Shown here piece by piece: positions 1 through 64,000 of a stretch of DNA of 64,000 nucleotides. Origin of the DNA: Azolla caroliniana. Its lineage: Eukaryota; Plantae; Polypodiophyta. The DNA is taken from the NCBI GenBank assembly GCA_043228905.1, contig JBHGNT010000015.1:14756001-14820000 (forward strand), in the 5' to 3' direction. Both the position numbers and the translations under genes were made by a program. Within the stretch, counting starts at the first letter, position 1; the number at the start of each line of letters is the position of its first letter. Under the pieces are notes generated by a model. The model did not search any database. It was given only the letters and a program-made list of their open reading frames with translations, and was not told where the DNA came from.

Positions 1-321
1 ACAATTCATCGATTGCAAACAAATGATTGATCACAAACACTTTCCAAACAATCCATGGACCATAAGCACTATCAAATAAATGAATCAACGGCAACCTTTA
101 TCCAGTAAATTCACCAAACATGTCAGATTCTCAAACATTTTAAACAATTTTAACCAAATTATCAGATACAAAGATATCCAAAGCTGCACATAATCCAAAA
201 TTCCAAGAACAAAATATCACCATTGTACAAACAATAATAGGAATCGCAAAAGAAAGGAGAGAGGGAGAGAAGGAGGGAAGGAGGGAAGGAAGAAAAGAAA
301 TAGTTTTCTAGATCTTCTTAC

Positions 322-723
322 CTTGTTAACGTTGTAGTTGAGCGGCCATGTGCGAACAAATTCATGGAAATAATTGAGCATATCTAGAGAAGAAGTGAAA
401 AGCTTAGGTCCAACCTTAGCTTCTTCGACCTTCTTCTTCTTCTCTTCTGGAACAACAACATCTCCATCTTGATTTGAACTCTTTTTCCCTACTTCTTCTT
501 GTTCGTCCGGCTCAACGTTCTTTCCATCTCCTACCTCATCTTCGTGGATCTTCATGTCTTCGTCTCTTGTTTCTGCTACAATGGTATCCTTCTCTTCTCC
601 GCCGCCTTCTTCTGCTACTGATACTGCGGGTACTTCTTCTTTGCAAAGCTTCTTTGATGCCGCTTCATCATCTCCGTCTCTCTCTCTCTTGCATCCATCA
701 TCTGTGGATACAACAGCCTCCAT
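322..723 (-). CDS. DOM1: DOMINO1/EMB514-like DUF3223 (DCL family) protein, exon 1; gene continues beyond the left edge of the window
   Basis: ATG at 723-721. Acidic/lysine-rich N-terminus then KVGPKLFTSSLDMLNYFHEFVRTWPLNYNVNK, matching my recollection of Arabidopsis DOMINO1 (KLGPKEFVTSVAMFDYF..FMHFWP..LDVNK). Ends at a GTAAG donor at 321. Telo-box AAACCCTAA near 750. Confidence 0.8.
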
Positions 724-824
724 CAGACGCAGACGCAGAAGCAGAAGCAAAACCCTAACAGCACCAAGGAAAGAAGAAGAGGAGCAGGAGAACCCTACCT
801 CCAGTTCTATTTCTATATGTACAT

Positions 825-1210
825 ATATTTCTTATTTCTTATTTCTTTGCCTTATTTTATTTATTTTTTATTTATATTTGTTTTTGTTTTCATTTTTTAT
901 TTTCGATTTTGTTTTTTATATTTTGGGTTTTGGTTTTGTTTTTCAAATTTTGTTTTTACTTTTTATTTTTTATTTTTTATTTTTTATTTTTTATTTTTTA
1001 TTTTTGGGGTTTTGTTTCTTTTGATTTTTATTTTTCTTATTTATATTTTGTTTTTGTTTTCTACACTTTGTTTTTGTTGTTTTGCTTTTTGGCTTTTGGC
1101 TTTTGGCTTTTGGCTTTTGGCTCTTTGCTTTTTGCTTTTTGCTTTTGGCTCTTTGCTCTTTGTTCTTTGTTTTCTATTTTTGGTTTTCGGTTTTCGGTTT
1201 CGGTTTTTTA
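825..1210. repeat. T-rich low-complexity tract (TTTTA / TTTTGGC / TTTCGG units)
   Basis: Seen directly. It explains the spurious Phe/Leu-rich ORFs 817-1410 and 909-1211. Confidence 0.85.
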
Positions 1211-3680
1211 GAGTGAAGTTCAGTCAAACTATTACTGCTTGCGCTCCTTCGAAAAGTCCAATACACGATGACGCAGAGAGAGCCCACCAATTGCGCCTCG
1301 GACACCACCCACGAGCCCTTAGTTTGTCTGATTTAATGATCATGCCACACCACTCCTCCCTTGTCGGATTTAGGCTAGGGCCGATTGTTGAAGATGTTGT
1401 GCTTGATTAGGTAATGTCCATATATATGCTCAACAGTGCTTGAAATCTCTCCCATTCCAAAATTGTCTGCACAACCATATTGTGTAATCACATAAGGTAA
1501 AGAAGGGGAGCCGGTTGTCACTTGTTTCTTGCAACCCATGATTTCATCATCATATAGATTCATGTTAGGGCACTTGGATTCAACAAAGGTATAAGAGCAT
1601 TCGTTTGATAGTACCTCATAACCAGAAGGTAAAACATAAGCTCATCGTTTATATAATGCACATGCCCTAATAGCAAGATGTACAAAAGTAGTTGCTCGAG
1701 AAAAAACCCATATAATAGGTCAAGCCTACTTGGGCTCAATCTAGCTTGAACAATGCAAACAATAATTGGATGTATCAACAATTTTAATGTATCATTGATC
1801 AATACTTAGCTCTTCATCTAACCCAACACTAAGTTTGGGCGACACGATCCTATGAGGGGACACTTATGTTGGACTTGTTTATCATACATTTTTGTTGTCT
1901 AATACAAATAAGCCACAACAAACAATTAGTAGTTAGCGTGACATTTCCATGTATCATTGTTTCATCTTCAATAATGTGGATTTACGTCTAAATACTCATA
2001 TTGAGAAAGCTAACCATAAGGTTTGTGACTAGTTGGAGAGAATGATATGAATTGATCATATTATTTGTCACAATGTGCATAACATATTCGCTAAAAATAT
2101 GATAATGTGTTGTGTCTCTTTGGATGAGAAACTTAATACAAGAATTCGTCTCACCACCAAATGTAGGTTGTTGAAGATGCACTGGCAAATGAGCTAACAT
2201 CTTCATCTATGAGAGAATTTGTTGGACTATTGTAGATAGCAGCAACATGGCTTTCTTTGCCAATATATGCACGTTTAGATCAAGTAAGTTTAACCCCTAG
2301 AAAGTCTAGCAAAAAATGGCGTTGCCTATGACAAAAGTCTTTCAATATGCTTGGAGCATGAAAATTGAACCAACATTTAAGAAATCAAGGTTTACAACTT
2401 GTCCTTAAGCCAATTGTTAAGAGGTGAGTAATACTGTAGGTAGGCCATTAATATTTGTGATACTAGCATTTGTAACTAGGCATGTAATGGCCATATGGCT
2501 ATTTTCCAATAAGCTAATTGTTGACAACCATTTATTGTTATGCAAGAAAGGATTGAACTTGAGTTAAGAAGTCATCATGCATGTTCTATTGTAGTTGCAT
2601 CTTCCTATGTCGACCATTTTATGTTACGTAAGAAATGGTTTATCGTGAGTTAAGAAGTCATTTCATGCATGTTCTATTGTAGTTGCATCTCCCTATATTA
2701 CATCAACATGTGAAATTGTTCTATAGGTTCGCATGTAACATAAATAACCTATCCAATTAAACAAAGTCATTTGAATGAGTAGAGTGATGGAATGCTCCTC
2801 CTCTAACAACATATGTGAATGACCAATATTATTATCATGTAGATAGGATGGCATGTCATGAAACAATAGAGCTTTGCTTCATGAAGCATCAAGAGCATAT
2901 ACTCCAACAAATAAAAACACAATCCCATTAATTTTGCCTCGAAGAACCATCCATCTACCTAAATTTTCATTTTATGCTAACAATGGATTAAGCTTTTGCC
3001 TTACACTAATCACTACATTTGACTTTGCATTTTCACTAGTATAAAAGATGTCATGGCCTCCAATGTGCCATATATGACCAAAAACTCACGTTCTTTGTGT
3101 TCTTGAACATAAGTTATATCAACTTTATGCTGAGTAATGTAGCACCAAAACAATCTCTAGTTGCCAGGGTTATTAAGACCCACTATATTGTAGGAAATAC
3201 ATTTAATCAAACAAATCATTGAAACAATCAACGAGAACAAATGTTCACCTCCTCAATCATAGAATGATAAACAAAATCGATATTTCCATGTTTATTAACG
3301 TCAATGTAGGAATATTTGGCTACTTTCTTTCACGCATCTGACACAAATATACGCTAATTCCACTGGATGGGGTGTGTTGACCATCAATCAAGTACGTGTG
3401 TCACGTATGACTAGGGTTTTCTTACTTCAATCATTTCCTTATGCGTTTGTTAGCCTTCTTTATTCTAGTTGTTCCACAAGTTTGTTGGTAGGGTAACAAA
3501 ATCAACATGACAATTGTAGTTAAGTTTAACTTTACATTTGCCGTGTATTACATGTTTGATGTGATATTTGGACATCTCGTGTTATGTCTTCTTCTTTTTC
3601 AAAACAAAATATCCTTCCATTAGTTGTATAAAAAGGTTATAAAAACTACAACATACAAAGTATTTTTTCCCGAAGCCCGT

Positions 3681-4083
3681 CTAGCGTAAGACAATGGTTG
3701 AGGAAACAAATCTATGTACTCCAAAGTAGAGAAAACAATCCACTAATTTGCAGGCTATTCCATATCCATAGACAACAATAAAAGTAGCTATATTCGGAAA
3801 CAAGCCCTCGCTGCTCATAGTTATGAACCATTTCAATACTTCTTCAACTTGCTCTTGTTCAACATAATCTTTATCCAAGAAGCCAAATGCTACCACAAGC
3901 TTTCAAGGTAGAGAACGGTGTGTTCCATGCCTGTACATCTCGGATTTGAAGGCAATCAATTATCAAATATGTTATTGCTTTTTCAACAGAACTACATTTC
4001 ACATTCGTGATTGTAAACTCAACAAGTATGCTTTCTCTTTCCACATCAACCATCTCGCCGGTTACCACCAAAATCCTGTACAT
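3681..4083 (-). pseudogene. Degenerate PLS-class PPR gene fragment
   Basis: Frameshifted pieces VKCSSVEKA..DCLQIRDVQAWN, STLKACGS.. and YVEQEQVEEVLKWFITMSSEGLFPNIATF resemble PLS-PPR repeat consensus. Confidence 0.55.
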
Positions 4084-5050
4084 ACAACAACAAAGTAAGT
4101 CAAGTTTCCTCCTCTCCTCATGAACTTATGCTTCGGCCTCCATACCATCATCACTTATCCTTATCAAAAACATAAAAATTGTTTCGTTAAGTCCACATAA
4201 ACCATCTTGCCGATTACCACCAAGTTCATGCACATATAACAATAAAATGAGTTTAAATTCGTGTTATGTCTTTACTAGCAATAACTCTTGATAATGGCCC
4301 GTTAAGAGGCTAAATAGTTGGAAACAAAAAATCAATTTGCCTGTACCCAAATTGATCACACGTCTAACACGCCCCAACAAATTTCCCCCATTTCAATTAA
4401 AATGACACGGACCAAATGATTTGGTCATCAACGACATCCATTGCCATCATCAACCTAGAAATGGCTTCTTTTCATTTCTTATTCCTACATACCACAAAAC
4501 TACTCCCCTTCCTTGACATTGGACATGGCTTCTTTTCATTTCCTATTCCAACATGCCATTATTTGTAAGTTGAAAACAAAAGCTAGTATGACTTACTTGA
4601 TTTGGATGTAAAACGCCATATGTAATGAAGGCCACATGAAATTCATCGATTTTAGTTAGTAGCTCAGCTCCATACAAAGTAGCTCGCACCCTTAAATAAA
4701 AGAAGCTCACGTAATCAACACTTGCTTGCCAATGTTGCATTCAGCTCAATCACAACTTTGGATACAATCCTACACATCTCTAGTTCAAACATTGAAATGT
4801 TCGTTCAATGCAATGTGCGGTCCACGTTCCTTCCCACATAGCCTCAGAAAAGCACATCAACATGGAAGAATCCAGAAAGGCACATATGTGGGTTCCAACA
4901 ACCCTAAACCCCCAGGTTGTCAGGCACATATCATCAATCTTTTTCTCGCACGAGATGATGGATATGTAACCTAATGTTCACTTGTTTGCGGAAGCATTTT
5001 AGACAATATCTTGGGAGGGAAGGGGGGGTTGTTGTTTCGGGTCCTACTAC

Positions 5051-5365
5051 TAAACCCTAAAAGTGCATAACCCCTAAAAAGGATTGCTAATAAACCCTAA
5101 AAAAGGATTGCTAATAAACCCTAAAAAAGACAGCTAATAAACCCTAAAAAGGACGGCTAATAAACCCTAAAAGGACAACTAATAAACCCTAAAAAGGACG
5201 GCTAATAAACCCTAACAAGGACTGATACGAAACCCTAAAAGCGCATAAACCCTAAAAAGGACTGCTAATAAACCCTAAAAGTGCATAAACCCTAAAAAAG
5301 ACTGCCAGTACGTACATAACTGCCTGCGGATTTTACTGCATGGGGCCCACCACGAAACCCTAAAA
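5051..5365 (+). promoter_or_regulatory. Tandem telo-box (AAACCCTAA) array of ~17-24 bp units plus a site II-like GGGCCC element upstream of the helicase
   Basis: About 12 AAACCCTA copies in units such as TAAACCCTAAAAAGGACTGCTAA. TGGGGCCCAC at 5341-5350, then a (CT)n tract near 5385-5412. Confidence 0.75.
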
Positions 5366-5542
5366 GTGAACGAATAAGGGCAGTCTCTCTCTAATCTCTC
5401 TCTCTCTCTCTCATAATTAGGTCAAGACAGTCATCATTAGAAGAAGAAGAAGAAGAAGAAGAAGGAGAAGAAGCAGAAGCAGGAGAAAGACTCTCTGCTT
5501 CCCTCCCCTGCTTCCATCATCCCCATCCTCCTCTCTGAAGAC

Positions 5543-8500
5543 ATGTCCATCCACTCTGTTGCCAGGAAACACAACAATCCTTCCCCCCCTCCCCCTCCTT
5601 CCAAGAGAAAGAGAGACCTTCCTTCCGTGGATGGCCCCGAGTCAATGCTCTCAAAGCAGCAGCAGCAGAAGAAGAAGAAGAGAAAGAAGAAGACCAAAGG
5701 ATTGAATGTGGCCGATAAGAACCCCGTTGATTTATCAAAGTTTGGATCGGATGAAGAGCCATGCGAGGAGGACATTGTCGCTCAGGAGGAACCATCTCAT
5801 CTTACAAAGACAAGGTTAGCGAGAACCAATTCCCTCTTTCTGAATGATTATTGTGTATGTATGTGTGCTTATGTCTGTCTGTAGGTGTGCTTGTCTGCAT
5901 GTACGCACATATTTATGTCTGTTTGAGCATATATGCTTCGACGTACCTAGGTATGTATTGCGTGCAGTGTATTGATTTGCATCTGTATTTAGTATGAATG
6001 CACGCAGACATGTATGTGTGTGCATTCATATTTGTAGCTTATGATAAATAAATCACATGGAAATTGACATTTACTCATATACAGGGATGCATGGCATGTA
6101 TATGATCTCAGTATGTAGATAGATGGAAGGTGCATTTAAAGATAAACATGGTGTTGAAATTGGGGGCATATTTAAAAATATTGTGTACATTCAGTCAGAA
6201 ATTGAGGGGAGAAACTTAATACAAGAATGTTTTGGATCTGACATTTAACCTTTCTTTTTGTGATGTGTTTAAGATTTGACACGTTTGACATATCTCCGGA
6301 TTCAATTAAGGCTCTTCATACTGTTTTAAAGTATGAGACGATGACTCAAGTGCAAGAAGCTACCTTTCCTGTGATCTTACAAGGTACTTCAACCTTATGT
6401 GATCTGAAAGAAGCTAGAAACATGTTTCATTCTAATTTGTAATGCTAGTTTTGCTCCCAACACTTTCAAGCATGGAAAATATTTATCTCATTTTCAGGTC
6501 AGGATTGTTTAGCGAAAGCGAGAACTGGTACAGGAAAGACGATTGCTTTTTTGGTGAGTTTTTCACCATAGAATCACAAAGGATTCCTAAAATGCTTTCA
6601 TTTCCCCCTGTATGTTAATATGTTTTGTGAAAAGTCAGATGAGCACATTTTGTCTAAATAGTGTTATCATGTTTCTCTTTGGTAACTTCTTCTCCTTTTG
6701 TATAGCTCCCTGCGATAGAGGCAATTTTGAAGGAACCAGAAGGAAAGTCAAGAAATCCTATACATGTGCTCGTTGTATGTCCCACACGAGAATTAGCACA
6801 ACAAGCTGCAAAAGAAGCTCAAGTATTGTTAACATTTCATAGAGGTCTTGGTGCACAAGTTGTTTATGGAGGCAAGCCAATGCACACAGAGCAGATGAAC
6901 TTGTCTAGGAATCCATGCCAGGTATGTATAAATAACTAAATACCGAAAAACCTTATCAGGGATTTAGATGCATATTTTTGATGTGACATGTATTTTTAAA
7001 TTTTCACCTTTTAAAGGGTCTCCAAGGAATCTGGGAGCTCAATTTTTGTACAAAAGTCAACTCCACCCATCACTTATGATACTTCTATGGATTTTTCTTG
7101 TGAATTAATAAGCACTCTTTTTTGACACAATTATTTTTATGATTTGGCTATAGATACTCACCGGTACACCTGGTAGGTTGGTCGACCATATACAGAGAAC
7201 TCCAGAGTTGGCAAAGCAGTTGAAAGCCGTGAAGCTATTTGTATTGGATGAAGCTGATAGAATGTTAGATATGGGATTTCGTGAGAGTTTGCACAAAATC
7301 ATGCAAGCCTTGCCTGATAAAAGGCAAACTCTACTGTTTTCTGCAACTGTACCACAAGAGGTCGGTCTTTTACGAACTGGTGCTTTTAAGAAGGTTCTTA
7401 AATATAAACTCTTTATACAAAGCCATCTTTATCTTGTTTCAGGTGCACAACATTACTAAGGTTGCACTAAGAGATGACTACGTGTTTATTGATGCCGTCG
7501 GGAAAGACAATCAGGACACCCATGCGAAGGTCTGTCAGATTGGGTTCATACTTATTGTGGTGCCATGTCTCAAAGATATAATTCTGTAATTTTTCATATG
7601 TACCTTTAAATTTTACATGAAGTCTTCTTGTCAGTACTATCAGCAAGAAACTAGGTCTGATAGGAAAACATCCTGCCACTTCCTTTGAAGGGTTCTTCAT
7701 CTACTTAACAGAATCACACTTTTTGTGTTTCATGTCATCATATTCCTTTCTTCAGGTTAAGCAGCAGTACATTGTTGTGCCTCTGGAGCAACAACTGATG
7801 GTTGTACATGCATCTCTCAGAGAACATATGGCAATTGATACACAGTATAAGGTTGGTAACTTGAGAAGCCCTTTCTTTCACAATTATTGTGTCAACATCA
7901 AAATCTTAGGTTTAAGATGGTGATAATATCTTCTTTAAATGCAGATTATTGTGTTCTGCACAACTGCAAGAGTGACTGCCTTTATGGCCAAGCTGTTCTC
8001 TAACCTCGGATTCAACTCTAGAGAGATACATTCAAGAAAAGATCAACGTAATCGGACTCGTGTATCTGATGAGTTTCGCCAGTCCAAGGGTGGCATTATA
8101 CTCTTCACCTCTGATGTCTCTGCTCGGGGTGTTGATTATCCGAATGTGACCCTTGTTGTCCAGGTAAAGTTGGTTTGGAGTTAATCTTCTCTTCATAATT
8201 TTTATCGTTGGGCATCTATCTACATGGGCACATATTACACACCAGAATTTTGAGGGAAAAATGAAGGGAAGAATGTTTTAGCTTTTGTTTCTTTCTCACA
8301 ATTGTGCTTTTTATAAAAAATTTGATGAGGAGTGAGTATGTAAGGTCTTATATGCATCTAGGAATCAGATTTAAGAGGGCCACAATTGTTCATGAGAGAT
8401 GTATTATTGCGTGGCCTTGCAGCCTTGGAATCACTAGAAAGGTGATATCCCAAGATACAATTCCAAGAACTGAGGATATACTTTTGAATACTCCTCAGTC

Positions 8501-11292
8501 TAATACTGCTCTTTGAGGCAAAAGTTTGTGAACCTAGCGTGTATTGCAGTAGAAGAGAGCCATTGGCTGGGTAATATGGGTGAGAGAGAGACTTGCATGT
8601 TGGCTGGCTGCCCCTAGAACGAATGCTAGTTATGGTGGTGGTAGCATAGCGCAAGCCATCAGTACCTCATAAAATTTTGTACCAATGGTCATCGAAGCCC
8701 GCTCCATGTGTTGTGAAATTCCTTGGGAGACTGGGGTGGTCCCCAAACTAAGATATCCTCCACATGTAACACTTCGCTCATTTAAACAACTAGCAATGGA
8801 AGGAGACACCTGATGCTAATATACACAAATAAACACTAGGCTCAAAATTCATGGAATTGTAATTGATGATCTTTCCAATATCACCTTAATTGCCCGTCTG
8901 GAACTAGTATGTAATCGGAATCTACATTGTGAAGCTGAACATACCAAGTTCCTAAAATATAGTATTGGATGGATTCGTTAACCCATCCCCCCAAGATATA
9001 TGGATACTCCCCTCACTTGGTGTAAGATGTATAATTTGGTCTGTTTGCACCTCAATTCTGGATGTAGACAAACAGGAAGATATGACGGTGGTCTGGAACC
9101 TAATGACTGTCTCTACTAGGGGGCAGAGACCGTGGAACATCACATTATTTCTAGCAACGGAAACCAAACTGTTAAGGGAAAATTTAGAACCAAACCAAAC
9201 TGGTTTATCATAAATCAAAACCAGAATAAACCAAACCATTTTTGACAGATACTGATCATCATACTTAGTATAAATTTGAGTGAGAATCATAAATTTTGTT
9301 ATCATACTTATCATAAATTTGGTCATTATACTTATCATTAATTTGATCATCATAAATGAAAAGGAGACTCTGCATATAATGCATATAAAATTTAATAAGT
9401 TAAAACTAGGGTTTAAAATTAAAAGTTGAAAGTTAGAGCCTATATGGAAAATTTACTGAGTATTCTTAACCATAAACCTTTAAACTAAACCACATAAACT
9501 GAAACCGGTGAATTGCTACACCGCTAAACCATAAACCACATAAACTGAAACCGATGAATTGCTAAACTGCTAAACCATGAAATTCAAAACCGAACCGAAC
9601 AGAATAGTAACATTTGAAACCAAACCAAGCTGTGTATTTATCTTCGAACCAATAAACCGTTAAGCCATGGTTTAATCGTTCGGTTCGGTTTCAGTGAAAC
9701 TGGGCCCATTGCTAATTATATCACTGCATTGCCATAAATGAGAAATGTGGAAGGTGCCATTGTTCTTTTAGGCAAGATTTAAACCCTTACAATTTAAAGC
9801 ATCATAGATTTCCAAGGACCATGTATGCGTGGGATTCTTCTAGCTTGAACTTAAATGACATGGAGAGAAACCCTTGAAAAATAATGAAATATGTCTTCTG
9901 GCAAGCCAATCCGACCTGGACAAAGAACTATCACCAAAACTATTCATGGAAGTTCCACTTCCATCCTCCTATGTTGTATGGTGGGGTACATTATATAGAA
10001 CATTCTGGGGTGTGCTCCCAACTCATTGTATTGTATTTCTGTTGCCATATGCATTTGCTGTAAGGTTCATTTATTGAAAAAACAGTGGCTTACAAACTAT
10101 TTGAAAACCTGTGCTTTTAATAGCATGCTATGTTAAGACCTTATTTCTCTAGTGTATGGAACAGTTATTGATATCTGTTGATTGTTTGTTTCAGGTTGGG
10201 GCAGCTTCTGATTTAGAGCAGTATATTCATAGGCTCGGACGAACAGGGCGTGCCGGTAAGACAGGTGAAGGTCTACTGATTCTTGCTCCTTGGGAAGATT
10301 ACTTTCTGAAGAAACTTGAATCGACCAAGGTCTCTATTACACCAATGCCATCTCCAAAGATAACTTCACAGGGCAACACAAAAGTTAGTCCCCATCTCTT
10401 GCTCTCTCTCTCTCTGGGTTGCAGTTCTTGTTTTTAGTATTCTATTCTTATCAAAATATGCAGGCATATATTACATACATGTGCATGCATTTAGTTTAGA
10501 AAAGAAATGCTATAAATCAGCATTGGATCTTCTTTACTTGTTTTTACTATTCTATTCTTATCACAATATGCAGGCATATATTACATACGTGTGCATGCAT
10601 TTAGTTTAGAAAAGAAATGCTATAAATCAGCATTGGAGCTTCTTTACTTGTTTTTAATATTCTATTCTTATCACAATATGCAGGCATATATTATATACAT
10701 GTGTATGCATTTAGTTTATAAAAGAAATGCTATAAATCAGCATTGGATCTTCTTTACTTGTTTTTAATATTCTATTCTTATCACAATATGCAGGCATATA
10801 TTATATACACGTGCATGCATTTAGTTTATAAAAGAAGTTCTATAAATCAACATTGGATCTTCTTTACTTGTATACAGATCCTTGTTCACTTCGGTAGATT
10901 CATTCTATACATATACATATTATTATTGTCATGAATCATGATAATGTACACACTGCTTATCTTTATAGTATGACAATTTGATCATGTTTTTTTAAAACAT
11001 ATATTTTTAAGAACAAAAATGCTAATTTAAGAATAAATTCTTTGGTTGAATGTGGAAAATATAGATTCTTTCAGCTGCTACTCAGATGGATTCCAAGATA
11101 AGAGAGACAGCCTATCAAGCTTGGCTCGGCTATTATAGGTCTTTGAAAGGTGTGACACTGGACAAGAAGAAGCTAGTTGAGTATGCCAACCAATTCAGTT
11201 CTTCTATGGGTTTCACTGAGCCTCCTGCCCTAGCAAGAAGGCTCCTTTTAAAGATGAATCTCTTGGGAGTGCCAGGAATAAGAGTATATTGA
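5543..11292 (+). CDS. DEAD-box ATP-dependent RNA helicase (plant RH25/26/31/48-like, Mss116/DDX18 group), 10 exons
   Basis: GT-AG exons, in frame at the junctions: 5543-5814, 6274-6383, 6498-6553, 6706-6921, 7154-7360, 7443-7529, 7756-7851, 7945-8163, 10195-10383, 11065-11292. Motifs: Q (FDTF..MTQVQ), I AKARTGTGKT, Ia PTRELA, Ib TPGRL, II DEAD, III SAT, V SARGVD, VI HRLGRTGRAG, C-terminal AYQAWLGYY. Confidence 0.93.
9152..9714. mobile_element. hAT-type MITE in helicase intron 8
   Basis: TIR TAGCAACGG...CCATTGCTA. 8-bp TSD ATTATTTC/ATTATATC (7/8). Subterminal AAACCG/AAACCA repeats. Confidence 0.75.
10428..10870. repeat. 110-bp minisatellite, 4 copies, in helicase intron 9
   Basis: TCTATTCTTATCA recurs at 10441, 10551, 10661 and 10771 with near-identical units. 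Confidence 0.95.
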
Positions 11293-12710
11293 GAAAGCCA
11301 TGGAATAATGGCATATTGAGAAGGGGTTCTACTTGTATCTCTCTCATATCTCACTGATGAAGTGTGCCGTGTGTGCATTCACACATGTTGGAGGTACTGA
11401 TTTCGTATTATTTTCAGTCCATATTGGTGTGGACATTATAGGTGCCTGTGCCCATGCCATCACAGATGTGCACGATTGATGTAACTACTTGAGAAATTTT
11501 GGTACTTAACATATATTGGGCGACTCAACCGTCCTAACACTTTTATTCAACATTAAAATCAGCCTTCTTTAAGGTTGTTGAAATTTTGTACTTGATTGAG
11601 CCAGTATGCTTAATTTTTATCAGAGTGTAATTTCAGGTATGTTGGTGAAAAGATTGGTGGATAGTATCAATTTTCCATGTCATTGAATTGTAAGGAAGAT
11701 GATATCTCAATATATGAGATTCTTGTTGATTTTCTAATGTAATAAAGCGAAGTTTCAACCAAATTCTACACCATGAGTTAGGTTCTCCTCTTTCAACAAA
11801 TATTATGAAACGACTTCTGCTATTTCTTTCTTTTTTGAACCAAAGCGAAAACACATTTGACGTTAACTGCCTTCCCTCTTTTTATGCTAAAAAGAAGTCT
11901 TAAGTAGAGTGTAATTGGTTTAGCTAATGGAAACTTGTCGGCACTCATGGAAAATGCTGATTGTGGATTTGAAAGATGCTGATTCCTACACTTGAGTACT
12001 GTCTGTGTGTAATGGATTGTATACCACCGTGACTTTGATTGTTGTCTTGTTGATGCATTCAGTTTGCTTTTAAGTGTTCATTTGCCATAGTTCTTGTAGC
12101 TCATCAATGTGAAGTTGAACATCCTTTGGAATATATGTGATTTTCCAGTTTCACATTGTTTGATAAATTACTCAATACATTTGCCCATGAGAAACAATGA
12201 CATAAGTATCATGAGAGAGGGGGATCAGTTGCAACCAGGTATGTGTTTGTGACAATGCGAAAAGAGAAAAGTTCTCACATTTGAAATGGGGGAGATAACT
12301 ATGAGAAGTGTCAATTTGGTACTTAGGCTCTAGACCAACTTGTAGTTGGCCAGGGTTTTGAACATAAACCCAAAGTTTAATTAGTATAGTTGGGCTCACA
12401 ACTTAACTCACTTGTCCTAAGTTGGAAAATATAGAGCCCTGATATTCTTTTAGCTAAGGCACAACTCTTTCCTAGAAAGCAATCCATTTCCACAAGTCCA
12501 GGTACAAGTGTCATTCATGATATGGGACTGGTCAATGGGTGTTCGACTTGAGCATAGTCAATTGGCATGATGGTCTAATATTTTGTTTTCAGTTCTTAGA
12601 ATCACTCCCAAATATCATGAATTAGCAAGTAGACGTGCTAGATCCCTTGAGGTACACTGATCAAAGTGCTTAAGCAAGACATGGAAAGGTTTAGCTCACA
12701 CACAATCTAC

Positions 12711-13136
12711 TGTTATGTACACATAACATAGGTGAGGGTAGGCCACTAATATTTATATAAGTGAAGGGTATGTTCACTAATGTTAAAAAGGGGACTAATG
12801 TGATTGGATAGAAGGAACGATAGGTGCATGCACTATCATGATTTGGACAACCAATGAATGGAGAGCCTTTTAGAAAGGCACATCTATTTAAGGGGCCTAG
12901 GAAGAAGTATAAATATGAGGCTTAGCTACCCTCATAAGCACATTACGTCAAAAGGCTGCTATCTTAGACGCTGGTGATGTGGGCTAGGCTTTCGTCTCGA
13001 CGATTGTGTTATCTCTTCCAAGGTATTAGTCATCCTAATATCCGGCGGTGGTTGGGTGGAACGAGTTCTTCTATCCAATCTATTTTCCTTCTTTTTACTT
13101 CATTTTGGTTTATTGATTAGTATTAGACTCTTAACA
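12711..13136 (+). mobile_element. Solo LTR (426 bp)
   Basis: TG...CA termini, perfect 5-bp TSD TCTAC, TATAAATA near 12908. Related segments lie at 14834-14925 (reverse) and near 63465-63520. Confidence 0.85.
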
Positions 13137-13269
13137 TCTACTTTCCCTAATCATCATTGGATCCTTTGTGTATGTTTATACATTTTGAGTGTTTGATGTG
13201 CATGAGTAATTGACATTTGAAAATTCATTGAAAGAGCTTTTTCTTGCGTTTGTAACTTTAATGTCACAA

Positions 13270-14830
13270 TAATCGATTTAGTAAGCTACATCCTATATGG
13301 GAGGACAAGTGGAAAAGGCAACCAGTTTGCTGGAACCCCTTGATTTAGGATGATTATGGTAATATGTTGGGAAGAAGGACAAGATTAAATTGGGCGGCGG
13401 TTGATGATGCATTTGCGCGTAATGTTAGTACTTGGTTGAACTTTAATCAATTTTCTAGGGATGTTAAGGAACAAGCTTTGAAATCAATAAGAGGTGGTAA
13501 GTTAATGTTCAAAGAGATAAGTAATGCTTGTAACAAGGTTTTGCCTTCTTTTATTTCAAACCATGTATGGTACGTGTCATTCTCTTCTTTTAATGTCTTG
13601 ATCATAGTTCTAGCCATACGTCCCATTCATGTCATACTCAAACGCCAATATTCGTATCATACTCATACGTGAAAAGGCTCCAAGTATGATTGAAATCCAT
13701 ACGCGGTACATAGATATATTATATATACATATGGTGTATATGGTGTACATAGTGTGTGTGTGTGTGAGGGGGAGAGAGAGAGAGAGAGAGAGAGAGAGCG
13801 TGTGTGATCTAGAGAGAGAAGCCCTGTTTTGCATGTGTGAGGAGACAGTGATTGAGTGTATATCTAGACTCTAGAGAGAGAGAGAGAGAGAGGAGCTATG
13901 GGTTTTGTCTGTGTGAGGGAGTATGTAATATGTATATTAGATATCTAGATTTTGTAGAGAGAGAAAATCTGTCAGTTCTCGTGTGAGAGAGAGAGAGAGA
14001 GTGTGTATGTGTGTCAGATGTCACTTCTATTCACAAAATATTATGAATATCAAAAATTAAAAAAACCAAAAAAAAGTAAAAAAAAAGAAAGAAGCCAAAC
14101 GAATATCGCGTATCATACGCGTACGTTTGCAAACGTTCGCGTACGTCCAGTAAATTGGACGTACGCGAATATTAGGAACTATGGTCTTGATTGGAGCAAG
14201 AGCTTATACGCCTAATGTATCCTTGTTGGTGTATGTAATGGCTTTCGAGGGAAAATTGCAATGGGTCCCTATGGAGGATGACCTTCTCAATTTAGTGGAG
14301 TGGAAGCCTATTAGGGTAGTTGCAAAAACAAGAAAGGTATGTATTATTGATCCCCATCCTAAAAATGTAAATCCTTTGTGGGATATTTGGGTTTGTGGTA
14401 GTAAACCCTTATTGGAGTTAGAGTGGGATCCAACAAAATGGTGGTGGAGAGATGTTAATGGTAAAATGGTTTCTTTCTTTAATTACTCTGTAAAATTAGG
14501 TAGGGAATTCCAACGAACGAGGAATCTAGTTATGCTGGTTGCAGCTAAGGTATTGTTAAGTAATAATATTCCTATATGCATTCAGTATTTGCGTTTTGGA
14601 AATGGTTATGGGCGTTGTAGATCGCAAAATCATTACGTTTAGATGGTTATGTGTCAATTATGCACTTCCAGTCTTGGAATGGATGCATATAAGTGAGGGA
14701 AACAAAACTTGCTCTTTTTGTGGGTTTCATTTGGAATCAATGCAACATGCTTTATGAAACTGTATGACTGTATGTTCTATTTGGAAACGTATGTTGCGCC
14801 TCATTGATGTTGTGTATGGACCTAATTTGA
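13270..14830 (+). pseudogene. Degenerate L1-like LINE ORF2 C-terminal region, interrupted by a hAT MITE
   Basis: Trp-rich ORF pieces 13364-13672 and 14181-14642, followed by a zf-RVT-like remnant CGFHLESMQHAL*NC near 14720-14765. Confidence 0.5.
13603..14183. mobile_element. hAT-type MITE
   Basis: TIR CATAGTTC...GAACTATG, perfect 8-bp TSD GTCTTGAT, internal (GA)n/(GT)n and CGTA-rich subterminal repeats. Confidence 0.9.
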
Positions 14831-14925
14831 TTATGTTAAGAGTCTATTACTAATCAACAGACCAAATAAAGTAAAAAGAAGGAAAATAGATTGGATAGAA
14901 GAATTGGTTCCACCCGACCACCCCC

Positions 14926-15896
14926 GAGCTGTGTGCACCGTGTATTTGTCCATTTTGTTGTTTTTGCGTTTTGTTTGTACATTTCGACATATCTTCTTCA
15001 CTGATTTATGATCCCATCTAATGAGGCTGAAGAAGTGGAAACGTCCGGAAGAGCTGGAGGAGGCGGCAAAGGCAGCAGAGTCAAGAAGGACATAGCCAAC
15101 CGAAAGAAGAAGGCCAGGACCAAGACATGGGCAGATGTGGTCAAAGGCCAGAAGGAAGGTGAATTGGAGATAGCCGATTCAGACAAGACCAAAGACGATT
15201 TAGAGATTGTCATGAGGAGTTTGATTCGGGAGAGTATGAAGGGCTTCACGAGCAGACAAGCTGACCATAGTGGTCGAGGTGCGTGGAACTAGATGAGTCA
15301 AGGAGTGTTGGACCGAAGGGGCCGTGGGACTAGACCGGACGAGGGGCACGACCAAGGCCTGAAGAGGCCAGAAGCTAGAACCGACTAGAGCTGACACATC
15401 AGGACCTTAAGTTGAGCTTGAGAGGGAGTGTTGAGCAACAAGCTCAACATGGGCCGGACTAGTTGAAGAAGCCGAGAGATGGATCGGATGAAGACTAATC
15501 GGCTAGGCCTGAATCGACTGAATAAGCCGAGAGCCGAATCGAACATGGGTCGATCGGCTGGCCAAGTCGGATGGAATTCGACATGCCATCAAGGGCCTAT
15601 ATTCCTATTTTAATAGGAATATTATATGTTGTTAGTGTTCGATGTTCATTTAATGAGCATTCAAGTACTTGTCAACCCACTCATCAGGGCTTGTATAAAA
15701 AGTGCTTTGTGAGCACATTGTACACAGTTGAGCACTGAGCATTTGTCTGTACTAGAATTTTTTTCTGCTCTCACTCAGTCTTACTCTCTCTATTGTACTC
15801 TGTGTTATGTGTTAACAAACTGTTCATCTTTCGGATAATCGACCGACTCTTGGTTCAGTACGAGTGGGTTTCAATCCACCCCTACGCCTATTAACA
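14926..15896 (+). mobile_element. 3' end of an LTR retrotransposon: internal remnant, PPT and 3' LTR 15429-15896
   Basis: PPT TTGAGAGGGAG immediately before TGTTGAGC at 15429. LTR ends TTAACA at 15896. TATAAAA inside. Confidence 0.6.
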
Positions 15897-16181
15897 AATA
15901 CTAATGAATGAACAAAACAAACTCTAAACCTAATATCAAAGGTGCACGAATAAGTTATACCTACTTAATCACTCTTAATAATTTAATATGAAGATTAATA
16001 AAAGAGGCAAGAAAGTAGAAGACAAGCATGATCAATGGTATTAAATGTAGATTGTAGAAAGTTACAATCGACCCAAATCCGTAAGATCGAAGCTTAAGCT
16101 TTGGGTTGTACTTACAATAGTGTAGAGAATTGGTGCCGATTCTGTGCAATGGAAGAATGGTGTGTGTGTGTGTAGAGATAG

Positions 16182-16677
16182 TGTCACAGACACACCAACT
16201 ATAGACTCGGACCGAGCACGGATGATGGGGCTAATGAAGTGGAACTTAAGAAACTGGGAATGACACAAAAGCATGAAGACAAAGATAAAGATCAAGGAGA
16301 CAAGATGGGGCAAAACGAGAATACTATATTAATGTGTCAATGATTGGTGTTGAATCCCTTAAAAGGGACCAAGGAGATTACAAGTATTTATACAAGTTCT
16401 GAGATTGAATATCTCTAGAATATACTTGAGAAATATCTCTAGAATATACTCGACAAATATCTCTAGAATATACCCATCTAGATTATACCATAGAATATTT
16501 CTAGAATATACTAAAGACTAGAATATTCTGGAATGTATCCATCTATATGTTAGAATAACAATAATAGATTGTTATATACATGCTCATATCGAAATGGTTA
16601 GGCATGACGACTTGTAGATGTGAGGTTGTAGGTTCAATCCTCACTTACTATATATTTGATATCATTGTGTCGTGACA
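16182..16677 (-). mobile_element. Solo LTR of the Tcn1-like/TRIM family
   Basis: TGTCAC...GTGACA termini. Flanks GATAG/GAGAG (4/5). The reverse complement aligns with the LTRs at 19740 and 21362 (TCTAGAATAT repeats, TATAAATA..AAGGGATTCAACACC). Confidence 0.85.
16582..16645 (+). promoter_or_regulatory. tRNA-like A-box/B-box cassette at the outer end of the solo LTR
   Basis: GAAATGGTTA ... GGTTCAATCC, with 35 nt from the second G of TGG to the G of GTTC (tRNA G19-G53 spacing). No intact cloverleaf. Confidence 0.6.
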
Positions 16678-19600
16678 GAGAGAGATAGAGCTCGTGATTA
16701 TAGAAAAAAATACAAAACTATATTAACAAGGAGACAAGAATGACCAACAACTTTAGAAGGAGAAGGAGAAGGTGCTTATGTAGTCACTATCTCTCTAAGT
16801 TGTCTTTTCTCTTACTAGTACCGCCTCTTGGGAAAGAGGTCGTGTCTTAACCACCTAAGGAATATGTGTCGTAGAACATTAACTTCTATGGCACACTAGT
16901 TACTATACAAGGAGGTGGGGTGTTCACACACTTGAGTATCCTAGAGTGTATTCCCACTCACGGGAAGTTGAGTTTGATTCTCAACATGCCCCTTCAAACA
17001 CAACATCCTGTCGTTTGATGGTTAGTTTGGGTAGGCTTTGAGTGGCCGGTTCACTCTTGCTCCTTACTTCCCCTTAAGCTCAACTGGTTGATTGTCGAAA
17101 GACCCAGGTTCATCGCGAACTACCGCAACTTGTGGACTCCGAGGGCCTTGGTGAAGATGTCAGTCGTCTATAGGTTCATGCTGATGTGTTCCAGGTCGAC
17201 ATCCTCGGCCAGAACACGATCTCGGATGAAGTGATAGTGCACTTCGATGTGCTTAGTCCAAGCATGGAAGATTGGGTTCTAAGTGAGGTGAATACTGCTC
17301 ATGTTGTCACAATAGAGGAGAATCAGATCCATGCTGGGAACACCCATGTCCTTCAATATTCACTTGAGCCAAACAACTTCACATGCGGCTACGACCACAC
17401 CCCCGTATTCGGTTTCGGTGCTCTACAGTGCGACTATTGGTTGTTTCTTACTACTCCACGATATGGCGCTGCTGCCGAGAGAGAAAGCAAATCCGCATGT
17501 CGATCATCGATCTGCTCTGTAGTCGGCCAAGTCTGCATCGGTATTCCTTGTAAGTCGAATTGGTGTGTCCGATCTGTAGAGGATGTCGATTTCCATTGTT
17601 CCACGCACATACCTTACCACTCGCTTAGCACAGCCGAGATGGACATCTCACGGAGTTTGCATGAACTGGCTAAGGAGGCCGACCGGGTAACTTAGGTCGG
17701 GTCGGGTAATTGTGAGGTAGATAGATGAGGCTTCCGACTAGTTGACGATAGAGCGTCGTCTCACACTCTCTAGTGTCAAAGTCGGCATCTAGCATTAGAT
17801 TTCGATTGAGAGGGGTAGTGACGGGCTTACATTGTGTCATCCCAAACTTGTAAAGAAGATTGAGGATATAGTGCCTTTGAGAAAGCATGATGCCGTTTGG
17901 AGTCCGAATTACTTCTATTCCTAGAAAGTAATGGAGCTCCTTCATATTGGTCATTTCGAATCAGTTGGAGTGGAGCTTCTTGATGTGCTCAATATCTGTT
18001 GATTGCTCTCCCCCTATGACCAAGTCATCCACATAAATGATGATAAATACTTCTCCTCTAGAGTCACTCCGGATGAGTAAAGAGTTGTCAGACTTGGACA
18101 TGTTGAAGCCGATTTGATGAAGATATTGTGTTATCTTCGAATGCCATGCTCTCGGTGCCTGCTTGAGACTGTAGAGAGGTTTTTTGAGTCGACAGACAAC
18201 AGTCGGATGAGTAGTAGACTCGAATCCAAGTGGTTGTACCATGTACACCTCCTCGTCTAACTCACCTTGTAGGAAGGCGTTCTTTATGTCCATTTGGTGG
18301 AGGTTCCACCCTTTTGCTATTGCGAGTGCAATCACGATTCAAATTGTAGTCATCTTTGCCACCGCAGCAAAGGTCTCTTCATATTGACACCGTGCATCTG
18401 TGAGTAGCCCTTTGCCACAAGGCGTGCCTTATACCGATTGACAGTACCGTCAATGTTGTGCTTCACTTTGAAGATCCACCGGCATCCAATTGCCTTTTGG
18501 TGCTGTGACGAAGGGACGAGATCCCATGTCTCGTTCTTGGAGAGTGCTTGCATCTCCTCATTCATCACTTCGACCCATATGGGATCCTTCGCGGCTTTGG
18601 AAAAGGTTTCTGGTTCTTGGATTGTCGTCACTTTCATCATGAGGCATAATGATATGCTATGTAGTTGTTGTAGCCAAATCGGCTTACTATGTTCTTCTCT
18701 CGAGTGGAGCGACGTGGTTCTCCTGGTGTCCTCATGATGGGCACATCTATCCACCACCATGCTCACTATCGGGTGAGTGATCCGATTCGTTTCTATCTGA
18801 GTCTTTGTACTCAAGCATTTTGGCCTTTCCTTTGTTTTGTTACGGACTCGGTTCCGACGTGATTTGGTTGCTCGGAGGCTCTTGCGATCCACTCAAACTG
18901 GTTGAGATTGGACTTTCCTCTTATGTGAGCTTCGGTTGATCATCCTCCTCTACATCTATGTCAAACTCACTTTCAACTGTGTCGGATGAGGTTGATTCGA
19001 CTGTATATCAAGATGCCGACTCGTCGAATACGACATCCCTACTCCCTCGCATCTTCTTGGTGGAAGGGTTGAAGCACTTATAACCTTTTTGCTCGAGTGA
19101 GTATCCTACGGGTATACATTTCTCCAACTTTGGATCGAGCTTCTATCGCTTCTCATCGGGAATATGTACATATGCTATTGAACCGAATATCTTGACGTGG
19201 GATAGATCCGGTTTCTTCCCATACTTTTCGCAAGGGGTAACAATTCATCATATAGACGGCCGTATTCACCGCTTTAGCCCAATATGACTTTGGCAGATGT
19301 TTCTCATTCATCATTGCCCTTGTCACCTCGAGTATGTGCCAGTTCTTGCGTTCGGCTGAGGTGTGTGTCAGCAGGTAAACTCCCGCCGAATTCCTTCTTG
19401 TCGAAGGTATGTTGTAAAGGAATCGGAGAAATACTTTTTGTCGCCGTTCAATCGAAGGCATCAGACATGTCGATCGGTTGCCTTTTCAACTTCGTTTTTG
19501 AACTTTTGGAAGTATCCGAACACTTCACTCTTCTGCCGCATAGGGTAGATCTAGGTATGTCTGGAGAAGTCATCGATGAATGTTAGGTAGCACCGACAAC

Positions 19601-19747
19601 CACTGAATGTTGTCGTCTAGGCTGGTTCCCATACATCTGAATGCATTACATCCAAGATCCCTTTGCTTATGTTCCTCTCCTTTGGGAACGATTGACAATG
19701 TTGTTTGTCGAATGGACAAGCTTCACACACGCCTGCTCTTGTCACAT

Positions 19748-19815
19748 TCTAGACTCGAACCTCTGACTTTTAACACACACAATACATTGTGTTGTGTTAA
19801 CCATATGGAAACTCT
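19748..19815 (-). promoter_or_regulatory. tRNA-like A-box/B-box cassette at the 5' end of the TRIM LTR (decayed second copy at ~21370-21437)
   Basis: Minus strand ATATGGTTAA ... AGAGGTTCGAGTC, spacing 41 nt with an internal ACACAATGTATTGTGT hairpin. Confidence 0.55.
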
Positions 19816-20769
19816 TGTGAATTGTCCACATTCGATTGTGAACTTGCATATATTGTAGAGTCTAGTGTATAGTACATTCGAGAATATTCTAGTCGTTAGT
19901 ATATTCTAGAATTATTTTGTGGTATATTCTAAACGGGTATATTCTGGAGATTTTCTCGAGTATATTCTAGAGATATTCAATCTCGGAAATTGTATAAATA
20001 CTTGTAACATCCTTGGTCCCTTTGAAGGGATTCAACACCAATCATTGACACATCAATCTACTATTCTTGTTCCATTCCATCTTGTCTCGTTCTTCATCTT
20101 TGTCTTCATACTCTCCATAGCTTCCTAAGTTCATAGTCTCATCACTCACAGATTCTAGAGTTCCTAGCCTCATTACTTCTAGTTCTATGTTCGTCATCTG
20201 TGCTCCGTCCTAGTATGCGCTTGGTGTGTCCGTGACAATTTGAATCCCTTCCAACTAGGAGCACCACCCATTTTCCTCATCGCCTTTGCTTCTAGAGTTA
20301 CCATCAAACCCGTCCTTGCTTCCGAAGTTACCATCATCAACCTTGTCTTCGATGTCATCATTTTCAGCACCTCTTTGCCCAACCATCATCGCCATCAACA
20401 CTACTTGTCATCATTTTTAGGTATCATTTTGCATCATGGTTTTGGTGAGGAGTGCTTTTGATCGCTCACCTTCCCAGTTCCGGTGGGGGTCACAACCGCT
20501 CACTTTCCTGGTGGGGATTGGATCATTGCTCGTTTGCATTGCATTTTCGTTATAGTTCAAGTCTCGCGCCACTTTCTGTTGGCAAGGCGATCGCTCACCT
20601 TCTAGGTTCGGTGGGGGTCACAACCGCTCACTTTCCTGGTGAGAATCACGTGGGTTTCTCGTTAATGCTACCATTTGTGTTGTGTCTTGGGTCAACCTCG
20701 ACTATTTACCCTCTCATAATAGAAGAAGTTGAGTCGACTGCTTCACTTGCACTCCTTCGCTTGTTGTTG

Positions 20770-21230
20770 TTCCAGTTCTCGGTGAGGGCCGCATGATTGC
20801 TCACGTCCGTTTGTGTTCAGTTCTTGATGAGGGTCACATGGTCGCTCACGTCCATTCGTGTTCCAATTCTCAATGAGAGCTACATGGTCACTCACGCCCG
20901 TTCGTGTTCAATTCTCGATGAGGGCTGCATGGTCGCTCACGCCCGTTCGTGTTCAATTCTTGGTGAGGGCCGCATGGTCGCTCACGCTCGTTCGTGTTTT
21001 CAATGAGGACCGCACATGGTCACTCACGTTCCAGTCCCCGATGAGGGCCACACATGGTAGCTCACGTCCATTCGTGTTCTAGTTCTTGTTGAGGGCCGCA
21101 TGGTCTCTCACGCCCGTTGGTGTTCGTGTTCCAACTCTTGGCGAGGACCAACATGGTCTCTCATGCCCGATGGTGTTCGTGCTCCCCGTGAGGACCACAC
21201 ATGGTCGCTCATGCCCATTGGTGTTCAATA
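20770..21230. repeat. ~41-bp degenerate tandem repeat inside the TRIM
   Basis: Unit GTTCGTGTTCAATTCTCGATGAGGGCCGCATGGTCGCTCACGCCC, roughly 10 copies. Confidence 0.85.
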
Positions 21231-22103
21231 CCTCATCTTCTAGAAGGGTTACTCCTTGTCTAGGATTTACAAAATACTTTGGACGTGGTCTAAGATTTTC
21301 ATCAACATTATCCCCTTAAGCCAAGGACCGGTTTGGGAAGGCAGTGTAAGAAGGGGGATAATATCACATTCTATACGTGAACCTCTGACTTTTAACACAC
21401 ACAATACATTGTGTTCTGTTAACCATATGGAAACTCTTGTGAACTGTCCACGTTCGATTGTGAACTTGTATATATTGTAGAGTCTAGTGTATAATACATT
21501 CGAGAATATTCTAGTTGTTAGTATATTCTAGAATTATTCTGTGCTATATTCTAAATGAGTATATTCTAGAGATATTCAATCTCGGAAATTATATAAATAC
21601 TTGCAACATCCTTGGTCCCTTTCAGGGGATTCAACACCAGTCATTGACACATCAATCTAGTATTCTCGTTTCATACATATTGTCTCCTTCTTCATCTCTG
21701 TCTTCATGCTCTCATGTCGCTCACAACTTCTAGAGTTCCTAACCTCGTCACTTCTAGCTCCAATTTCGTGGCCCGTCACTCGTAGCCCCATCATCCGTGC
21801 TTCATCCCAATCCGCACTTGGTGTGCCCGTGACAACTCTCTCCTTTTCGGTAAAAGTCGGAAGTCCGAAGACGACTCCTTTCGATTGCATTCCTTTGAGC
21901 TTTTAGAGGTTAATGTGGCCAATTCACTTGTGCCACAGTTCTATGTCGGCGTCGACTCTCTGGCCCTTGGCATACATTGCCGAGTTCATCTCGGTGGGAG
22001 TCGAGGATGAACATCTTACCTTCTCTCTGACCCCGAGCGATGAGTCGACTTTCTTTTTCGATGAAGCGTCCTCCATCGTTGAAGCGGACTTGCATGCCTT
22101 GTT

Positions 22104-22683
22104 CGACTATCTGGCCAACTGAGACCAAGTTCTTTGTTATTGTAGTCCAACATGCAGAACGTTCTTGATGTAGGTTTGATTGCCTTCTTCCCCAAATGGG
22201 ACATTGTCGATATGCTGAATGGGGCGAATTGTGTCATCCCGAGTTTCCACATAGCTGGGTCGTTCGGGCTTCCGTAGCTCCATGAACCAATCCTTGTGGC
22301 CTCGTGGGATGTCATGTGGTTGGATGCACCCGAGTCGACGAACATACATCTTCTGGTTTGGAGGTGTTGGTCGGGTTGGAGGTTGTCATCGAGCGACTAT
22401 CTGGCCAACTGAGACCAAGTTCTTTGTTATTGTAGTCCAACATGCAGAACGTTCTTGATGTAGGTTTGATTGCCTTCTTCCCCAAATGGGACATTGCCGA
22501 TATGCTGAATGGGGCGAATTGTGTCATCCCGAGTTTCCACATAGTTGGGTCGTTCGGGCTTCCGTAGCTCCATGAACCAATCCTTGTGGCCTCGTGGGAT
22601 GTCATGTGGTTGGATGCACCCGAGTCGACGAACATACATCTTCTGGTTTGGAGGTGTTGGTCGGGTTGGAGGTTGTCATCGAG
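22104..22683. repeat. 290-bp near-identical tandem duplication of the Copia protease region
   Basis: CGACTATCTGGCCAACTGAGACC at 22104 and 22394. The ORF track shows duplicated peptides. Confidence 0.9.
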
Positions 22684-24007
22684 TTCACTCTGTGCCTCAT
22701 CACAAACATTCCGCCACGATTGTCGTAGTCGGAGTTGGAGGCATAGTTTGTATGTTGTCGGTTTGTGGAGGCCAACTCACTCTTCTTTTTGCAACACTCT
22801 ACCTCATAGTGACCGAATTTACCACAATATACGCACTGAGCGGGATTGTTTTGTCGGAGGTTGGGTTAGGTCTGATTGCTCCCCCTTCTTCTGGATGCCC
22901 CGCCTTGGAAGTTCGACACGTGTTGTCGATAATAGAAGTTATGTTCTCGAGGTTGCTCTTGGTTATGTCGGCCTTGGCTGAATCGGCCTCTTCTTCCCCG
23001 ACCTTGTCCTCTTCCTCCATCAGAGTTCGAATAGAGCAGTTGTCCTTCTTGCGCATTGCTTCTTGTTCAAACATGATTCTCCTCGACTAGTTGCATGGAC
23101 TAGAGATTGAAGAGGGAGGGATGATTCTCCCTCGCGAGGACTGCCAAATGAATGCTCCGAACTGAGGTGCTAAGCCTCCGAGGAAAATCTGCACCATTTC
23201 ATTGTCGTCAATGCTAACATTGATCGACCCAAGGGCATCACACAACTCCGTGATCTTCAAGGTGTAGTTGTCGATTGACATGTCCCTCTGTTGTATATCA
23301 TTCAACTCTTGACGGAGTTGAAGCTTTCTTGGGGTCGTGTTGCCACGAAAATATTCTTGAGGTTCCCCCATGCCTCCTTTGGCATTTTGGCCTCTCGGAT
23401 GTAACCGAGCATGTGATCATGGATGCATGATGCAAGGTAGTACAACACACGACTCGCCACTAGCTCCCAAGCTGGGTAGTCAGCATGTGTTGGGTTGGGT
23501 TGATTCTCGTTTGCCGACAAGGTATTGGTGCATCTTGTACTCCCAAGATGCAAAGTTGTTTCTGTTGAGCTTTTTGGTAGGAAGAGCGCTTCCCATCTGT
23601 GTGTTCATGTCGAACTTCTTCTTCTTGTCCTCTTGATACGAACTGTGCAAGTTGTTGTTACATCGATCAACCGGTTCTTTCCAAAAAACTGTATTAACAA
23701 GGAGACAAGAATGACCAACAACCTTACAAGGAGAAGGAGAAGGTGCTTATATAGTCACCTTCTCTCTAAGTTCTCTTACTAGTACCGCCTCTTGGGAAAG
23801 AGGTCGTGTCTTAACTACCTAAGGAATATGTGTCATAGAACATTAACTTCTCTGACATGCTAGTTACTATACAAGGAGGTGGGGTGTTCACACACTTGAG
23901 TATCCTAGAGTGTGTTCCCACTCACGGGAAGTTGAGTTTGATTCTCAACAAATAGAAAGTAAATTAAGGAAGTAATTGTAGCTCAACAAAGAGGTTCAAG
24001 TTGTAAC

Positions 24008-24398
24008 TAACAATCGGCAACGGTTCGGTTTGAACCGAACAGAACCATTAAACTGTGGTTTAACAGCTTAACGATTTCAACGTTTCAATTCAGTTTCAAC
24101 AGTCAAAAACCACGGTTTAAATAGTTAAACGGTTTTTTATTTTTTATTTTTTATTTTTAAAAAATTGTTTTTAAACAATCATTTCATTTTTAGACCTTAT
24201 TCTCACATTTTGGGAACATCTTAAAAATTTTAAAAATTTTAAAAAATTAAAAATTTGACCTATGTTGAAAACCGAAACCGAACCACGAAACTGTAGTTTT
24301 TATGGTTTAATGGTTTAACGGTTTGGTTCAGGTTTCAAAAAATTTAAACGGTTCGGTTTGGACCCTCTCAAACTGAACTAAATCGTTGCCGATTGTTA
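24008..24398. mobile_element. hAT-type MITE
   Basis: 15-bp perfect TIR TAACAATCGGCAACG...CGTTGCCGATTGTTA, perfect 8-bp TSD GTTGTAAC, AACCG/CGGTT subterminal repeats. Confidence 0.92.
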
Positions 24399-24999
24399 GT
24401 TGTAACCTAAGTTCTTATACATATGCTTTTTATAGATTTTGCAATGTCCTTTGGCATTCACACTAAGCTCGACATCTCTTTACTATATTGTCCTTGTCTT
24501 TGTTCCTTTGTATCATCCTTTAGTTCACCTCTTCCTTCATCTCCGACGAAAATCCTAAGTATAGAATTGTTTATTACTACATTCTTAGACATTTTGATTT
24601 AAGAGAGAAAATATTCTATATGCCTTATATTCCTATTGTGTACTTTGATAGGTAGGAGGGACACATGATTAAGTTAATTGGATGATTAATGGGAAAATTT
24701 TAAAACATAAAAAATATCCTTAAATGCCTTATATTCCTTTTGTGTAGTTAGCTAGGTAGGAGGGCCACATGATTAAAGTTAATTGAATGATTGATGGGAA
24801 ATAAATGGATGATCATATTTGGCAATCATTATATGGTTGCATATTCTTGTGCCTTTTATTCTAGACATGGTTGCAATTGAGATGTGGAATGATTTTCCAT
24901 TAGACATCAAAACATGAATACTCCTAGTTTATTGAAATTTTAGCTTGGTCTGTGGCAAAGGTATCATTTACATGGCACATTATGATGGTGGCATTGAGT

Positions 25000-27500
25000 G
25001 TTGGAGATGTTATCTCATCTTCTAGTCCATGCAAAATTGTTTCTTTGGTAGGTTATGATGGGTGGCTTTCCTTAAGGCAACGGATTTAAATTCTAACACT
25101 TTTTAAATATTATTGCACAACTCTAGGTGTCATTAACCAGGAAAATATTATCACCTTTTAAATGGGTTTTCACTTATGGAGCCAAAATGTTACCCTCCTT
25201 GTCAGTAAGGTGGTGTTTGAGTACAATTGTGATCCGAGTATTACAAATGAGTTCTTGTTTAGTGATCTCCACGAAGTTCAACAATTGAGTTGAAAGAAAA
25301 ATTGGTTTCATAGTCTTCACAATTAGCCTTTGTGGACATTTTATCAAATAGTCTTATAACATTATTTTGGGGTTTACTTTTACAATATGATCCTCACTAT
25401 TGTAATAGGGACAACAAGGATGTTCATATCCATATCTTGTTTTAATATACGAAGTACTTTTAGAAAAAAACTTGGGAATATGTGAAATATGAATACTTTA
25501 ATTTAAAGGTAAAATGGGATGAATATTGAATTTCGGGGAGACATGAACTCACATATTTTCCTATGGCCTATCACAACATGCTTACGAAAGTTGGAAGATA
25601 AGTTGCGTGGTACAAAGCTAGTGGATTAGTTCCAAAACCAATCATAACCCTACTTATATTTTCCCAATGTTGCTAGGAGTAGTGTACATATGTTCTTTTG
25701 TAGGCATGAGTAGAAGATGCACACTATTACAAGAAACAAAACATAACTCGCAATCCTAAAAGTAAAATTATATGCTCATTACAAAACTTTGAGACATACA
25801 TATGCACAAAGATTAGATACTCTTTTGGATGGTTGGAAAATGCGTACCAAATTCCAACAAATCAATGGGAAGGATTAAGATGCTAGTAATCATTCCAATA
25901 TATCATAGAAATGTATATAGGAATGACCAGGACGCCAATAATTGTTTAGAAATCATTAGGATGCTAAAAATATAAGGGAAAAACAAAGAATTGACGTTGC
26001 ACATGACAATTGGGTGGGTATAATATTTGGGTGTTTTCATGGGACATAATTAGCTTGATGATCACTTTGAATGCCCTTATTCATCTGCCAAACACATTCA
26101 ATATTATTGGTGATGGTACAAAATGTGAGCTCTTCCAACTTATTCAATTAACACCATTCCTTGTTAGATTATGGAGAATGGAATAGTGCATGCCAAATGT
26201 AATTTTCAGAACAACTATGCATATAAATCAACATGTGCATCACTAATGAGCGTAAAGGATCACTCATGAGCCAAGTGAAAAGGGAGCACCCATAATGGAG
26301 TCACAAATCCACCCATGCTCTCTGCAAAAACACCATATTCTCTCCCATGAATGATAAGATATGCATGTGTTTCTATACTTTGCATCCTCTAATTCAAAAT
26401 GGACAACCTATACACAACATTGTGGGGCTTTGTTTCCATTGACAAGTGGTTCATACTAAAAAAGCAAACAAGGCCCCACAAATGTTGTGGGGCTTTGTTT
26501 GGGTTGACAAGTGGTTCATACTAACAAAGTTACTTCGTAGAACAACATTCCTTTCTTGGGTTAACATTTAAGGAACCAAATGGAAGGCAAAACATCTTTA
26601 ATGGGGTTGGATTCATCTTACACTAGTGGATGACATCAAATTGTAACCATTTCAAGGGCAATAAACTTATTATTTTGGTAGATGACCTCTCATCTTGTTA
26701 TCTTCTTACACACACAATCCCTCCCTCTTACCTTCTAAAGGAAGTATATCCATGCCATAAACAACCTACATGTCAATACCTTGTTCCTAATTATGTTTAT
26801 ATTAATGTACTAATTGAGGGCTATGGATCCCTTTCCATATATTGGCCTCATTATAGGTAGGCCTACTACCTATTGGGATGCAACAAAAAATCATACAACT
26901 AGAGATATGGCAAACTTGCCTTGCATGACCCATGTTAGAATCATATGCCTTTATTAAAAGTTTTGACCCAACCAATTAACACATTGTGCTCAATATTGCA
27001 ATCTTCATGGTCAAATTACATTTATGTTTTTACACCAAGTTGATCGTCTTATTGGTATATGATGGAGATTATCAAAGCAATGAACATCTTGTGCTATGTT
27101 GATGTTGGGAAAGTGACTCTCATGAATCTCCACGTGCATCTTTATTCTATATCTTTCAAAACCAATGCTCGATCAAAACAAATAGTCATACTTGCAAGGT
27201 ATTTATTTCTCATATACATTTGAACTTAATAAGAGGAAGAGATGGTTGTGGCCAATAACTGCCTACCCACATAGGCTATGCTTTGGTGTTTATTGGTTTA
27301 CTCTAGTGTTAGTGCTAGCCTCAACCCTTTAACTAAGCATTAACCCTAATACTTTGTACATCTATCCATCATGGGGTGCAAACTAGTGGGGGAAGAATTA
27401 AACAAAAAGGCGCAAGATGTGACTATTCCTTTTATTGGACTTGCATGAATGGTTCTCAAGCATTGCTAATGAAGTTAAAACACATCCCATTCCCTACTAG
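25000..27500 (+). pseudogene. Possible highly decayed Helitron/Pif1-helicase remnant
   Basis: Only HFKGNKLIILVDDL (26650-26690) resembles the Pif1 motif PFGGK.IILVGD. Boundaries are approximate. Confidence 0.25.
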
Positions 27501-28270
27501 TCTATAATCACTTTTTCGAATAAAAGCATGTCAGCATGGCATGCCATTAATATGAGGGGATAACCTTGCATTTGATCGGGTAATGAGGATACAATGCTTA
27601 GCTCATGATATAGTGTCATATTGCGCCCATGGACAAAAACGAAACACAAGCACATCATTTGCATGCAAGTGGAATAATATACCATGAATAGAGACAATCG
27701 TTGAATTTGATGGTTGCTCTTATGTATGCAAATAGAGACCACTCATTGGATTGGTCTGTTGTTGTGGCCCCTTTATCTAGGAGTTGAATTGTGTTTTACG
27801 TGTGTGTGGATGAGCGAGAACAACAAATTACGAAACATATTCATGTTCGATGCTGAGGCAGGATTGCATTAAACATATGAGGAGATTAAGTGGTGACCTA
27901 CGAAGGTAGTTTTAGAAGTTGGAAACCAATGGAGTAATGGTCATAATAGGAGAGCTAAAATTCGGTCCATAGTCCATCATCAACATGGCTTGGTCTATGA
28001 TGCATGCGTAGAGTATTTGTAGAAGGGTGGTCCATGCAATGCAATTGGTCAAGTCAAGCCAGTTGAATGTTATGTAACCTCTGAGGTAGCAATATGAATC
28101 GCTTACACGGAGCCAAACAAATAAAAACATGCGAAATTTTTTCCACATTTTTAAAAACAACCGAAATCTTTGTAATAAAAGAAAAAACAAAGTGCAAAAA
28201 CTTAATATTCATCTCCCCCACCCCCGAAAAACACAGAAGAAAAAAATAGTCATTGCCGTGGGAAGGATTA

Positions 28271-28370
28271 NNNNNNNNNNNNNNNNNNNNNNNNNNNNNN
28301 NNNNNNNNNNNNNNNNNNNNNNNNNNNNNNNNNNNNNNNNNNNNNNNNNNNNNNNNNNNNNNNNNNNNNN
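28271..28370. other. Assembly gap (100 N)
   Basis: Run of N. Confidence 1.
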
Positions 28371-28379
28371 ATTTTAGTG

Positions 28380-28975
28380 ATTGGTAGGGCTTCGTACCCT
28401 AACATTTTCCCTAATGTTTGTGCATCTTCATCCGGAGATGCCCCTTCCTTGAGCCAGTAACTCGTACATTTAGGCGTCGAGCTTGACGCATTTTTCTTCC
28501 TCGAGGGTAGTGTTTACAATGTTTTCATCCTTTAGTTCTTTTTTATATTACGTTTTACTACATCAACCCACCCAGTTTTAGCTAATTCCATATCACTTTT
28601 AACCTCTTCTTTACCTTTTTTATCTCGTCCTTAATATCCTCTAGGGAAGATATTTCACCATCTTCCCTAGATATCTCGAGGTCCTTAACTTGTTTTCGGA
28701 GATTCACATTGTCTACCTTAAGTTTCGCTATTTCCGCAAAAAGTAGTTCTATTTCTTCCTTATCTTTTTGTTTTTCAACTTCAATTTCTTTCGCCCATTT
28801 TTCAAATTTTACTAACCGGTTAAGGACATCTAAAAATTCTTCCTTACTTATCATTTCGTCGTGTGTTTCCTTATGGTTTCGTCGAGAAGTCATGTTGTAA
28901 TTCAAAGAATAAACGAAAGAAAAAGTCAAAAAGGGCAGAAAAAAACTTAGCCGAGCATCGATGTCTTGCGCGCTA
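28380..28975 (-). pseudogene. LINE ORF1-like remnant (coiled coil followed by RRLNVRVTG)
   Basis: MTSRRNHKE...coiled coil (28582-28893). Downstream EEEKMRQARRLNVRVTG resembles the R..N....G.E motif of non-LTR ORF1. Truncated by the gap. Confidence 0.5.
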
Positions 28976-29034
28976 GGTACAAGTGTAGAAGCACATTTGT
29001 ACTCTCTCGTCACGACGCCGTAGGAGGTGTAGGT

Positions 29035-29470
29035 GATAGCGACGGTCGACACCGATGACAACAACTACCCACAACAGCGACGGGTGACGGCGATGGCCAA
29101 GAACCGACGACGACGGCGACGGCGGCAAACGCGACGGCGGCAGACGTTAAACGTCAGACGACGGCGGACGGCGACAGTCGGCAGCGGCAGCAGACGGCGG
29201 CTGACAGCGGTTGCAGACGACGGCGGCAGCAGACAGCAGTTGCAGACGACGGCGGCAGTCTGCAGACGTCAGCGAGCAGGCAACAGTCGGCAGACGGCAG
29301 ACGGCAGACGGCGGCAGCAGACGACGACGGCGACGACGGCAGCACGCGACGGCGGCGTCAGCAGCAGCAGCGACAACAGGCGGCGTCGTCGGCAGGGTTG
29401 GGTTTAGGCAGAGAGAGAGAAAAAAAAAGCAGGCGAGGGGGCGTCAAATCTGACGGCCAGATGACGGCGA
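29035..29470. repeat. GC-rich GACGGC/CGGCAG low-complexity tract
   Basis: Dense GACGGCG/CAGACGG units followed by poly-G at 29543-29564. Confidence 0.8.
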
Positions 29471-29948
29471 GAAAACCCTAAAGAAGAAAGGAAGAAACGG
29501 AAGACGTGAAGAACGAACGGGAGAGAGAGAGAGACAGAGCCAGGGGGGGGGGGGGGGGGGGGGGCTTAAGAGGAGCAGGGGAGGGCCATCTCAGCCATCC
29601 GTTTTCGAGATCGACGGCCACGATCGCTTCAGCGACCCCTCTCGTTCTCCTTTGTGTTCTTTTGTGTGTGGGTTTATATTATTTCTTCTCCGTTTTTGAT
29701 TGATTTTCTTTTTCCTTTATTTAATTAATTAATTAATTTTTACTTTCTCTGCTTCTTCTTCTTCTTCTTCCGGAAGAAGGGTTTTTCAGAGCCCTCCCCC
29801 CCCTCTTTCTTCTCTGTTTTCCTTTTCTTGCCTACAAGCAGGCTGTCAAAAAGAACAGAGGATCTCTCTCTCTCTCTCTCTTCTTGTTAATTGTGAAAGA
29901 CCTGATCAGATTTCACCGCTCCATTGATCAAAAAATCTTTATGGGTAT

Positions 29949-29985
<37 letters not shown>

Positions 29986-30806
29986 CCCTCCCTCCCCCTG
30001 TTTCTGTCTCTATGTGTGTGTGTGTGTGTTTTCAGAAACAAATTCCCTTGTCTAAATGAATTAAATTTTTTTTTTTCCTAGCTCCTTCTCTTTTGTGTTT
30101 TTTTTTTTTTTTGAGCAAAGAATATTTGATTTTTTTTTATTTGCTCACAAATTCAACGGGATTACTCTGTTTTGTGTTGCTGCAAAATATGCCCACCCTT
30201 TTCTCTTGCTCGTTTGCTCTACCAAGGGGCCATATATTAAGAATATATGGTCTCTGCCAGAATTCAGAACTCGGAGGGCAATTTGTGCACATCATTCAAC
30301 TTGTCCCGAATTCCACCCGACCAAATCTTTGCGTAGGAAACCTGCTCCAACTTAGCCATTCCAAGTGAATCTTCGCGTAGGAGTTTGAACTGGTGTTTCA
30401 CTTCTCAGCATAATGTTTCGGACCCGAATTCGAGTCCTGAGCAAAAAATTCATGTAATGTTTGGCCAGGGTTGGAGCTTGCTGATGTGCCATATTCCCAA
30501 AGTAGTAATTATTTGCTTTATGTTCTTTTGTGCTTGTATGGCTTTTGTGAATGTGTGTGTGCATATGTATACATAGCAATTGAAGACTTGAACCCTCTCG
30601 AGAGATGCTTCATTGATCATTCTCTCTCGTGTTTTATGTCACAAATGTACAAGAAACAATTTCGTCGTTTTATTGGCAGGGAATTCAATTTAATTTTCTG
30701 GTTGTGAAGCTTTCCATTTATAGAAAAGAAATGATGGGTTTATATGCATTGGTGCCTGGTGGAATCGAATTTTCCGTGATTGGATGATCCTTGAAAGTGG
30801 TTAGAA

Positions 30807-33800
30807 ATGCCAGTAAACATGACAACTGAAAGCCCGATGAGGATGATGGGTGCAAGTGGTGGAGGCATGCCCATGAGTGAAAATAGTATAAGGGCAATCC
30901 CTATGGGTGAAAATAGCATGGCTCCGATTCCTCCTTCGGCGGCGGATGGTGTGGCTCAGGAGCTTGGGATGCTCTTGAAAAGCCACTCTCGGCTCGATAG
31001 TTTACTAAATCGGAAGGACATGGTTCCGCATCGAAGTGGAAGTGCCCCTCCAAGTGTGGAAGGCTCAATCGCATCAATGGGAGGCCTTCTGCTTCCTGGT
31101 ATGGAAAGCTCAGGAATTCACATCATTGAGAGCTCCGCACATGGGCAAATGAATGAGAATGTGGTTGATTCGGAACAAGAGCTTCGATCTGATCCGGCTT
31201 ACTTGGCCTACTACTATTCTCACATCAACTTGAACCCACGGCTTCCGCCACCGATAATTTCCCGGGATAATTACGTCCTTGCACAGCGTCTGGCAAGTGG
31301 TAATCTTCCGGATAAGAAAAATCTTAGGTCTTTTGACGATAGTAATAAAAGGTCTTTGTTTTCGACACAACTTGTGCTTCCGACCCACAATGAAGTTGAA
31401 TCATCTGAGGATGAAAAGTCTCCAGAGGATGGCTTGTTGAGGCAAGTATCGGGTAACCGGGTGGAAAGCAAAGCTGAGGCTGGGTTATCGGCCACTCATA
31501 TGCATGGATTTGGTGCCCGTCCGAAAAGCTTAGTAGACCTCATTCAGGTAAGAAAGATTTATCGTAATTAACTAGTTATATTGAGGAGGTTGAAAGAAAT
31601 ATGATAAATATCTCCCATATGGATTTTCTTTTGCACAGCAAGATTTCCCGAGGACGCCTTCTCCAGTGTATAGTTTACCTCGACCATCTAGTAGGGTTGC
31701 AAATGAGGAGGGGAAGACAGGGGGAGATTCTCATCTGCGAGAGTCTTCCGTGACGGTTGCTGCAATCACTGAGCTAGATGCACCTTCGTTACATGTCCCT
31801 TCACGCTCGGCCACACCGACTCTTAAACCCCCTATGAGTGCTATACCAATGGGAAATGCTGCTATAGCATCTGTAAGTGGGAATTTGGGACCCATTGCCA
31901 GGATTCCAACACCAGATCCTTTGAGTGGGAATGAAGCATTAATAGAAGAGATCTCAAGTTTGAGGGGGGGATCAAGCACATCTGATTTGACAGCTTCTTT
32001 ACAAGATCTAACCTTGTCGTCTGTAGCTGGTAGGCATGGGGGTGTTCCTACAGACCATAAGCGTCTTGCGGGTCTATCATTAGATCATCATCAACAAGAG
32101 TTGCAAGAGCAACCGTTGTTGCAACAACAAGTTTATCGCCATAACCAGCATGGGCAAAGGTCTCAAGCTGGGTCACAAATTGGGCAAGCGAAGAACCTTC
32201 ATGCCCATCAGCAACAAGGTTTAGGGCAAAATTTCATGACTTCAAGTAAGCATGGGGTTGCATTATCACAATCTTTAAATGCTCCTATCCAATCTTCGAA
32301 TAACATGTTTGCTGCAGCCATGTCATATATGGCCAGCGGGAATCCTTATTATCCAACGACAAACATGTATGCGTCCCAATATAGTTTAGGTGGATACCCT
32401 CTGAATAATCCTCTCCTTCCGGGAGGAGTAATGCCAAATTACACTAACAATGCAAGCTACGAGAATGTCGCGACTGGAATGGGTGGCCGGTCTGCCTCGT
32501 CCGGCCTCTCTAATATGGACATGCAACAGCTGTATAAGTATTCGAGCCAAAACCAAATTGGGCTTCACTCTCGGATACCTGATCCCTTGTATCTTCATTA
32601 CTTACAGCAACGGACCACCGATGATATTCATGCAAATGACCCTTTGCTTAGAGGAGCATATGGGCAGTTGAATCCTCTGGAGGTACAGAAAAGCCAGTTA
32701 AGTTCAATGCTTGGCTACTCAGCACAGGATCATCACAAGTCCCAGTTTGCCAGGGGTAGCGCACTCAGTCTTCAAATGGGAGGCCAAGCTGGCTCAGTTA
32801 GTCCTGGTTACTATGGGAGCCCACCTGGGCTAGGCTTTGTCATGCCATATGCCAATTCGCCCCTCACAAGTCCAGTGCTTCCAGGGTCCCCTGTTCTTCC
32901 TGGGGTCTTATCTCTGCGACATAGTGGAAGGTCCTCTGCTGGATGGCAAGGAGTGAGAGCCAGTGAGACGGGTGAAGATATGAGAGCTTCCTCATTGTTG
33001 GATGAGCTGAAGAATAGCAAATCTCGGAGGTTTGAACTCCAAGAAATCGTTGGTCATGTGGTGGAATTCAGGTAATTCTTCTACCCTGTAATTTAGCTAT
33101 CTAAATTGAAATCCTGCATCTTGTCTTATCTATGATAAAATGGTACAGTGCGGATCAACATGGTAGCCGGTTCATTCAGCAAAAGTTGGAGATGGCATCT
33201 GATGAGGAGAAAGGCATGGTCTTCCAAGAAGTTTTACCTCATGCACTTACTCTCATGACTGATGTGTTTGGGAATTATGTCATTCAAAAGGTAATGTCCT
33301 GCATATATCTCGACTATAAAGCTGGAAAAGATTTAGTAACTTTGTTTAGGTCTACAAGTTCAGACTGAAGTAATGCGCATGGATTGATTGTCATATAAAA
33401 CACCATGATTGTGTATTTTAAAAACTAATTCAAGGAGGACGACAAAACTAATATTAAACGAATGATTTTATATGGTTATGGTGACCACATGAAATTAATG
33501 GATTGGGAGCATCATGACTATAGTTATCTATCTATTGGAATATTGGTAACTGTTCTGTGGTTTTGTTTATCTTTCAGTTCTTTGAGCATGGAAGTATGGA
33601 GCAAAGGGCAGAGCTTGCGAACAAGCTGGTTGGCCATGTCTTAAATTTGAGCCTTCAAATGTATGGCTGCCGTGTGATTCAAAAGGTGCATCTTAGCATA
33701 GCGTTTTTTTCAAAACAACTCACTTTAAGACTAGGTCATAGATTCAAATCCTTAATTTTACATGCCTTTGTTACACACCATATATCACTTCCCTTTAACT

Positions 33801-35362
33801 ACATGCCACATGGGAATGTTGAATTAATGACCTCATAATCTCCTAAACTGTTGACACAGCCATTTCTTTTATAATATTTCTCTCTATCTTATACAGTAAT
33901 GCTTGTTGTTTGGCTGTTAATAGGCATTAGAAGTTGTGGATCGTGAACAACAAATTAGTCTGGTTTCAGAGCTGGATGGGTATGTCATGCATTGTGTTCG
34001 TGATCAGAATGGCAACCATGTAATCCAAAAATGTATTGAGTGCATTCCGCCGGAACATATACAATTTATAATTTCAGCTTTCCGTGGTCAGGTGGTGACT
34101 CTTTCCACGCATCCTTATGGATGCCGTGTGATTCAGGTAGATGATGACAATATTATTCCCTGACTTTTGGGATATTTACCAGAAACATCTCTGAAGTTTT
34201 GAAGCATTACCTACCAGAATGATCCTCTGGTAAATATCCCAAAACTTAGGGGGTATTCTTCTCTGTTACTTTTTATCATTCAGTACAAGTTGTATTAGAT
34301 GTAAAAACCATTATTATCTGTTGTAATTTTCTTTGTTTTCTGCAGCGTGTTCTCGAGCATTGTACAATTGAGCAGAAAGATGATGGGATAATGGATGACA
34401 TTCTACGAGCTACTTGTGATTTGGCACAGGATCAATATGGCAATTATGTTGTACAGGTTAGTGGTGGTTCAATTTTCCTATAAAACCTGTATTTTCTTTG
34501 CTATTTTCTAATGTTGTTCCAATTGGAGCTGTTTCTAAATGTTGGTTTTTCTTTGGAAAATTTCGACATGATAATATAATAGCATGTGCTAGAGCACGGA
34601 AAACCACATGAAAAGGGTGAGATAATGACGAAACTAGCTGGCCAGATTGTACAGATGAGTCAGCACAAATTTGCGTCAAATGTAGTTGAGAAGTGTTTGG
34701 AGTTTGGGGGTCCGGTGGAACGCAAGATTTTGATCAGCGAAATGCTTGGACACACAGATGAGAACGAGCCACTACAGGTACTCTATTCTCGGCGTGAATA
34801 AGGTGGTCTAGATGGTGGGTATATTTGTATGCATGTATTATATTGCGATGTATATATTCAATTGTAATGTATAACACATTGTGATGTATATGTATGGAAT
34901 GCATCTGTATCATGGGTTTGCTGATTGATTGCAGGCCATGATGAAAGATCAATATGCGAACTATGTGGTTCAGAAAGTTCTGGAAACATGTGATGATCAG
35001 GAGCGTGAGCTCTTGCTCTCTCGCATTCGTGTCCATCTCCATGCCTTGAAGAAGTATACGTATGGCAAACATATCGTTGCACGTGTGGAGAAGCTCCTGG
35101 CTGCTGGGGGTAAAAACGAAAATTATTATATTAAAAGTCGAAAAAATAAATATAAATACAAGTTATAATTGCATAAATAAATAGTAAACATAGTAAATAA
35201 ATAATACGTGCTACATTAAAAAATAAATGCATAAAATAAAAAACAAAATGTAAAATAATAAATAAAGAAGAAAATAATAAATGAGTATTCATTGTGTTTC
35301 TAAATTTTTTTTTGCTTGTGTCAGAACGACGAAGTGCCCAAGTGTCATCATTATCGGCTTGA
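30807..35362 (+). CDS. Pumilio/PUF RNA-binding protein (APUM1-6 class, NABP region plus 8 Puf repeats), 9 coding exons
   Basis: GT-AG exons: 30807-31547, 31639-33071, 33149-33290, 33578-33685, 33924-34136, 34346-34456, 34583-34777, 34935-35109, 35325-35362. Motifs [43 protein letters not shown]. Puf repeats GSRFIQQ, GNYVIQK, GCRVIQK, GNHVIQK, GCRVIQ, GNYVVQ, ASNVVEK, ANYVVQK, then [14 protein letters not shown]. Confidence 0.96.
34154..34255. repeat. Fold-back (Stowaway-like mini-MITE) in Pumilio intron 5
   Basis: TTTTGGGATATTTACCAGA (34165-34183) is the exact reverse complement of 34226-34244. Outer ends TATTCCCT...AGGGGGTA. Confidence 0.65.
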
Positions 35363-37466
35363 TCCATTTCGAACAAAACTGTAATACCTTATATGACCAC
35401 CTTTTATAACTGATTTGTGCATAATACAAATTTGAAAAGTAGGACGGAAAAGAAATGCAGATTGTATGGAGAAGTGAGGTTTGAACTACAATCAGCAATC
35501 CCGACTATCTAACATCAACTAAAAGACTAGGAAAAGTGTGTAGAGAGAAAGTAACGAGTGCTCGTGTTGTAATGTTGTATCAGAGTGTATTATCTTTTGT
35601 TTTTAAGAAAGGGTAGTAGGCTTGAGCGCAAAATGAAAGAATGTATTCTCTTTTGTTGTAACTGAATCCAGGAATCTCTTTTCTATTTCGAGTTCAATTT
35701 ATTTCTACCCCACTCTTATAACCTCCCAGATGTGCTTTGGTTATTATTATTATCATGCAATTCCCCTTTGTTCTGTACAAAATCAAATTGATTGATGACT
35801 TGTATATAGATTGCTCATGTAACATATCAAATATCCTTGCGATTTGCCATGGCTCTAGGAAAAATTAGTGCTATTGTGTTATGTTTTATTGCTGTGATAA
35901 TTTGCAGTTATTGATTAATCTAACATTCTGGTATCTCCTGCGGTAGACCAACCAGAAGTCCATCTCATGGAAGTTTTTTAATGATATGTAAAGGTTAGTT
36001 AGGACAAGATGAGTCATGTGCTTGGAGGGGCAAACATCTTGGAAGAGGCTACCTCTTTGATTCCCCTGGTAATGTACTAATTAGTAGGGCAGAAAATCTC
36101 ATGCAAGTGTTTAATAATATTCAAAGGTTAGGGCAAATGGGTCATATGCTTGGAGGAGCAAATATCTTGAAAGAGGCTTAACCCTTCTCTGCCTCATTGA
36201 TTCTCTAGGTGATGTACTAATTAGTAGGTCAGAAAGTCCTGTACACCAGTTTATAATTATATGTACAGATTGAGCAGTTATAATGGTCCACTCATGGCAT
36301 AGTATTTATGTAATTATCTTGCCTATTCATCATCTTTTGATCTCTTTTGTGGGTGAGGGGTAGGTTATCTATTAGGTATATATAGGTGGAAATAGAGAAA
36401 CATCTTGTGGGATTGAGTTCAATTACCCCACTTAGTGTTTTGAATGTCATATTGAGAGCTAATGAAACCGTTACGTCATTTGCATTTACGATGCTTAAAT
36501 GCTTGTGGGATAGACATTTTCAGTCGCTATTATCATGATATTTGTGCCAAATTTGATCCATTGCCTATAATGTGCTGATAAAGCATTTGAATTTGATAGA
36601 TGTAATCATATCTCAAGAATGAGTGTATGTTATTTGAGCGCTAGTAAATAAGTATGGTGCACTTGTGTAATTGAATTACTTGAAGACATTTTACATAAAT
36701 TCTAGATTCCGTTGTCCATATTAATCATTCTCAAAGTGTTTTGTTATTTTTCCTATAAAAGATGAACTCAACAAGCTTGGCAAATCACGATTAAAAATAC
36801 AAGTCATTTTGAGTTATCTATGTTGAAAAAGCCCTAGATTACCTAAATACTAATGACAATGATGTTAATGCATGAGGTGCTTTTACAACTTGTAAAAATG
36901 TTTGAGAAAGTTTTGGAAGTATGCATCGTTAGCTATTGTGTATGGAATATGTTGTGGTAAGGGCACATGATTTTTGACATTGGTTTGCATGGAGTGAGGC
37001 AATGTTACATAATATACTAACCCCATCTTGATGTCATCATAGTTGTGTATAGTTTGGATTGTTGCTTTACCTTTTCTTGGTTCATGGTGATTCCTTTGCA
37101 AATTTCTAGTGATCTATGATTGTATGCTCACCCATCGTGTTAAGATGACAATTGAGTCCCCATGCCTTTGAAGATCGACAAAGCCTTGGTCAAAAGTGAT
37201 TTTCCGCAACCATAGGTTGTGATTATTTGAAACTAAGGCAATGCTTGATTGACGTGGGAAACACACTAGAGAGTTGTAATAAAATACTAGTAGTAGCGAT
37301 AGAAACAAAGGACTGTGCATTGTAAGCATATACATACTCAACACACATTGTGGGCCTCCTATTGTCTTCTTCATCTTCAATCTCTTCAATCAGGTGAGTT
37401 CTAGTTTTCTCTTTCATGGATTAAAAAAAAAATCTTGGCTCAATACCACATAAAAAATATTGGATA

Positions 37467-37555
37467 TGTTGAGAATCAAACTTAACCTAGGGTGTGAACA
37501 CACCTTAAGAATAGTCAAGTGTGTTAACACACACCACACGGACGTTCAACAATCA
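37467..37555 (+). mobile_element. Copia LTR 5' fragment related to the 16714-23950 element
   Basis: TGTTGAGAATCAAACT...CAAGTGTGT matches the start of that LTR. It is interrupted by the Tcn1-like LTR at 37556. Confidence 0.6.
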
Positions 37556-37557
37556 TG

Positions 37558-37620
37558 TCATGATTCAAACTCTTGACCTATTGTATTGTAATCAAATGTT
37601 TTAACCAACACATCCAATAC
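37558..37620 (-). promoter_or_regulatory. tRNA-like A-box/B-box cassette at the LTR 5' end
   Basis: Minus strand TGGATGTGTTGGTTAA ... GAGTTTGAATC (C>T in the B box), 35-nt spacing. Confidence 0.55.
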
Positions 37621-37954
37621 ATGTTCATGTTACTTTTTAGTAGATTATTGTAGATTATCTATTCTACATGTAGGAGATTTTGAAAGCTTCTAGAAAGCTC
37701 CAGAAGCTAGAAGCTTCTAGAAAGCTCCAGAAGTTGGAACATTCCAAAAGGTTGTGCATGAAAATGAGTCTTTGCATGGAACTACATTTAGAGCCCACAA
37801 ACATGTATAAATATAGGGGTTCACCTTGGCCCTAGTCAAGGTGAACAACACCAGTTACGGAAGCATAATATCAGTTCTTATTCTCTTGTCTATTTTCTCT
37901 CTCTCTTTCTTGTTCCCTTGCTTACGCTTAGTGCTCGTTCCGGTAAACTCTCGA

Positions 37955-39433
37955 TGACCCAGGCAACCTAAGATAGGCTAACGAGAGGGTATGCATCCCT
38001 CTCACTCTTAGAGAGACAATGCCATCAGGCATACTTTCAAGAGCCACAGACTAAGGGATGGCTCTTCGACTCATTAGTGACCCCTTCCCTCATGTATGCA
38101 TCAGTAGTATGGGCTCCAGGTCTACCATCTTTCATGTGGACGCAATTAGAGAGACCTTTGGTGATGATGTTATCACGTCAACTCCGAAGCAAATCGACAA
38201 TACCACATGACATTATTAGAGCAGAGTTCAGTTTGGCCCCGATGTTAGTTTTTGCACTTTTCCAAGTGGTAGTTTTTATTCATAAGATACATAGCCAGCC
38301 ACAAGATAGGATATCCCATCGAGCTTTTGAGGCATCCGATCCCTATATGCGTCCGGAGACACTAGCTCTTGGTATAGCACTGTAGTGAGTTGGTTACTTG
38401 CAAATGGTATAGACATTAATAACCTACCTCCCCTTAAGTACAATCGTGGGACTGATCAAACTTTAATCTCTTATGAAGTTTGTAAGAAAGTAATACACCA
38501 AGAAATATGGCAAATTTACATCTTGAGAGCCACTCCCATCTAAAATGTTGTACTATAAGGAACACTTCTTGCACTTCTCTAAGTTAGGTTTTATTACATG
38601 ACCAAAATATCTGGATACATTCTTATCGAATGCACTAAGGGTGGCCATTGGACAACTTAGGGTATCATCTCACCAACTTGAGATTGAGAATGGTCGTGCT
38701 AATAGAGTTCCTAGAGAGGAAAGGCTATGTAGGCTATGTCACATAGAGATAGAGGATGAGTATCACTTTACATGCAAGTGTCCGACTTATACCGAGATAA
38801 GGGCAAAATACCAAGACATACTAGGACCCTCTCCCACTCTCTCTAGACTATTAGATACCCCGGATATAAAGAGATTAGGTAGGTATATCTTAGAGCTAAA
38901 ACAACATAGGGAGAATAAATTACAAAGTGTTAACCATAACCCTTTTAGTATTCACCAACATGTAACTAATGTAATTTTTCAGGAACAAGGGGAGACGATG
39001 AATGTGGACACACCTACACCACTCGGCCTCTCTCTTGATGAAGCAAAAATGCAAAGAACAACCAAACACCCTCGGATATTAGGCTTCAAAGTTCCTCGAT
39101 GTGGAGTAGAAACGATTAAGAAGATAAGGGAACGTGAGCTACACTGCCTAGAAGTTATGGTTGGGGTACCTTTTACATTAGGACCACAGACCACATCCAC
39201 ATCGAAACCCTTTGACCTCCTGCTTCTTTTTGAGAGACTTGGTTGGAAATGAAACTCGGCCTAGTATAAAGCCATTTCTTTATGGAACATGTTTTTTTAC
39301 TAGAACTGTTTAGCTTAAACTCTATTTTATTTTATTTTTACTTTCGATGAATGGGTAAACACCCCATTTTGGTTGTAAAACAATTGTCTCATGGGCCAAT
39401 TTTGGTCTTAGAAGACGTTAATATATCTTTCTT

Positions 39434-39478
<45 letters not shown>
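37955..39478 (+). mobile_element. 5'-truncated non-L1 LINE (RTEX/L2/CR1-group-like) with C-terminal CCHC finger and (CT)n tail
   Basis: MYASVVW...IIRAEF RT thumb. LRVSSHQLEIENGR...RLCRLCHIEIEDEYHFTCKCPTY. Ends GACGTTAATATATCT(CT)n. Left boundary approximate. Confidence 0.75.
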
Positions 39479-39482
<4 letters not shown>

Positions 39483-41109
39483 ATTTAACCTCTTCTACTC
39501 GTTTGTGACAGTTTGTTCACCTTCCATCTTCTTACTACCATGTTCGACTCTATCAACAACCAAAACAAATAATGGCAGCCTTGGAACAACTTCAACTAGA
39601 AAATGAAATCCTTCATAAATCTTTACGAGAGCTTCAAAATGGCAGCACCTCCAACAACCCCCCACCCGCTGAGCGTCACCCTTTGTCAGCACCTAGCCCA
39701 ACCCCTTCCTCGTCCCATCCATATGTCCTAGAACCTAGTGTCAGCCTACTCGACAAATTCATCGGCTTGACGGCGCATCTTTGCGGCTTCATTAATCAAA
39801 TTCAGCTTATCATCTGTTTACAGCCCCAACGTTATGCTAGCGATTTCACTCGGGTCAGCCTCGTTGGCACCCTTCTCTTCGGATTGACACAAGCGTGGTT
39901 TGCGCCATTGATCGAAACCTCATCCCCACTGTTAGACAACTTTCTTGCCTTCCTTGCGGAGCTTGAAGCAACGTTCGGAGAGACAAACCGATGTCGAACG
40001 ACACTCACGAAGCTCTATTCCTTGCAACAAGCTCTTGTCTAGCATCAGTCTGTACTTCAGAGTTTCGTTAGATCGCATCTGATGTCAGTTGGGATGACCA
40101 ACTTGAAGCCTTATGCGATCACTTTCGTCGAGGTCTTTGAAATGATGTCAAGACTCTTCTCTTAAACTTTCCGGAGCCCACATCGTTGTTTCAAGTAATC
40201 TCCCAAGCTGTTCAATGTGCTAATCGTCTTTTTGAGCTTTGACAGGAGGAATGTGGGACTCGAGGATTTCAGTCTTCCTCTCACAACGCTCCCATCACAA
40301 GGCCATATGTATTAGTTTCGCCAACCAAGCCATGGTTGGCATCCATCAATAATACTCATACCCAGATGGAGGTCGACCCCCATACTCCAATGGATATTGA
40401 CCATGCTCGGTTCCAACCATTAACTGATGACCAATGACAACATCAACGTGACAATGGCCTCTACCTCTATTGTGGTACCCCCCCGGCCATGTCATTCGCC
40501 ACTGCCCGGTGCGAGGCCCTCGATATCAATCCCACCGTGCACGACTTGCGAAGGTTTCTCGACAACAGGAAAACAACCAAGCCTGGCTGTAGTAGGAGTC
40601 GTGCCGCTGGACATTTCTTGTTACCCTACTTCTCCATGCTCCTACAATTCAGTTACACCAACAAGAGGTTTTACAAATTGGAAGTAAGTCTTTGTTTTGG
40701 GTCTACTTCAATACAATCCCATGCCTTGCTCAATTCTGGTGCATCTACCTGTTTCATCGATATCTCATTCGTTCAAGCACATAATATCCCCACCGTCCGC
40801 ATAATACAACCCATATCCGTTGAAGCTATCGACGAACGGGTTCTCTCTTCGGGGGCGGTTACCGAAGCCATTGTCCCATTGGTGCTTCAAGTTGGGCCTC
40901 ACCAGGAGGTATTAACGTTTTACCTCATTGCAACCCCTCGACATCTGATTGTTTTAGGGCTATCCTGGTTGGAAACACACAATCCGAATGTGGATTGGTG
41001 CAACCATTCCATCACTTTTTCACAAACACCAACGCAGGTCACGAATCCTTGCCCCATTACTTGTGTGGGGGCTGCTTTTAGCTTGGTTGCACATTCTTCC
41101 GATTTCAAC

Positions 41110-41760
41110 TCAGTCTTCGACACTAGAAAAATGGTTTGGTAGATGGGATGCAAGATACTTGCTTCATGATGCATCACTAGATTCCTTTGTAAATGAGGCC
41201 TTTTTGCAACATCAATGTATCATGACATGGGACAAATGTGGAGGATCACGGTTCACACATTATACTACACATGTTGCACCTAACTACAAAACCATATTCT
41301 TTGCGGACCGGGGAAACCATACACATTGATACATGTTAGAGCATTATTTGCCATTCAAACCATTGCTTCCATGCGACTTAGCTCACATGCATTGCGATGT
41401 GAGACGGGGCATTGGGGCACAAGTGATGAGAGTAGTTGGCTATGCACACTTTGCCCTAAACAAGTTTGTGAGTTTGAGTATCATAGTTTGATATAATGCT
41501 CTACCTTTGATCATATTCGACCATGCTTTCCATATCTCTTCGAACGAGCCCAATCCTTGCATGAATTCCTCTCACAACCACAATGTGGACTCTCGATTGC
41601 AACATTCATTGGTAAAGTTCTTGAACATTGAGAGTCACTACTCACTTTCACACGTATCACGTGAAATGTAATATTCTGGTCTCATAGGTCATATTTGACT
41701 TCCGGAGACGATAATATAATCTCTCTCTCTCTCTCTCTCACTCACTCACTCACTCTCTCT
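41110..41760 (+). mobile_element. Second 5'-truncated LINE of the same clade
   Basis: Translation MRLSSHALRCETGHW..LCTLCPKQVCEFEYHSLI*C (41371-41500). Ends GACGATAATATAATCT(CT)n. Confidence 0.7.
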
Positions 41761-42290
41761 TGTCAATCCATTCCATTATGTTCTAGCTTCACTTACATGG
41801 TATTAGAGTTGAGTTGCATGATCTAAATCTTATTTCCATACTCTTCTATAACCAACAAAACTCACCACAACTTATTTCAGATAAACAAATCTCACTACTA
41901 TCACTATGGCAAGCTCAAGCAGAAAATATACCTTGGACAAATTGACAGAGAAAAACTACAAAACATGGAAGACTCGGATGGAGCTCCTACTTAATTTGAG
42001 GAGCTCCTCAAAGTCATAACTGGCGCCAGTTGAGAACTTGAAAATCAATTGTCAAAGAAAATGGAAGGAGTGGCGAAAGCTGGACAAAAGAGCTAGACTT
42101 AGGGTTTAGGGTTGAATGTAGATGAAAAATAGTTAGATGTTATTCGAAAACTCATAACTACAATTGCAATGTGGGCAAAACTGAAGGAACTATATGAACC
42201 TCAAGATGGTACACTAAATTTCACACCTTAGCCACACAATTTAATATGTGTGTTTTATAGCAAGAAGAAGATGTCCCTACCTTCTTATCA
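41760..42290 (+). mobile_element. Copia 5' fragment: LTR end, tRNA-iMet PBS, gag start
   Basis: TTACA-TGGTATTAGAG at 41793-41808. MASSSRKYTLDKLTEKNYKTWKTRMELLL from 41906. Confidence 0.7.
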
Positions 42291-42294
42291 ACCT

Positions 42295-43729
42295 AGGAGG
42301 TAGCCATGATTGTAGGGCCATTTCTGGCACACCCTAAATTCTCGACATATTCCGAGAATGCAGCCAAGACATGTAGCTGAGAGTACGGCCAAGTGATGGC
42401 TGAGAGACGGTTGGGCCGAGAATCGGCTGAGAGATCAACGTCTACCAAGAGCCTACCGAGATACAACTGACGTCCGACGGAGCGGACGAACGACGACAGA
42501 TGGTGGCAGAGCCGGAAAGACAGTCCGGAAGCCGTACAAAGCCGGCCATCGAGAGATGGCTGAAATCTGACAGGTGTTTGGAAAGACACGGCCAAATCGA
42601 GAGCCTACTGTTTGAACAACCGCCGAATAGTGGCGGCCGAGCTGATGGCGACGACCGTAGAGCAGAGAGCGTTCGACAACCACAGCTGGCCTAGACAGAA
42701 GGACGACCACGGATGGAAATGGCCATAGATGACCAATGGAAGAAGAGAAAGACAGAAACAACAGATAGAAAGGAAGAAATCAGAGGAGGACAACGACAAA
42801 GAAGGAGAAGAAGGAGAAAAACGAAGAAGCAACAAGAAGAGAAGACGATGAAGAAGATAAAGAAGAAAACGAAATCGACAGACAGAGAGGAGAACAAAGA
42901 AAGAACAAGAAAATAAGAAAGCAAGAGAGAAAGAGAAATGGGCGGAGAGGAAAATTTCAATAATTCAAGGGCATACCATCGAATTTCAGAAGCTCGAGTG
43001 CAGATGAGAAAAGTTTAGAAAATGGAGGGTAGAAAATAAAAATTTAAAAACATGAGGGTAAAAACTAGAATTTCAAAAAATAAGTTGTACAAATCATGTT
43101 TGAAAACAAAACTCAAATGATGAAAGAAAGAATACACAAACGCACAACACAATTTCACGAGCCATGCCACATTGAACTAGCCGATTGGTGTATGATCCGA
43201 TCGCGACTTGTGTTGACCGAATGAGAAGGTTCGAGTCAAGCAACGCTTCGATCGAAGTTATTGATCGTAGACCAGTGATCCGGTCGAGGGATTTCTGACC
43301 GTTTAGACGACCGATGGAGTTCCGGTCGAGAAGAGTTGCCATGGCGAGTGGGTACACCGTGCAATGCACTCTCCCACAGGCGTGCCATGTGTTACCCGTA
43401 AGAATATATGGGGATGCATAAGGGTATGTGTAATGATGTGGTTGATGTGTATATATAATATGAATGAGTGTGTGAGGATGAGTATGTGTATGTGTATGAA
43501 CACATGCACATTTGTGTGCATGTGTACAAAGGTGGGAAAGTGGGTAAGTAATGTAACTCCCTACTTGTCTTATTCTTTATTTGTAACGGTTCCCTTTTGT
43601 ACTATATAAACCCCACCCATGGGGCATAATGAAAGATATCTCATTTTGTGTCATTCCTTATTTGTTTTTCACTCTCTCTCCCTCACACATAATTCCCCTT
43701 GGGAGGGGGGTGAAGCCTACCCAATAACA
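42295..43729 (-). mobile_element. 5' LTR (43390-43729) and long leader of an LTR element with a tRNA-Arg-like PBS (Tat/Ogre-like)
   Basis: TGTTA...TAACA termini. Minus-strand TGGCACGCCTGTGGGA 2 nt after the LTR. The leader has no recognisable domain. Confidence 0.55.
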
Positions 43730-44193
43730 CTGAGAGATGGAACCGGACAATGGTTGAAGCAGCCAGGGCAATGCTGGAGGAGAAGAGCATGCCCAGGATC
43801 TATTGGGCCGAAGAAATCCGGACGACTGTCTATATTCAGAATCGGATTTCTAATTCTGGAGCAAGGATGTCGCTGCATGAGTTGTATTTCGGGTGCAAGC
43901 TGAACTTGGGACATCTTAGGGTGTTTAGTAGCATTGCTTATGTGCATGTGACGAACAAGAAGCGGAGGAAGCTAGATGCCAAGGTCGAGAAGTGTATCTT
44001 AGTTGGCTACTCACACGAGCAGAAGGGGTACAAATGCTACAACCCTTGGACAACGCAAGTGCGGGTGAGCCTCGATGTTGTCTTTGATGAATCAACATCC
44101 TGGTACTCCCTTCCATCTACGACCCCCGAAGACTTCGAGCCGATTGCTGGAGATGAGCCCAATGAGAAAGAAGACATTGGATCTCAAGAGGAG
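43730..44193 (+). pseudogene. Copia integrase fragment
   Basis: VEAARAML..YWAEEIRTTVYIQNR..RRKLDAKVEKCILVGYS..KGYKCYNP..VSLDVVFDE. Confidence 0.85.
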
Positions 44194-47100
44194 TGTCAAG
44201 AATAGTACTGAGACAAAGAAGAAATTAGTATTAAGAGAGAAATATTAGTACTAAGAGGAATAGAGGATGTAGAACACTCGAGAGAAGGAGAGAGAGAGAG
44301 AGAGATCGAGCGATATATTATGTGAGAAGAATATACAAGGAAGGCTAGGAGGCTTAAGACTGGCGTTGAACCGATTTGGTTCGAAATAATGCCTTCTGCG
44401 TCCTTTTATAGTGTTCTCAGGAGTAGTCCTGAAGCTTCTAGAATGTTCCAGAGAAATCTGGAATATACATTAATTTTCTATAGTAAAATTTAAATAAAAA
44501 TATTATCTTACGTATTACAATAGATAGTGTAATGGTCAAGAGCTCGACCCATGTAACATAAGGTCATGGGTTCGAGTCTTGCCATATCATGACACTATCC
44601 CCCCCTTAAAACGACGAGTGTCACGAGGCATTTTGGATTGAGGACCCGATTTATCTGGATATTGACGATGGAAGTCTTCAAGAAGAGCACGAGCATTGGT
44701 CACATTCTCTATTGGTTCCCAAGTATGCTCGTTGGGACTATATCCTTGCCAATCAACTAAATAGTAAAGCTTGTTGCGAACAATCTTGGAATTGAGGATG
44801 GCGGCAACCTCGTACTCGGGTCCATCTTCAAGTTAGATCGGGGGTGGAGGTTGTGGAATACGTCTAGGGATGGTGTTGTCTTGATAGGGTTCGAGGATAG
44901 AACTATGAAACACCGGATGTATGCGAAGTTGGGGGGGTAGATCGAGACGAAAGGTGACATCATTAATCTTTCCAATAATACGGAAAGGACCTAATCGTCG
45001 ATAATCCAACTTCTCTCATGGGCGAGTAGTCTTGATGTGTCATCGTAGTAGCTATACCCGATCTGTAATGTTAAAACTGGATGGAAGCCGATGAAGATCC
45101 GCGTAAACCTTGTGTGTTTGTTGAGCTTGCTATAGATGAGTAGATAAATTTGCTTGTATCTTGTGTAACCGTTCCAAATGATCCTCTGTGCAAGGATTTG
45201 TGGGTAACTCTAGGGTTTTCAAATATACACCATTGGGGGTGACAACCCGTATAAGCATAAAATGACATAACTTTACTCGATGAGTGGACAGAGTTATTAT
45301 AGGTAAATTTGGCAAAGTGGAGAATATCTGCCCAGTCATCCTGATGATAGCTTAGAAAGCACGGAAGATACTGCTCCAACATTTGATTTGTTCGTTCTGC
45401 TTAGTCGTTGGTTTGCGGGTTACCTACAAGTGACCTTGAGCATTTTAAAAAGGTGCTTCCAGAATTTCGAGACAAACTAGGGTCCACGGTCGCTGATGAT
45501 ATTATCAGGAAGGCCATGATGCCAACATACTTCACGCATGACAATTTCGACGATTTCTTCATTGGAGATTTCCTTAGTACATGGCAGGAAATGAGTCATC
45601 TTCGTATATCGATCCACTACTGTTAAAATCGCATTGAATCCCTTAGAGACTAGAAGATCTGTGATGAAATCTAGAGCAATGGATTGCCATGGCTTGCTTG
45701 GAATTGGTAATGGTTCTAATAAACCATATGGATGATGCCTTGGCATTTTTGCTCTGCAACATGTATCACAAGTCCGAACAAAATCTTCGACAAATTGTCA
45801 CATAGAGGGCCACCAGAATGATCCTTGTACTAAATCTAATGTCTTAGTACTACCAAAATGCCCAGTTGTATATGTGTCATGACAGTTTTGGACTACTCGA
45901 AGGCGGCAAGAACCATTAGGAACATCCAAGAGTTTCTTAAAGAATAGTAATCCATCATGACATTCGAATTGTCGATAGTTTGTACCTGGTTGTGGCGATT
46001 GTGAACAAGATGCTCGAGAGGGATCAATTTGTGCTAGAATGGCTTGCGCGAAAGCATATGTCTTCAAGTCCTCACATATGGTATCGATAACGTGAGAATC
46101 CAAGGGCATGCCGAAGACCTATGTTGCTTGCAGTCGTGCCAGTCCCAAGATTACTTGCTTTTGGTTATCGAAAGCTGGCTCGCCGGGACACGGTGCTAAA
46201 TACGAATGTCGTGATAATGCATCTGCCTTCCCTTGGTGCTTCCCCGGACGATATGTAATTTTGTAGTCGAAACATGTGAGGAATTGGGCCCACTGAGCTT
46301 GACGTTGATTCAACACATGAGCACTCTGAAAGTAGGCAAGGTTTTTGTGATCACTGAATACGGTGACTTGATGAGAGGATCCCTCTAGAAAATGCCTCCA
46401 TTGCATAAAAGAGTCCACTATTGCTAATAGCTCCTTATCACGAATTTCATAGTTGATTTCGGCGGCGTCAAACTTGCGTGAGTGGAAAGCCACAGGATGT
46501 AGGTTTTCATCACTACCTTGTTGTGATAGAATGCTACCCAATGCAAAATCCGACGCGTTCGCTTCCATGATGAATGGTTTTTCCGGATCAACATGAGCTA
46601 GAATAGGAGCCGATGTAAATGCCTTCTTAAGATTCTCAAAAGCCATGTCCACTTCTTTAGACCAAACGAATGATTGTCCCTTCTTAGTAAGTTGTGTGAG
46701 AGGCAGAACAAGCTTTGAGTAATCCTGTATAAACTCGCGGTAGAAATTGGCAAAGCCTAAAAAGCATTGCACATCTCTCAACGAACGAGTTTGCCACTCT
46801 ACCACCATTTTGACCTTAGCTGGATCCAAGGAGATGCCTTCCGAGGAGATGACATAGCCCAGAAATTCCACATGGTTGCACCCGAAACTACATTTTTCCA
46901 GCTTTGCATAAATACCATGTTCTCAAAGTTGTTTTAGTACTAACAATACATGAGAATCATGCTCTTCTGGGGTATTCGAATAAACCAGTAGATCATCCAA
47001 ATAGATGATCAAACAAGAATCCAAGAGATCTCGGAATATATCATTTGCCATGTGCTAGAAGACTGTTGGTGCATTAGTGAGGCCAAACGGCATGACCATG

Positions 47101-47920
47101 TACTCGAAGTGCCCATATCTGGTGCGAAACACGGTCTTCCATTCATCTCCTAGTCAGATCCGTACGAGGTTATATGCTCCCTGTAAGTCGATCTTCATGA
47201 AGAACCTTGCACTATTGATCCGTTCAAAAAGACTTCAGATAAGGGGAAGTGCATACCTATTTCTGATGGTGACCTTATTCAAGCCATGGTAATCTACAAC
47301 GAGACAAAGTGATCCATCCTTTTTTACGAAGAAAATGGGTGCGCCAGCTAGAGATTTCGAATGCCGAATAAACCATTTTCCAAATTCTCCTCTATATAGG
47401 CTCGAAGGACCTCTAGCTCGGTTGGTGACAAATTGTAGATCGGTCCCCATGGTGGCTCTTTTCCCGGTTGTAAATCGATGGGGCAATTATACGGTCGATG
47501 GTGAGGAAGTGTATTGGCTTGCACTTTATCGAACACATCGGCATATTTATGATACTTCTTTGGAAGTTGAATGGTGGACTCCTCTTTAGTGGTGTCGGAG
47601 GGTTTTACTAATATTGCGAAGAGAAACATTTCTTCCTTGCACCCTTCTTCCCGCAACTGATGTAACGAAATGGTTGCAATCTTATGAGTAGATCCTCAGG
47701 CTTAGCGATACTGGATTTCTCTTGTTCTCCAATCTATGTTTGGGTTATGTAATTTGAACCATGGTAATCCTAAAACAATGGGATATTTTGGGATACTAAT
47801 TATATTAAATGATACTACACACACTATATTATCTAGGACAATATTAACGGGCTCTAACTCTTCTATGATATTTCCGGAAGCAATGGGACGACCATCAATG
47901 ACTACTACATCTCTGACTTT
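44194..47920 (-). mobile_element. Tcn1-like chromoviral Ty3/Gypsy 3' portion: protease-RT-RNaseH-integrase-chromodomain, PPT, 3' LTR 44194-44594
   Basis: [79 protein letters not shown]. Chromodomain EYEVAAILNSKIVRNKLYYLVDWQGYSPNEHTWEPIENV. PPT AAGGGGGGGATAG, LTR TGTCATGA...TTGACA. Confidence 0.92.
44522..44583 (+). promoter_or_regulatory. tRNA-like A-box/B-box cassette at the outer end of the chromovirus LTR
   Basis: TAGTGTAATGGTCAA ... GGGTTCGAGTC, 35-nt spacing. This is the best match to tRNA internal promoter boxes in the window. Confidence 0.65.
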
Positions 47921-50480
47921 GGATAGAACCGGTCGGAATACCAATCGGTCAAGAACGAGGGGAGACCGACAACGATCGAAGTCGAGAAAAAGGCGACAAG
48001 GGGATTTCTACACACACTGCAACAAAGTCGGTCACAACGTTTCCGACTGTTGGTCGATCAAGAGGAAAGAGAGTGGTCGACAATCTGAGCGGAATCGAGG
48101 ACGATCCGACTTGAATAACTGTCTAGTATGCAACCAAGTCAATGTTGTCAACACCCGATCGGGAGAAATCCTCTCCTTAGAGGACTCGGTGATCAGAGAA
48201 GTCCTCTATAGTGCACAAGATACACACATGTGGTTACTGGATTCTGGCACCACATTCCACGTGACCCCTAATATTGAATGGGTTTTGAACTATTCGGTCG
48301 GAGCCAGCGGCACAGTCTGACTAGGCAACGAGTAGGAATGCAAAATTGTTGGAGTCGGCGATGTACCAATCCAATTGTTGAATGGCAACACGATAATCCT
48401 GCACCAAGTTTGACATGTATTGGCACTAAAAAGGAGTCTGGTCTCCATTAGCATGTTAGCCGAAGAAGGGTATTGAACAACTCTTAATGAGTCAACATGG
48501 ATGATCAATCGTGGAAATCTGAAAATAGGAAGCACATGCAAGTACAACACCTTGTATCCAATGATGGTGATCAATCTAGAAGGGGCCGTGAACGTGGCCG
48601 AAAAGACCGACCCGAACCTATGGCATGGCTGACTCGGCCATATGTCTCAAGACGGACTCAATCGGCTAATGGCGGTTGACTACATTCCGAAACTCCAAGC
48701 AAAGATGGACTTTTGTGAGCATTGTCGATATGGGAAACATACGTGAAGTCCGCACTCTCTCCACTATGAGATGGTACGACAACCCCTAGAGCTCGTTCAC
48801 ACAGATATATGTGGGCTTATGCCTGAGCGATCACTAGGTGACTCCTGGTACTTCGTCACATTTGTAGATGACTATACATGGAAGGTTTGGGCCTACTCAA
48901 TTAGGTCCAAAGATGAAGCGCTCAAATTCTTTATTCGGTGCATAGCTGAAGTGGAGAACCAGTCGGGACACAAAGTGAAGACACTCCGATTCGACAACAG
49001 AGGTGAATACACCTCCCGAGCCTTCAAACAATACCTGTTCGACAAAGGGATCAAACATCAAAAGACCGTTCCATACACACCCATGTAGAACAGATCAACC
49101 AAACGATCCAGGAGAGGGTAACGACAATGCTCCAACAAGATAGACTAAAGTTGGAATTCTATGCCGAAGCATTTCAGGCGAAAGTATATTTGATCAATCT
49201 ATCGCCGTCAAAAGCAATCAGGCTCGAAGTGCCACAAGCACTATGGTTAGGCAAACAACCAACCTACGATAGGCTCCATATATTCGGATGCGAAGCCTAC
49301 ACATTCCTCCCGAGGGAGAAAAGGACCAAGTTAGAACCCCATGCAACGAAATGCATATTTCTCGGTTATGGAACCGATGGGGAATTCGGCAACAAGCTAT
49401 GGGACCCAAAGATGAATTAGAGATTTGACAAACAGTTGAACTCAACCAAGCCAACAATACACTTGTCGACTCCGAATCAGTAGTAGGTCCACTAGTCAAA
49501 CTCGAAGACAAAGTCGAATAGACAAGAGTCGACAAAGGAAAAGTAAACAAGGTGCGAGCCAGAAATGACAGAGTCAAAAGAGACAGAGTCGACCCGACTG
49601 AAACACCCAAGGCCAAAGGGAAAAACAAATCCTAGTCGTCTAAGTCCCCTACCTCCAAGTCAATCAATCCCAAAACAGGGGAGGACGACTCAACATCATC
49701 AAGATCCTATCACAAGGACAAGTCATCCAACAGGACTCCTGAAGACTGTCAAACCAACATGAAGGAATTGAACCGACAAAATTGGCACTCAGGAGATGTG
49801 GACGAGCCTGAAGTCCAACAGAGTTCCACCAACCAGGCCTTGACTACGTCAACTACACTGATGCAAGCGAACCAATCACATACAAAGAAGCTATACCCAC
49901 ACCAGACACCAATACATGGCTACAAGCCATGAGATCCAAGATGGACTTGATCCATCAAAACAATACATGGGAGCTGGTCGAACTACCAGCTGGAAGAAAG
50001 TCGTTGCCTTGCAAGTGAGTATTCAGACACAAATACGGATTTGACTCGGAAAAGCCCAAATACAAAGCTCGGCTCGTCGCGAAGGGATTCAAGCAAGAAC
50101 ATGGGATTGACTACGACAAAATATTCTTGCCAGTAGTCAAGATGACCTCTCTCGAGCAACTAGACGTAAAAACGACATTCCTACATGGAGATATGAATGA
50201 AGACATTTACATGTCTCAACCGATAGGTTTCTCGGCGACGGGGGAGGAAATTCATCTTGTATATCGATTGAAGAAAAGCCTATACGGCTTAAAACAAGCG
50301 TCGAGGTTGTGGTACGAGAAGTTCGATTCCTACATCCGACAACTCGGCTACAACCAGTCCGACTCCGACCCATGTTTATATACTCGACAACTGGCGGACG
50401 AGTCCCGGATCTATCTGTTCCTATACTTCGACGACATGCTAATTGCAAGGAGCAATCAAACTGAAATCAGAAAGCTAAAG
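47920..50480 (+). mobile_element. Degenerate Ty1/Copia internal region (gag knuckle, protease, integrase, RT)
   Basis: YTHCNKVGHNVSDC, WLLDSGTTFHVT, LELVHTDICG, TLRFDNRGEY, QLDVKTTFLHGD, LKKSLYGLKQASR, LYFDDML. Confidence 0.88.
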
Positions 50481-51149
50481 CAGAGTCAAGAGATGTCGAT
50501 AGTCATGGCTGACTCAGGGTCGGGCTAGGCAAATGAGCTATCTGTGCGGAGAGAAGAGCAGGGAGAGCTTCTGTGTTGTGCAGGGTTGGAGAGATGACTT
50601 AGGTTACCTTTTTGTGCTGAGGGAACAATAGTGTCCAAGATCCTTCGAGCCATGTCGTCCACATGTGGGAAGTCAGAGAGTACTTGTTATCTTGGTTTAC
50701 GTGCTTGCATGGAAAACCTTAAATATAGCTCTACCTTTTTCTTTTTCTTTTTCAATTTTTTTTTCATACATAACGGTAATGGCTATTAATAGTTTACACT
50801 AATATTACAATATTGAACAATGAGTTCCATACTAATGGAGGGTGGGTCCGCTGCCAGAGGTTGATTTGGCAGGGAGTGGGTCGGTGTCTTTAACCGCTAA
50901 CTCCGTGGAGTTTCTGAACGGATTCGGGGGCGTGGGTCTTGAGTAAGGGTTTAGTCAAAATCCGTTGACCTTTTGTCGCAAAATTTCTCTAGCTAGGATT
51001 CCTAGTTCGAAGGTGCCAAAAGTGTTACCCGCTCTGCTTTGTCCTTTCCCACTTGGTCGTCCGAGGCGGCCAATAGAGGGGATGATTGTCTATTGTCTAT
51101 GGAAGAAGCAAAATTCAAGAAGATTCTAGGGCAACACGAGAAAGCATTC

Positions 51150-53900
51150 TCCTTCAATCCCCAAAAATTGGATGTGTGGATCTGAAAGTGGTTGAACTGA
51201 TGATCATCTTCGTAATCCCACACGTTCCGTGGAATTTGAAGCTAATTCAGTGCCAAGAGCGAGGATACCGCAATTAATTGAGTTTCTAGAGGAAAATGTG
51301 AAAATGGGCATCTTGAAACCATCTAATGCTCCATACTCAAGTAGATGGTTTATGGTGCAGAAGAAGGATGGGCAACTTCAATTCATCCAAGACATGCATT
51401 CGGTGAATCGAGTCATCATCCAAAATTCAACAATGGAGCCGATAGTAGATGACTTTGCCGAGATGTTTGTTGGGAGGGCGATCTACTCGATGGGTGATCT
51501 TGACTTTGGCTACGATAAATTCCAATTTGCAGTTAGTAGCCGAGATATCATCTCCATTAGGACTCCGATCGGATTACTTCAGATGTGCACCTTACCTCAA
51601 GGTGAGACCAACTGGGTTGCTCACATGATGAACAATATGCACAAAGTTCTCCAAGATTTTATCCCTCACATAACCATGCCTTTCTTAGATAATATTCAAA
51701 TCAAAGGATGTGAGGAAAGAATGAAGAATGAAGAGTTGGATAGTGTTGGATGTCAGAAGTTCATTAGGTATCACATAGAGGATTGTGATAAGGTGCTTTT
51801 GAAAGTAGAGGAAGTACACGTGACAATTTCGGCTCCAAAATCAATGTTTGGGGTTCGGTAGGTACTAGAGGTAGGGCATGTGTATAAGCCATACGGAAGA
51901 AAACCGACACTAGCAAAGATCAATGCGATACAGAATACAAAGGAGGATTGCAATTCTGTATGTGAGGTTTGGAGGTTCTTGGGCGCTTATGTCTTCTATT
52001 GTAGGTTTATTCCACACTAGGCCCACATATCATATACAGTGTACCAACTATTAAGAAAAGGTGAAGTGTTTGAGTGGACAAAAGAACACTCCAATGCAGT
52101 TAGAAGACTGAAGGAGAATCTAGCTAAAGCTCTTGCTTTCAAACAACCAAACTACACCCAAATATTGATCGTCACAGTTGATTCGAGTCTCATTGGGATC
52201 TGAGGTTTGGAGGTTCTTGGGTGCATGTGTCTTCTATTGTAGGTGGATTCCACACTAGGCCTACATATCATATCCAGGTACCAACATTAAGAAAAGGTGA
52301 AGTGTTTGAGTGGACAAAAGAACACTCCTATGTAGTTAGAAGATTGAAGGAGAGTCTAGCTAAAGCTCTTGCTTTCAAACAACCCGACTACACCCAACCA
52401 CTAATCGTCACGGTCTATTCGAGTCCAATTGGGATCGGGTGGATGATAAGTTAGCAAGATGAAAAAGGCGGAAGACATCCAATTTGATTTGGTGCAAAAG
52501 TGCTCATTGGGTGTTAGCGAAAGTATGTGCAAGTGAAGAGAAAGCTTTGGGGGATAGTAACTGCCATCAAGACAGAAATGGACTATCTAATCGGTGCAAG
52601 AGTGATTGTAGAGATAGATTTTTTACTAGTTCTCAGAATTATTGCAATTTAGGATATTCCAAATCAAGCGATGCTTAGGTGGTGTTTCTACATAAAATCC
52701 ATCAACCTCGAGTTTCGACATATATCTAGAGATAAGAATGCAATAGTTGATATGGTGTCTAGAGCAAGTAGCAGAATTAGATAATGAAGAAGAAGAGCAT
52801 TGAAATTTAGCCATAAACACAATTAGAAGGGGTGAGCCACATGAAGAACATGAGTTTAAGGAAGAAAAATGTGATGAAGTATCTACAAGCACCATGGAAA
52901 GAAGGAACGCGGAGTGGGAGGAACATCTTGAACTTTTGAAGGAAGACTCACTGATTCTTCTTACATGATGGATATCTATGGGAGCACCCTAAGTGTAAAA
53001 TGGGAAATCCAACAGGTTATCTATGACCAAGTGCAACGGGAGCAGATATTAAAGGAGTTGCATGATAGGGAGTGGATTGGACATCGTGGAGTCTGGGCAA
53101 CATTTAGCAAAATAAAGGAAAGATATCGGTGGTCGAGATTCTGCAATGAAATCAAGAGGTATGTGGAAACACACCCAATGTGTCAATTCTATTCCAATAT
53201 TAAGTATAGGCATGAGTTGCACCCAACTTACTTGTCGGGTGTACACTACAAGTGGATTGTGGATATAATGGCAATGCCGATGGGGGCAAGTTAGAAGAGG
53301 TTCTTTGTGCTAGCCAAAGAAGACTTACAAATCATGTAGAAGGGGGAGCACTAAGATCAAAGGCCACGTCAACAATATGTCATTTATACTTGAGGATATA
53401 GTGTATAGGTGTGGGTGTGTAGGAAAGATAATGGTCGATAGAGGTGAGCCCAATTCTGACAAAGCCGAAAGATTGGAATTCGGCTATCATTGACAAATTC
53501 ATATAATCCTAAGATGAATGGGAAGATAGAAAGAGGACATGGCCCAATAGTCAAGGCACTTGCAAAGGTAGAGTACCGAAGGTCTTCCAATATGGGTTGT
53601 GGGCTGACAAGACCACATACAACTGGCCAATTGAAGAGAAAATCTCTACATGTGCGGTGCTCTCATGGAAGTCAGAAATGAGTAGAGAAGACTTGTTGGC
53701 TATTTGAATCCAACAACTACAATGTCAAATAGAACATGTAGAAAAGGTTGAGCACTAAGAAGCTTAAGGAAGCTTGGGTCAAGAACAAAGCAAGATTTGA
53801 CAAACTGAAAAGACTACATTCATGAAAGATCCAAGAAGGAGACTTGGTGTTGGTACTGGACAATACCCTCGAAAACCAGTACAAGATATCATGCATCACA
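51150..53900 (+). mobile_element. Degenerate non-chromoviral-type Ty3/Gypsy pol (RT, RNaseH, integrase) with an internal ~240-bp duplication
   Basis: PSNAPYSSRWFMVQKKDG, MCTLPQGETN, PFLDNI, ELHDREWIGHRGVWATFSKIKERY, YNPKMNGKIERGH. 51961-52200 is repeated at 52201-52440. Confidence 0.8.
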
Positions 53901-54263
53901 TGTAGCACATGTGCACCAAACGGCGATCATACATTACATGGATTACATGCATTGCGAGTTTTAGACCGTGAGGATGATGCAAGAAGTGCGAGTTGTATAC
54001 AATCGGTGGGTGTATGTGAGAGGGAGAGTGTTAGCTAAAGAACACAAGTGTGTGTGTGAGAGAGAGAGAGATACAAAGATGAGAGAGAAATATATATACA
54101 AAGTTTAGAGAGAGAGAGATACACTAAAAACCAATTCATATTAAGAAACTTAAAAGGTAATACAAAGAAATGGTCAATGTGGCAAACTAGTTTCGCTCCT
54201 AAGGAATTCATCAGTGCACACGACCATGTAGAATTTGAGGGGTTTATATAGGGAATATAAGGG

Positions 54264-54267
<4 letters not shown>

Positions 54268-54312
<45 letters not shown>

Positions 54313-55525
54313 TTCAAATTTTATGATGTGGGAGTTAGGGGGGGTGATGGATTTGGTGGGGGGGTAAAACATTTTATGGGGTTATTTGAAAATGTGTGAT
54401 GTGGGAGTTAGGGAGGGTGATGTATAGTGGTGGGTAGGAAAAGATTTTATAGAGATCTTTGAAAAAAGGATGGGGTATGAGAGGGGAGGGGTAGAGAGCA
54501 TGCATTTAGAAGTAAGGGGGGAGGGGTAGGAAGTGACATGGAAATTAAATTGGAGGAAAGGGTAGAGTGAGATTTAGAAGAATGAAAGGGGGAGGGTTAG
54601 GAAATAAAATTAGAAATAAGTAGGGAAGGGTAGGAAACAAAAATTAGAAATAAGGTGCGAGGGGTAGAATAAAATTATTGAAAGTGGGAGGGGTAAAGTA
54701 ATAATTGGGAATGAGGTGGGAGGGGTAGGGTGATCACAGAAAAATAGGAGGGATGGGTATAAGTGAAAATCTAGAAAAAAGAAGGGGGAGGGGTAGATTG
54801 AAATTTAGAAAAAGGGGCAAGAGTAGGAAGTAAAATTTAGAGAAGTTTGAGGGGTAGAATGAAATTAAAGTTAAAGAGGGGAGGTTATAGTGACATTTAG
54901 AAGAAACAAAGGAGGAGGGGTAAAATAAGATTTAAGAGAGAAGGGAGGAGGGGTAAAAATTAGAAATAAGGGGCGAGGGGGTAGAATAAAGTTAGTGAAA
55001 GAGGGAGGCGTAGAGTGGGAATAGGAAAACTAGCGGGAGGGGTAAAACGAGAAAATTAAAAAAGTGAAAAGGGAGAGGGAGTAGAAATAGGAGTTAGAAG
55101 TCAAGTGGGTAGGGGTAGAGGGAAATTAGTGAAAGAGAGAGGGGTAGAGTACAATTTAGAAAAGAGAAAGGAAGGGTAGAACGTAAAAAGGTAGAAGTCA
55201 AAGGAGGGTAGAATGAATTTTAGAAAAAGAGGGGTAGAGTGAATTTTAGAAATCAATAGGGGGGAGGGGTGAAGTGAAAAATTAGATAAGCAAGGGGGAA
55301 GGGTAGGAGGAAAATTTTGAAAGGAAAAGGGAGGGATAGAGTGAAAAAGTAACTAAATGAATTAAAACAGAGGGGGAGAAATAGGAGGTTAGAGTGAGAC
55401 AAAATAGAAGGGAAAAGGGGAGGGGTAGAGAGAGAATTAGTACTAAATAAGGAGGGGTAGAATGAAAATTAAGTGGAAGGTGGAGGGATTAAAAAAGACA
55501 TTAAACAAAAATAGAGAGAGGGGAG
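54268..55525. repeat. (GA)n followed by ~1.2 kb purine-rich degenerate GGAGGGGTAGA..AAATT..AGAA repeat
   Basis: The + strand is almost free of C, with GGGGTAG/GGGTAG cores recurring roughly every 25-30 bp. Confidence 0.85.
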
Positions 55526-57187
55526 CATTTTAACAATTTGTCGAACATATACATATAGAGTATTAGTACTTATTCTTGCAAAGCACAATGTGATCCATTG
55601 CATTCTATAAATTAATTAGTGTATATTATACAAAATGGAAGAGACATGAGTTACTAAAGCATAGTTAAAACATCCAAATTGTTCTAAACATAAAAGAAGC
55701 CTTCCAATTATGTTTGCAAATGCTCCTCAAATATAACCTTAAATAAAACTTTCAATTCTAGGATTCTCAAAAGGAAATGATACATTGTAAAGAAGTTGCC
55801 AAGAAAATACCATGATATCACAGAAAAATGAAAGTGCTTCAATGTGAACATTTAGTTATCTTCATGTAAAAATTATTTATACCTAAATACTCTATAATTA
55901 GTCATTGATATCCCCCACATGTTATAGGGATTCAATATGAATATTCTTCTTCTTCAAATATTATCCCTCACATGTTTTAGGGATTCAATACGAATAATCT
56001 TCTTCTTCAAGTATTCTATGTATTTGGTAACATGTGGAAGTCACAATTAATTGATTTATCACTAGATGTAAATGCTTTTATATGCATGAGTCCCATCACA
56101 CTAATTTGACTCTAAATTATATCAAGAGATGGTTCATGGAATGTCATTTGATCTATAAAATGAGTAAGATCTTTGGATAACTTACTTCTAGATCTTTGTA
56201 AGTTTTATTTGTTTGGACATCCTACATCAAAGATTTATAGATTCAATCTTAAAGATAACATCCATGGTTCACTTATATTTCAAGGGTGGTGACACCTCTC
56301 TTTGTTGCTACAGTCTTTGAGTGTCAAGAAACATACTTTAACTAGGACATTGACAAATAATCAAGAGAGAGAGAGAGACGGAGTTTCTAAGAAAGGATGG
56401 TGACATGTGAAATTTGAAATCGCATAACAACATTCCATGTGCAAAAGAATTTTGTAAGTTGACAAGTCACGAGACCAAGTTTACATTTTCCTATCCCCAC
56501 GTTAATGATATAGCATAACCACCTATTAATCATTCCCGGAGAAATGTACGCTTAATAAACACAATTTGGAAGTGAAGGAAGACCTTTCCTCATGTTGCCT
56601 TATGGGATGTTCACGATGATTTTTGCATACTCAACACACAATTCTCCATTGGGATGTATTTTCATGTCAACAATTGTAGGATGACCATTCCTTGTGCTCT
56701 CACAAGGTTCTATTCATTGCCACGACAGAGAATGGGTTTAGGTTTGAGACCAAGTGAGAGGGGCATTTTGAAGGTGGAGGTTTCTAACAACGAGGCAACA
56801 TCGAACGGGAATTGCAATGGTGCAAATAATTGGATGATGAGAGGCATGTGGAGAATCACATCAACCGTAGCATTCAAGCAACAAAAACACAAATTGATGA
56901 TGGGTACAAAGGGAAAGAGCAAGTGGTAGCACCAATGTGTTCAAATGGAAGACTAGGACTAGTCTTGCTTTGGATTAGAAAGTGTAAAGGGGGTGTGGGC
57001 CTTGGGGGTATAACGTTTTGTTTGTATTAGAAGTGTGTGAAAGAACGAACACATAAGATCTTGTGAATACCATTTGTGCCTTGGACCGGGTCCTCCATGA
57101 GACTAGTCCAAGCAAAGAACCTCCTTAAAAAGAAAAACAATGGGGAACACTTGTGAAGTGCTCACCTTGTCTTGTGAATCTCTCCTT

Positions 57188-57221
<34 letters not shown>

Positions 57222-57281
57222 TATACATCATTGAACCATTTCTTCCATCATCTAGCCTCAATTTGTTTGTTTTGGACAACC

Positions 57282-59606
57282 ATGGCCACCACTAACAACT
57301 CTACCGCGGAGTCCAAGCTGTCTGAGCTCCGTCGCCCGCCCACATTGCCGTTGCCTGTGGCCGGTGTGAATGCGCTCTTCATCGATGGCCCTGTGGCGAA
57401 GCCCCCCCATTGGGTGAAGGCCGCGGAGGCACTCCAGTCGAGCCACTTCGATGAGGTGCGAGGCATGGTTCGCCAGTTCCTGGAGACCGAGTCAGTGGTC
57501 CTACGGGGGAGTAGCCTCACGGTCGGCCAAGTCACGGCCATCACGCAACGCGCATCCGTGGCGGTCGAGCTCGATGAAGCCGAAGCCAAGGCTCGTGTGG
57601 ACGAGAGCTCCAACTGGGTCCTCAACAACATTCTAAAGGGGACCGACACTTACGGGGTCACGACGGGGTTCGGGGCCACTTCACACCGCCGGACAACACA
57701 AGCCACTGATCTACAAAAGGAGCTGATACGCTTCCTCAACGCAGGGGTCATCGCCCGCCCGTCGGACGGCTGCACTTTGCCCATCAAGTACGCGCGTGCG
57801 GCCATGCTCGTCCGGACGAACACATTGATGCAAGGCTACTCGGGCATCCGGTGGGCGATCCTGGATGCAATGAGGAAGCTGATCTGCGCCAATGTGATAC
57901 CGAAGATCCCGCTCCGCGGTACGATCACAGCATCCGGGGACCTTGTGCCGCTCTCTTACATTGCCGGGCTCATCACCGCGAGGCCGAATTCGGTGGCCGT
58001 GGTGCCCGATGGCCGCGAGCTCAAGGCGATCGAGGCCCTAAAGCTGGCGGGGATCGAGGAGCCCTTCGAGATCCAACCCAAGGAAGGATTGGCCCTAGTC
58101 AATGGGACCTCGGTTGGGGCCGCGGTCGCATCCCACGTTTGCTTCGACTCCAATGTCCTGGTCCTCCTGGCCGAGGTCTTGTCGGCCCTCTTCTGCGAGG
58201 TCATGCAAGGGAAGCCCGAGTTCACTGACCCACTCACGCACCAGCTCAAGCATCACCCGGGGCAGATCGAGGCCGCCGCGGTCATGGAGTTCTTGCTCGA
58301 AGGGAGCTCCTACATGAAGGCAGCCGCAAAGCTCCATGAGAATGACCCCTTGTCGAAGCCGAAGCAAGACCGGTACGCGTTGCGTACCTCGCCCCAGTGG
58401 CTCGGCCCCCAGGTGGAGGTGATAAGGTTCGCTACACACGCGATCGAGCGAGAGATCAACTCGGTGAACGACAACCCTCTCATCGATGTGTCACGGGACA
58501 TGGCCCTCCACGGCGGGAACTTCCAAGGGACTCCCATCGGGGTGTCCATGGACAACATCCGGATCGCGCTCGCGGCCATCGGTAAGCTCATGTTCGCCCA
58601 ATTCTCGGAGCTCGTTTGCGACTACTACAACTCTGGCCTACCCTCCAACCTCTCAGGGGGGCCCAACCCGAGCCTCGACTATGGCATGAAGGGTGCGGAG
58701 ATCGCAATGGCCGCATATTGCTCCGAGCTCCAATACCTTGCTAACCCCGTGACAACTCACGTCCAAAGTGCGGAACAACACAACCAAGATGTGAACTCCC
58801 TCGGCCTCATCTCGGCCCGGAAGTCAGCCGAGGCGGTCGAGATCCTCAAGCTCATGTCGTCCACCTACTTGATCGCACTCTGCCAAGCCGTGGATCTCCG
58901 ACACTTGGAAGAGAACATGAAGGAAGTGGTGAAGAAGCTTGTGGAGAAGGCCATCACATCCACTTTCCATGATGATCTCAATGCCACCGACAAGGGCTCG
59001 CCCTTCCCGACCAAATTCTCGGAGAAGGAGCTCTTGCAAGTTGTTGAGCACCAGCCCGTGTTCTCCTACATCGACAATGCGTCCAATCCTGCCTATTCTC
59101 TAATGCTACAACTCCGAGAGGTGTTGGTCGAGCAAGCCCTAAAGTCACAAGCATCATCGAATGACGAAACATCGGTGCCCGAGCTATTCAAGAAGATCCC
59201 GACCTTCGAGGCAAACCTAAAAGCGCTCCTTGATGAGGAGATCCCCAAGGCTAGGGAACGCTATGATTCGGGCGACTACGCCGTTCCGAACCGGATCAAA
59301 AAGTGCCGAACCTACCCCTTGTACAAGCTAGTGAGGACCGAACTAGGTACCGATCTCCTTAGGGGTACCGCGACAAGGAGCCCAGGGGAGGACATCGAGA
59401 AGGTTTTCATCACGTTCCTCGAGGGCAAGCTCCTAATACCTTTGCTGAAATGCTTAGAAGGGTGGCGCCGGTCGGCTGGACCATTCACTCCTCGGACCGT
59501 GCCGGCCTCACCGGCAGTGTTTAACCCTACTTATTGGGCATGGTTCGACAATGTCCGGTCTCCGTCCGCCACTGCCGGGAAAGGCTATTGGTCCCTTGGA
59601 GTGTAA
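57282..59606 (+). CDS. PAL: Phenylalanine ammonia-lyase, intronless (774 aa from ATG 57282)
   Basis: [31 protein letters not shown] signature [64 protein letters not shown] start context. Confidence 0.98.
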
Positions 59607-59861
59607 ACAGGACTGGGGAAGCATCCAAACCTTCTCTTCCCTTCTCTTCTTCTATCACTCAGTTTCCCTCTCTCTACTTTTTGCAAGTTATCTCTCTACT
59701 TTTGCCTAAATTCGAAACAATGCCCCTCTATCGTTACTAAGCTAAGGGCACAACAATAATTAACAATAATAAATGACAATTGACAAATACCCTACCTACA
59801 TTTACACATTCTGTTTCTTTACAATGTGAACTTTTATCTTCTTTTCTTTTACATGTCATTG

Positions 59862-60016
59862 ATGAGTTGTAATGCTATAGATATATTTTGTCTTGGTGAG
59901 TTGTAATGGTATACATAGATATATGTTGTCGTGGTGAGTTGTAATTGTATACATAGATATATGTTATCATGGTGAGTTGTAATCGTATTCGCATGTGTTG
60001 GTGGTGAGTAGTAATG
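59862..60016. repeat. ~38-bp tandem repeat downstream of PAL
   Basis: GGTGAGTTGTAAT.GTATACATAGATATATGTT occurs 3-4 times. Confidence 0.75.
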
Positions 60017-63000
60017 CTCCCACTACTATTTCTATAATGAAATGGGGGCCTTATGGGTGTTAGCACCGAAAATATATGAATACACCCCAAACTCAACCAT
60101 TAAGACTCGAAGACCTAAATTGCATTGATTCCCCAGAGTAAGTAAAAGTCGAGAGGTTCACAGTTTATTATATACAAGTTATTACTTCAATTCACTTGAT
60201 TCTCCTACAGAGCATAGAAAGGACAAAATTGATGGAAACATCTTATCCCATTGCACATGCAAAAAGCTACTTACTTAATAGAAATATCATTCCATTGCTC
60301 TTAAAGCAAAACATGACGTACCTTTCATCCAACCATGTATATTTAACCACGTGTTAATCAACTAATTAAATATAGAAAAAAAGGTCAAACCAAAAGAGGA
60401 CATCCACCAATTAAGACAAGAGACTTGTCATAACGCTCCTAATATTTCTTATGACTTGTAATTTATATGCTATATGTATGGGTGATAAAAGATACTGTTA
60501 AATTAAAGAGCAATGAAAGTTCTTTGGATATTCATTGGGATATATTTTGCTTTACAAAAAATCTAAAAGTTGTCAAGGGAAAAATCAAGGAAGCAAGAGA
60601 CAATCATACAATGACTTGCTTGAGAGAATGCATTAAGAAGAAATCATTTAGAGTGGGTTGATTGAAGACCATTTGGCAACATGATATCCAATACTCATTC
60701 TTAACCTCATTAGATTAAAGTTCCTTCAACACGCTATTTTTACCAGATGGAGAGTTAGACATTAATAAGAATAATTAGATGCTCTTATTTTCAAATTTCC
60801 TTCATCTTCATGTTTGCACTTGACTCAAAATTCTAATTTCCTTCATCTTCATGTGGTGGTGTTTTGTTTCCAATTGAACAAAGAAAAAGACTCATCGAAC
60901 TATGATAACTTGACCGTGTTTATCTTTTGATATCACCATAATAACAAAGCCTATTTAAATAAAGTCTTTTGACTTGAATCAATTGAGGGGCATGTTCATG
61001 TATGATTGTGTCCACGACTAAATGTGACAAGCTTGTTAAACCACTCATCAAGTACCCTAATACCTAAAGATTTTGGTGCCTAGAAGGCTAAATTTGGGGA
61101 TGGTAAAGGATTTCCATGTGCCCATATCATACAAAATATATGGCTCATGTCTTTTTCCTTGCTTAGGACAAACTTTTAAATCATGACAATAGTAAGCGGG
61201 GTTCTCGATGTGCCCTCATCTAACACCAACAGCCAAGTGTCAACATTTTTGTATAATTATTGCATGCACACATACCATTCTACAAGAGTGCACTCAAGTA
61301 GGCTTTGATAATCAATTGTATTATTTTTTGTAGTACTTTATCTCTAATTTACATGCAATTTCATTGCCATGATCTATATATGGCCATGCGCATAGAGAAA
61401 ATTGTGGTATTCTTTGAAGGTCAAAGTAGTTTGTGAGCCTCATCATATTATTTCATCGTTTGGAGTTTCCCGGGGATGTAATTGAAGGACACAACAACTA
61501 CTCTCTTGAAGTTTGTTGCTAAATTGTTAAACAACTCTAATTGTAGCCAAGCACTTGATTCACAAGATAGCGTTTTTTCCCTTTTCATATATAACCCTTC
61601 GCATCCAGTCTAACAATGAGGCCACAATACACATCTACGAAATACGAGGGAATGATCACAACTAAATTTAATCTCATTCAGACCCCACAACTCTTAATGC
61701 AGCACATTAGATCCTTACTACATAGAAGAAGCGAGGCCAAATAACCTTGGAATAATAAATAAAGAGAAAATATTTAGGTGTGTGCCGTCCTTCACTATTC
61801 CTATTTTCATAATAAAAATTGTTGATAAGAATGGTTAAACTATTTTGTATCATTGCTATGTATATCTCACAAATTGAATATTTATTAAATTCTATGGCTT
61901 ACAAGGACATATGAAAAGCAAGGAAATTATATGTTTAACTATAGCTTGTGCGGATGAGATCTACATCTTGATCAATATAGTACATTGATAGCTAAGCTGA
62001 TTTGAAAGGGAATACATAAAATAATGCACGAAATTCTTGTAAGTGGAAGCACTAGAAAGTTGTCATGACGGTGGCAAGCAATAAGATAAAAGCACATGGC
62101 AAAGTTTTCTAGTGGGTTCGGCAATTTGGGTTTCTTTGCCTAATACAGATTTGACCTTAGTTTGAGAAGTTTGAGTATTTACACAGTAGTAATAATCATG
62201 GACACAAATTATTGAAGAAAAAAATTTACACCATCGTGAAGAATTAAATGAGTAAGATGATCACAATCTCAAGGAAACATAATAAGTAGATTAAGGTTTA
62301 TTATTATTTTACATTAGCAACAATAATATGCAATCTTTTCTCTTTTCCACAAGATCAAAAGTTAATGGTGTTCCTCTTTACACAAACAGAGCAAATGATT
62401 GAAGGTTGTTTTGAATCACATCTTCGATAAAAACTAGATTTATACTTGAAGGTAGTGTTGGGCAAACTTTTTGACCCTAATAAGAAATTCCGGATCAGCC
62501 ATTTTCCTATTACTATACATGTCATTTGTAACAAGAAGGAATTAATTTTTTTTATCTAACTACTTTGTAAAGTTTCACAATTGAACCATCAATATAGAAA
62601 ATTGTAGAACATATACAAATTTCCCATTTCTTATTAACCTAACTAATGATATTGTCTTAAATCTGTCATATGCTAAGATTCCACCAATTAATTATTGTCA
62701 AGTCATCTATGGCTCAAATAATATATGTTTGATGAGGTTCATGTCAATAGGATAGATGATGATGAATGTTACGAATTTATGGTTATGGAGGGGTTCATAG
62801 ATTCACAACCTTAAAATTGGCCCTAGTCTTGTTGGCCACTAGCACTGATACACATACAAATAGTAAAGTTTTGGCCACATATACAAATACACCTAAATAA
62901 ACTCATGAAATATTACACATATAATACAAAACTTATTTACACATTCACACACACACACACACACACACATATATACGTACACATATTTACACTAACCCGC

Positions 63001-63439
63001 ATACAATGATACAAATTAGTACCCTTGAAGGCTATCATTCACTTGCAAGCTACATTCTCAAAATGAGGAAACTCTAAGTGATTTAACACATACCAAGTGG
63101 AGTTTTTTTTAAACGTAATTCTTCATCAAGGACACAATCTTCTTTGGTCCAGGTTCCCAGTAGTCGTGTTGTTTTTCACACGCATGCTTGTGAATTTCAT
63201 GTACATCTAACAAACACTCGGGGAGGTAGTACATACATTCCTTGTGTAGCCATCTGACATTGTATACATTTAACAAACACTTGAAGAGGTATTACAAGCA
63301 TCTTTGTTACGTGCATGACCATAAATTATCCCATGGTAAGATTATACCGTAGTATTCTATACACGTGGATAAAGTGTGAGGGTTCAACGAGAGTGTAAAG
63401 AAGGAAGGATTACTTTTAATCCTAGGAATTGGGACAACC

Positions 63440-64000
63440 CATAAGGGCCAAGTGTGAACTTGTTTAGGGGCCTAAGGTGTGGCTATAAATATGAGGGCTA
63501 GCTACCATCATTAGGACATGATTCAACTACGTTGAGACTCTATGCTTGTGGTGATTCAACTCTTGTAGCGAATGCGCCAATACCAGGTACGACTCAGGTT
63601 TTCTCGATCTTCCAAGAATTGCTCGCCATAGAAGAGAACCAATACGGTTGAAAGCTAAAATGCCTTTGAACTGACAATGGGGGAGAGTTTAAGTCTGAAG
63701 AATTCGTCGAATTTTGCCGATAAAGCGACATTCGACGTGAATACACGAAACCTCATAGTTCGGAGTAGAATGGATCTGCTGAGCGGATGAATCAGACAAT
63801 TCAAGAACGAATAGTGTCCATGCTCCAACACTCTAGGTTGTCGGATGGATTCTGGACAGAGGCTCTATTTATGATAGTGCACATAATCATTATGTCACTG
63901 AGTAGGCCTTTAGGACTTCAAATACCTTTGGAATTATGGACGAGCACTAAGTCGAATTACGACAAGCTGCGGATTTTCGGATGTGAAGCATACGTCCTCA
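63440..64000 (+). mobile_element. LTR fragment joined to a degenerate Copia integrase
   Basis: AGGGGCCTA..TATAAATATGAGG.CTAGCTACC is shared with the 12711 solo LTR. Then KLKCL*TDNGGEF..NGSAERMNQTIQER..FWTEAL..LRIFGCEAY. Confidence 0.75.

Follow-up and report, generated by a model that had tools for sequence, protein, structure and literature searches.

Antisense tRNA-type A and B boxes at the U3 edge of fern chromovirus LTRs

Why would a retroelement that encodes its own proteins keep, at the outer edge of its long terminal repeats (LTRs), a tRNA-type RNA polymerase III (Pol III) promoter pointing away from itself? The question is raised by a 64,000-nucleotide stretch of Azolla caroliniana DNA, here called the window. 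To our knowledge, Pol III promoters in LTRs serve solely as engines of small non-autonomous elements. One that faces away from an autonomous element, and is held while synonymous sites saturate, must serve another purpose.

An initial sequence-only reading of the window described four divergent LTR versions with such a cassette. We find four different U3 heads in three LTR families, because two of the versions are related. The solo LTR (16182..16677, element on the minus strand, U3 start 16677; flanks GATAG/GAGAG, 4/5 matching) is 79-89% identical over most of its length to the LTRs (19740-20237 and 21362-21834) of a non-coding 2.1-kb element (19740..21834, plus strand), although its U3 head differs and the first ~140 nt cannot be aligned. 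That element, termed a TRIM although the usual size of these is 1 kb, is flanked by GCTCT/ACTCT and nested in a Copia element; its predicted self-primer (20024..20035, plus strand) lies 31 nt after TATA, with 12 nt complementary to the primer binding site (PBS) at 20240-20251. None of the sampled loci yielded a BLAST relative of the solo/TRIM LTR, so this family rests on the three window copies. The second family is represented by a 5' LTR (37556..39510, plus strand) split by a ~1.4-kb insertion. Behind it lie a PBS of the self-priming kind (39513-39523), which over 11 nt is the complement of 37838-37848 (32 nt after TATA), and gag/protease remnants (39509-41139). The third is a chromovirus 3' LTR (44194..44594, minus strand, U3 start 44594) beside a polypurine tract (PPT; 44595..44607, minus strand), which recurs in relatives, and a broken pol (44590..47700, minus strand) with RT, RNase H (46122-46922), integrase and chromodomain (44590-44832); the 5' end of this element is lost. 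The Ty3/Gypsy pol with a C-terminal chromodomain is as in Tf1/sushi-group (Tcn1-type) chromoviruses. We call the elements Tcn1-like by features only; named RT/RNase H matches include fungi and vertebrates at 47-59%.

B-box-like words, each with TGGYYA upstream, stand at 16631 (plus strand, GGTTCAATCC), 19761 (minus, GGTTCGAGTC), 37571 (minus, AGTTTGAATC) and 44569 (plus, GGTTCGAGTC). All four cassettes are antisense to their own element and face the U3 end, which bears out their proposed placement, as does the exact 35-nt spacing from G19 to G53 (tRNA numbering) in three of them (16597-16632, 37605-37570, 44535-44570); the B-box motif first given, G(G/A)TTCRA.TC, fails as written at 16631 and 37571. 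Element orientation was set independently: TATA, self-primer and PBS give it for the 37556 LTR and the TRIM/solo family, PPT and chromodomain for the 44194 LTR. TATA, self-primer and PPT also rule out a misread PBS or primer remnant, or a wrong orientation. The window holds 4 A+B pairs, for a pattern chosen after looking; 40 shuffles averaged 0.15, with at most 2. Searched against the 64 kb, a profile built from 24 outside cassettes only gave exactly three matches at E<=10, each at a window LTR end. These are the cassettes of the chromovirus 3' LTR (T8 to C61, 44525..44578, plus strand; G19 44535, G53 44570; E 1.2e-14), with 0 mismatches to the A and B rule; of the solo LTR (T8 to C61, 16587..16640, plus strand; G19 16597, G53 16632; E 9.8e-5), with one mismatch to the rule and with AGGTT at positions 44-48, part of the T stem and the C32-T33...A37 loop pattern retained; and of the 37556 LTR (37562..37615, minus strand; G19 37605, G53 37570; E 0.0089), where C56 is changed to T and the B box abuts the LTR end. 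The TRIM had also been credited with cassettes, and here the claim holds in part. Its 5' LTR has a degenerate cassette (19752..19803, minus strand) with an intact GTC-N4-GGTTCGAGTC (G53 at 19760), the B half alone matching the cassette profile (E 0.0015, 2.3-kb search), but the A-like TGGTTAA is displaced to 41 nt upstream of B across an inverted-repeat spacer, and in the 3' LTR (21362) the B box is broken (GGTTCACGTA). GT at tRNA positions 46-47 is kept by all four window heads.

The antisense cassette is real and lineage-wide in these fern chromoviruses. Among 76 loci chosen by chromodomain only, 65 were usable, and a fixed A+B rule was scored in LTR nt 1-130. It was passed on the antisense strand by 22 of the 26 clusters of the window's lineage, on the sense strand by 1/26, in more distant clusters by 1/13 and in LTR nt 131-260 by 1/22; shuffles gave a mean of 0.53 and a maximum of 3. 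Four of the 26 clusters failed, and some that passed were mis-anchored (spacings 30, 42, 45). Without supervision, the top 6-mers of LTR nt 13-130 were AATGGT and ATGGTT (14/26 clusters each) and GTTCGA (13/26), and GTTCRA is present in 21/26. Box spacing is 34-36 nt in 24 aligned cassettes, which had been picked for having boxes, and so falls within the Pol III type 2 range of 30-45 nt. Between G53 and the LTR end lie 25 to 72 nt, a variation that sets the motif apart from the integrase end signal. A tree of 40 sequences carries a midpoint root only, which leaves gain and loss indistinguishable, and three of its carriers (L024, L029, L047) are labelled by rule or eye and not by profile match. 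A single assembly series seems to be the origin of most loci with ERZ accessions, and some contigs probably average a whole family into one sequence; the contig data are depth-weighted, which favours the commonest words. A pattern search of viral contigs gave 24 matches, none confirmed.

Conservation is concentrated in the boxes. Median pair identity among 15 family representatives was 0.80 for the A core, 0.80 for positions 44-48 and 0.86 for the B core, against 0.33 upstream, 0.36 in the spacer and 0.50 and 0.40 in the T-stem arms; four-fold integrase sites stood at 0.40 (120 pairs, 16 representatives). Boxes and spacing thus hold constant between families that are close to saturation at synonymous sites, which supports the earlier proposal that these apparently tRNA-derived boxes are retained under selection. 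The A box shows wear in its 5' half, with G10 in 7/15 families and G10>A reaching up to 43% of depth in one run. In four runs of the 44594 family, no variant of at least 2% is listed at 44532-36, 44561-64 or 44566-94, the B-box CpG included, whereas the spacer and a CpG at 44511-12 do vary. A neutral leftover, or a side effect of constraint acting on the LTR terminus, would suit cassettes that ARAGORN and Rfam do not see and whose decay is evident in several copies as well as in the non-coding element. Nevertheless, T47 and five positions of the B box are invariant in 15/15 families, when just 4/94 four-fold integrase columns reach 90%, and the distance to the LTR end is free; such a reading appears very improbable and largely refuted.

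What is conserved is not a tRNA. ARAGORN called 0 tRNA genes in the window and 0 in cassettes across 60 of the 76 loci, where it found two real tRNA genes, both in locus L030. Rfam, which the sequence-only reading had itself named as a refuting test, gave no tRNA match in the window, in two cut-outs of 130-160 nt or in cassettes taken from 20 loci, a result explained by decay of the cloverleaf. Across the 24 cassettes, 55.4% of cloverleaf cells were paired against 52.8% when shuffled (43/500 shuffles as high), the covariation score was reached by 19/500 shuffles and lies within what relatedness gives, and the anticodon stem was 40% paired, with no pair predicted by RNAalifold. The cloverleaf is lost. 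In the other direction, the cassette profile matched a real tRNA-Asn gene weakly (E 0.059) and missed the tRNA-Thr gene of L030.

Could Pol III nonetheless transcribe from the cassette, with the product or the passage of the polymerase being what matters? In a 3' LTR, the transcript would be antisense to the PPT and the end of integrase, acting as a self-limiting small RNA or through interference; in 5' and solo LTRs, transcription would run out into the host DNA. In favour of this, the cassettes retain both boxes at a tRNA-like distance, with AT-rich sequence before them (79-90% AT at 16-40 nt upstream of T8), and in some families the complement of the PPT supplies a T4 run 41-61 nt after G53. 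That run is confined to those families and is no general terminator, and a conserved one was not found: T4 lies within 27 nt of G53 in 7/24 aligned cassettes, and 8/24 have none within 400 nt. There is no conserved RNA fold, and RNA-type runs (X16-X20) hold just 0.04-0.22 of words, from which we draw no conclusion on expression. We regard antisense transcription as rather unlikely; together with pairing of a tRNA to the genomic RNA, considered below, it is the main rival of the boundary that we propose.

Transcription of the element itself from the cassette is a separate matter, and the analogy with Cassandra drawn at the outset does not hold as a mechanism. According to the consulted part of the Helenus paper, Cassandra, which is present in ferns, and Ajax likewise captured a Pol III internal promoter in the LTR, but theirs is 5S-derived, in sense orientation and starts the RNA of non-autonomous elements (PMC10886601). 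Here, the cassette is antisense, at the U3 edge and present also in protein-coding elements with TATA and self-primer. Self-priming together with a kept TATA promoter argues against a transcription promoter of the Cassandra or Helenus type. Helenus (TRIMp3; Kojima 2024) comes closer, with tRNA-derived LTR sequence conserved around boxes A and B but no working tRNA, supplementary LTRs that also keep GGTC five bases before GTTCRA, and one plant family (Selaginella). It differs, as far as that portion of the source goes, in being non-autonomous (311-1263 bp), tRNA-primed, and equipped with a sense tRNA part in the LTR 3' half that is proposed to transcribe the element (PMC10886601); the fern carriers are pol-coding, self-priming chromoviruses that keep a TATA box, apart from one non-coding carrier of 2.1 kb. 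The same text expects autonomous elements to use Pol II and notes only that 'not a few LTRs' in Repbase resemble part of a tRNA (PMC10886601). In the sections consulted, descriptions of the Tcn1 clade and the Tf1/sushi group share with our elements the chromodomain integrase, PPT, TG...CA ends and a self-priming PBS complementary to the LTR ~31 nt after TATA, and make no mention of a Pol III cassette (PMC6317226, PMC2864245, bioRxiv 2022.12.06.519325). A 2010 PCR survey, from the part drawn on, reported other clades (Mordred, Galahad) and no Tcn1 in ferns (PMC2864245), and the words tRNA, polymerase III, Tcn1 and B-box are absent from the consulted text of a plant LTR motif survey (PMC11656987). 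Our literature search, with Repbase entries, subscription journals and bioRxiv supplements outside its scope, found no paper with an antisense tRNA promoter in the U3 of autonomous chromoviruses. Sequence of tRNA origin in LTRs as such is already published, for Helenus, which the initial reading did not take into account.

Antisense orientation also equips the genomic RNA, at its 3' end, with a complement of the D and T loops of a host tRNA. Acting as RNA, the cassette could bind a tRNA just behind the PPT, like the 3' half of the Ty3 primer site, and aid dimer formation, strand transfer or plus-strand priming; if so, a tRNA would have a role in an element without a tRNA primer. This predicts both the orientation and the site, and the Ty3 RNA 3' end, in the available part of its description, binds tRNAi-Met through blocks of 12 nt and 11 nt (PMC11381356). 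It also accommodates the conservation, past the minimal boxes, of an 8-nt block at positions 14-21 and of positions 45-47, of which 20-21 and 45-47 speak against a boundary. C56 is kept and G57 is often A (9/22), which G-U pairing would permit too. The PBS, however, is complementary to the element's own LTR and not to a host tRNA in two window elements (11-12 nt, 31-32 nt after TATA) and in L027, so a tRNA primer is not needed. The T-stem positions that would lend the pairing its length vary (identity 0.40-0.50). Pairing would accommodate G-to-A changes, yet G53 has none and G18, G19 and G46 have few, and the varying anticodon positions indicate no single tRNA. Ty3, by contrast, is tRNA-primed, pairs one tRNA over its 11-12 nt blocks and targets host tRNA genes, and A/B boxes in tRNA spacing are not reported in the portions consulted (PMC11381356, PMC6673722). 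Pairing with a tRNA is thus an unlikely explanation.

Ty3 targeting also ties an LTR element to the Pol III machinery, in the part of the account drawn on (PMC6673722), and boxed LTRs might similarly attract insertions if this lineage, or another, integrates beside Pol III complexes. In run X1, the majority line of 32 contigs past the LTR end has the family's A-box word 5 nt out, and the 37556 LTR lies ~75 nt upstream of a B-box-like word at a Copia LTR end. Yet the X1 signal (agreement 0.37) was not repeated at that offset in the other five runs, none of the 4 window insertions or of 3 outer flanks in loci (L001, L021, L041) lies upstream of an A+B pair, and no joints from an LTR end to the upstream stretch pass the listing rule, with two single-contig cases. 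A landing pad seems distinctly improbable. L030 was rejected as an insertion upstream of its tRNA-Thr gene: ~130 nt with inverted ends separate that gene from an internal integrase fragment, and there is no LTR end.

Boxes kept while the DNA around and between them drifted beyond recognition likely bind host TFIIIC, and from these comparisons we give a probability of roughly 0.7 that the cassette is a selected TFIIIC/Pol III site. That the selected function is a boundary for the element's own Pol II promoter stands a little short of even odds. The cassette may go back to a single ancient event that placed a tRNA gene or SINE head antisense in U3. TFIIIC would bind the boxes and load TFIIIB on the AT-rich stretch between them and the Pol II promoter; in the 5' LTR, the complex would sit between host heterochromatin and promoter, keeping the promoter open and shielding it from silencing. 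A tDNA barrier in fission yeast, as far as its description was consulted, requires TFIIIC and Pol III (PMC2040200); ETC sites belong with such tDNA/TFIIIC chromatin barriers (PMC3395662). There, as we propose here, A/B boxes work through bound factors and not a tRNA product; those barriers are yeast host loci, not element-borne, and not shown for ferns. The fission yeast source describes the barrier as orientation-independent (PMC2040200), so a boundary alone does not explain the fixed antisense orientation. The wear in the A box also counts against our reading, as does the sequence upstream of it, where TATA has no constant position and CAA, a feature of plant tRNA genes (PMC3082873), is not conserved.

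If a boundary is the function, it would answer how chromodomain elements that favour silent chromatin remain active, and giant fern genomes would contain, in these LTRs, a large reservoir of TFIIIC sites that tRNA finders overlook. For Adiantum, 2,586 tRNA calls are given in a paper whose consulted part says nothing on LTRs (PMC9387920). More tentatively still, very high-copy autonomous fern chromoviruses may bring along a TFIIIC/Pol III boundary of their own at each LTR's outer edge, set back to back against a Pol II, often heat-shock, promoter. Elements would then remain capable of expression even within heterochromatin, and solo LTRs would scatter outward-facing Pol III promoters and boundaries through fern genomes in large numbers. 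All five window LTRs have, between cassette and TATA, nGAAn arrays (44431..44448, no strand assigned; others at 16521, 19877, 21499 and 37710), which are heat-shock-element-like. The first nGAAn pair lies 54-77 nt from T8 in the four window heads. Of 22 loci with a cassette, only 13 have such triplet arrays, and the cassette is therefore not tied to them.

The four pairs of A- and B-box motifs, as found in tRNA-gene promoters, that the sequence-only reading had placed in the LTRs of this window are present at their positions: in the solo LTR (16182-16677, minus strand), the 'TRIM' LTRs (19740-20237 and 21362-21834, plus strand), the LTR at 37556-39510 (plus strand) and the chromovirus LTR at 44194-44594 (minus strand). 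As claimed, each runs antisense to its element and points toward the end of U3, and the 35-nt spacing between G19 and G53 (tRNA position numbers) ascribed to three versions was found in three of the four pairs. Shuffles yield 0.15 such pairs against the four observed, for a pattern defined post hoc. The versions are fewer than the four divergent ones proposed, as the solo LTR and both TRIM LTRs form one family, but its first ~140 nt have indeed been exchanged or have diverged. The TRIM cassettes also hold only in part: 41 nt separate the A-like word from the B box, and in the 3' LTR copy the B box is broken. The two U3 heads of this single family (16540-16677 and 19740-19870) are unalignable and each has a B box, a pattern that may reflect modular exchange of the 5' segment of U3, as reportedly seen in Tf1/Tf2 and Tosmo elements. 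The 37556 LTR, which extends to 39510, is interrupted by an insertion of ~1.4 kb (37970-39415) that has coding-like frames and no Pfam match and resembles the 3' end of a LINE. ARAGORN and Rfam returned no tRNA in the window.

The 44194 LTR lies after a PPT and a chromodomain integrase. Bases 3' of the 5' LTR are complementary to the element's own LTR 31-32 nt past the TATA box, over 12 nt in the TRIM and 11 nt in the 37556 element, and L027, a relative locus fetched by its chromodomain, has the same self-complementary PBS layout. This self-priming layout, which PMC6317226 reports for the Tf1/sushi group and for the majority of Tcn1 elements, fixes the orientation of the elements, sets the start of the genomic RNA behind the TATA box and makes a tRNA primer unnecessary. 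The elements appear to match the Tcn1-type layout and are named 'Tcn1-like' by features alone; the chromovirus clades that PMC2864245 found in ferns are others, not Tcn1. For the non-coding TRIM, PBS, PPT and LTR ends alone suggest a tie to chromoviruses. At least five coded organisms have public runs in which the 44194 LTR is present, and its family is very abundant, since 2,800-5,300 contigs per run aligned to its 481 bases. Two PPT-LTR junctions ~5.3 kb apart occur in three relative loci, L012 (3823/9130), L009 (825/6113) and L018 (510/5840), and represent either tandem elements with a common LTR or circular-path assembly.

Searching metagenome contigs with the chromodomain alignment alone gave 234 confirmed matches, the best 80 of which were kept and gave 76 loci. 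Sixty-five were usable (3' LTR start located, at least 100 nt), the other 11 being too short or without a PPT, and these formed 39 clusters at 80% identity over the first 100 nt. The 26 clusters from ERZ assemblies show 54-81% identity to the query and a GC content of about 0.42, and their hosts are likely ferns; the 13 from JGI assemblies show 44-56% identity and a GC content of about 0.5. Under a fixed rule (B box with at most one mismatch, A box with at most two, 30-45 nt apart), 22 of 26 ERZ clusters pass in antisense within LTR nt 1-130, and 1 of 26 in sense. The same rule is passed by 1 of 22 in antisense at LTR nt 131-260, by 0 of 26 on chromodomain DNA, by 0.53 on average in shuffles and by 1 of 13 in the JGI set. 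Within the permitted range of 30-45, 19 of the 22 passing ERZ clusters have a spacing of 33-36, and G53 lies 25 to 72 nt from the LTR end. The A-core and B-core words were the commonest 6-mers in a rule-free count, and GT-N5-GTTCRA occurs in 19 of 26 ERZ clusters in antisense, in none in sense, and in 0 of 13 JGI clusters. An integrase tree of 40 sequences (midpoint root, three labels by eye) groups all 13 JGI clusters in a single clade, and carriers have a median amino-acid identity of 66%; with this root, ERZ clusters lacking the cassette nest among carriers, which suggests that they lost it.

Retention under selection, another proposal of the earlier reading, agrees with a comparison of 15 family representatives, picked for having boxes. 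The median identity between pairs reaches 0.80 both in the A core and at positions 44-48, and 0.86 in the B core, compared with 0.33 upstream, 0.36 for the spacer, 0.50 and 0.40 for the two T-stem arms and 0.40 at integrase four-fold sites (4 of 94 columns at 90% majority); T47, G53, T54, T55, C56 and A58 are invariant. For the family of the 44194-44594 LTR, four runs listed no variants of at least 2% at 44532-36, 44561-64 and 44566-94 and many in the spacer and upstream CpG, with G10 and A14 varying too, counts to which depth weighting and nearness to the LTR end may contribute. Because the boxes are conserved above four-fold sites and the cloverleaf is not kept in the cassette alignment, selection probably acts on short words and spacing, not on a tRNA fold. 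The cassette is real and, judged from these alignments, it is selected; a neutral relic is the least likely of the explanations we considered, and any function is a candidate one.

T8, A14, G18-G19, G45-G46-T47-C48, G53-T54-T55-C56-R57-A58 and C61 stand in the cassette at the corresponding tRNA positions, in an almost gap-free alignment, and this register argues for a tRNA origin more strongly than profile matches do. A profile made from 24 cassettes outside the window had three matches within it at E<=10 (44514-44581, 16585-16641 and 37558-37607), the latter two in families missing from the training set; its match to the TRIM 5' LTR was limited to the B half. Over 294 kb of loci it matched a real tRNA-Asn gene (E 0.059), weak reciprocal support for such an origin, and did not match a tRNA-Thr gene. 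Locus L030 holds convergent nuclear tRNA genes, Asn (552-627) and Thr (831-906); immediately upstream of the Thr gene are a short inverted-repeat unit and a fragment of chromovirus integrase. Good antisense A and B boxes also lie between the protease and RT coding of L009 (2952-3014, minus strand; E 0.36) and may be chance; such boxes were not seen at the corresponding position of the copy in the window.

The conserved words of the cassette are those that TFIIIC reads. In the LTRs the cassette is followed by an AT-rich stretch upstream of the A box, an nGAAn array and then the TATA box. Arrays are present in all five window LTRs (16521, 19877, 21499, 37710 and 44431-44448), with 6 of the window's 8 nGAAn triplet matches falling within the cassette LTRs, and in 13 of 22 carrier loci; JGI relatives have none (0 of 11), and one subclade (L021, L027, L038 and L046) has the cassette without the array. 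These arrays resemble the heat-shock elements of ONSEN (PMC13602373) and suggest heat-induced fern elements. In the 5' LTR the cassette would separate the promoter from host chromatin, leaving space for TFIIIB between cassette and promoter. We found no conserved terminator or RNA fold for the cassette, so a bound complex is more likely than a defined RNA product, and antisense transcription from the cassette is an unlikely role. The bound-complex argument and the parallel of a tDNA barrier in fission yeast (PMC2040200) favor a boundary role, an inferred step to which we assign a probability of roughly 0.45. Pairing of the genomic RNA with a host tRNA, as occurs at the Ty3 3' end (PMC11381356), predicts the fixed antisense orientation better; the stems, however, are variable and the elements self-prime, and we consider such pairing doubtful. 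Two observations point to the cassette as a landing pad for insertions: a majority line given by the tool in a single run out of six, and a near-coincidence within the window. With 0 of 7 flanks lying upstream of an A+B pair, this role is less likely still.

Box A and box B motifs are as given in PMC10886601, which describes tRNA-derived boxes in LTRs of Helenus (TRIMp3), short, non-autonomous and tRNA-primed elements; in the supplement LTRs examined, their tRNA part is sense-oriented. Fern cassette elements lack three Helenus features and differ in mode of work. Searches of the open literature returned no account of antisense U3-edge boxes in autonomous chromoviruses.

The window (GC 40.7%) contains many Copia and Gypsy remnants, two host genes, tandem duplications of 4 x 110 nt (10427-10871) and 2 x 290 nt (22104-22683, 99%) and an assembly gap of 100 N at about 28270-28370. 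The genes are exons with an NABP (Pumilio-associated) domain (30795-33072, plus strand) and an intronless phenylalanine ammonia-lyase frame (57288-59600, plus strand) with 84% identity to an Adiantum protein and 82% to a Ceratopteris one. Named seed-plant proteins reach no more than 73%, which marks the host as a fern. A Copia LTR starts with a perfect hairpin of 6 bp and a 7-nt loop similar to the T loop of a tRNA (GTTGAG TTTGATT CTCAAC, opposite strand), and lacks an A box at tRNA spacing; such LTR-end hairpins lie at 16968-16986, 23932-23950 and 37464-37484 and near 1700 in the flank of the relative locus L041. Copia LTR ends of this type host two chromovirus LTR insertions, the 37556 LTR and one in L041.

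What the first reader, a model, noticed from the sequence alone, without database searches (positions are those of the whole stretch)
19740..39523. Co-varying self-priming PBS in two related LTR elements (no tRNA primer)
Seen: in the TRIM, PBS TTGAATCCCTTC (20240-20251) is the exact reverse complement of GAAGGGATTCAA (20024-20035), about 30 nt after TATAAATA. In the 37556 element, PBS TTGTTCACCTT (39513-39523) is the exact reverse complement of AAGGTGAACAA (37838-37848), also about 30 nt after TATAAATA. The two pairs differ in sequence but each pairs perfectly, which indicates compensatory change. Established: S. pombe Tf1 primes reverse transcription with the first 11 nt of its own transcript. 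Inference: these plant elements use the same mechanism.
Basis: partly seen in the sequence, partly recalled or inferred. Interest (0 to 1): 0.75.

Follow-up and report, generated by a model that had tools for sequence, protein, structure and literature searches.

The report
Self-priming moss-type retrotransposons, already predicted
These jumping genes have a primer site that matches the predicted first 11 letters of their own RNA and changes in step with it across relatives, so they likely start copying themselves without a host tRNA, a route proven in yeast and already predicted in print for this plant group.

Summary
Both complementary pairs are exact. They belong to damaged Ty3/gypsy chromoviruses of the fungal/vertebrate (Tf1/sushi, Tcn1-type) branch; the 'TRIM' is a 2.1-kb deletion derivative. 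In 33 distinct elements (31 relatives, 2 from the window) the 11 bases starting 32 nt after TATA are the exact complement of the 11 bases 2 nt past the LTR in 28, in four sequence types, about four independent switches. A second helix flanks the duplex (97% paired); Tf1's third duplex was not found. Start site and cleavage are untested. Self-priming is already predicted for 83% of 1,500 plant Tcn1 elements (Neumann 2019), and this scan reported it before in other moss DNA. Corrections: TRIM primer is 11 nt from 20025; the 37556 LTR is split by a 1.5-kb insertion. New detail: a U3 segment between TATA and primer forms a co-varying hairpin that would mask the primer's 3'-LTR copy; not found in my searches.

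The parts
19740..20237 (+). 5' LTR of the 2.1-kb non-autonomous element ('TRIM'), TG...CA
   Evidence: 90% identical to the 3' LTR over aligned columns; flanks GCTCT / ACTCT (4 of 5)
19993..20000 (+). TATA box
20025..20035 (+). predicted 11-nt self-primer (predicted RNA 5' end)
20041..20056 (+). 5' arm of second helix (R region)
   Evidence: fold; column counts
20221..20236 (+). 3' arm of second helix (end of U5)
20240..20250 (+). PBS, 2 nt after the LTR end, complement of 20025-20035
21223..21359 (+). remnant of the pol C-terminus (chromodomain end) of the same lineage
   Evidence: tblastn to P0058/P0059, E 2e-7 to 4e-7 within the 1.1-kb internal region
21348..21361 (+). polypurine tract
   Evidence: sequence
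21362..21834 (+). 3' LTR of the small element
16175..16540 (-). LTR copy of the same family without PBS (solo LTR, 5' boundary not fixed); same primer at 16350-16360
37556..39510 (+). 5' LTR of the second element, split by an insertion
   Evidence: aligns in two pieces to L037, L049, L074
37806..37813 (+). TATA box
37819..37830 (+). U3 arm complementary to 37835-37846 (hairpin over the primer)
   Evidence: 12-bp stem, -20.7 kcal/mol predicted; columns
37838..37848 (+). predicted 11-nt self-primer
37854..37861 (+). 5' arm of second helix; pairs with 39502-39509
37929..39429 (+). about 1.5-kb insertion in the LTR; looks like a LINE 3' fragment (label recalled from a C-terminal Cys/His motif; Pfam gave no family)
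39513..39523 (+). PBS, 2 nt after the LTR end
39572..41100 (+). broken gag and protease; element truncated after protease
   Evidence: DUF4939 E 5e-10, RVP_2 E 9e-8; about 82% DNA identity to L001/L006/L007
44194..44594 (-). 3' LTR of a third, more distant element; predicted primer 44376-44366 (TATA 34 nt before it)
44602..47960 (-). broken pol (protease remnant, RT, RNase H, integrase, chromodomain); 5' part cut off by a copia-type insertion, so no PBS in the window
   Evidence: (RT_RNaseH E 2e-33, Chromo E 2e-15)

Best explanation
These are damaged Tf1/sushi-branch (Tcn1-type) chromoviruses and a non-autonomous derivative whose PBS is the exact complement of an 11-nt LTR segment 32 nt after TATA, which is predicted to be the RNA 5' end and likely serves, after cleavage, as the primer of reverse transcription. 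Shown: the complementarity, its fixed register, matched changes in four types, a second helix joining R to the end of U5, and the protein kinship. Inferred from Tf1: transcription starts at the A of a conserved C/A step; bases 1-11 pair with the PBS; base 12 (C in 33 of 33) is unpaired; RNase H cuts between 11 and 12; RT extends into U5. Inferred: copying of the primer into the plus strand keeps PBS and primer in step; the small element borrows enzymes from an autonomous partner and needs only its own pair. Inferred, weaker: the U3 arm folds over the primer wherever U3 is transcribed (3' end of the genomic RNA, read-through RNA) and keeps that copy off the PBS.
For: Exact pairs. 28 of 33 distinct elements perfect, 4 with one mismatch, 1 with two; shuffled pairing mean 15.1, 0 of 100,000 shuffles reach 28. 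Four types: 19 A, 3 B, 5 C, 1 TRIM perfect pairs; 3 changes on the gag tree plus the TRIM, whose LTR is 68-80% like those of type-A elements L017/L018/L026. Pairing ends sharply at both sides of the 11 columns; 99% of cells pair against 35-55% when slid. Second helix 97% against 25-51%, with G-U and one two-sided column. Predicted pairing probability 0.9 or more in 27 of 32 RNAs begun at the primer. No TGG after the LTR. RT groups with frog, fish, fungal and protist elements apart from seed-plant ones, SH-aLRT 100. 44194 family: majority line of 21 loose ends agrees with the predicted PBS at 9 of 11 letters in the predicted register, and one contig joins primer and LTR end on opposite strands with 2 letters between. 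[quoted passage not shown]
Against: No RNA start site, no cleavage product, no activity test. Third duplex of the Tf1 'pretzel' not found: only 1 of 32 elements beats all 200 shuffles; the TRIM has -14.2 kcal/mol but 16 of 200 shuffles reach it. Whole-region fold of the TRIM is modest, z -1.8, 9 of 200 shuffles as good. The 33 elements are relatives from similar assemblies, so only about four switches are independent. 28 of 65 loci lacked one anchor (20 no LTR-end motif, 8 no promoter anchor) and 14 of 79 were left out beforehand. The anchors fixed the first two PBS letters as TT. Novikova 2010 saw no self-priming in Selaginella SM-Tcn1 (section 6). No complete tRNA set of the host was tested. 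Host clade and Tcn1 reference sequences were not tested directly.
Confidence: 0.88

Rival explanations
1. A host tRNA, half-tRNA or other small RNA primes at these sites and the match to the LTR is secondary.
For: Half-tRNA priming exists in plant copia lineages, and 5% of Tcn1 elements have a tRNA-Met PBS. No host tRNA set was available; the window has no tRNA gene.
Against: No TGG within 8 nt of the LTR end in 33 of 33. Four PBS types among close relatives would each need another host RNA, yet each equals the complement of its own LTR segment.
Confidence: 0.04
2. The inverted repeats are a structural or mutational by-product (template switching between nearby inverted repeats keeps them matched) with no role in priming.
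For: The primer also sits in a short-loop hairpin with U3, the kind of layout in which templated changes are plausible (own knowledge). The opposite-strand joint may be a library artefact.
Against: The PBS partner lies 87-214 nt away in relatives, always 2 nt after the LTR, and there is no other primer site; G-U pairs favour the sense RNA strand.
Confidence: 0.05
3. Self-priming occurs, but the RNA starts further upstream and the primer is cut out or refolded from the U3 hairpin rather than being the first 11 bases.
For: The U3 arm is conserved and co-varies; Tf2 can use start sites in U3 (PMC5341516 passages). In 18 of 32 elements primer:PBS pairing stays at 0.5 or more even with the arm attached.
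Against: TATA spacing of 32 nt and a C/A step at the primer's first base in 32 of 33 fit a start there; with the arm attached, predicted primer:PBS pairing drops below 0.5 in 14 of 32.
Confidence: 0.08

Closest known systems
Plant Tcn1-clade chromoviruses (REXdb; Neumann et al. 2019, PMC6317226: passages and supplementary file 5 read; per-element file 1 and the FASTA too large to read)
   Same: Ty3/gypsy order, chromodomain with aromatic cage residues, overlapping gag and pol frames, kinship with fungal and vertebrate elements, PBS complementary to the own 5' LTR (their test: at least 10 bp starting 0-5 bp after the LTR).
   Different: The passages and table I saw give no covariation across families, no fixed TATA register, no flanking helix, no U3 hairpin and no non-autonomous member. 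The unread file 1 may list the same PBS types.
Tf1/Tf2 of Schizosaccharomyces pombe, Tj1, Tosmo1-3, Tcry1 (PMC7175516 passages; PMC4600332 passages; bioRxiv 2022.12.06.519325 passages and first half of section 28)
   Same: 11-nt primer at the predicted RNA start, PBS just after the LTR, a second duplex between PBS-adjacent and LTR sequence.
   Different: Tf1 is proven by experiment and needs three duplexes; only two were found here. Gag-pol here is in overlapping frames, not one ORF or a stop codon.
SM-Tcn1 of Selaginella (Novikova et al. 2010, PMC2864245 section 6)
   Same: Same clade description, two ORFs, LTRs of about 440 bp.
   Different: The authors found neither tRNA priming nor self-priming there.
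TRIMs (definition in PMC6934838 passages)
   Same: Non-autonomous, two terminal repeats, PBS and PPT.
   Different: 2.1 kb with 0.5-kb LTRs, keeps a pol remnant, PBS not complementary to a tRNA 3' end.

Membership tests
Tcn1 clade (plant Tf1/sushi chromoviruses) | gag-protease-RT-RNase H-integrase order with C-terminal chromodomain | tested here: met
   Relatives of the 37556 element (L016, L017, L043, L044) carry gag, protease, RT motifs and a chromodomain in this order; P0045 Pfam list; 44194 element. The 37556 copy itself ends after protease.
Tcn1 clade (plant Tf1/sushi chromoviruses) | group I chromodomain with aromatic cage (Y, W, Y) | tested here: met
   Chromo E 1.6e-15; the three aromatic residues read from the translations; positions as in PMC3350952 passages.
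Tcn1 clade (plant Tf1/sushi chromoviruses) | RT clusters with fungal/vertebrate elements, apart from seed-plant chromoviruses | tested here: met
   41-row tree, branch support SH-aLRT 100, midpoint root, long branches flagged; nearest Atlas clusters mostly Basidiomycota.
Tcn1 clade (plant Tf1/sushi chromoviruses) | clustering with named Tcn1 references (Tcn1, PpatensLTR2, SM-Tcn1) | not testable with these tools
   No named reference sequence was returned by any search.
Tcn1 clade (plant Tf1/sushi chromoviruses) | overlapping gag and pol frames | tested here: met
   13 of 13 long loci examined show a gag frame overlapping a pol frame.
Tcn1 clade (plant Tf1/sushi chromoviruses) | 5-bp target site duplication | tested here: inconclusive
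   Small element: 4 of 5 letters match; the other two elements lack one end.
Tcn1 clade (plant Tf1/sushi chromoviruses) | host is a moss or clubmoss | tested here: inconclusive
   Plant genes in the window (labels recalled); the homologue search for the host gene returned nothing at the threshold I set. Moss is an inference.
Tf1-type self-priming | PBS complementary to an LTR segment, no tRNA 3'-end match | tested here: met
Tf1-type self-priming | primer is the RNA 5' end | not testable with these tools
   Only contigs were served; they cannot show starts. Position fits TATA+32 and a C/A step.
Tf1-type self-priming | second duplex (R with end of U5) | tested here: met
   97% of 264 cells pair, 25-51% when slid.
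Tf1-type self-priming | third duplex (sequence after the PBS with LTR sequence) | tested here: not met
   1 of 32 beats all 200 shuffles; TRIM 16 of 200. Only the 16 nt after the PBS were tested.
Tf1-type self-priming | RNase H cleavage after base 11 and extension by RT | not testable with these tools
   One opposite-strand joint in one contig fits but cannot be told from an artefact.
TRIM | under 1 kb, terminal repeats of 100-250 bp, tRNA PBS | tested here: not met
   2.1 kb, LTRs 498 and 473 bp; definition.

The most novel reading that the evidence does not exclude
These elements carry a built-in 'anti-primer': a U3 segment between TATA and the start site that co-varies with the self-primer and locks it in a hairpin whenever U3 is on the same RNA, so that only the true 5' end, never the 3'-LTR copy or a read-through RNA, can prime. 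This would be an unreported fourth element of the self-priming fold that replaces Tf1's third duplex as the selector.
Probability: 0.3. Interest if true: 0.55.

Novelty: new member of a known kind. Interest (0 to 1): 0.28.

Why it matters
The core claim is already in print as a prediction for this clade, so it adds confirmation rather than discovery: matched changes across about four independent switches, a fixed start register and a conserved flanking helix are stronger sequence evidence than the single-element complementarity test used before, and they give exact positions for a first bench test in a plant. A non-autonomous derivative with its own primer type suggests the helper enzymes read the fold and not the sequence. 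The U3 hairpin, if functional, would answer how a self-priming element keeps the second copy of its primer (in the 3' LTR) from competing.

Tried and rejected
No own genome was held, so no genome-wide test. Viral contigs gave no relative. No RNA holder listed for the small element; all runs were contigs, so start sites could not be seen. The opposite-strand joint was listed in 1 of 4 runs (one contig, depth 3.5, run only guessed to be RNA); its absence from X1, X3 and X16 is not proof of absence. Loose ends of X16 (4 records) did not show the predicted PBS clearly. No PBS for the 44194 element in the window or in the 79 loci. Third duplex not supported. U3 hairpin weak in the small element (20 of 200 shuffles as low) and in L061 (14 of 200). 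Host-gene search returned nothing at E 1e-250. Pfam gave no family for the insertion in the 37556 LTR. Original Tf1 papers were not held; Tf1 facts come from passages of later papers. Searches without a hit for a self-priming non-autonomous moss element: (0 papers). Searches in which I saw no description of a U3 hairpin over the self-primer (listings, and passages where cited); subscription papers such as Butler 2001 and Lin and Levin 1997 were not searchable and may describe it. Rejected: 12-nt primer and start at 20024; the label TRIM in the strict sense; the claim that matched change proves compensatory selection.
Full report
Observation. Both pairs are exact reverse complements at the stated coordinates. 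An exact 11-nt complement somewhere in the 480 nt upstream occurs at 72 of 63,279 window positions, and here two elements show it in the same two registers, so it is not chance. The 11-mer of the small element also occurs at two unrelated places, so position, not the word, carries the weight.

Anatomy. The small element runs 19740-21834 with LTRs of 498 and 473 bp, 90% identical over aligned columns, flanks matching at 4 of 5 letters, a polypurine tract, and a remnant of the pol C-terminus of the same lineage. It is a deletion derivative and larger than a TRIM as defined in PMC6934838 (passages). A further LTR copy of its family lies on the minus strand near 16175-16540. The second element has its 5' LTR split by about 1.5 kb of foreign DNA, then PBS, broken gag and protease, and ends. 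The third element (minus strand) keeps pol with a chromodomain and its 3' LTR, 44194-44594; its 5' part is cut off, so it has no PBS in the window.

Relatives. No own genome was held. A gag alignment fetched 79 metagenome loci. I left out 14 by hand because gag lay at the contig start or lacked its N-terminus; of the other 65, 37 had both an LTR-end anchor and a TATA/R anchor, 20 lacked the first and 8 the second. The anchors did not use complementarity, except that they required TT as the first two PBS letters. With the two window elements and after removing duplicates, 33 remained. The primer-position 11-mer equals the complement of the PBS in 28 of 33; four have one mismatch and one has two; shuffling partners gives 15.1 on average and never 28 in 100,000 trials. 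An anchor-free search for the longest complement upstream of gag had already returned the same pair at TATA+32 in many loci. Four types occur; the gag tree needs three changes among three of them, and the small element adds a fourth, with an LTR 68-80% like that of type-A elements. Because the loci are kin, about four independent switches is the honest count.

Fold. Pairing stops at both edges of the 11 columns; 99% of cells pair against 35-55% when slid. The letter before the primer is C in 32 of 33 and the first letter A in 33 of 33, which moves the small element's predicted start to 20025. Base 12 is C in all and unpaired. An 8-bp second helix joins R (bases 17-24) to the end of U5: 97% paired against 25-51% slid, with G-U pairs and one column with a two-sided change. 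RNAs begun at the primer pair it with the PBS at 0.9 or more in 27 of 32; even the split 37556 copy folds this way in its minimum-energy structure. The third duplex that Tf1 needs (bioRxiv 2022.12.06.519325 passages) was not found, and the small element's overall fold is only modestly better than shuffles (z -1.8).

In run X1, the majority line of 21 loose ends before 44194 (agreement 0.47) matches the complement of the predicted PBS at 9 of 11 letters with a 2-letter spacer. One contig of run X15 (guessed to be RNA) joins the primer and the LTR end on opposite strands with 2 letters between, which requires that PBS and is what self-primed extension or a template-switch artefact would give. 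A G>A variant at 44373 holds 38-48% of depth in three DNA runs, so the family has more than one primer form. This is partial support.

U3 hairpin. Between TATA and primer lies a segment complementary to the primer. Its predicted hairpin is reached by at most 3 of 200 shuffles in 31 of 33 elements; the small element and L061 are the exceptions. Each type's U3 folds best with its own primer (mean kcal/mol: A -14.7 against -10.8 or weaker; B -19.5 against -17.6; C -15.8 against -14.3; small element ties). In the 27 type-A and type-B elements 92% of cells pair against 20-46% slid, with two-sided changes at the primer's variable base and at a U3-only column. In a model of the RNA 3' end the primer is held by U3 at 0.6 or more in 31 of 32; with the arm attached at the 5' end, primer:PBS pairing drops below 0.5 in 14 of 32. 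Reverse transcription would copy primer into PBS but not into U3, so this match needs selection or local templated mutation. A masking role is my inference.

Kinship. Relatives have overlapping gag and pol frames, a CCHC motif and a chromodomain with the aromatic residues. Their RT and that of the 44194 element group with frog, fish, fungal and protist elements apart from seed-plant ones. Named Tcn1 references were not available, and the host is inferred to be a moss, not tested (one search gave nothing).

What is known. Neumann et al. 2019 (PMC6317226; passages; supplementary file 5) predict self-priming for 83% of 1,500 Tcn1 elements of moss and clubmoss and for 89% of TAR copia elements; their per-element file and FASTA could not be read and may hold the same PBS types. 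Tf1's 11-base primer and cleavage are described in PMC7175516 (passages). Novikova et al. 2010 found no self-priming in SM-Tcn1 (section 6). This scan's earlier notes report the same reading in other genomes, including a small non-autonomous element; I take them as repeats, not evidence.

Verdict. Real, well supported by sequence, unproven at the bench, and a new member of a kind already predicted in print. Interest 0.28; the U3 anti-primer is the one lead worth a test.

Noticed in passing
window 37819-37846; L001-L074 equivalents: U3 arm forming a co-varying hairpin over the self-primer; weak in the small element and in the 44194 copy.
   Followed up: yes
window 44194 and 44366 (run X15, record 9): One contig joins the primer and the LTR end on opposite strands with two letters between; self-primed product or library artefact.
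   Followed up: partly
window 44373: Primer variant G>A at 38-48% of depth in three DNA runs; would need a matching PBS form or a wobble pair.
   Followed up: no
window 20744-21229: Degenerate tandem array of about 45-nt units inside the small element's internal region.
   Followed up: no
window 37929-39429: LINE-like 3' fragment inserted in the TC-rich part of the 5' LTR, with about 38 nt of LTR sequence aligning on both sides; a similar fragment by eye near 41130-41700.
   Followed up: partly
L059, L060, L063: Relatives that keep primer and a 9-nt PBS match but have lost the usual LTR-end motif and most of U5.
   Followed up: no
L014, L017/L018: Contigs in which pol is followed by one LTR, PBS and gag again: tandem copies sharing an LTR or collapsed assemblies.
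   Followed up: no
L012, L025: Gag relatives with a long repetitive leader between LTR and gag; L012 has yet another primer-position word, its PBS was not located.
   Followed up: no
window 57282-59606 (+): Intronless open frame that reads like phenylalanine ammonia-lyase with a C-terminal extension (label recalled, not tested).
   Followed up: no
window 30795-33075 (+): Exons that read like a Pumilio-family RNA-binding protein (label recalled, not tested).
   Followed up: no
window 16714-16986 and 23685-23950; 47960-50500: A pair of other LTR-like repeats 7 kb apart that encloses the small element, and a copia-type insertion that cuts the third element.
   Followed up: no
window 28271-28370: Run of 100 N (assembly gap), outside both elements.
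   Followed up: no
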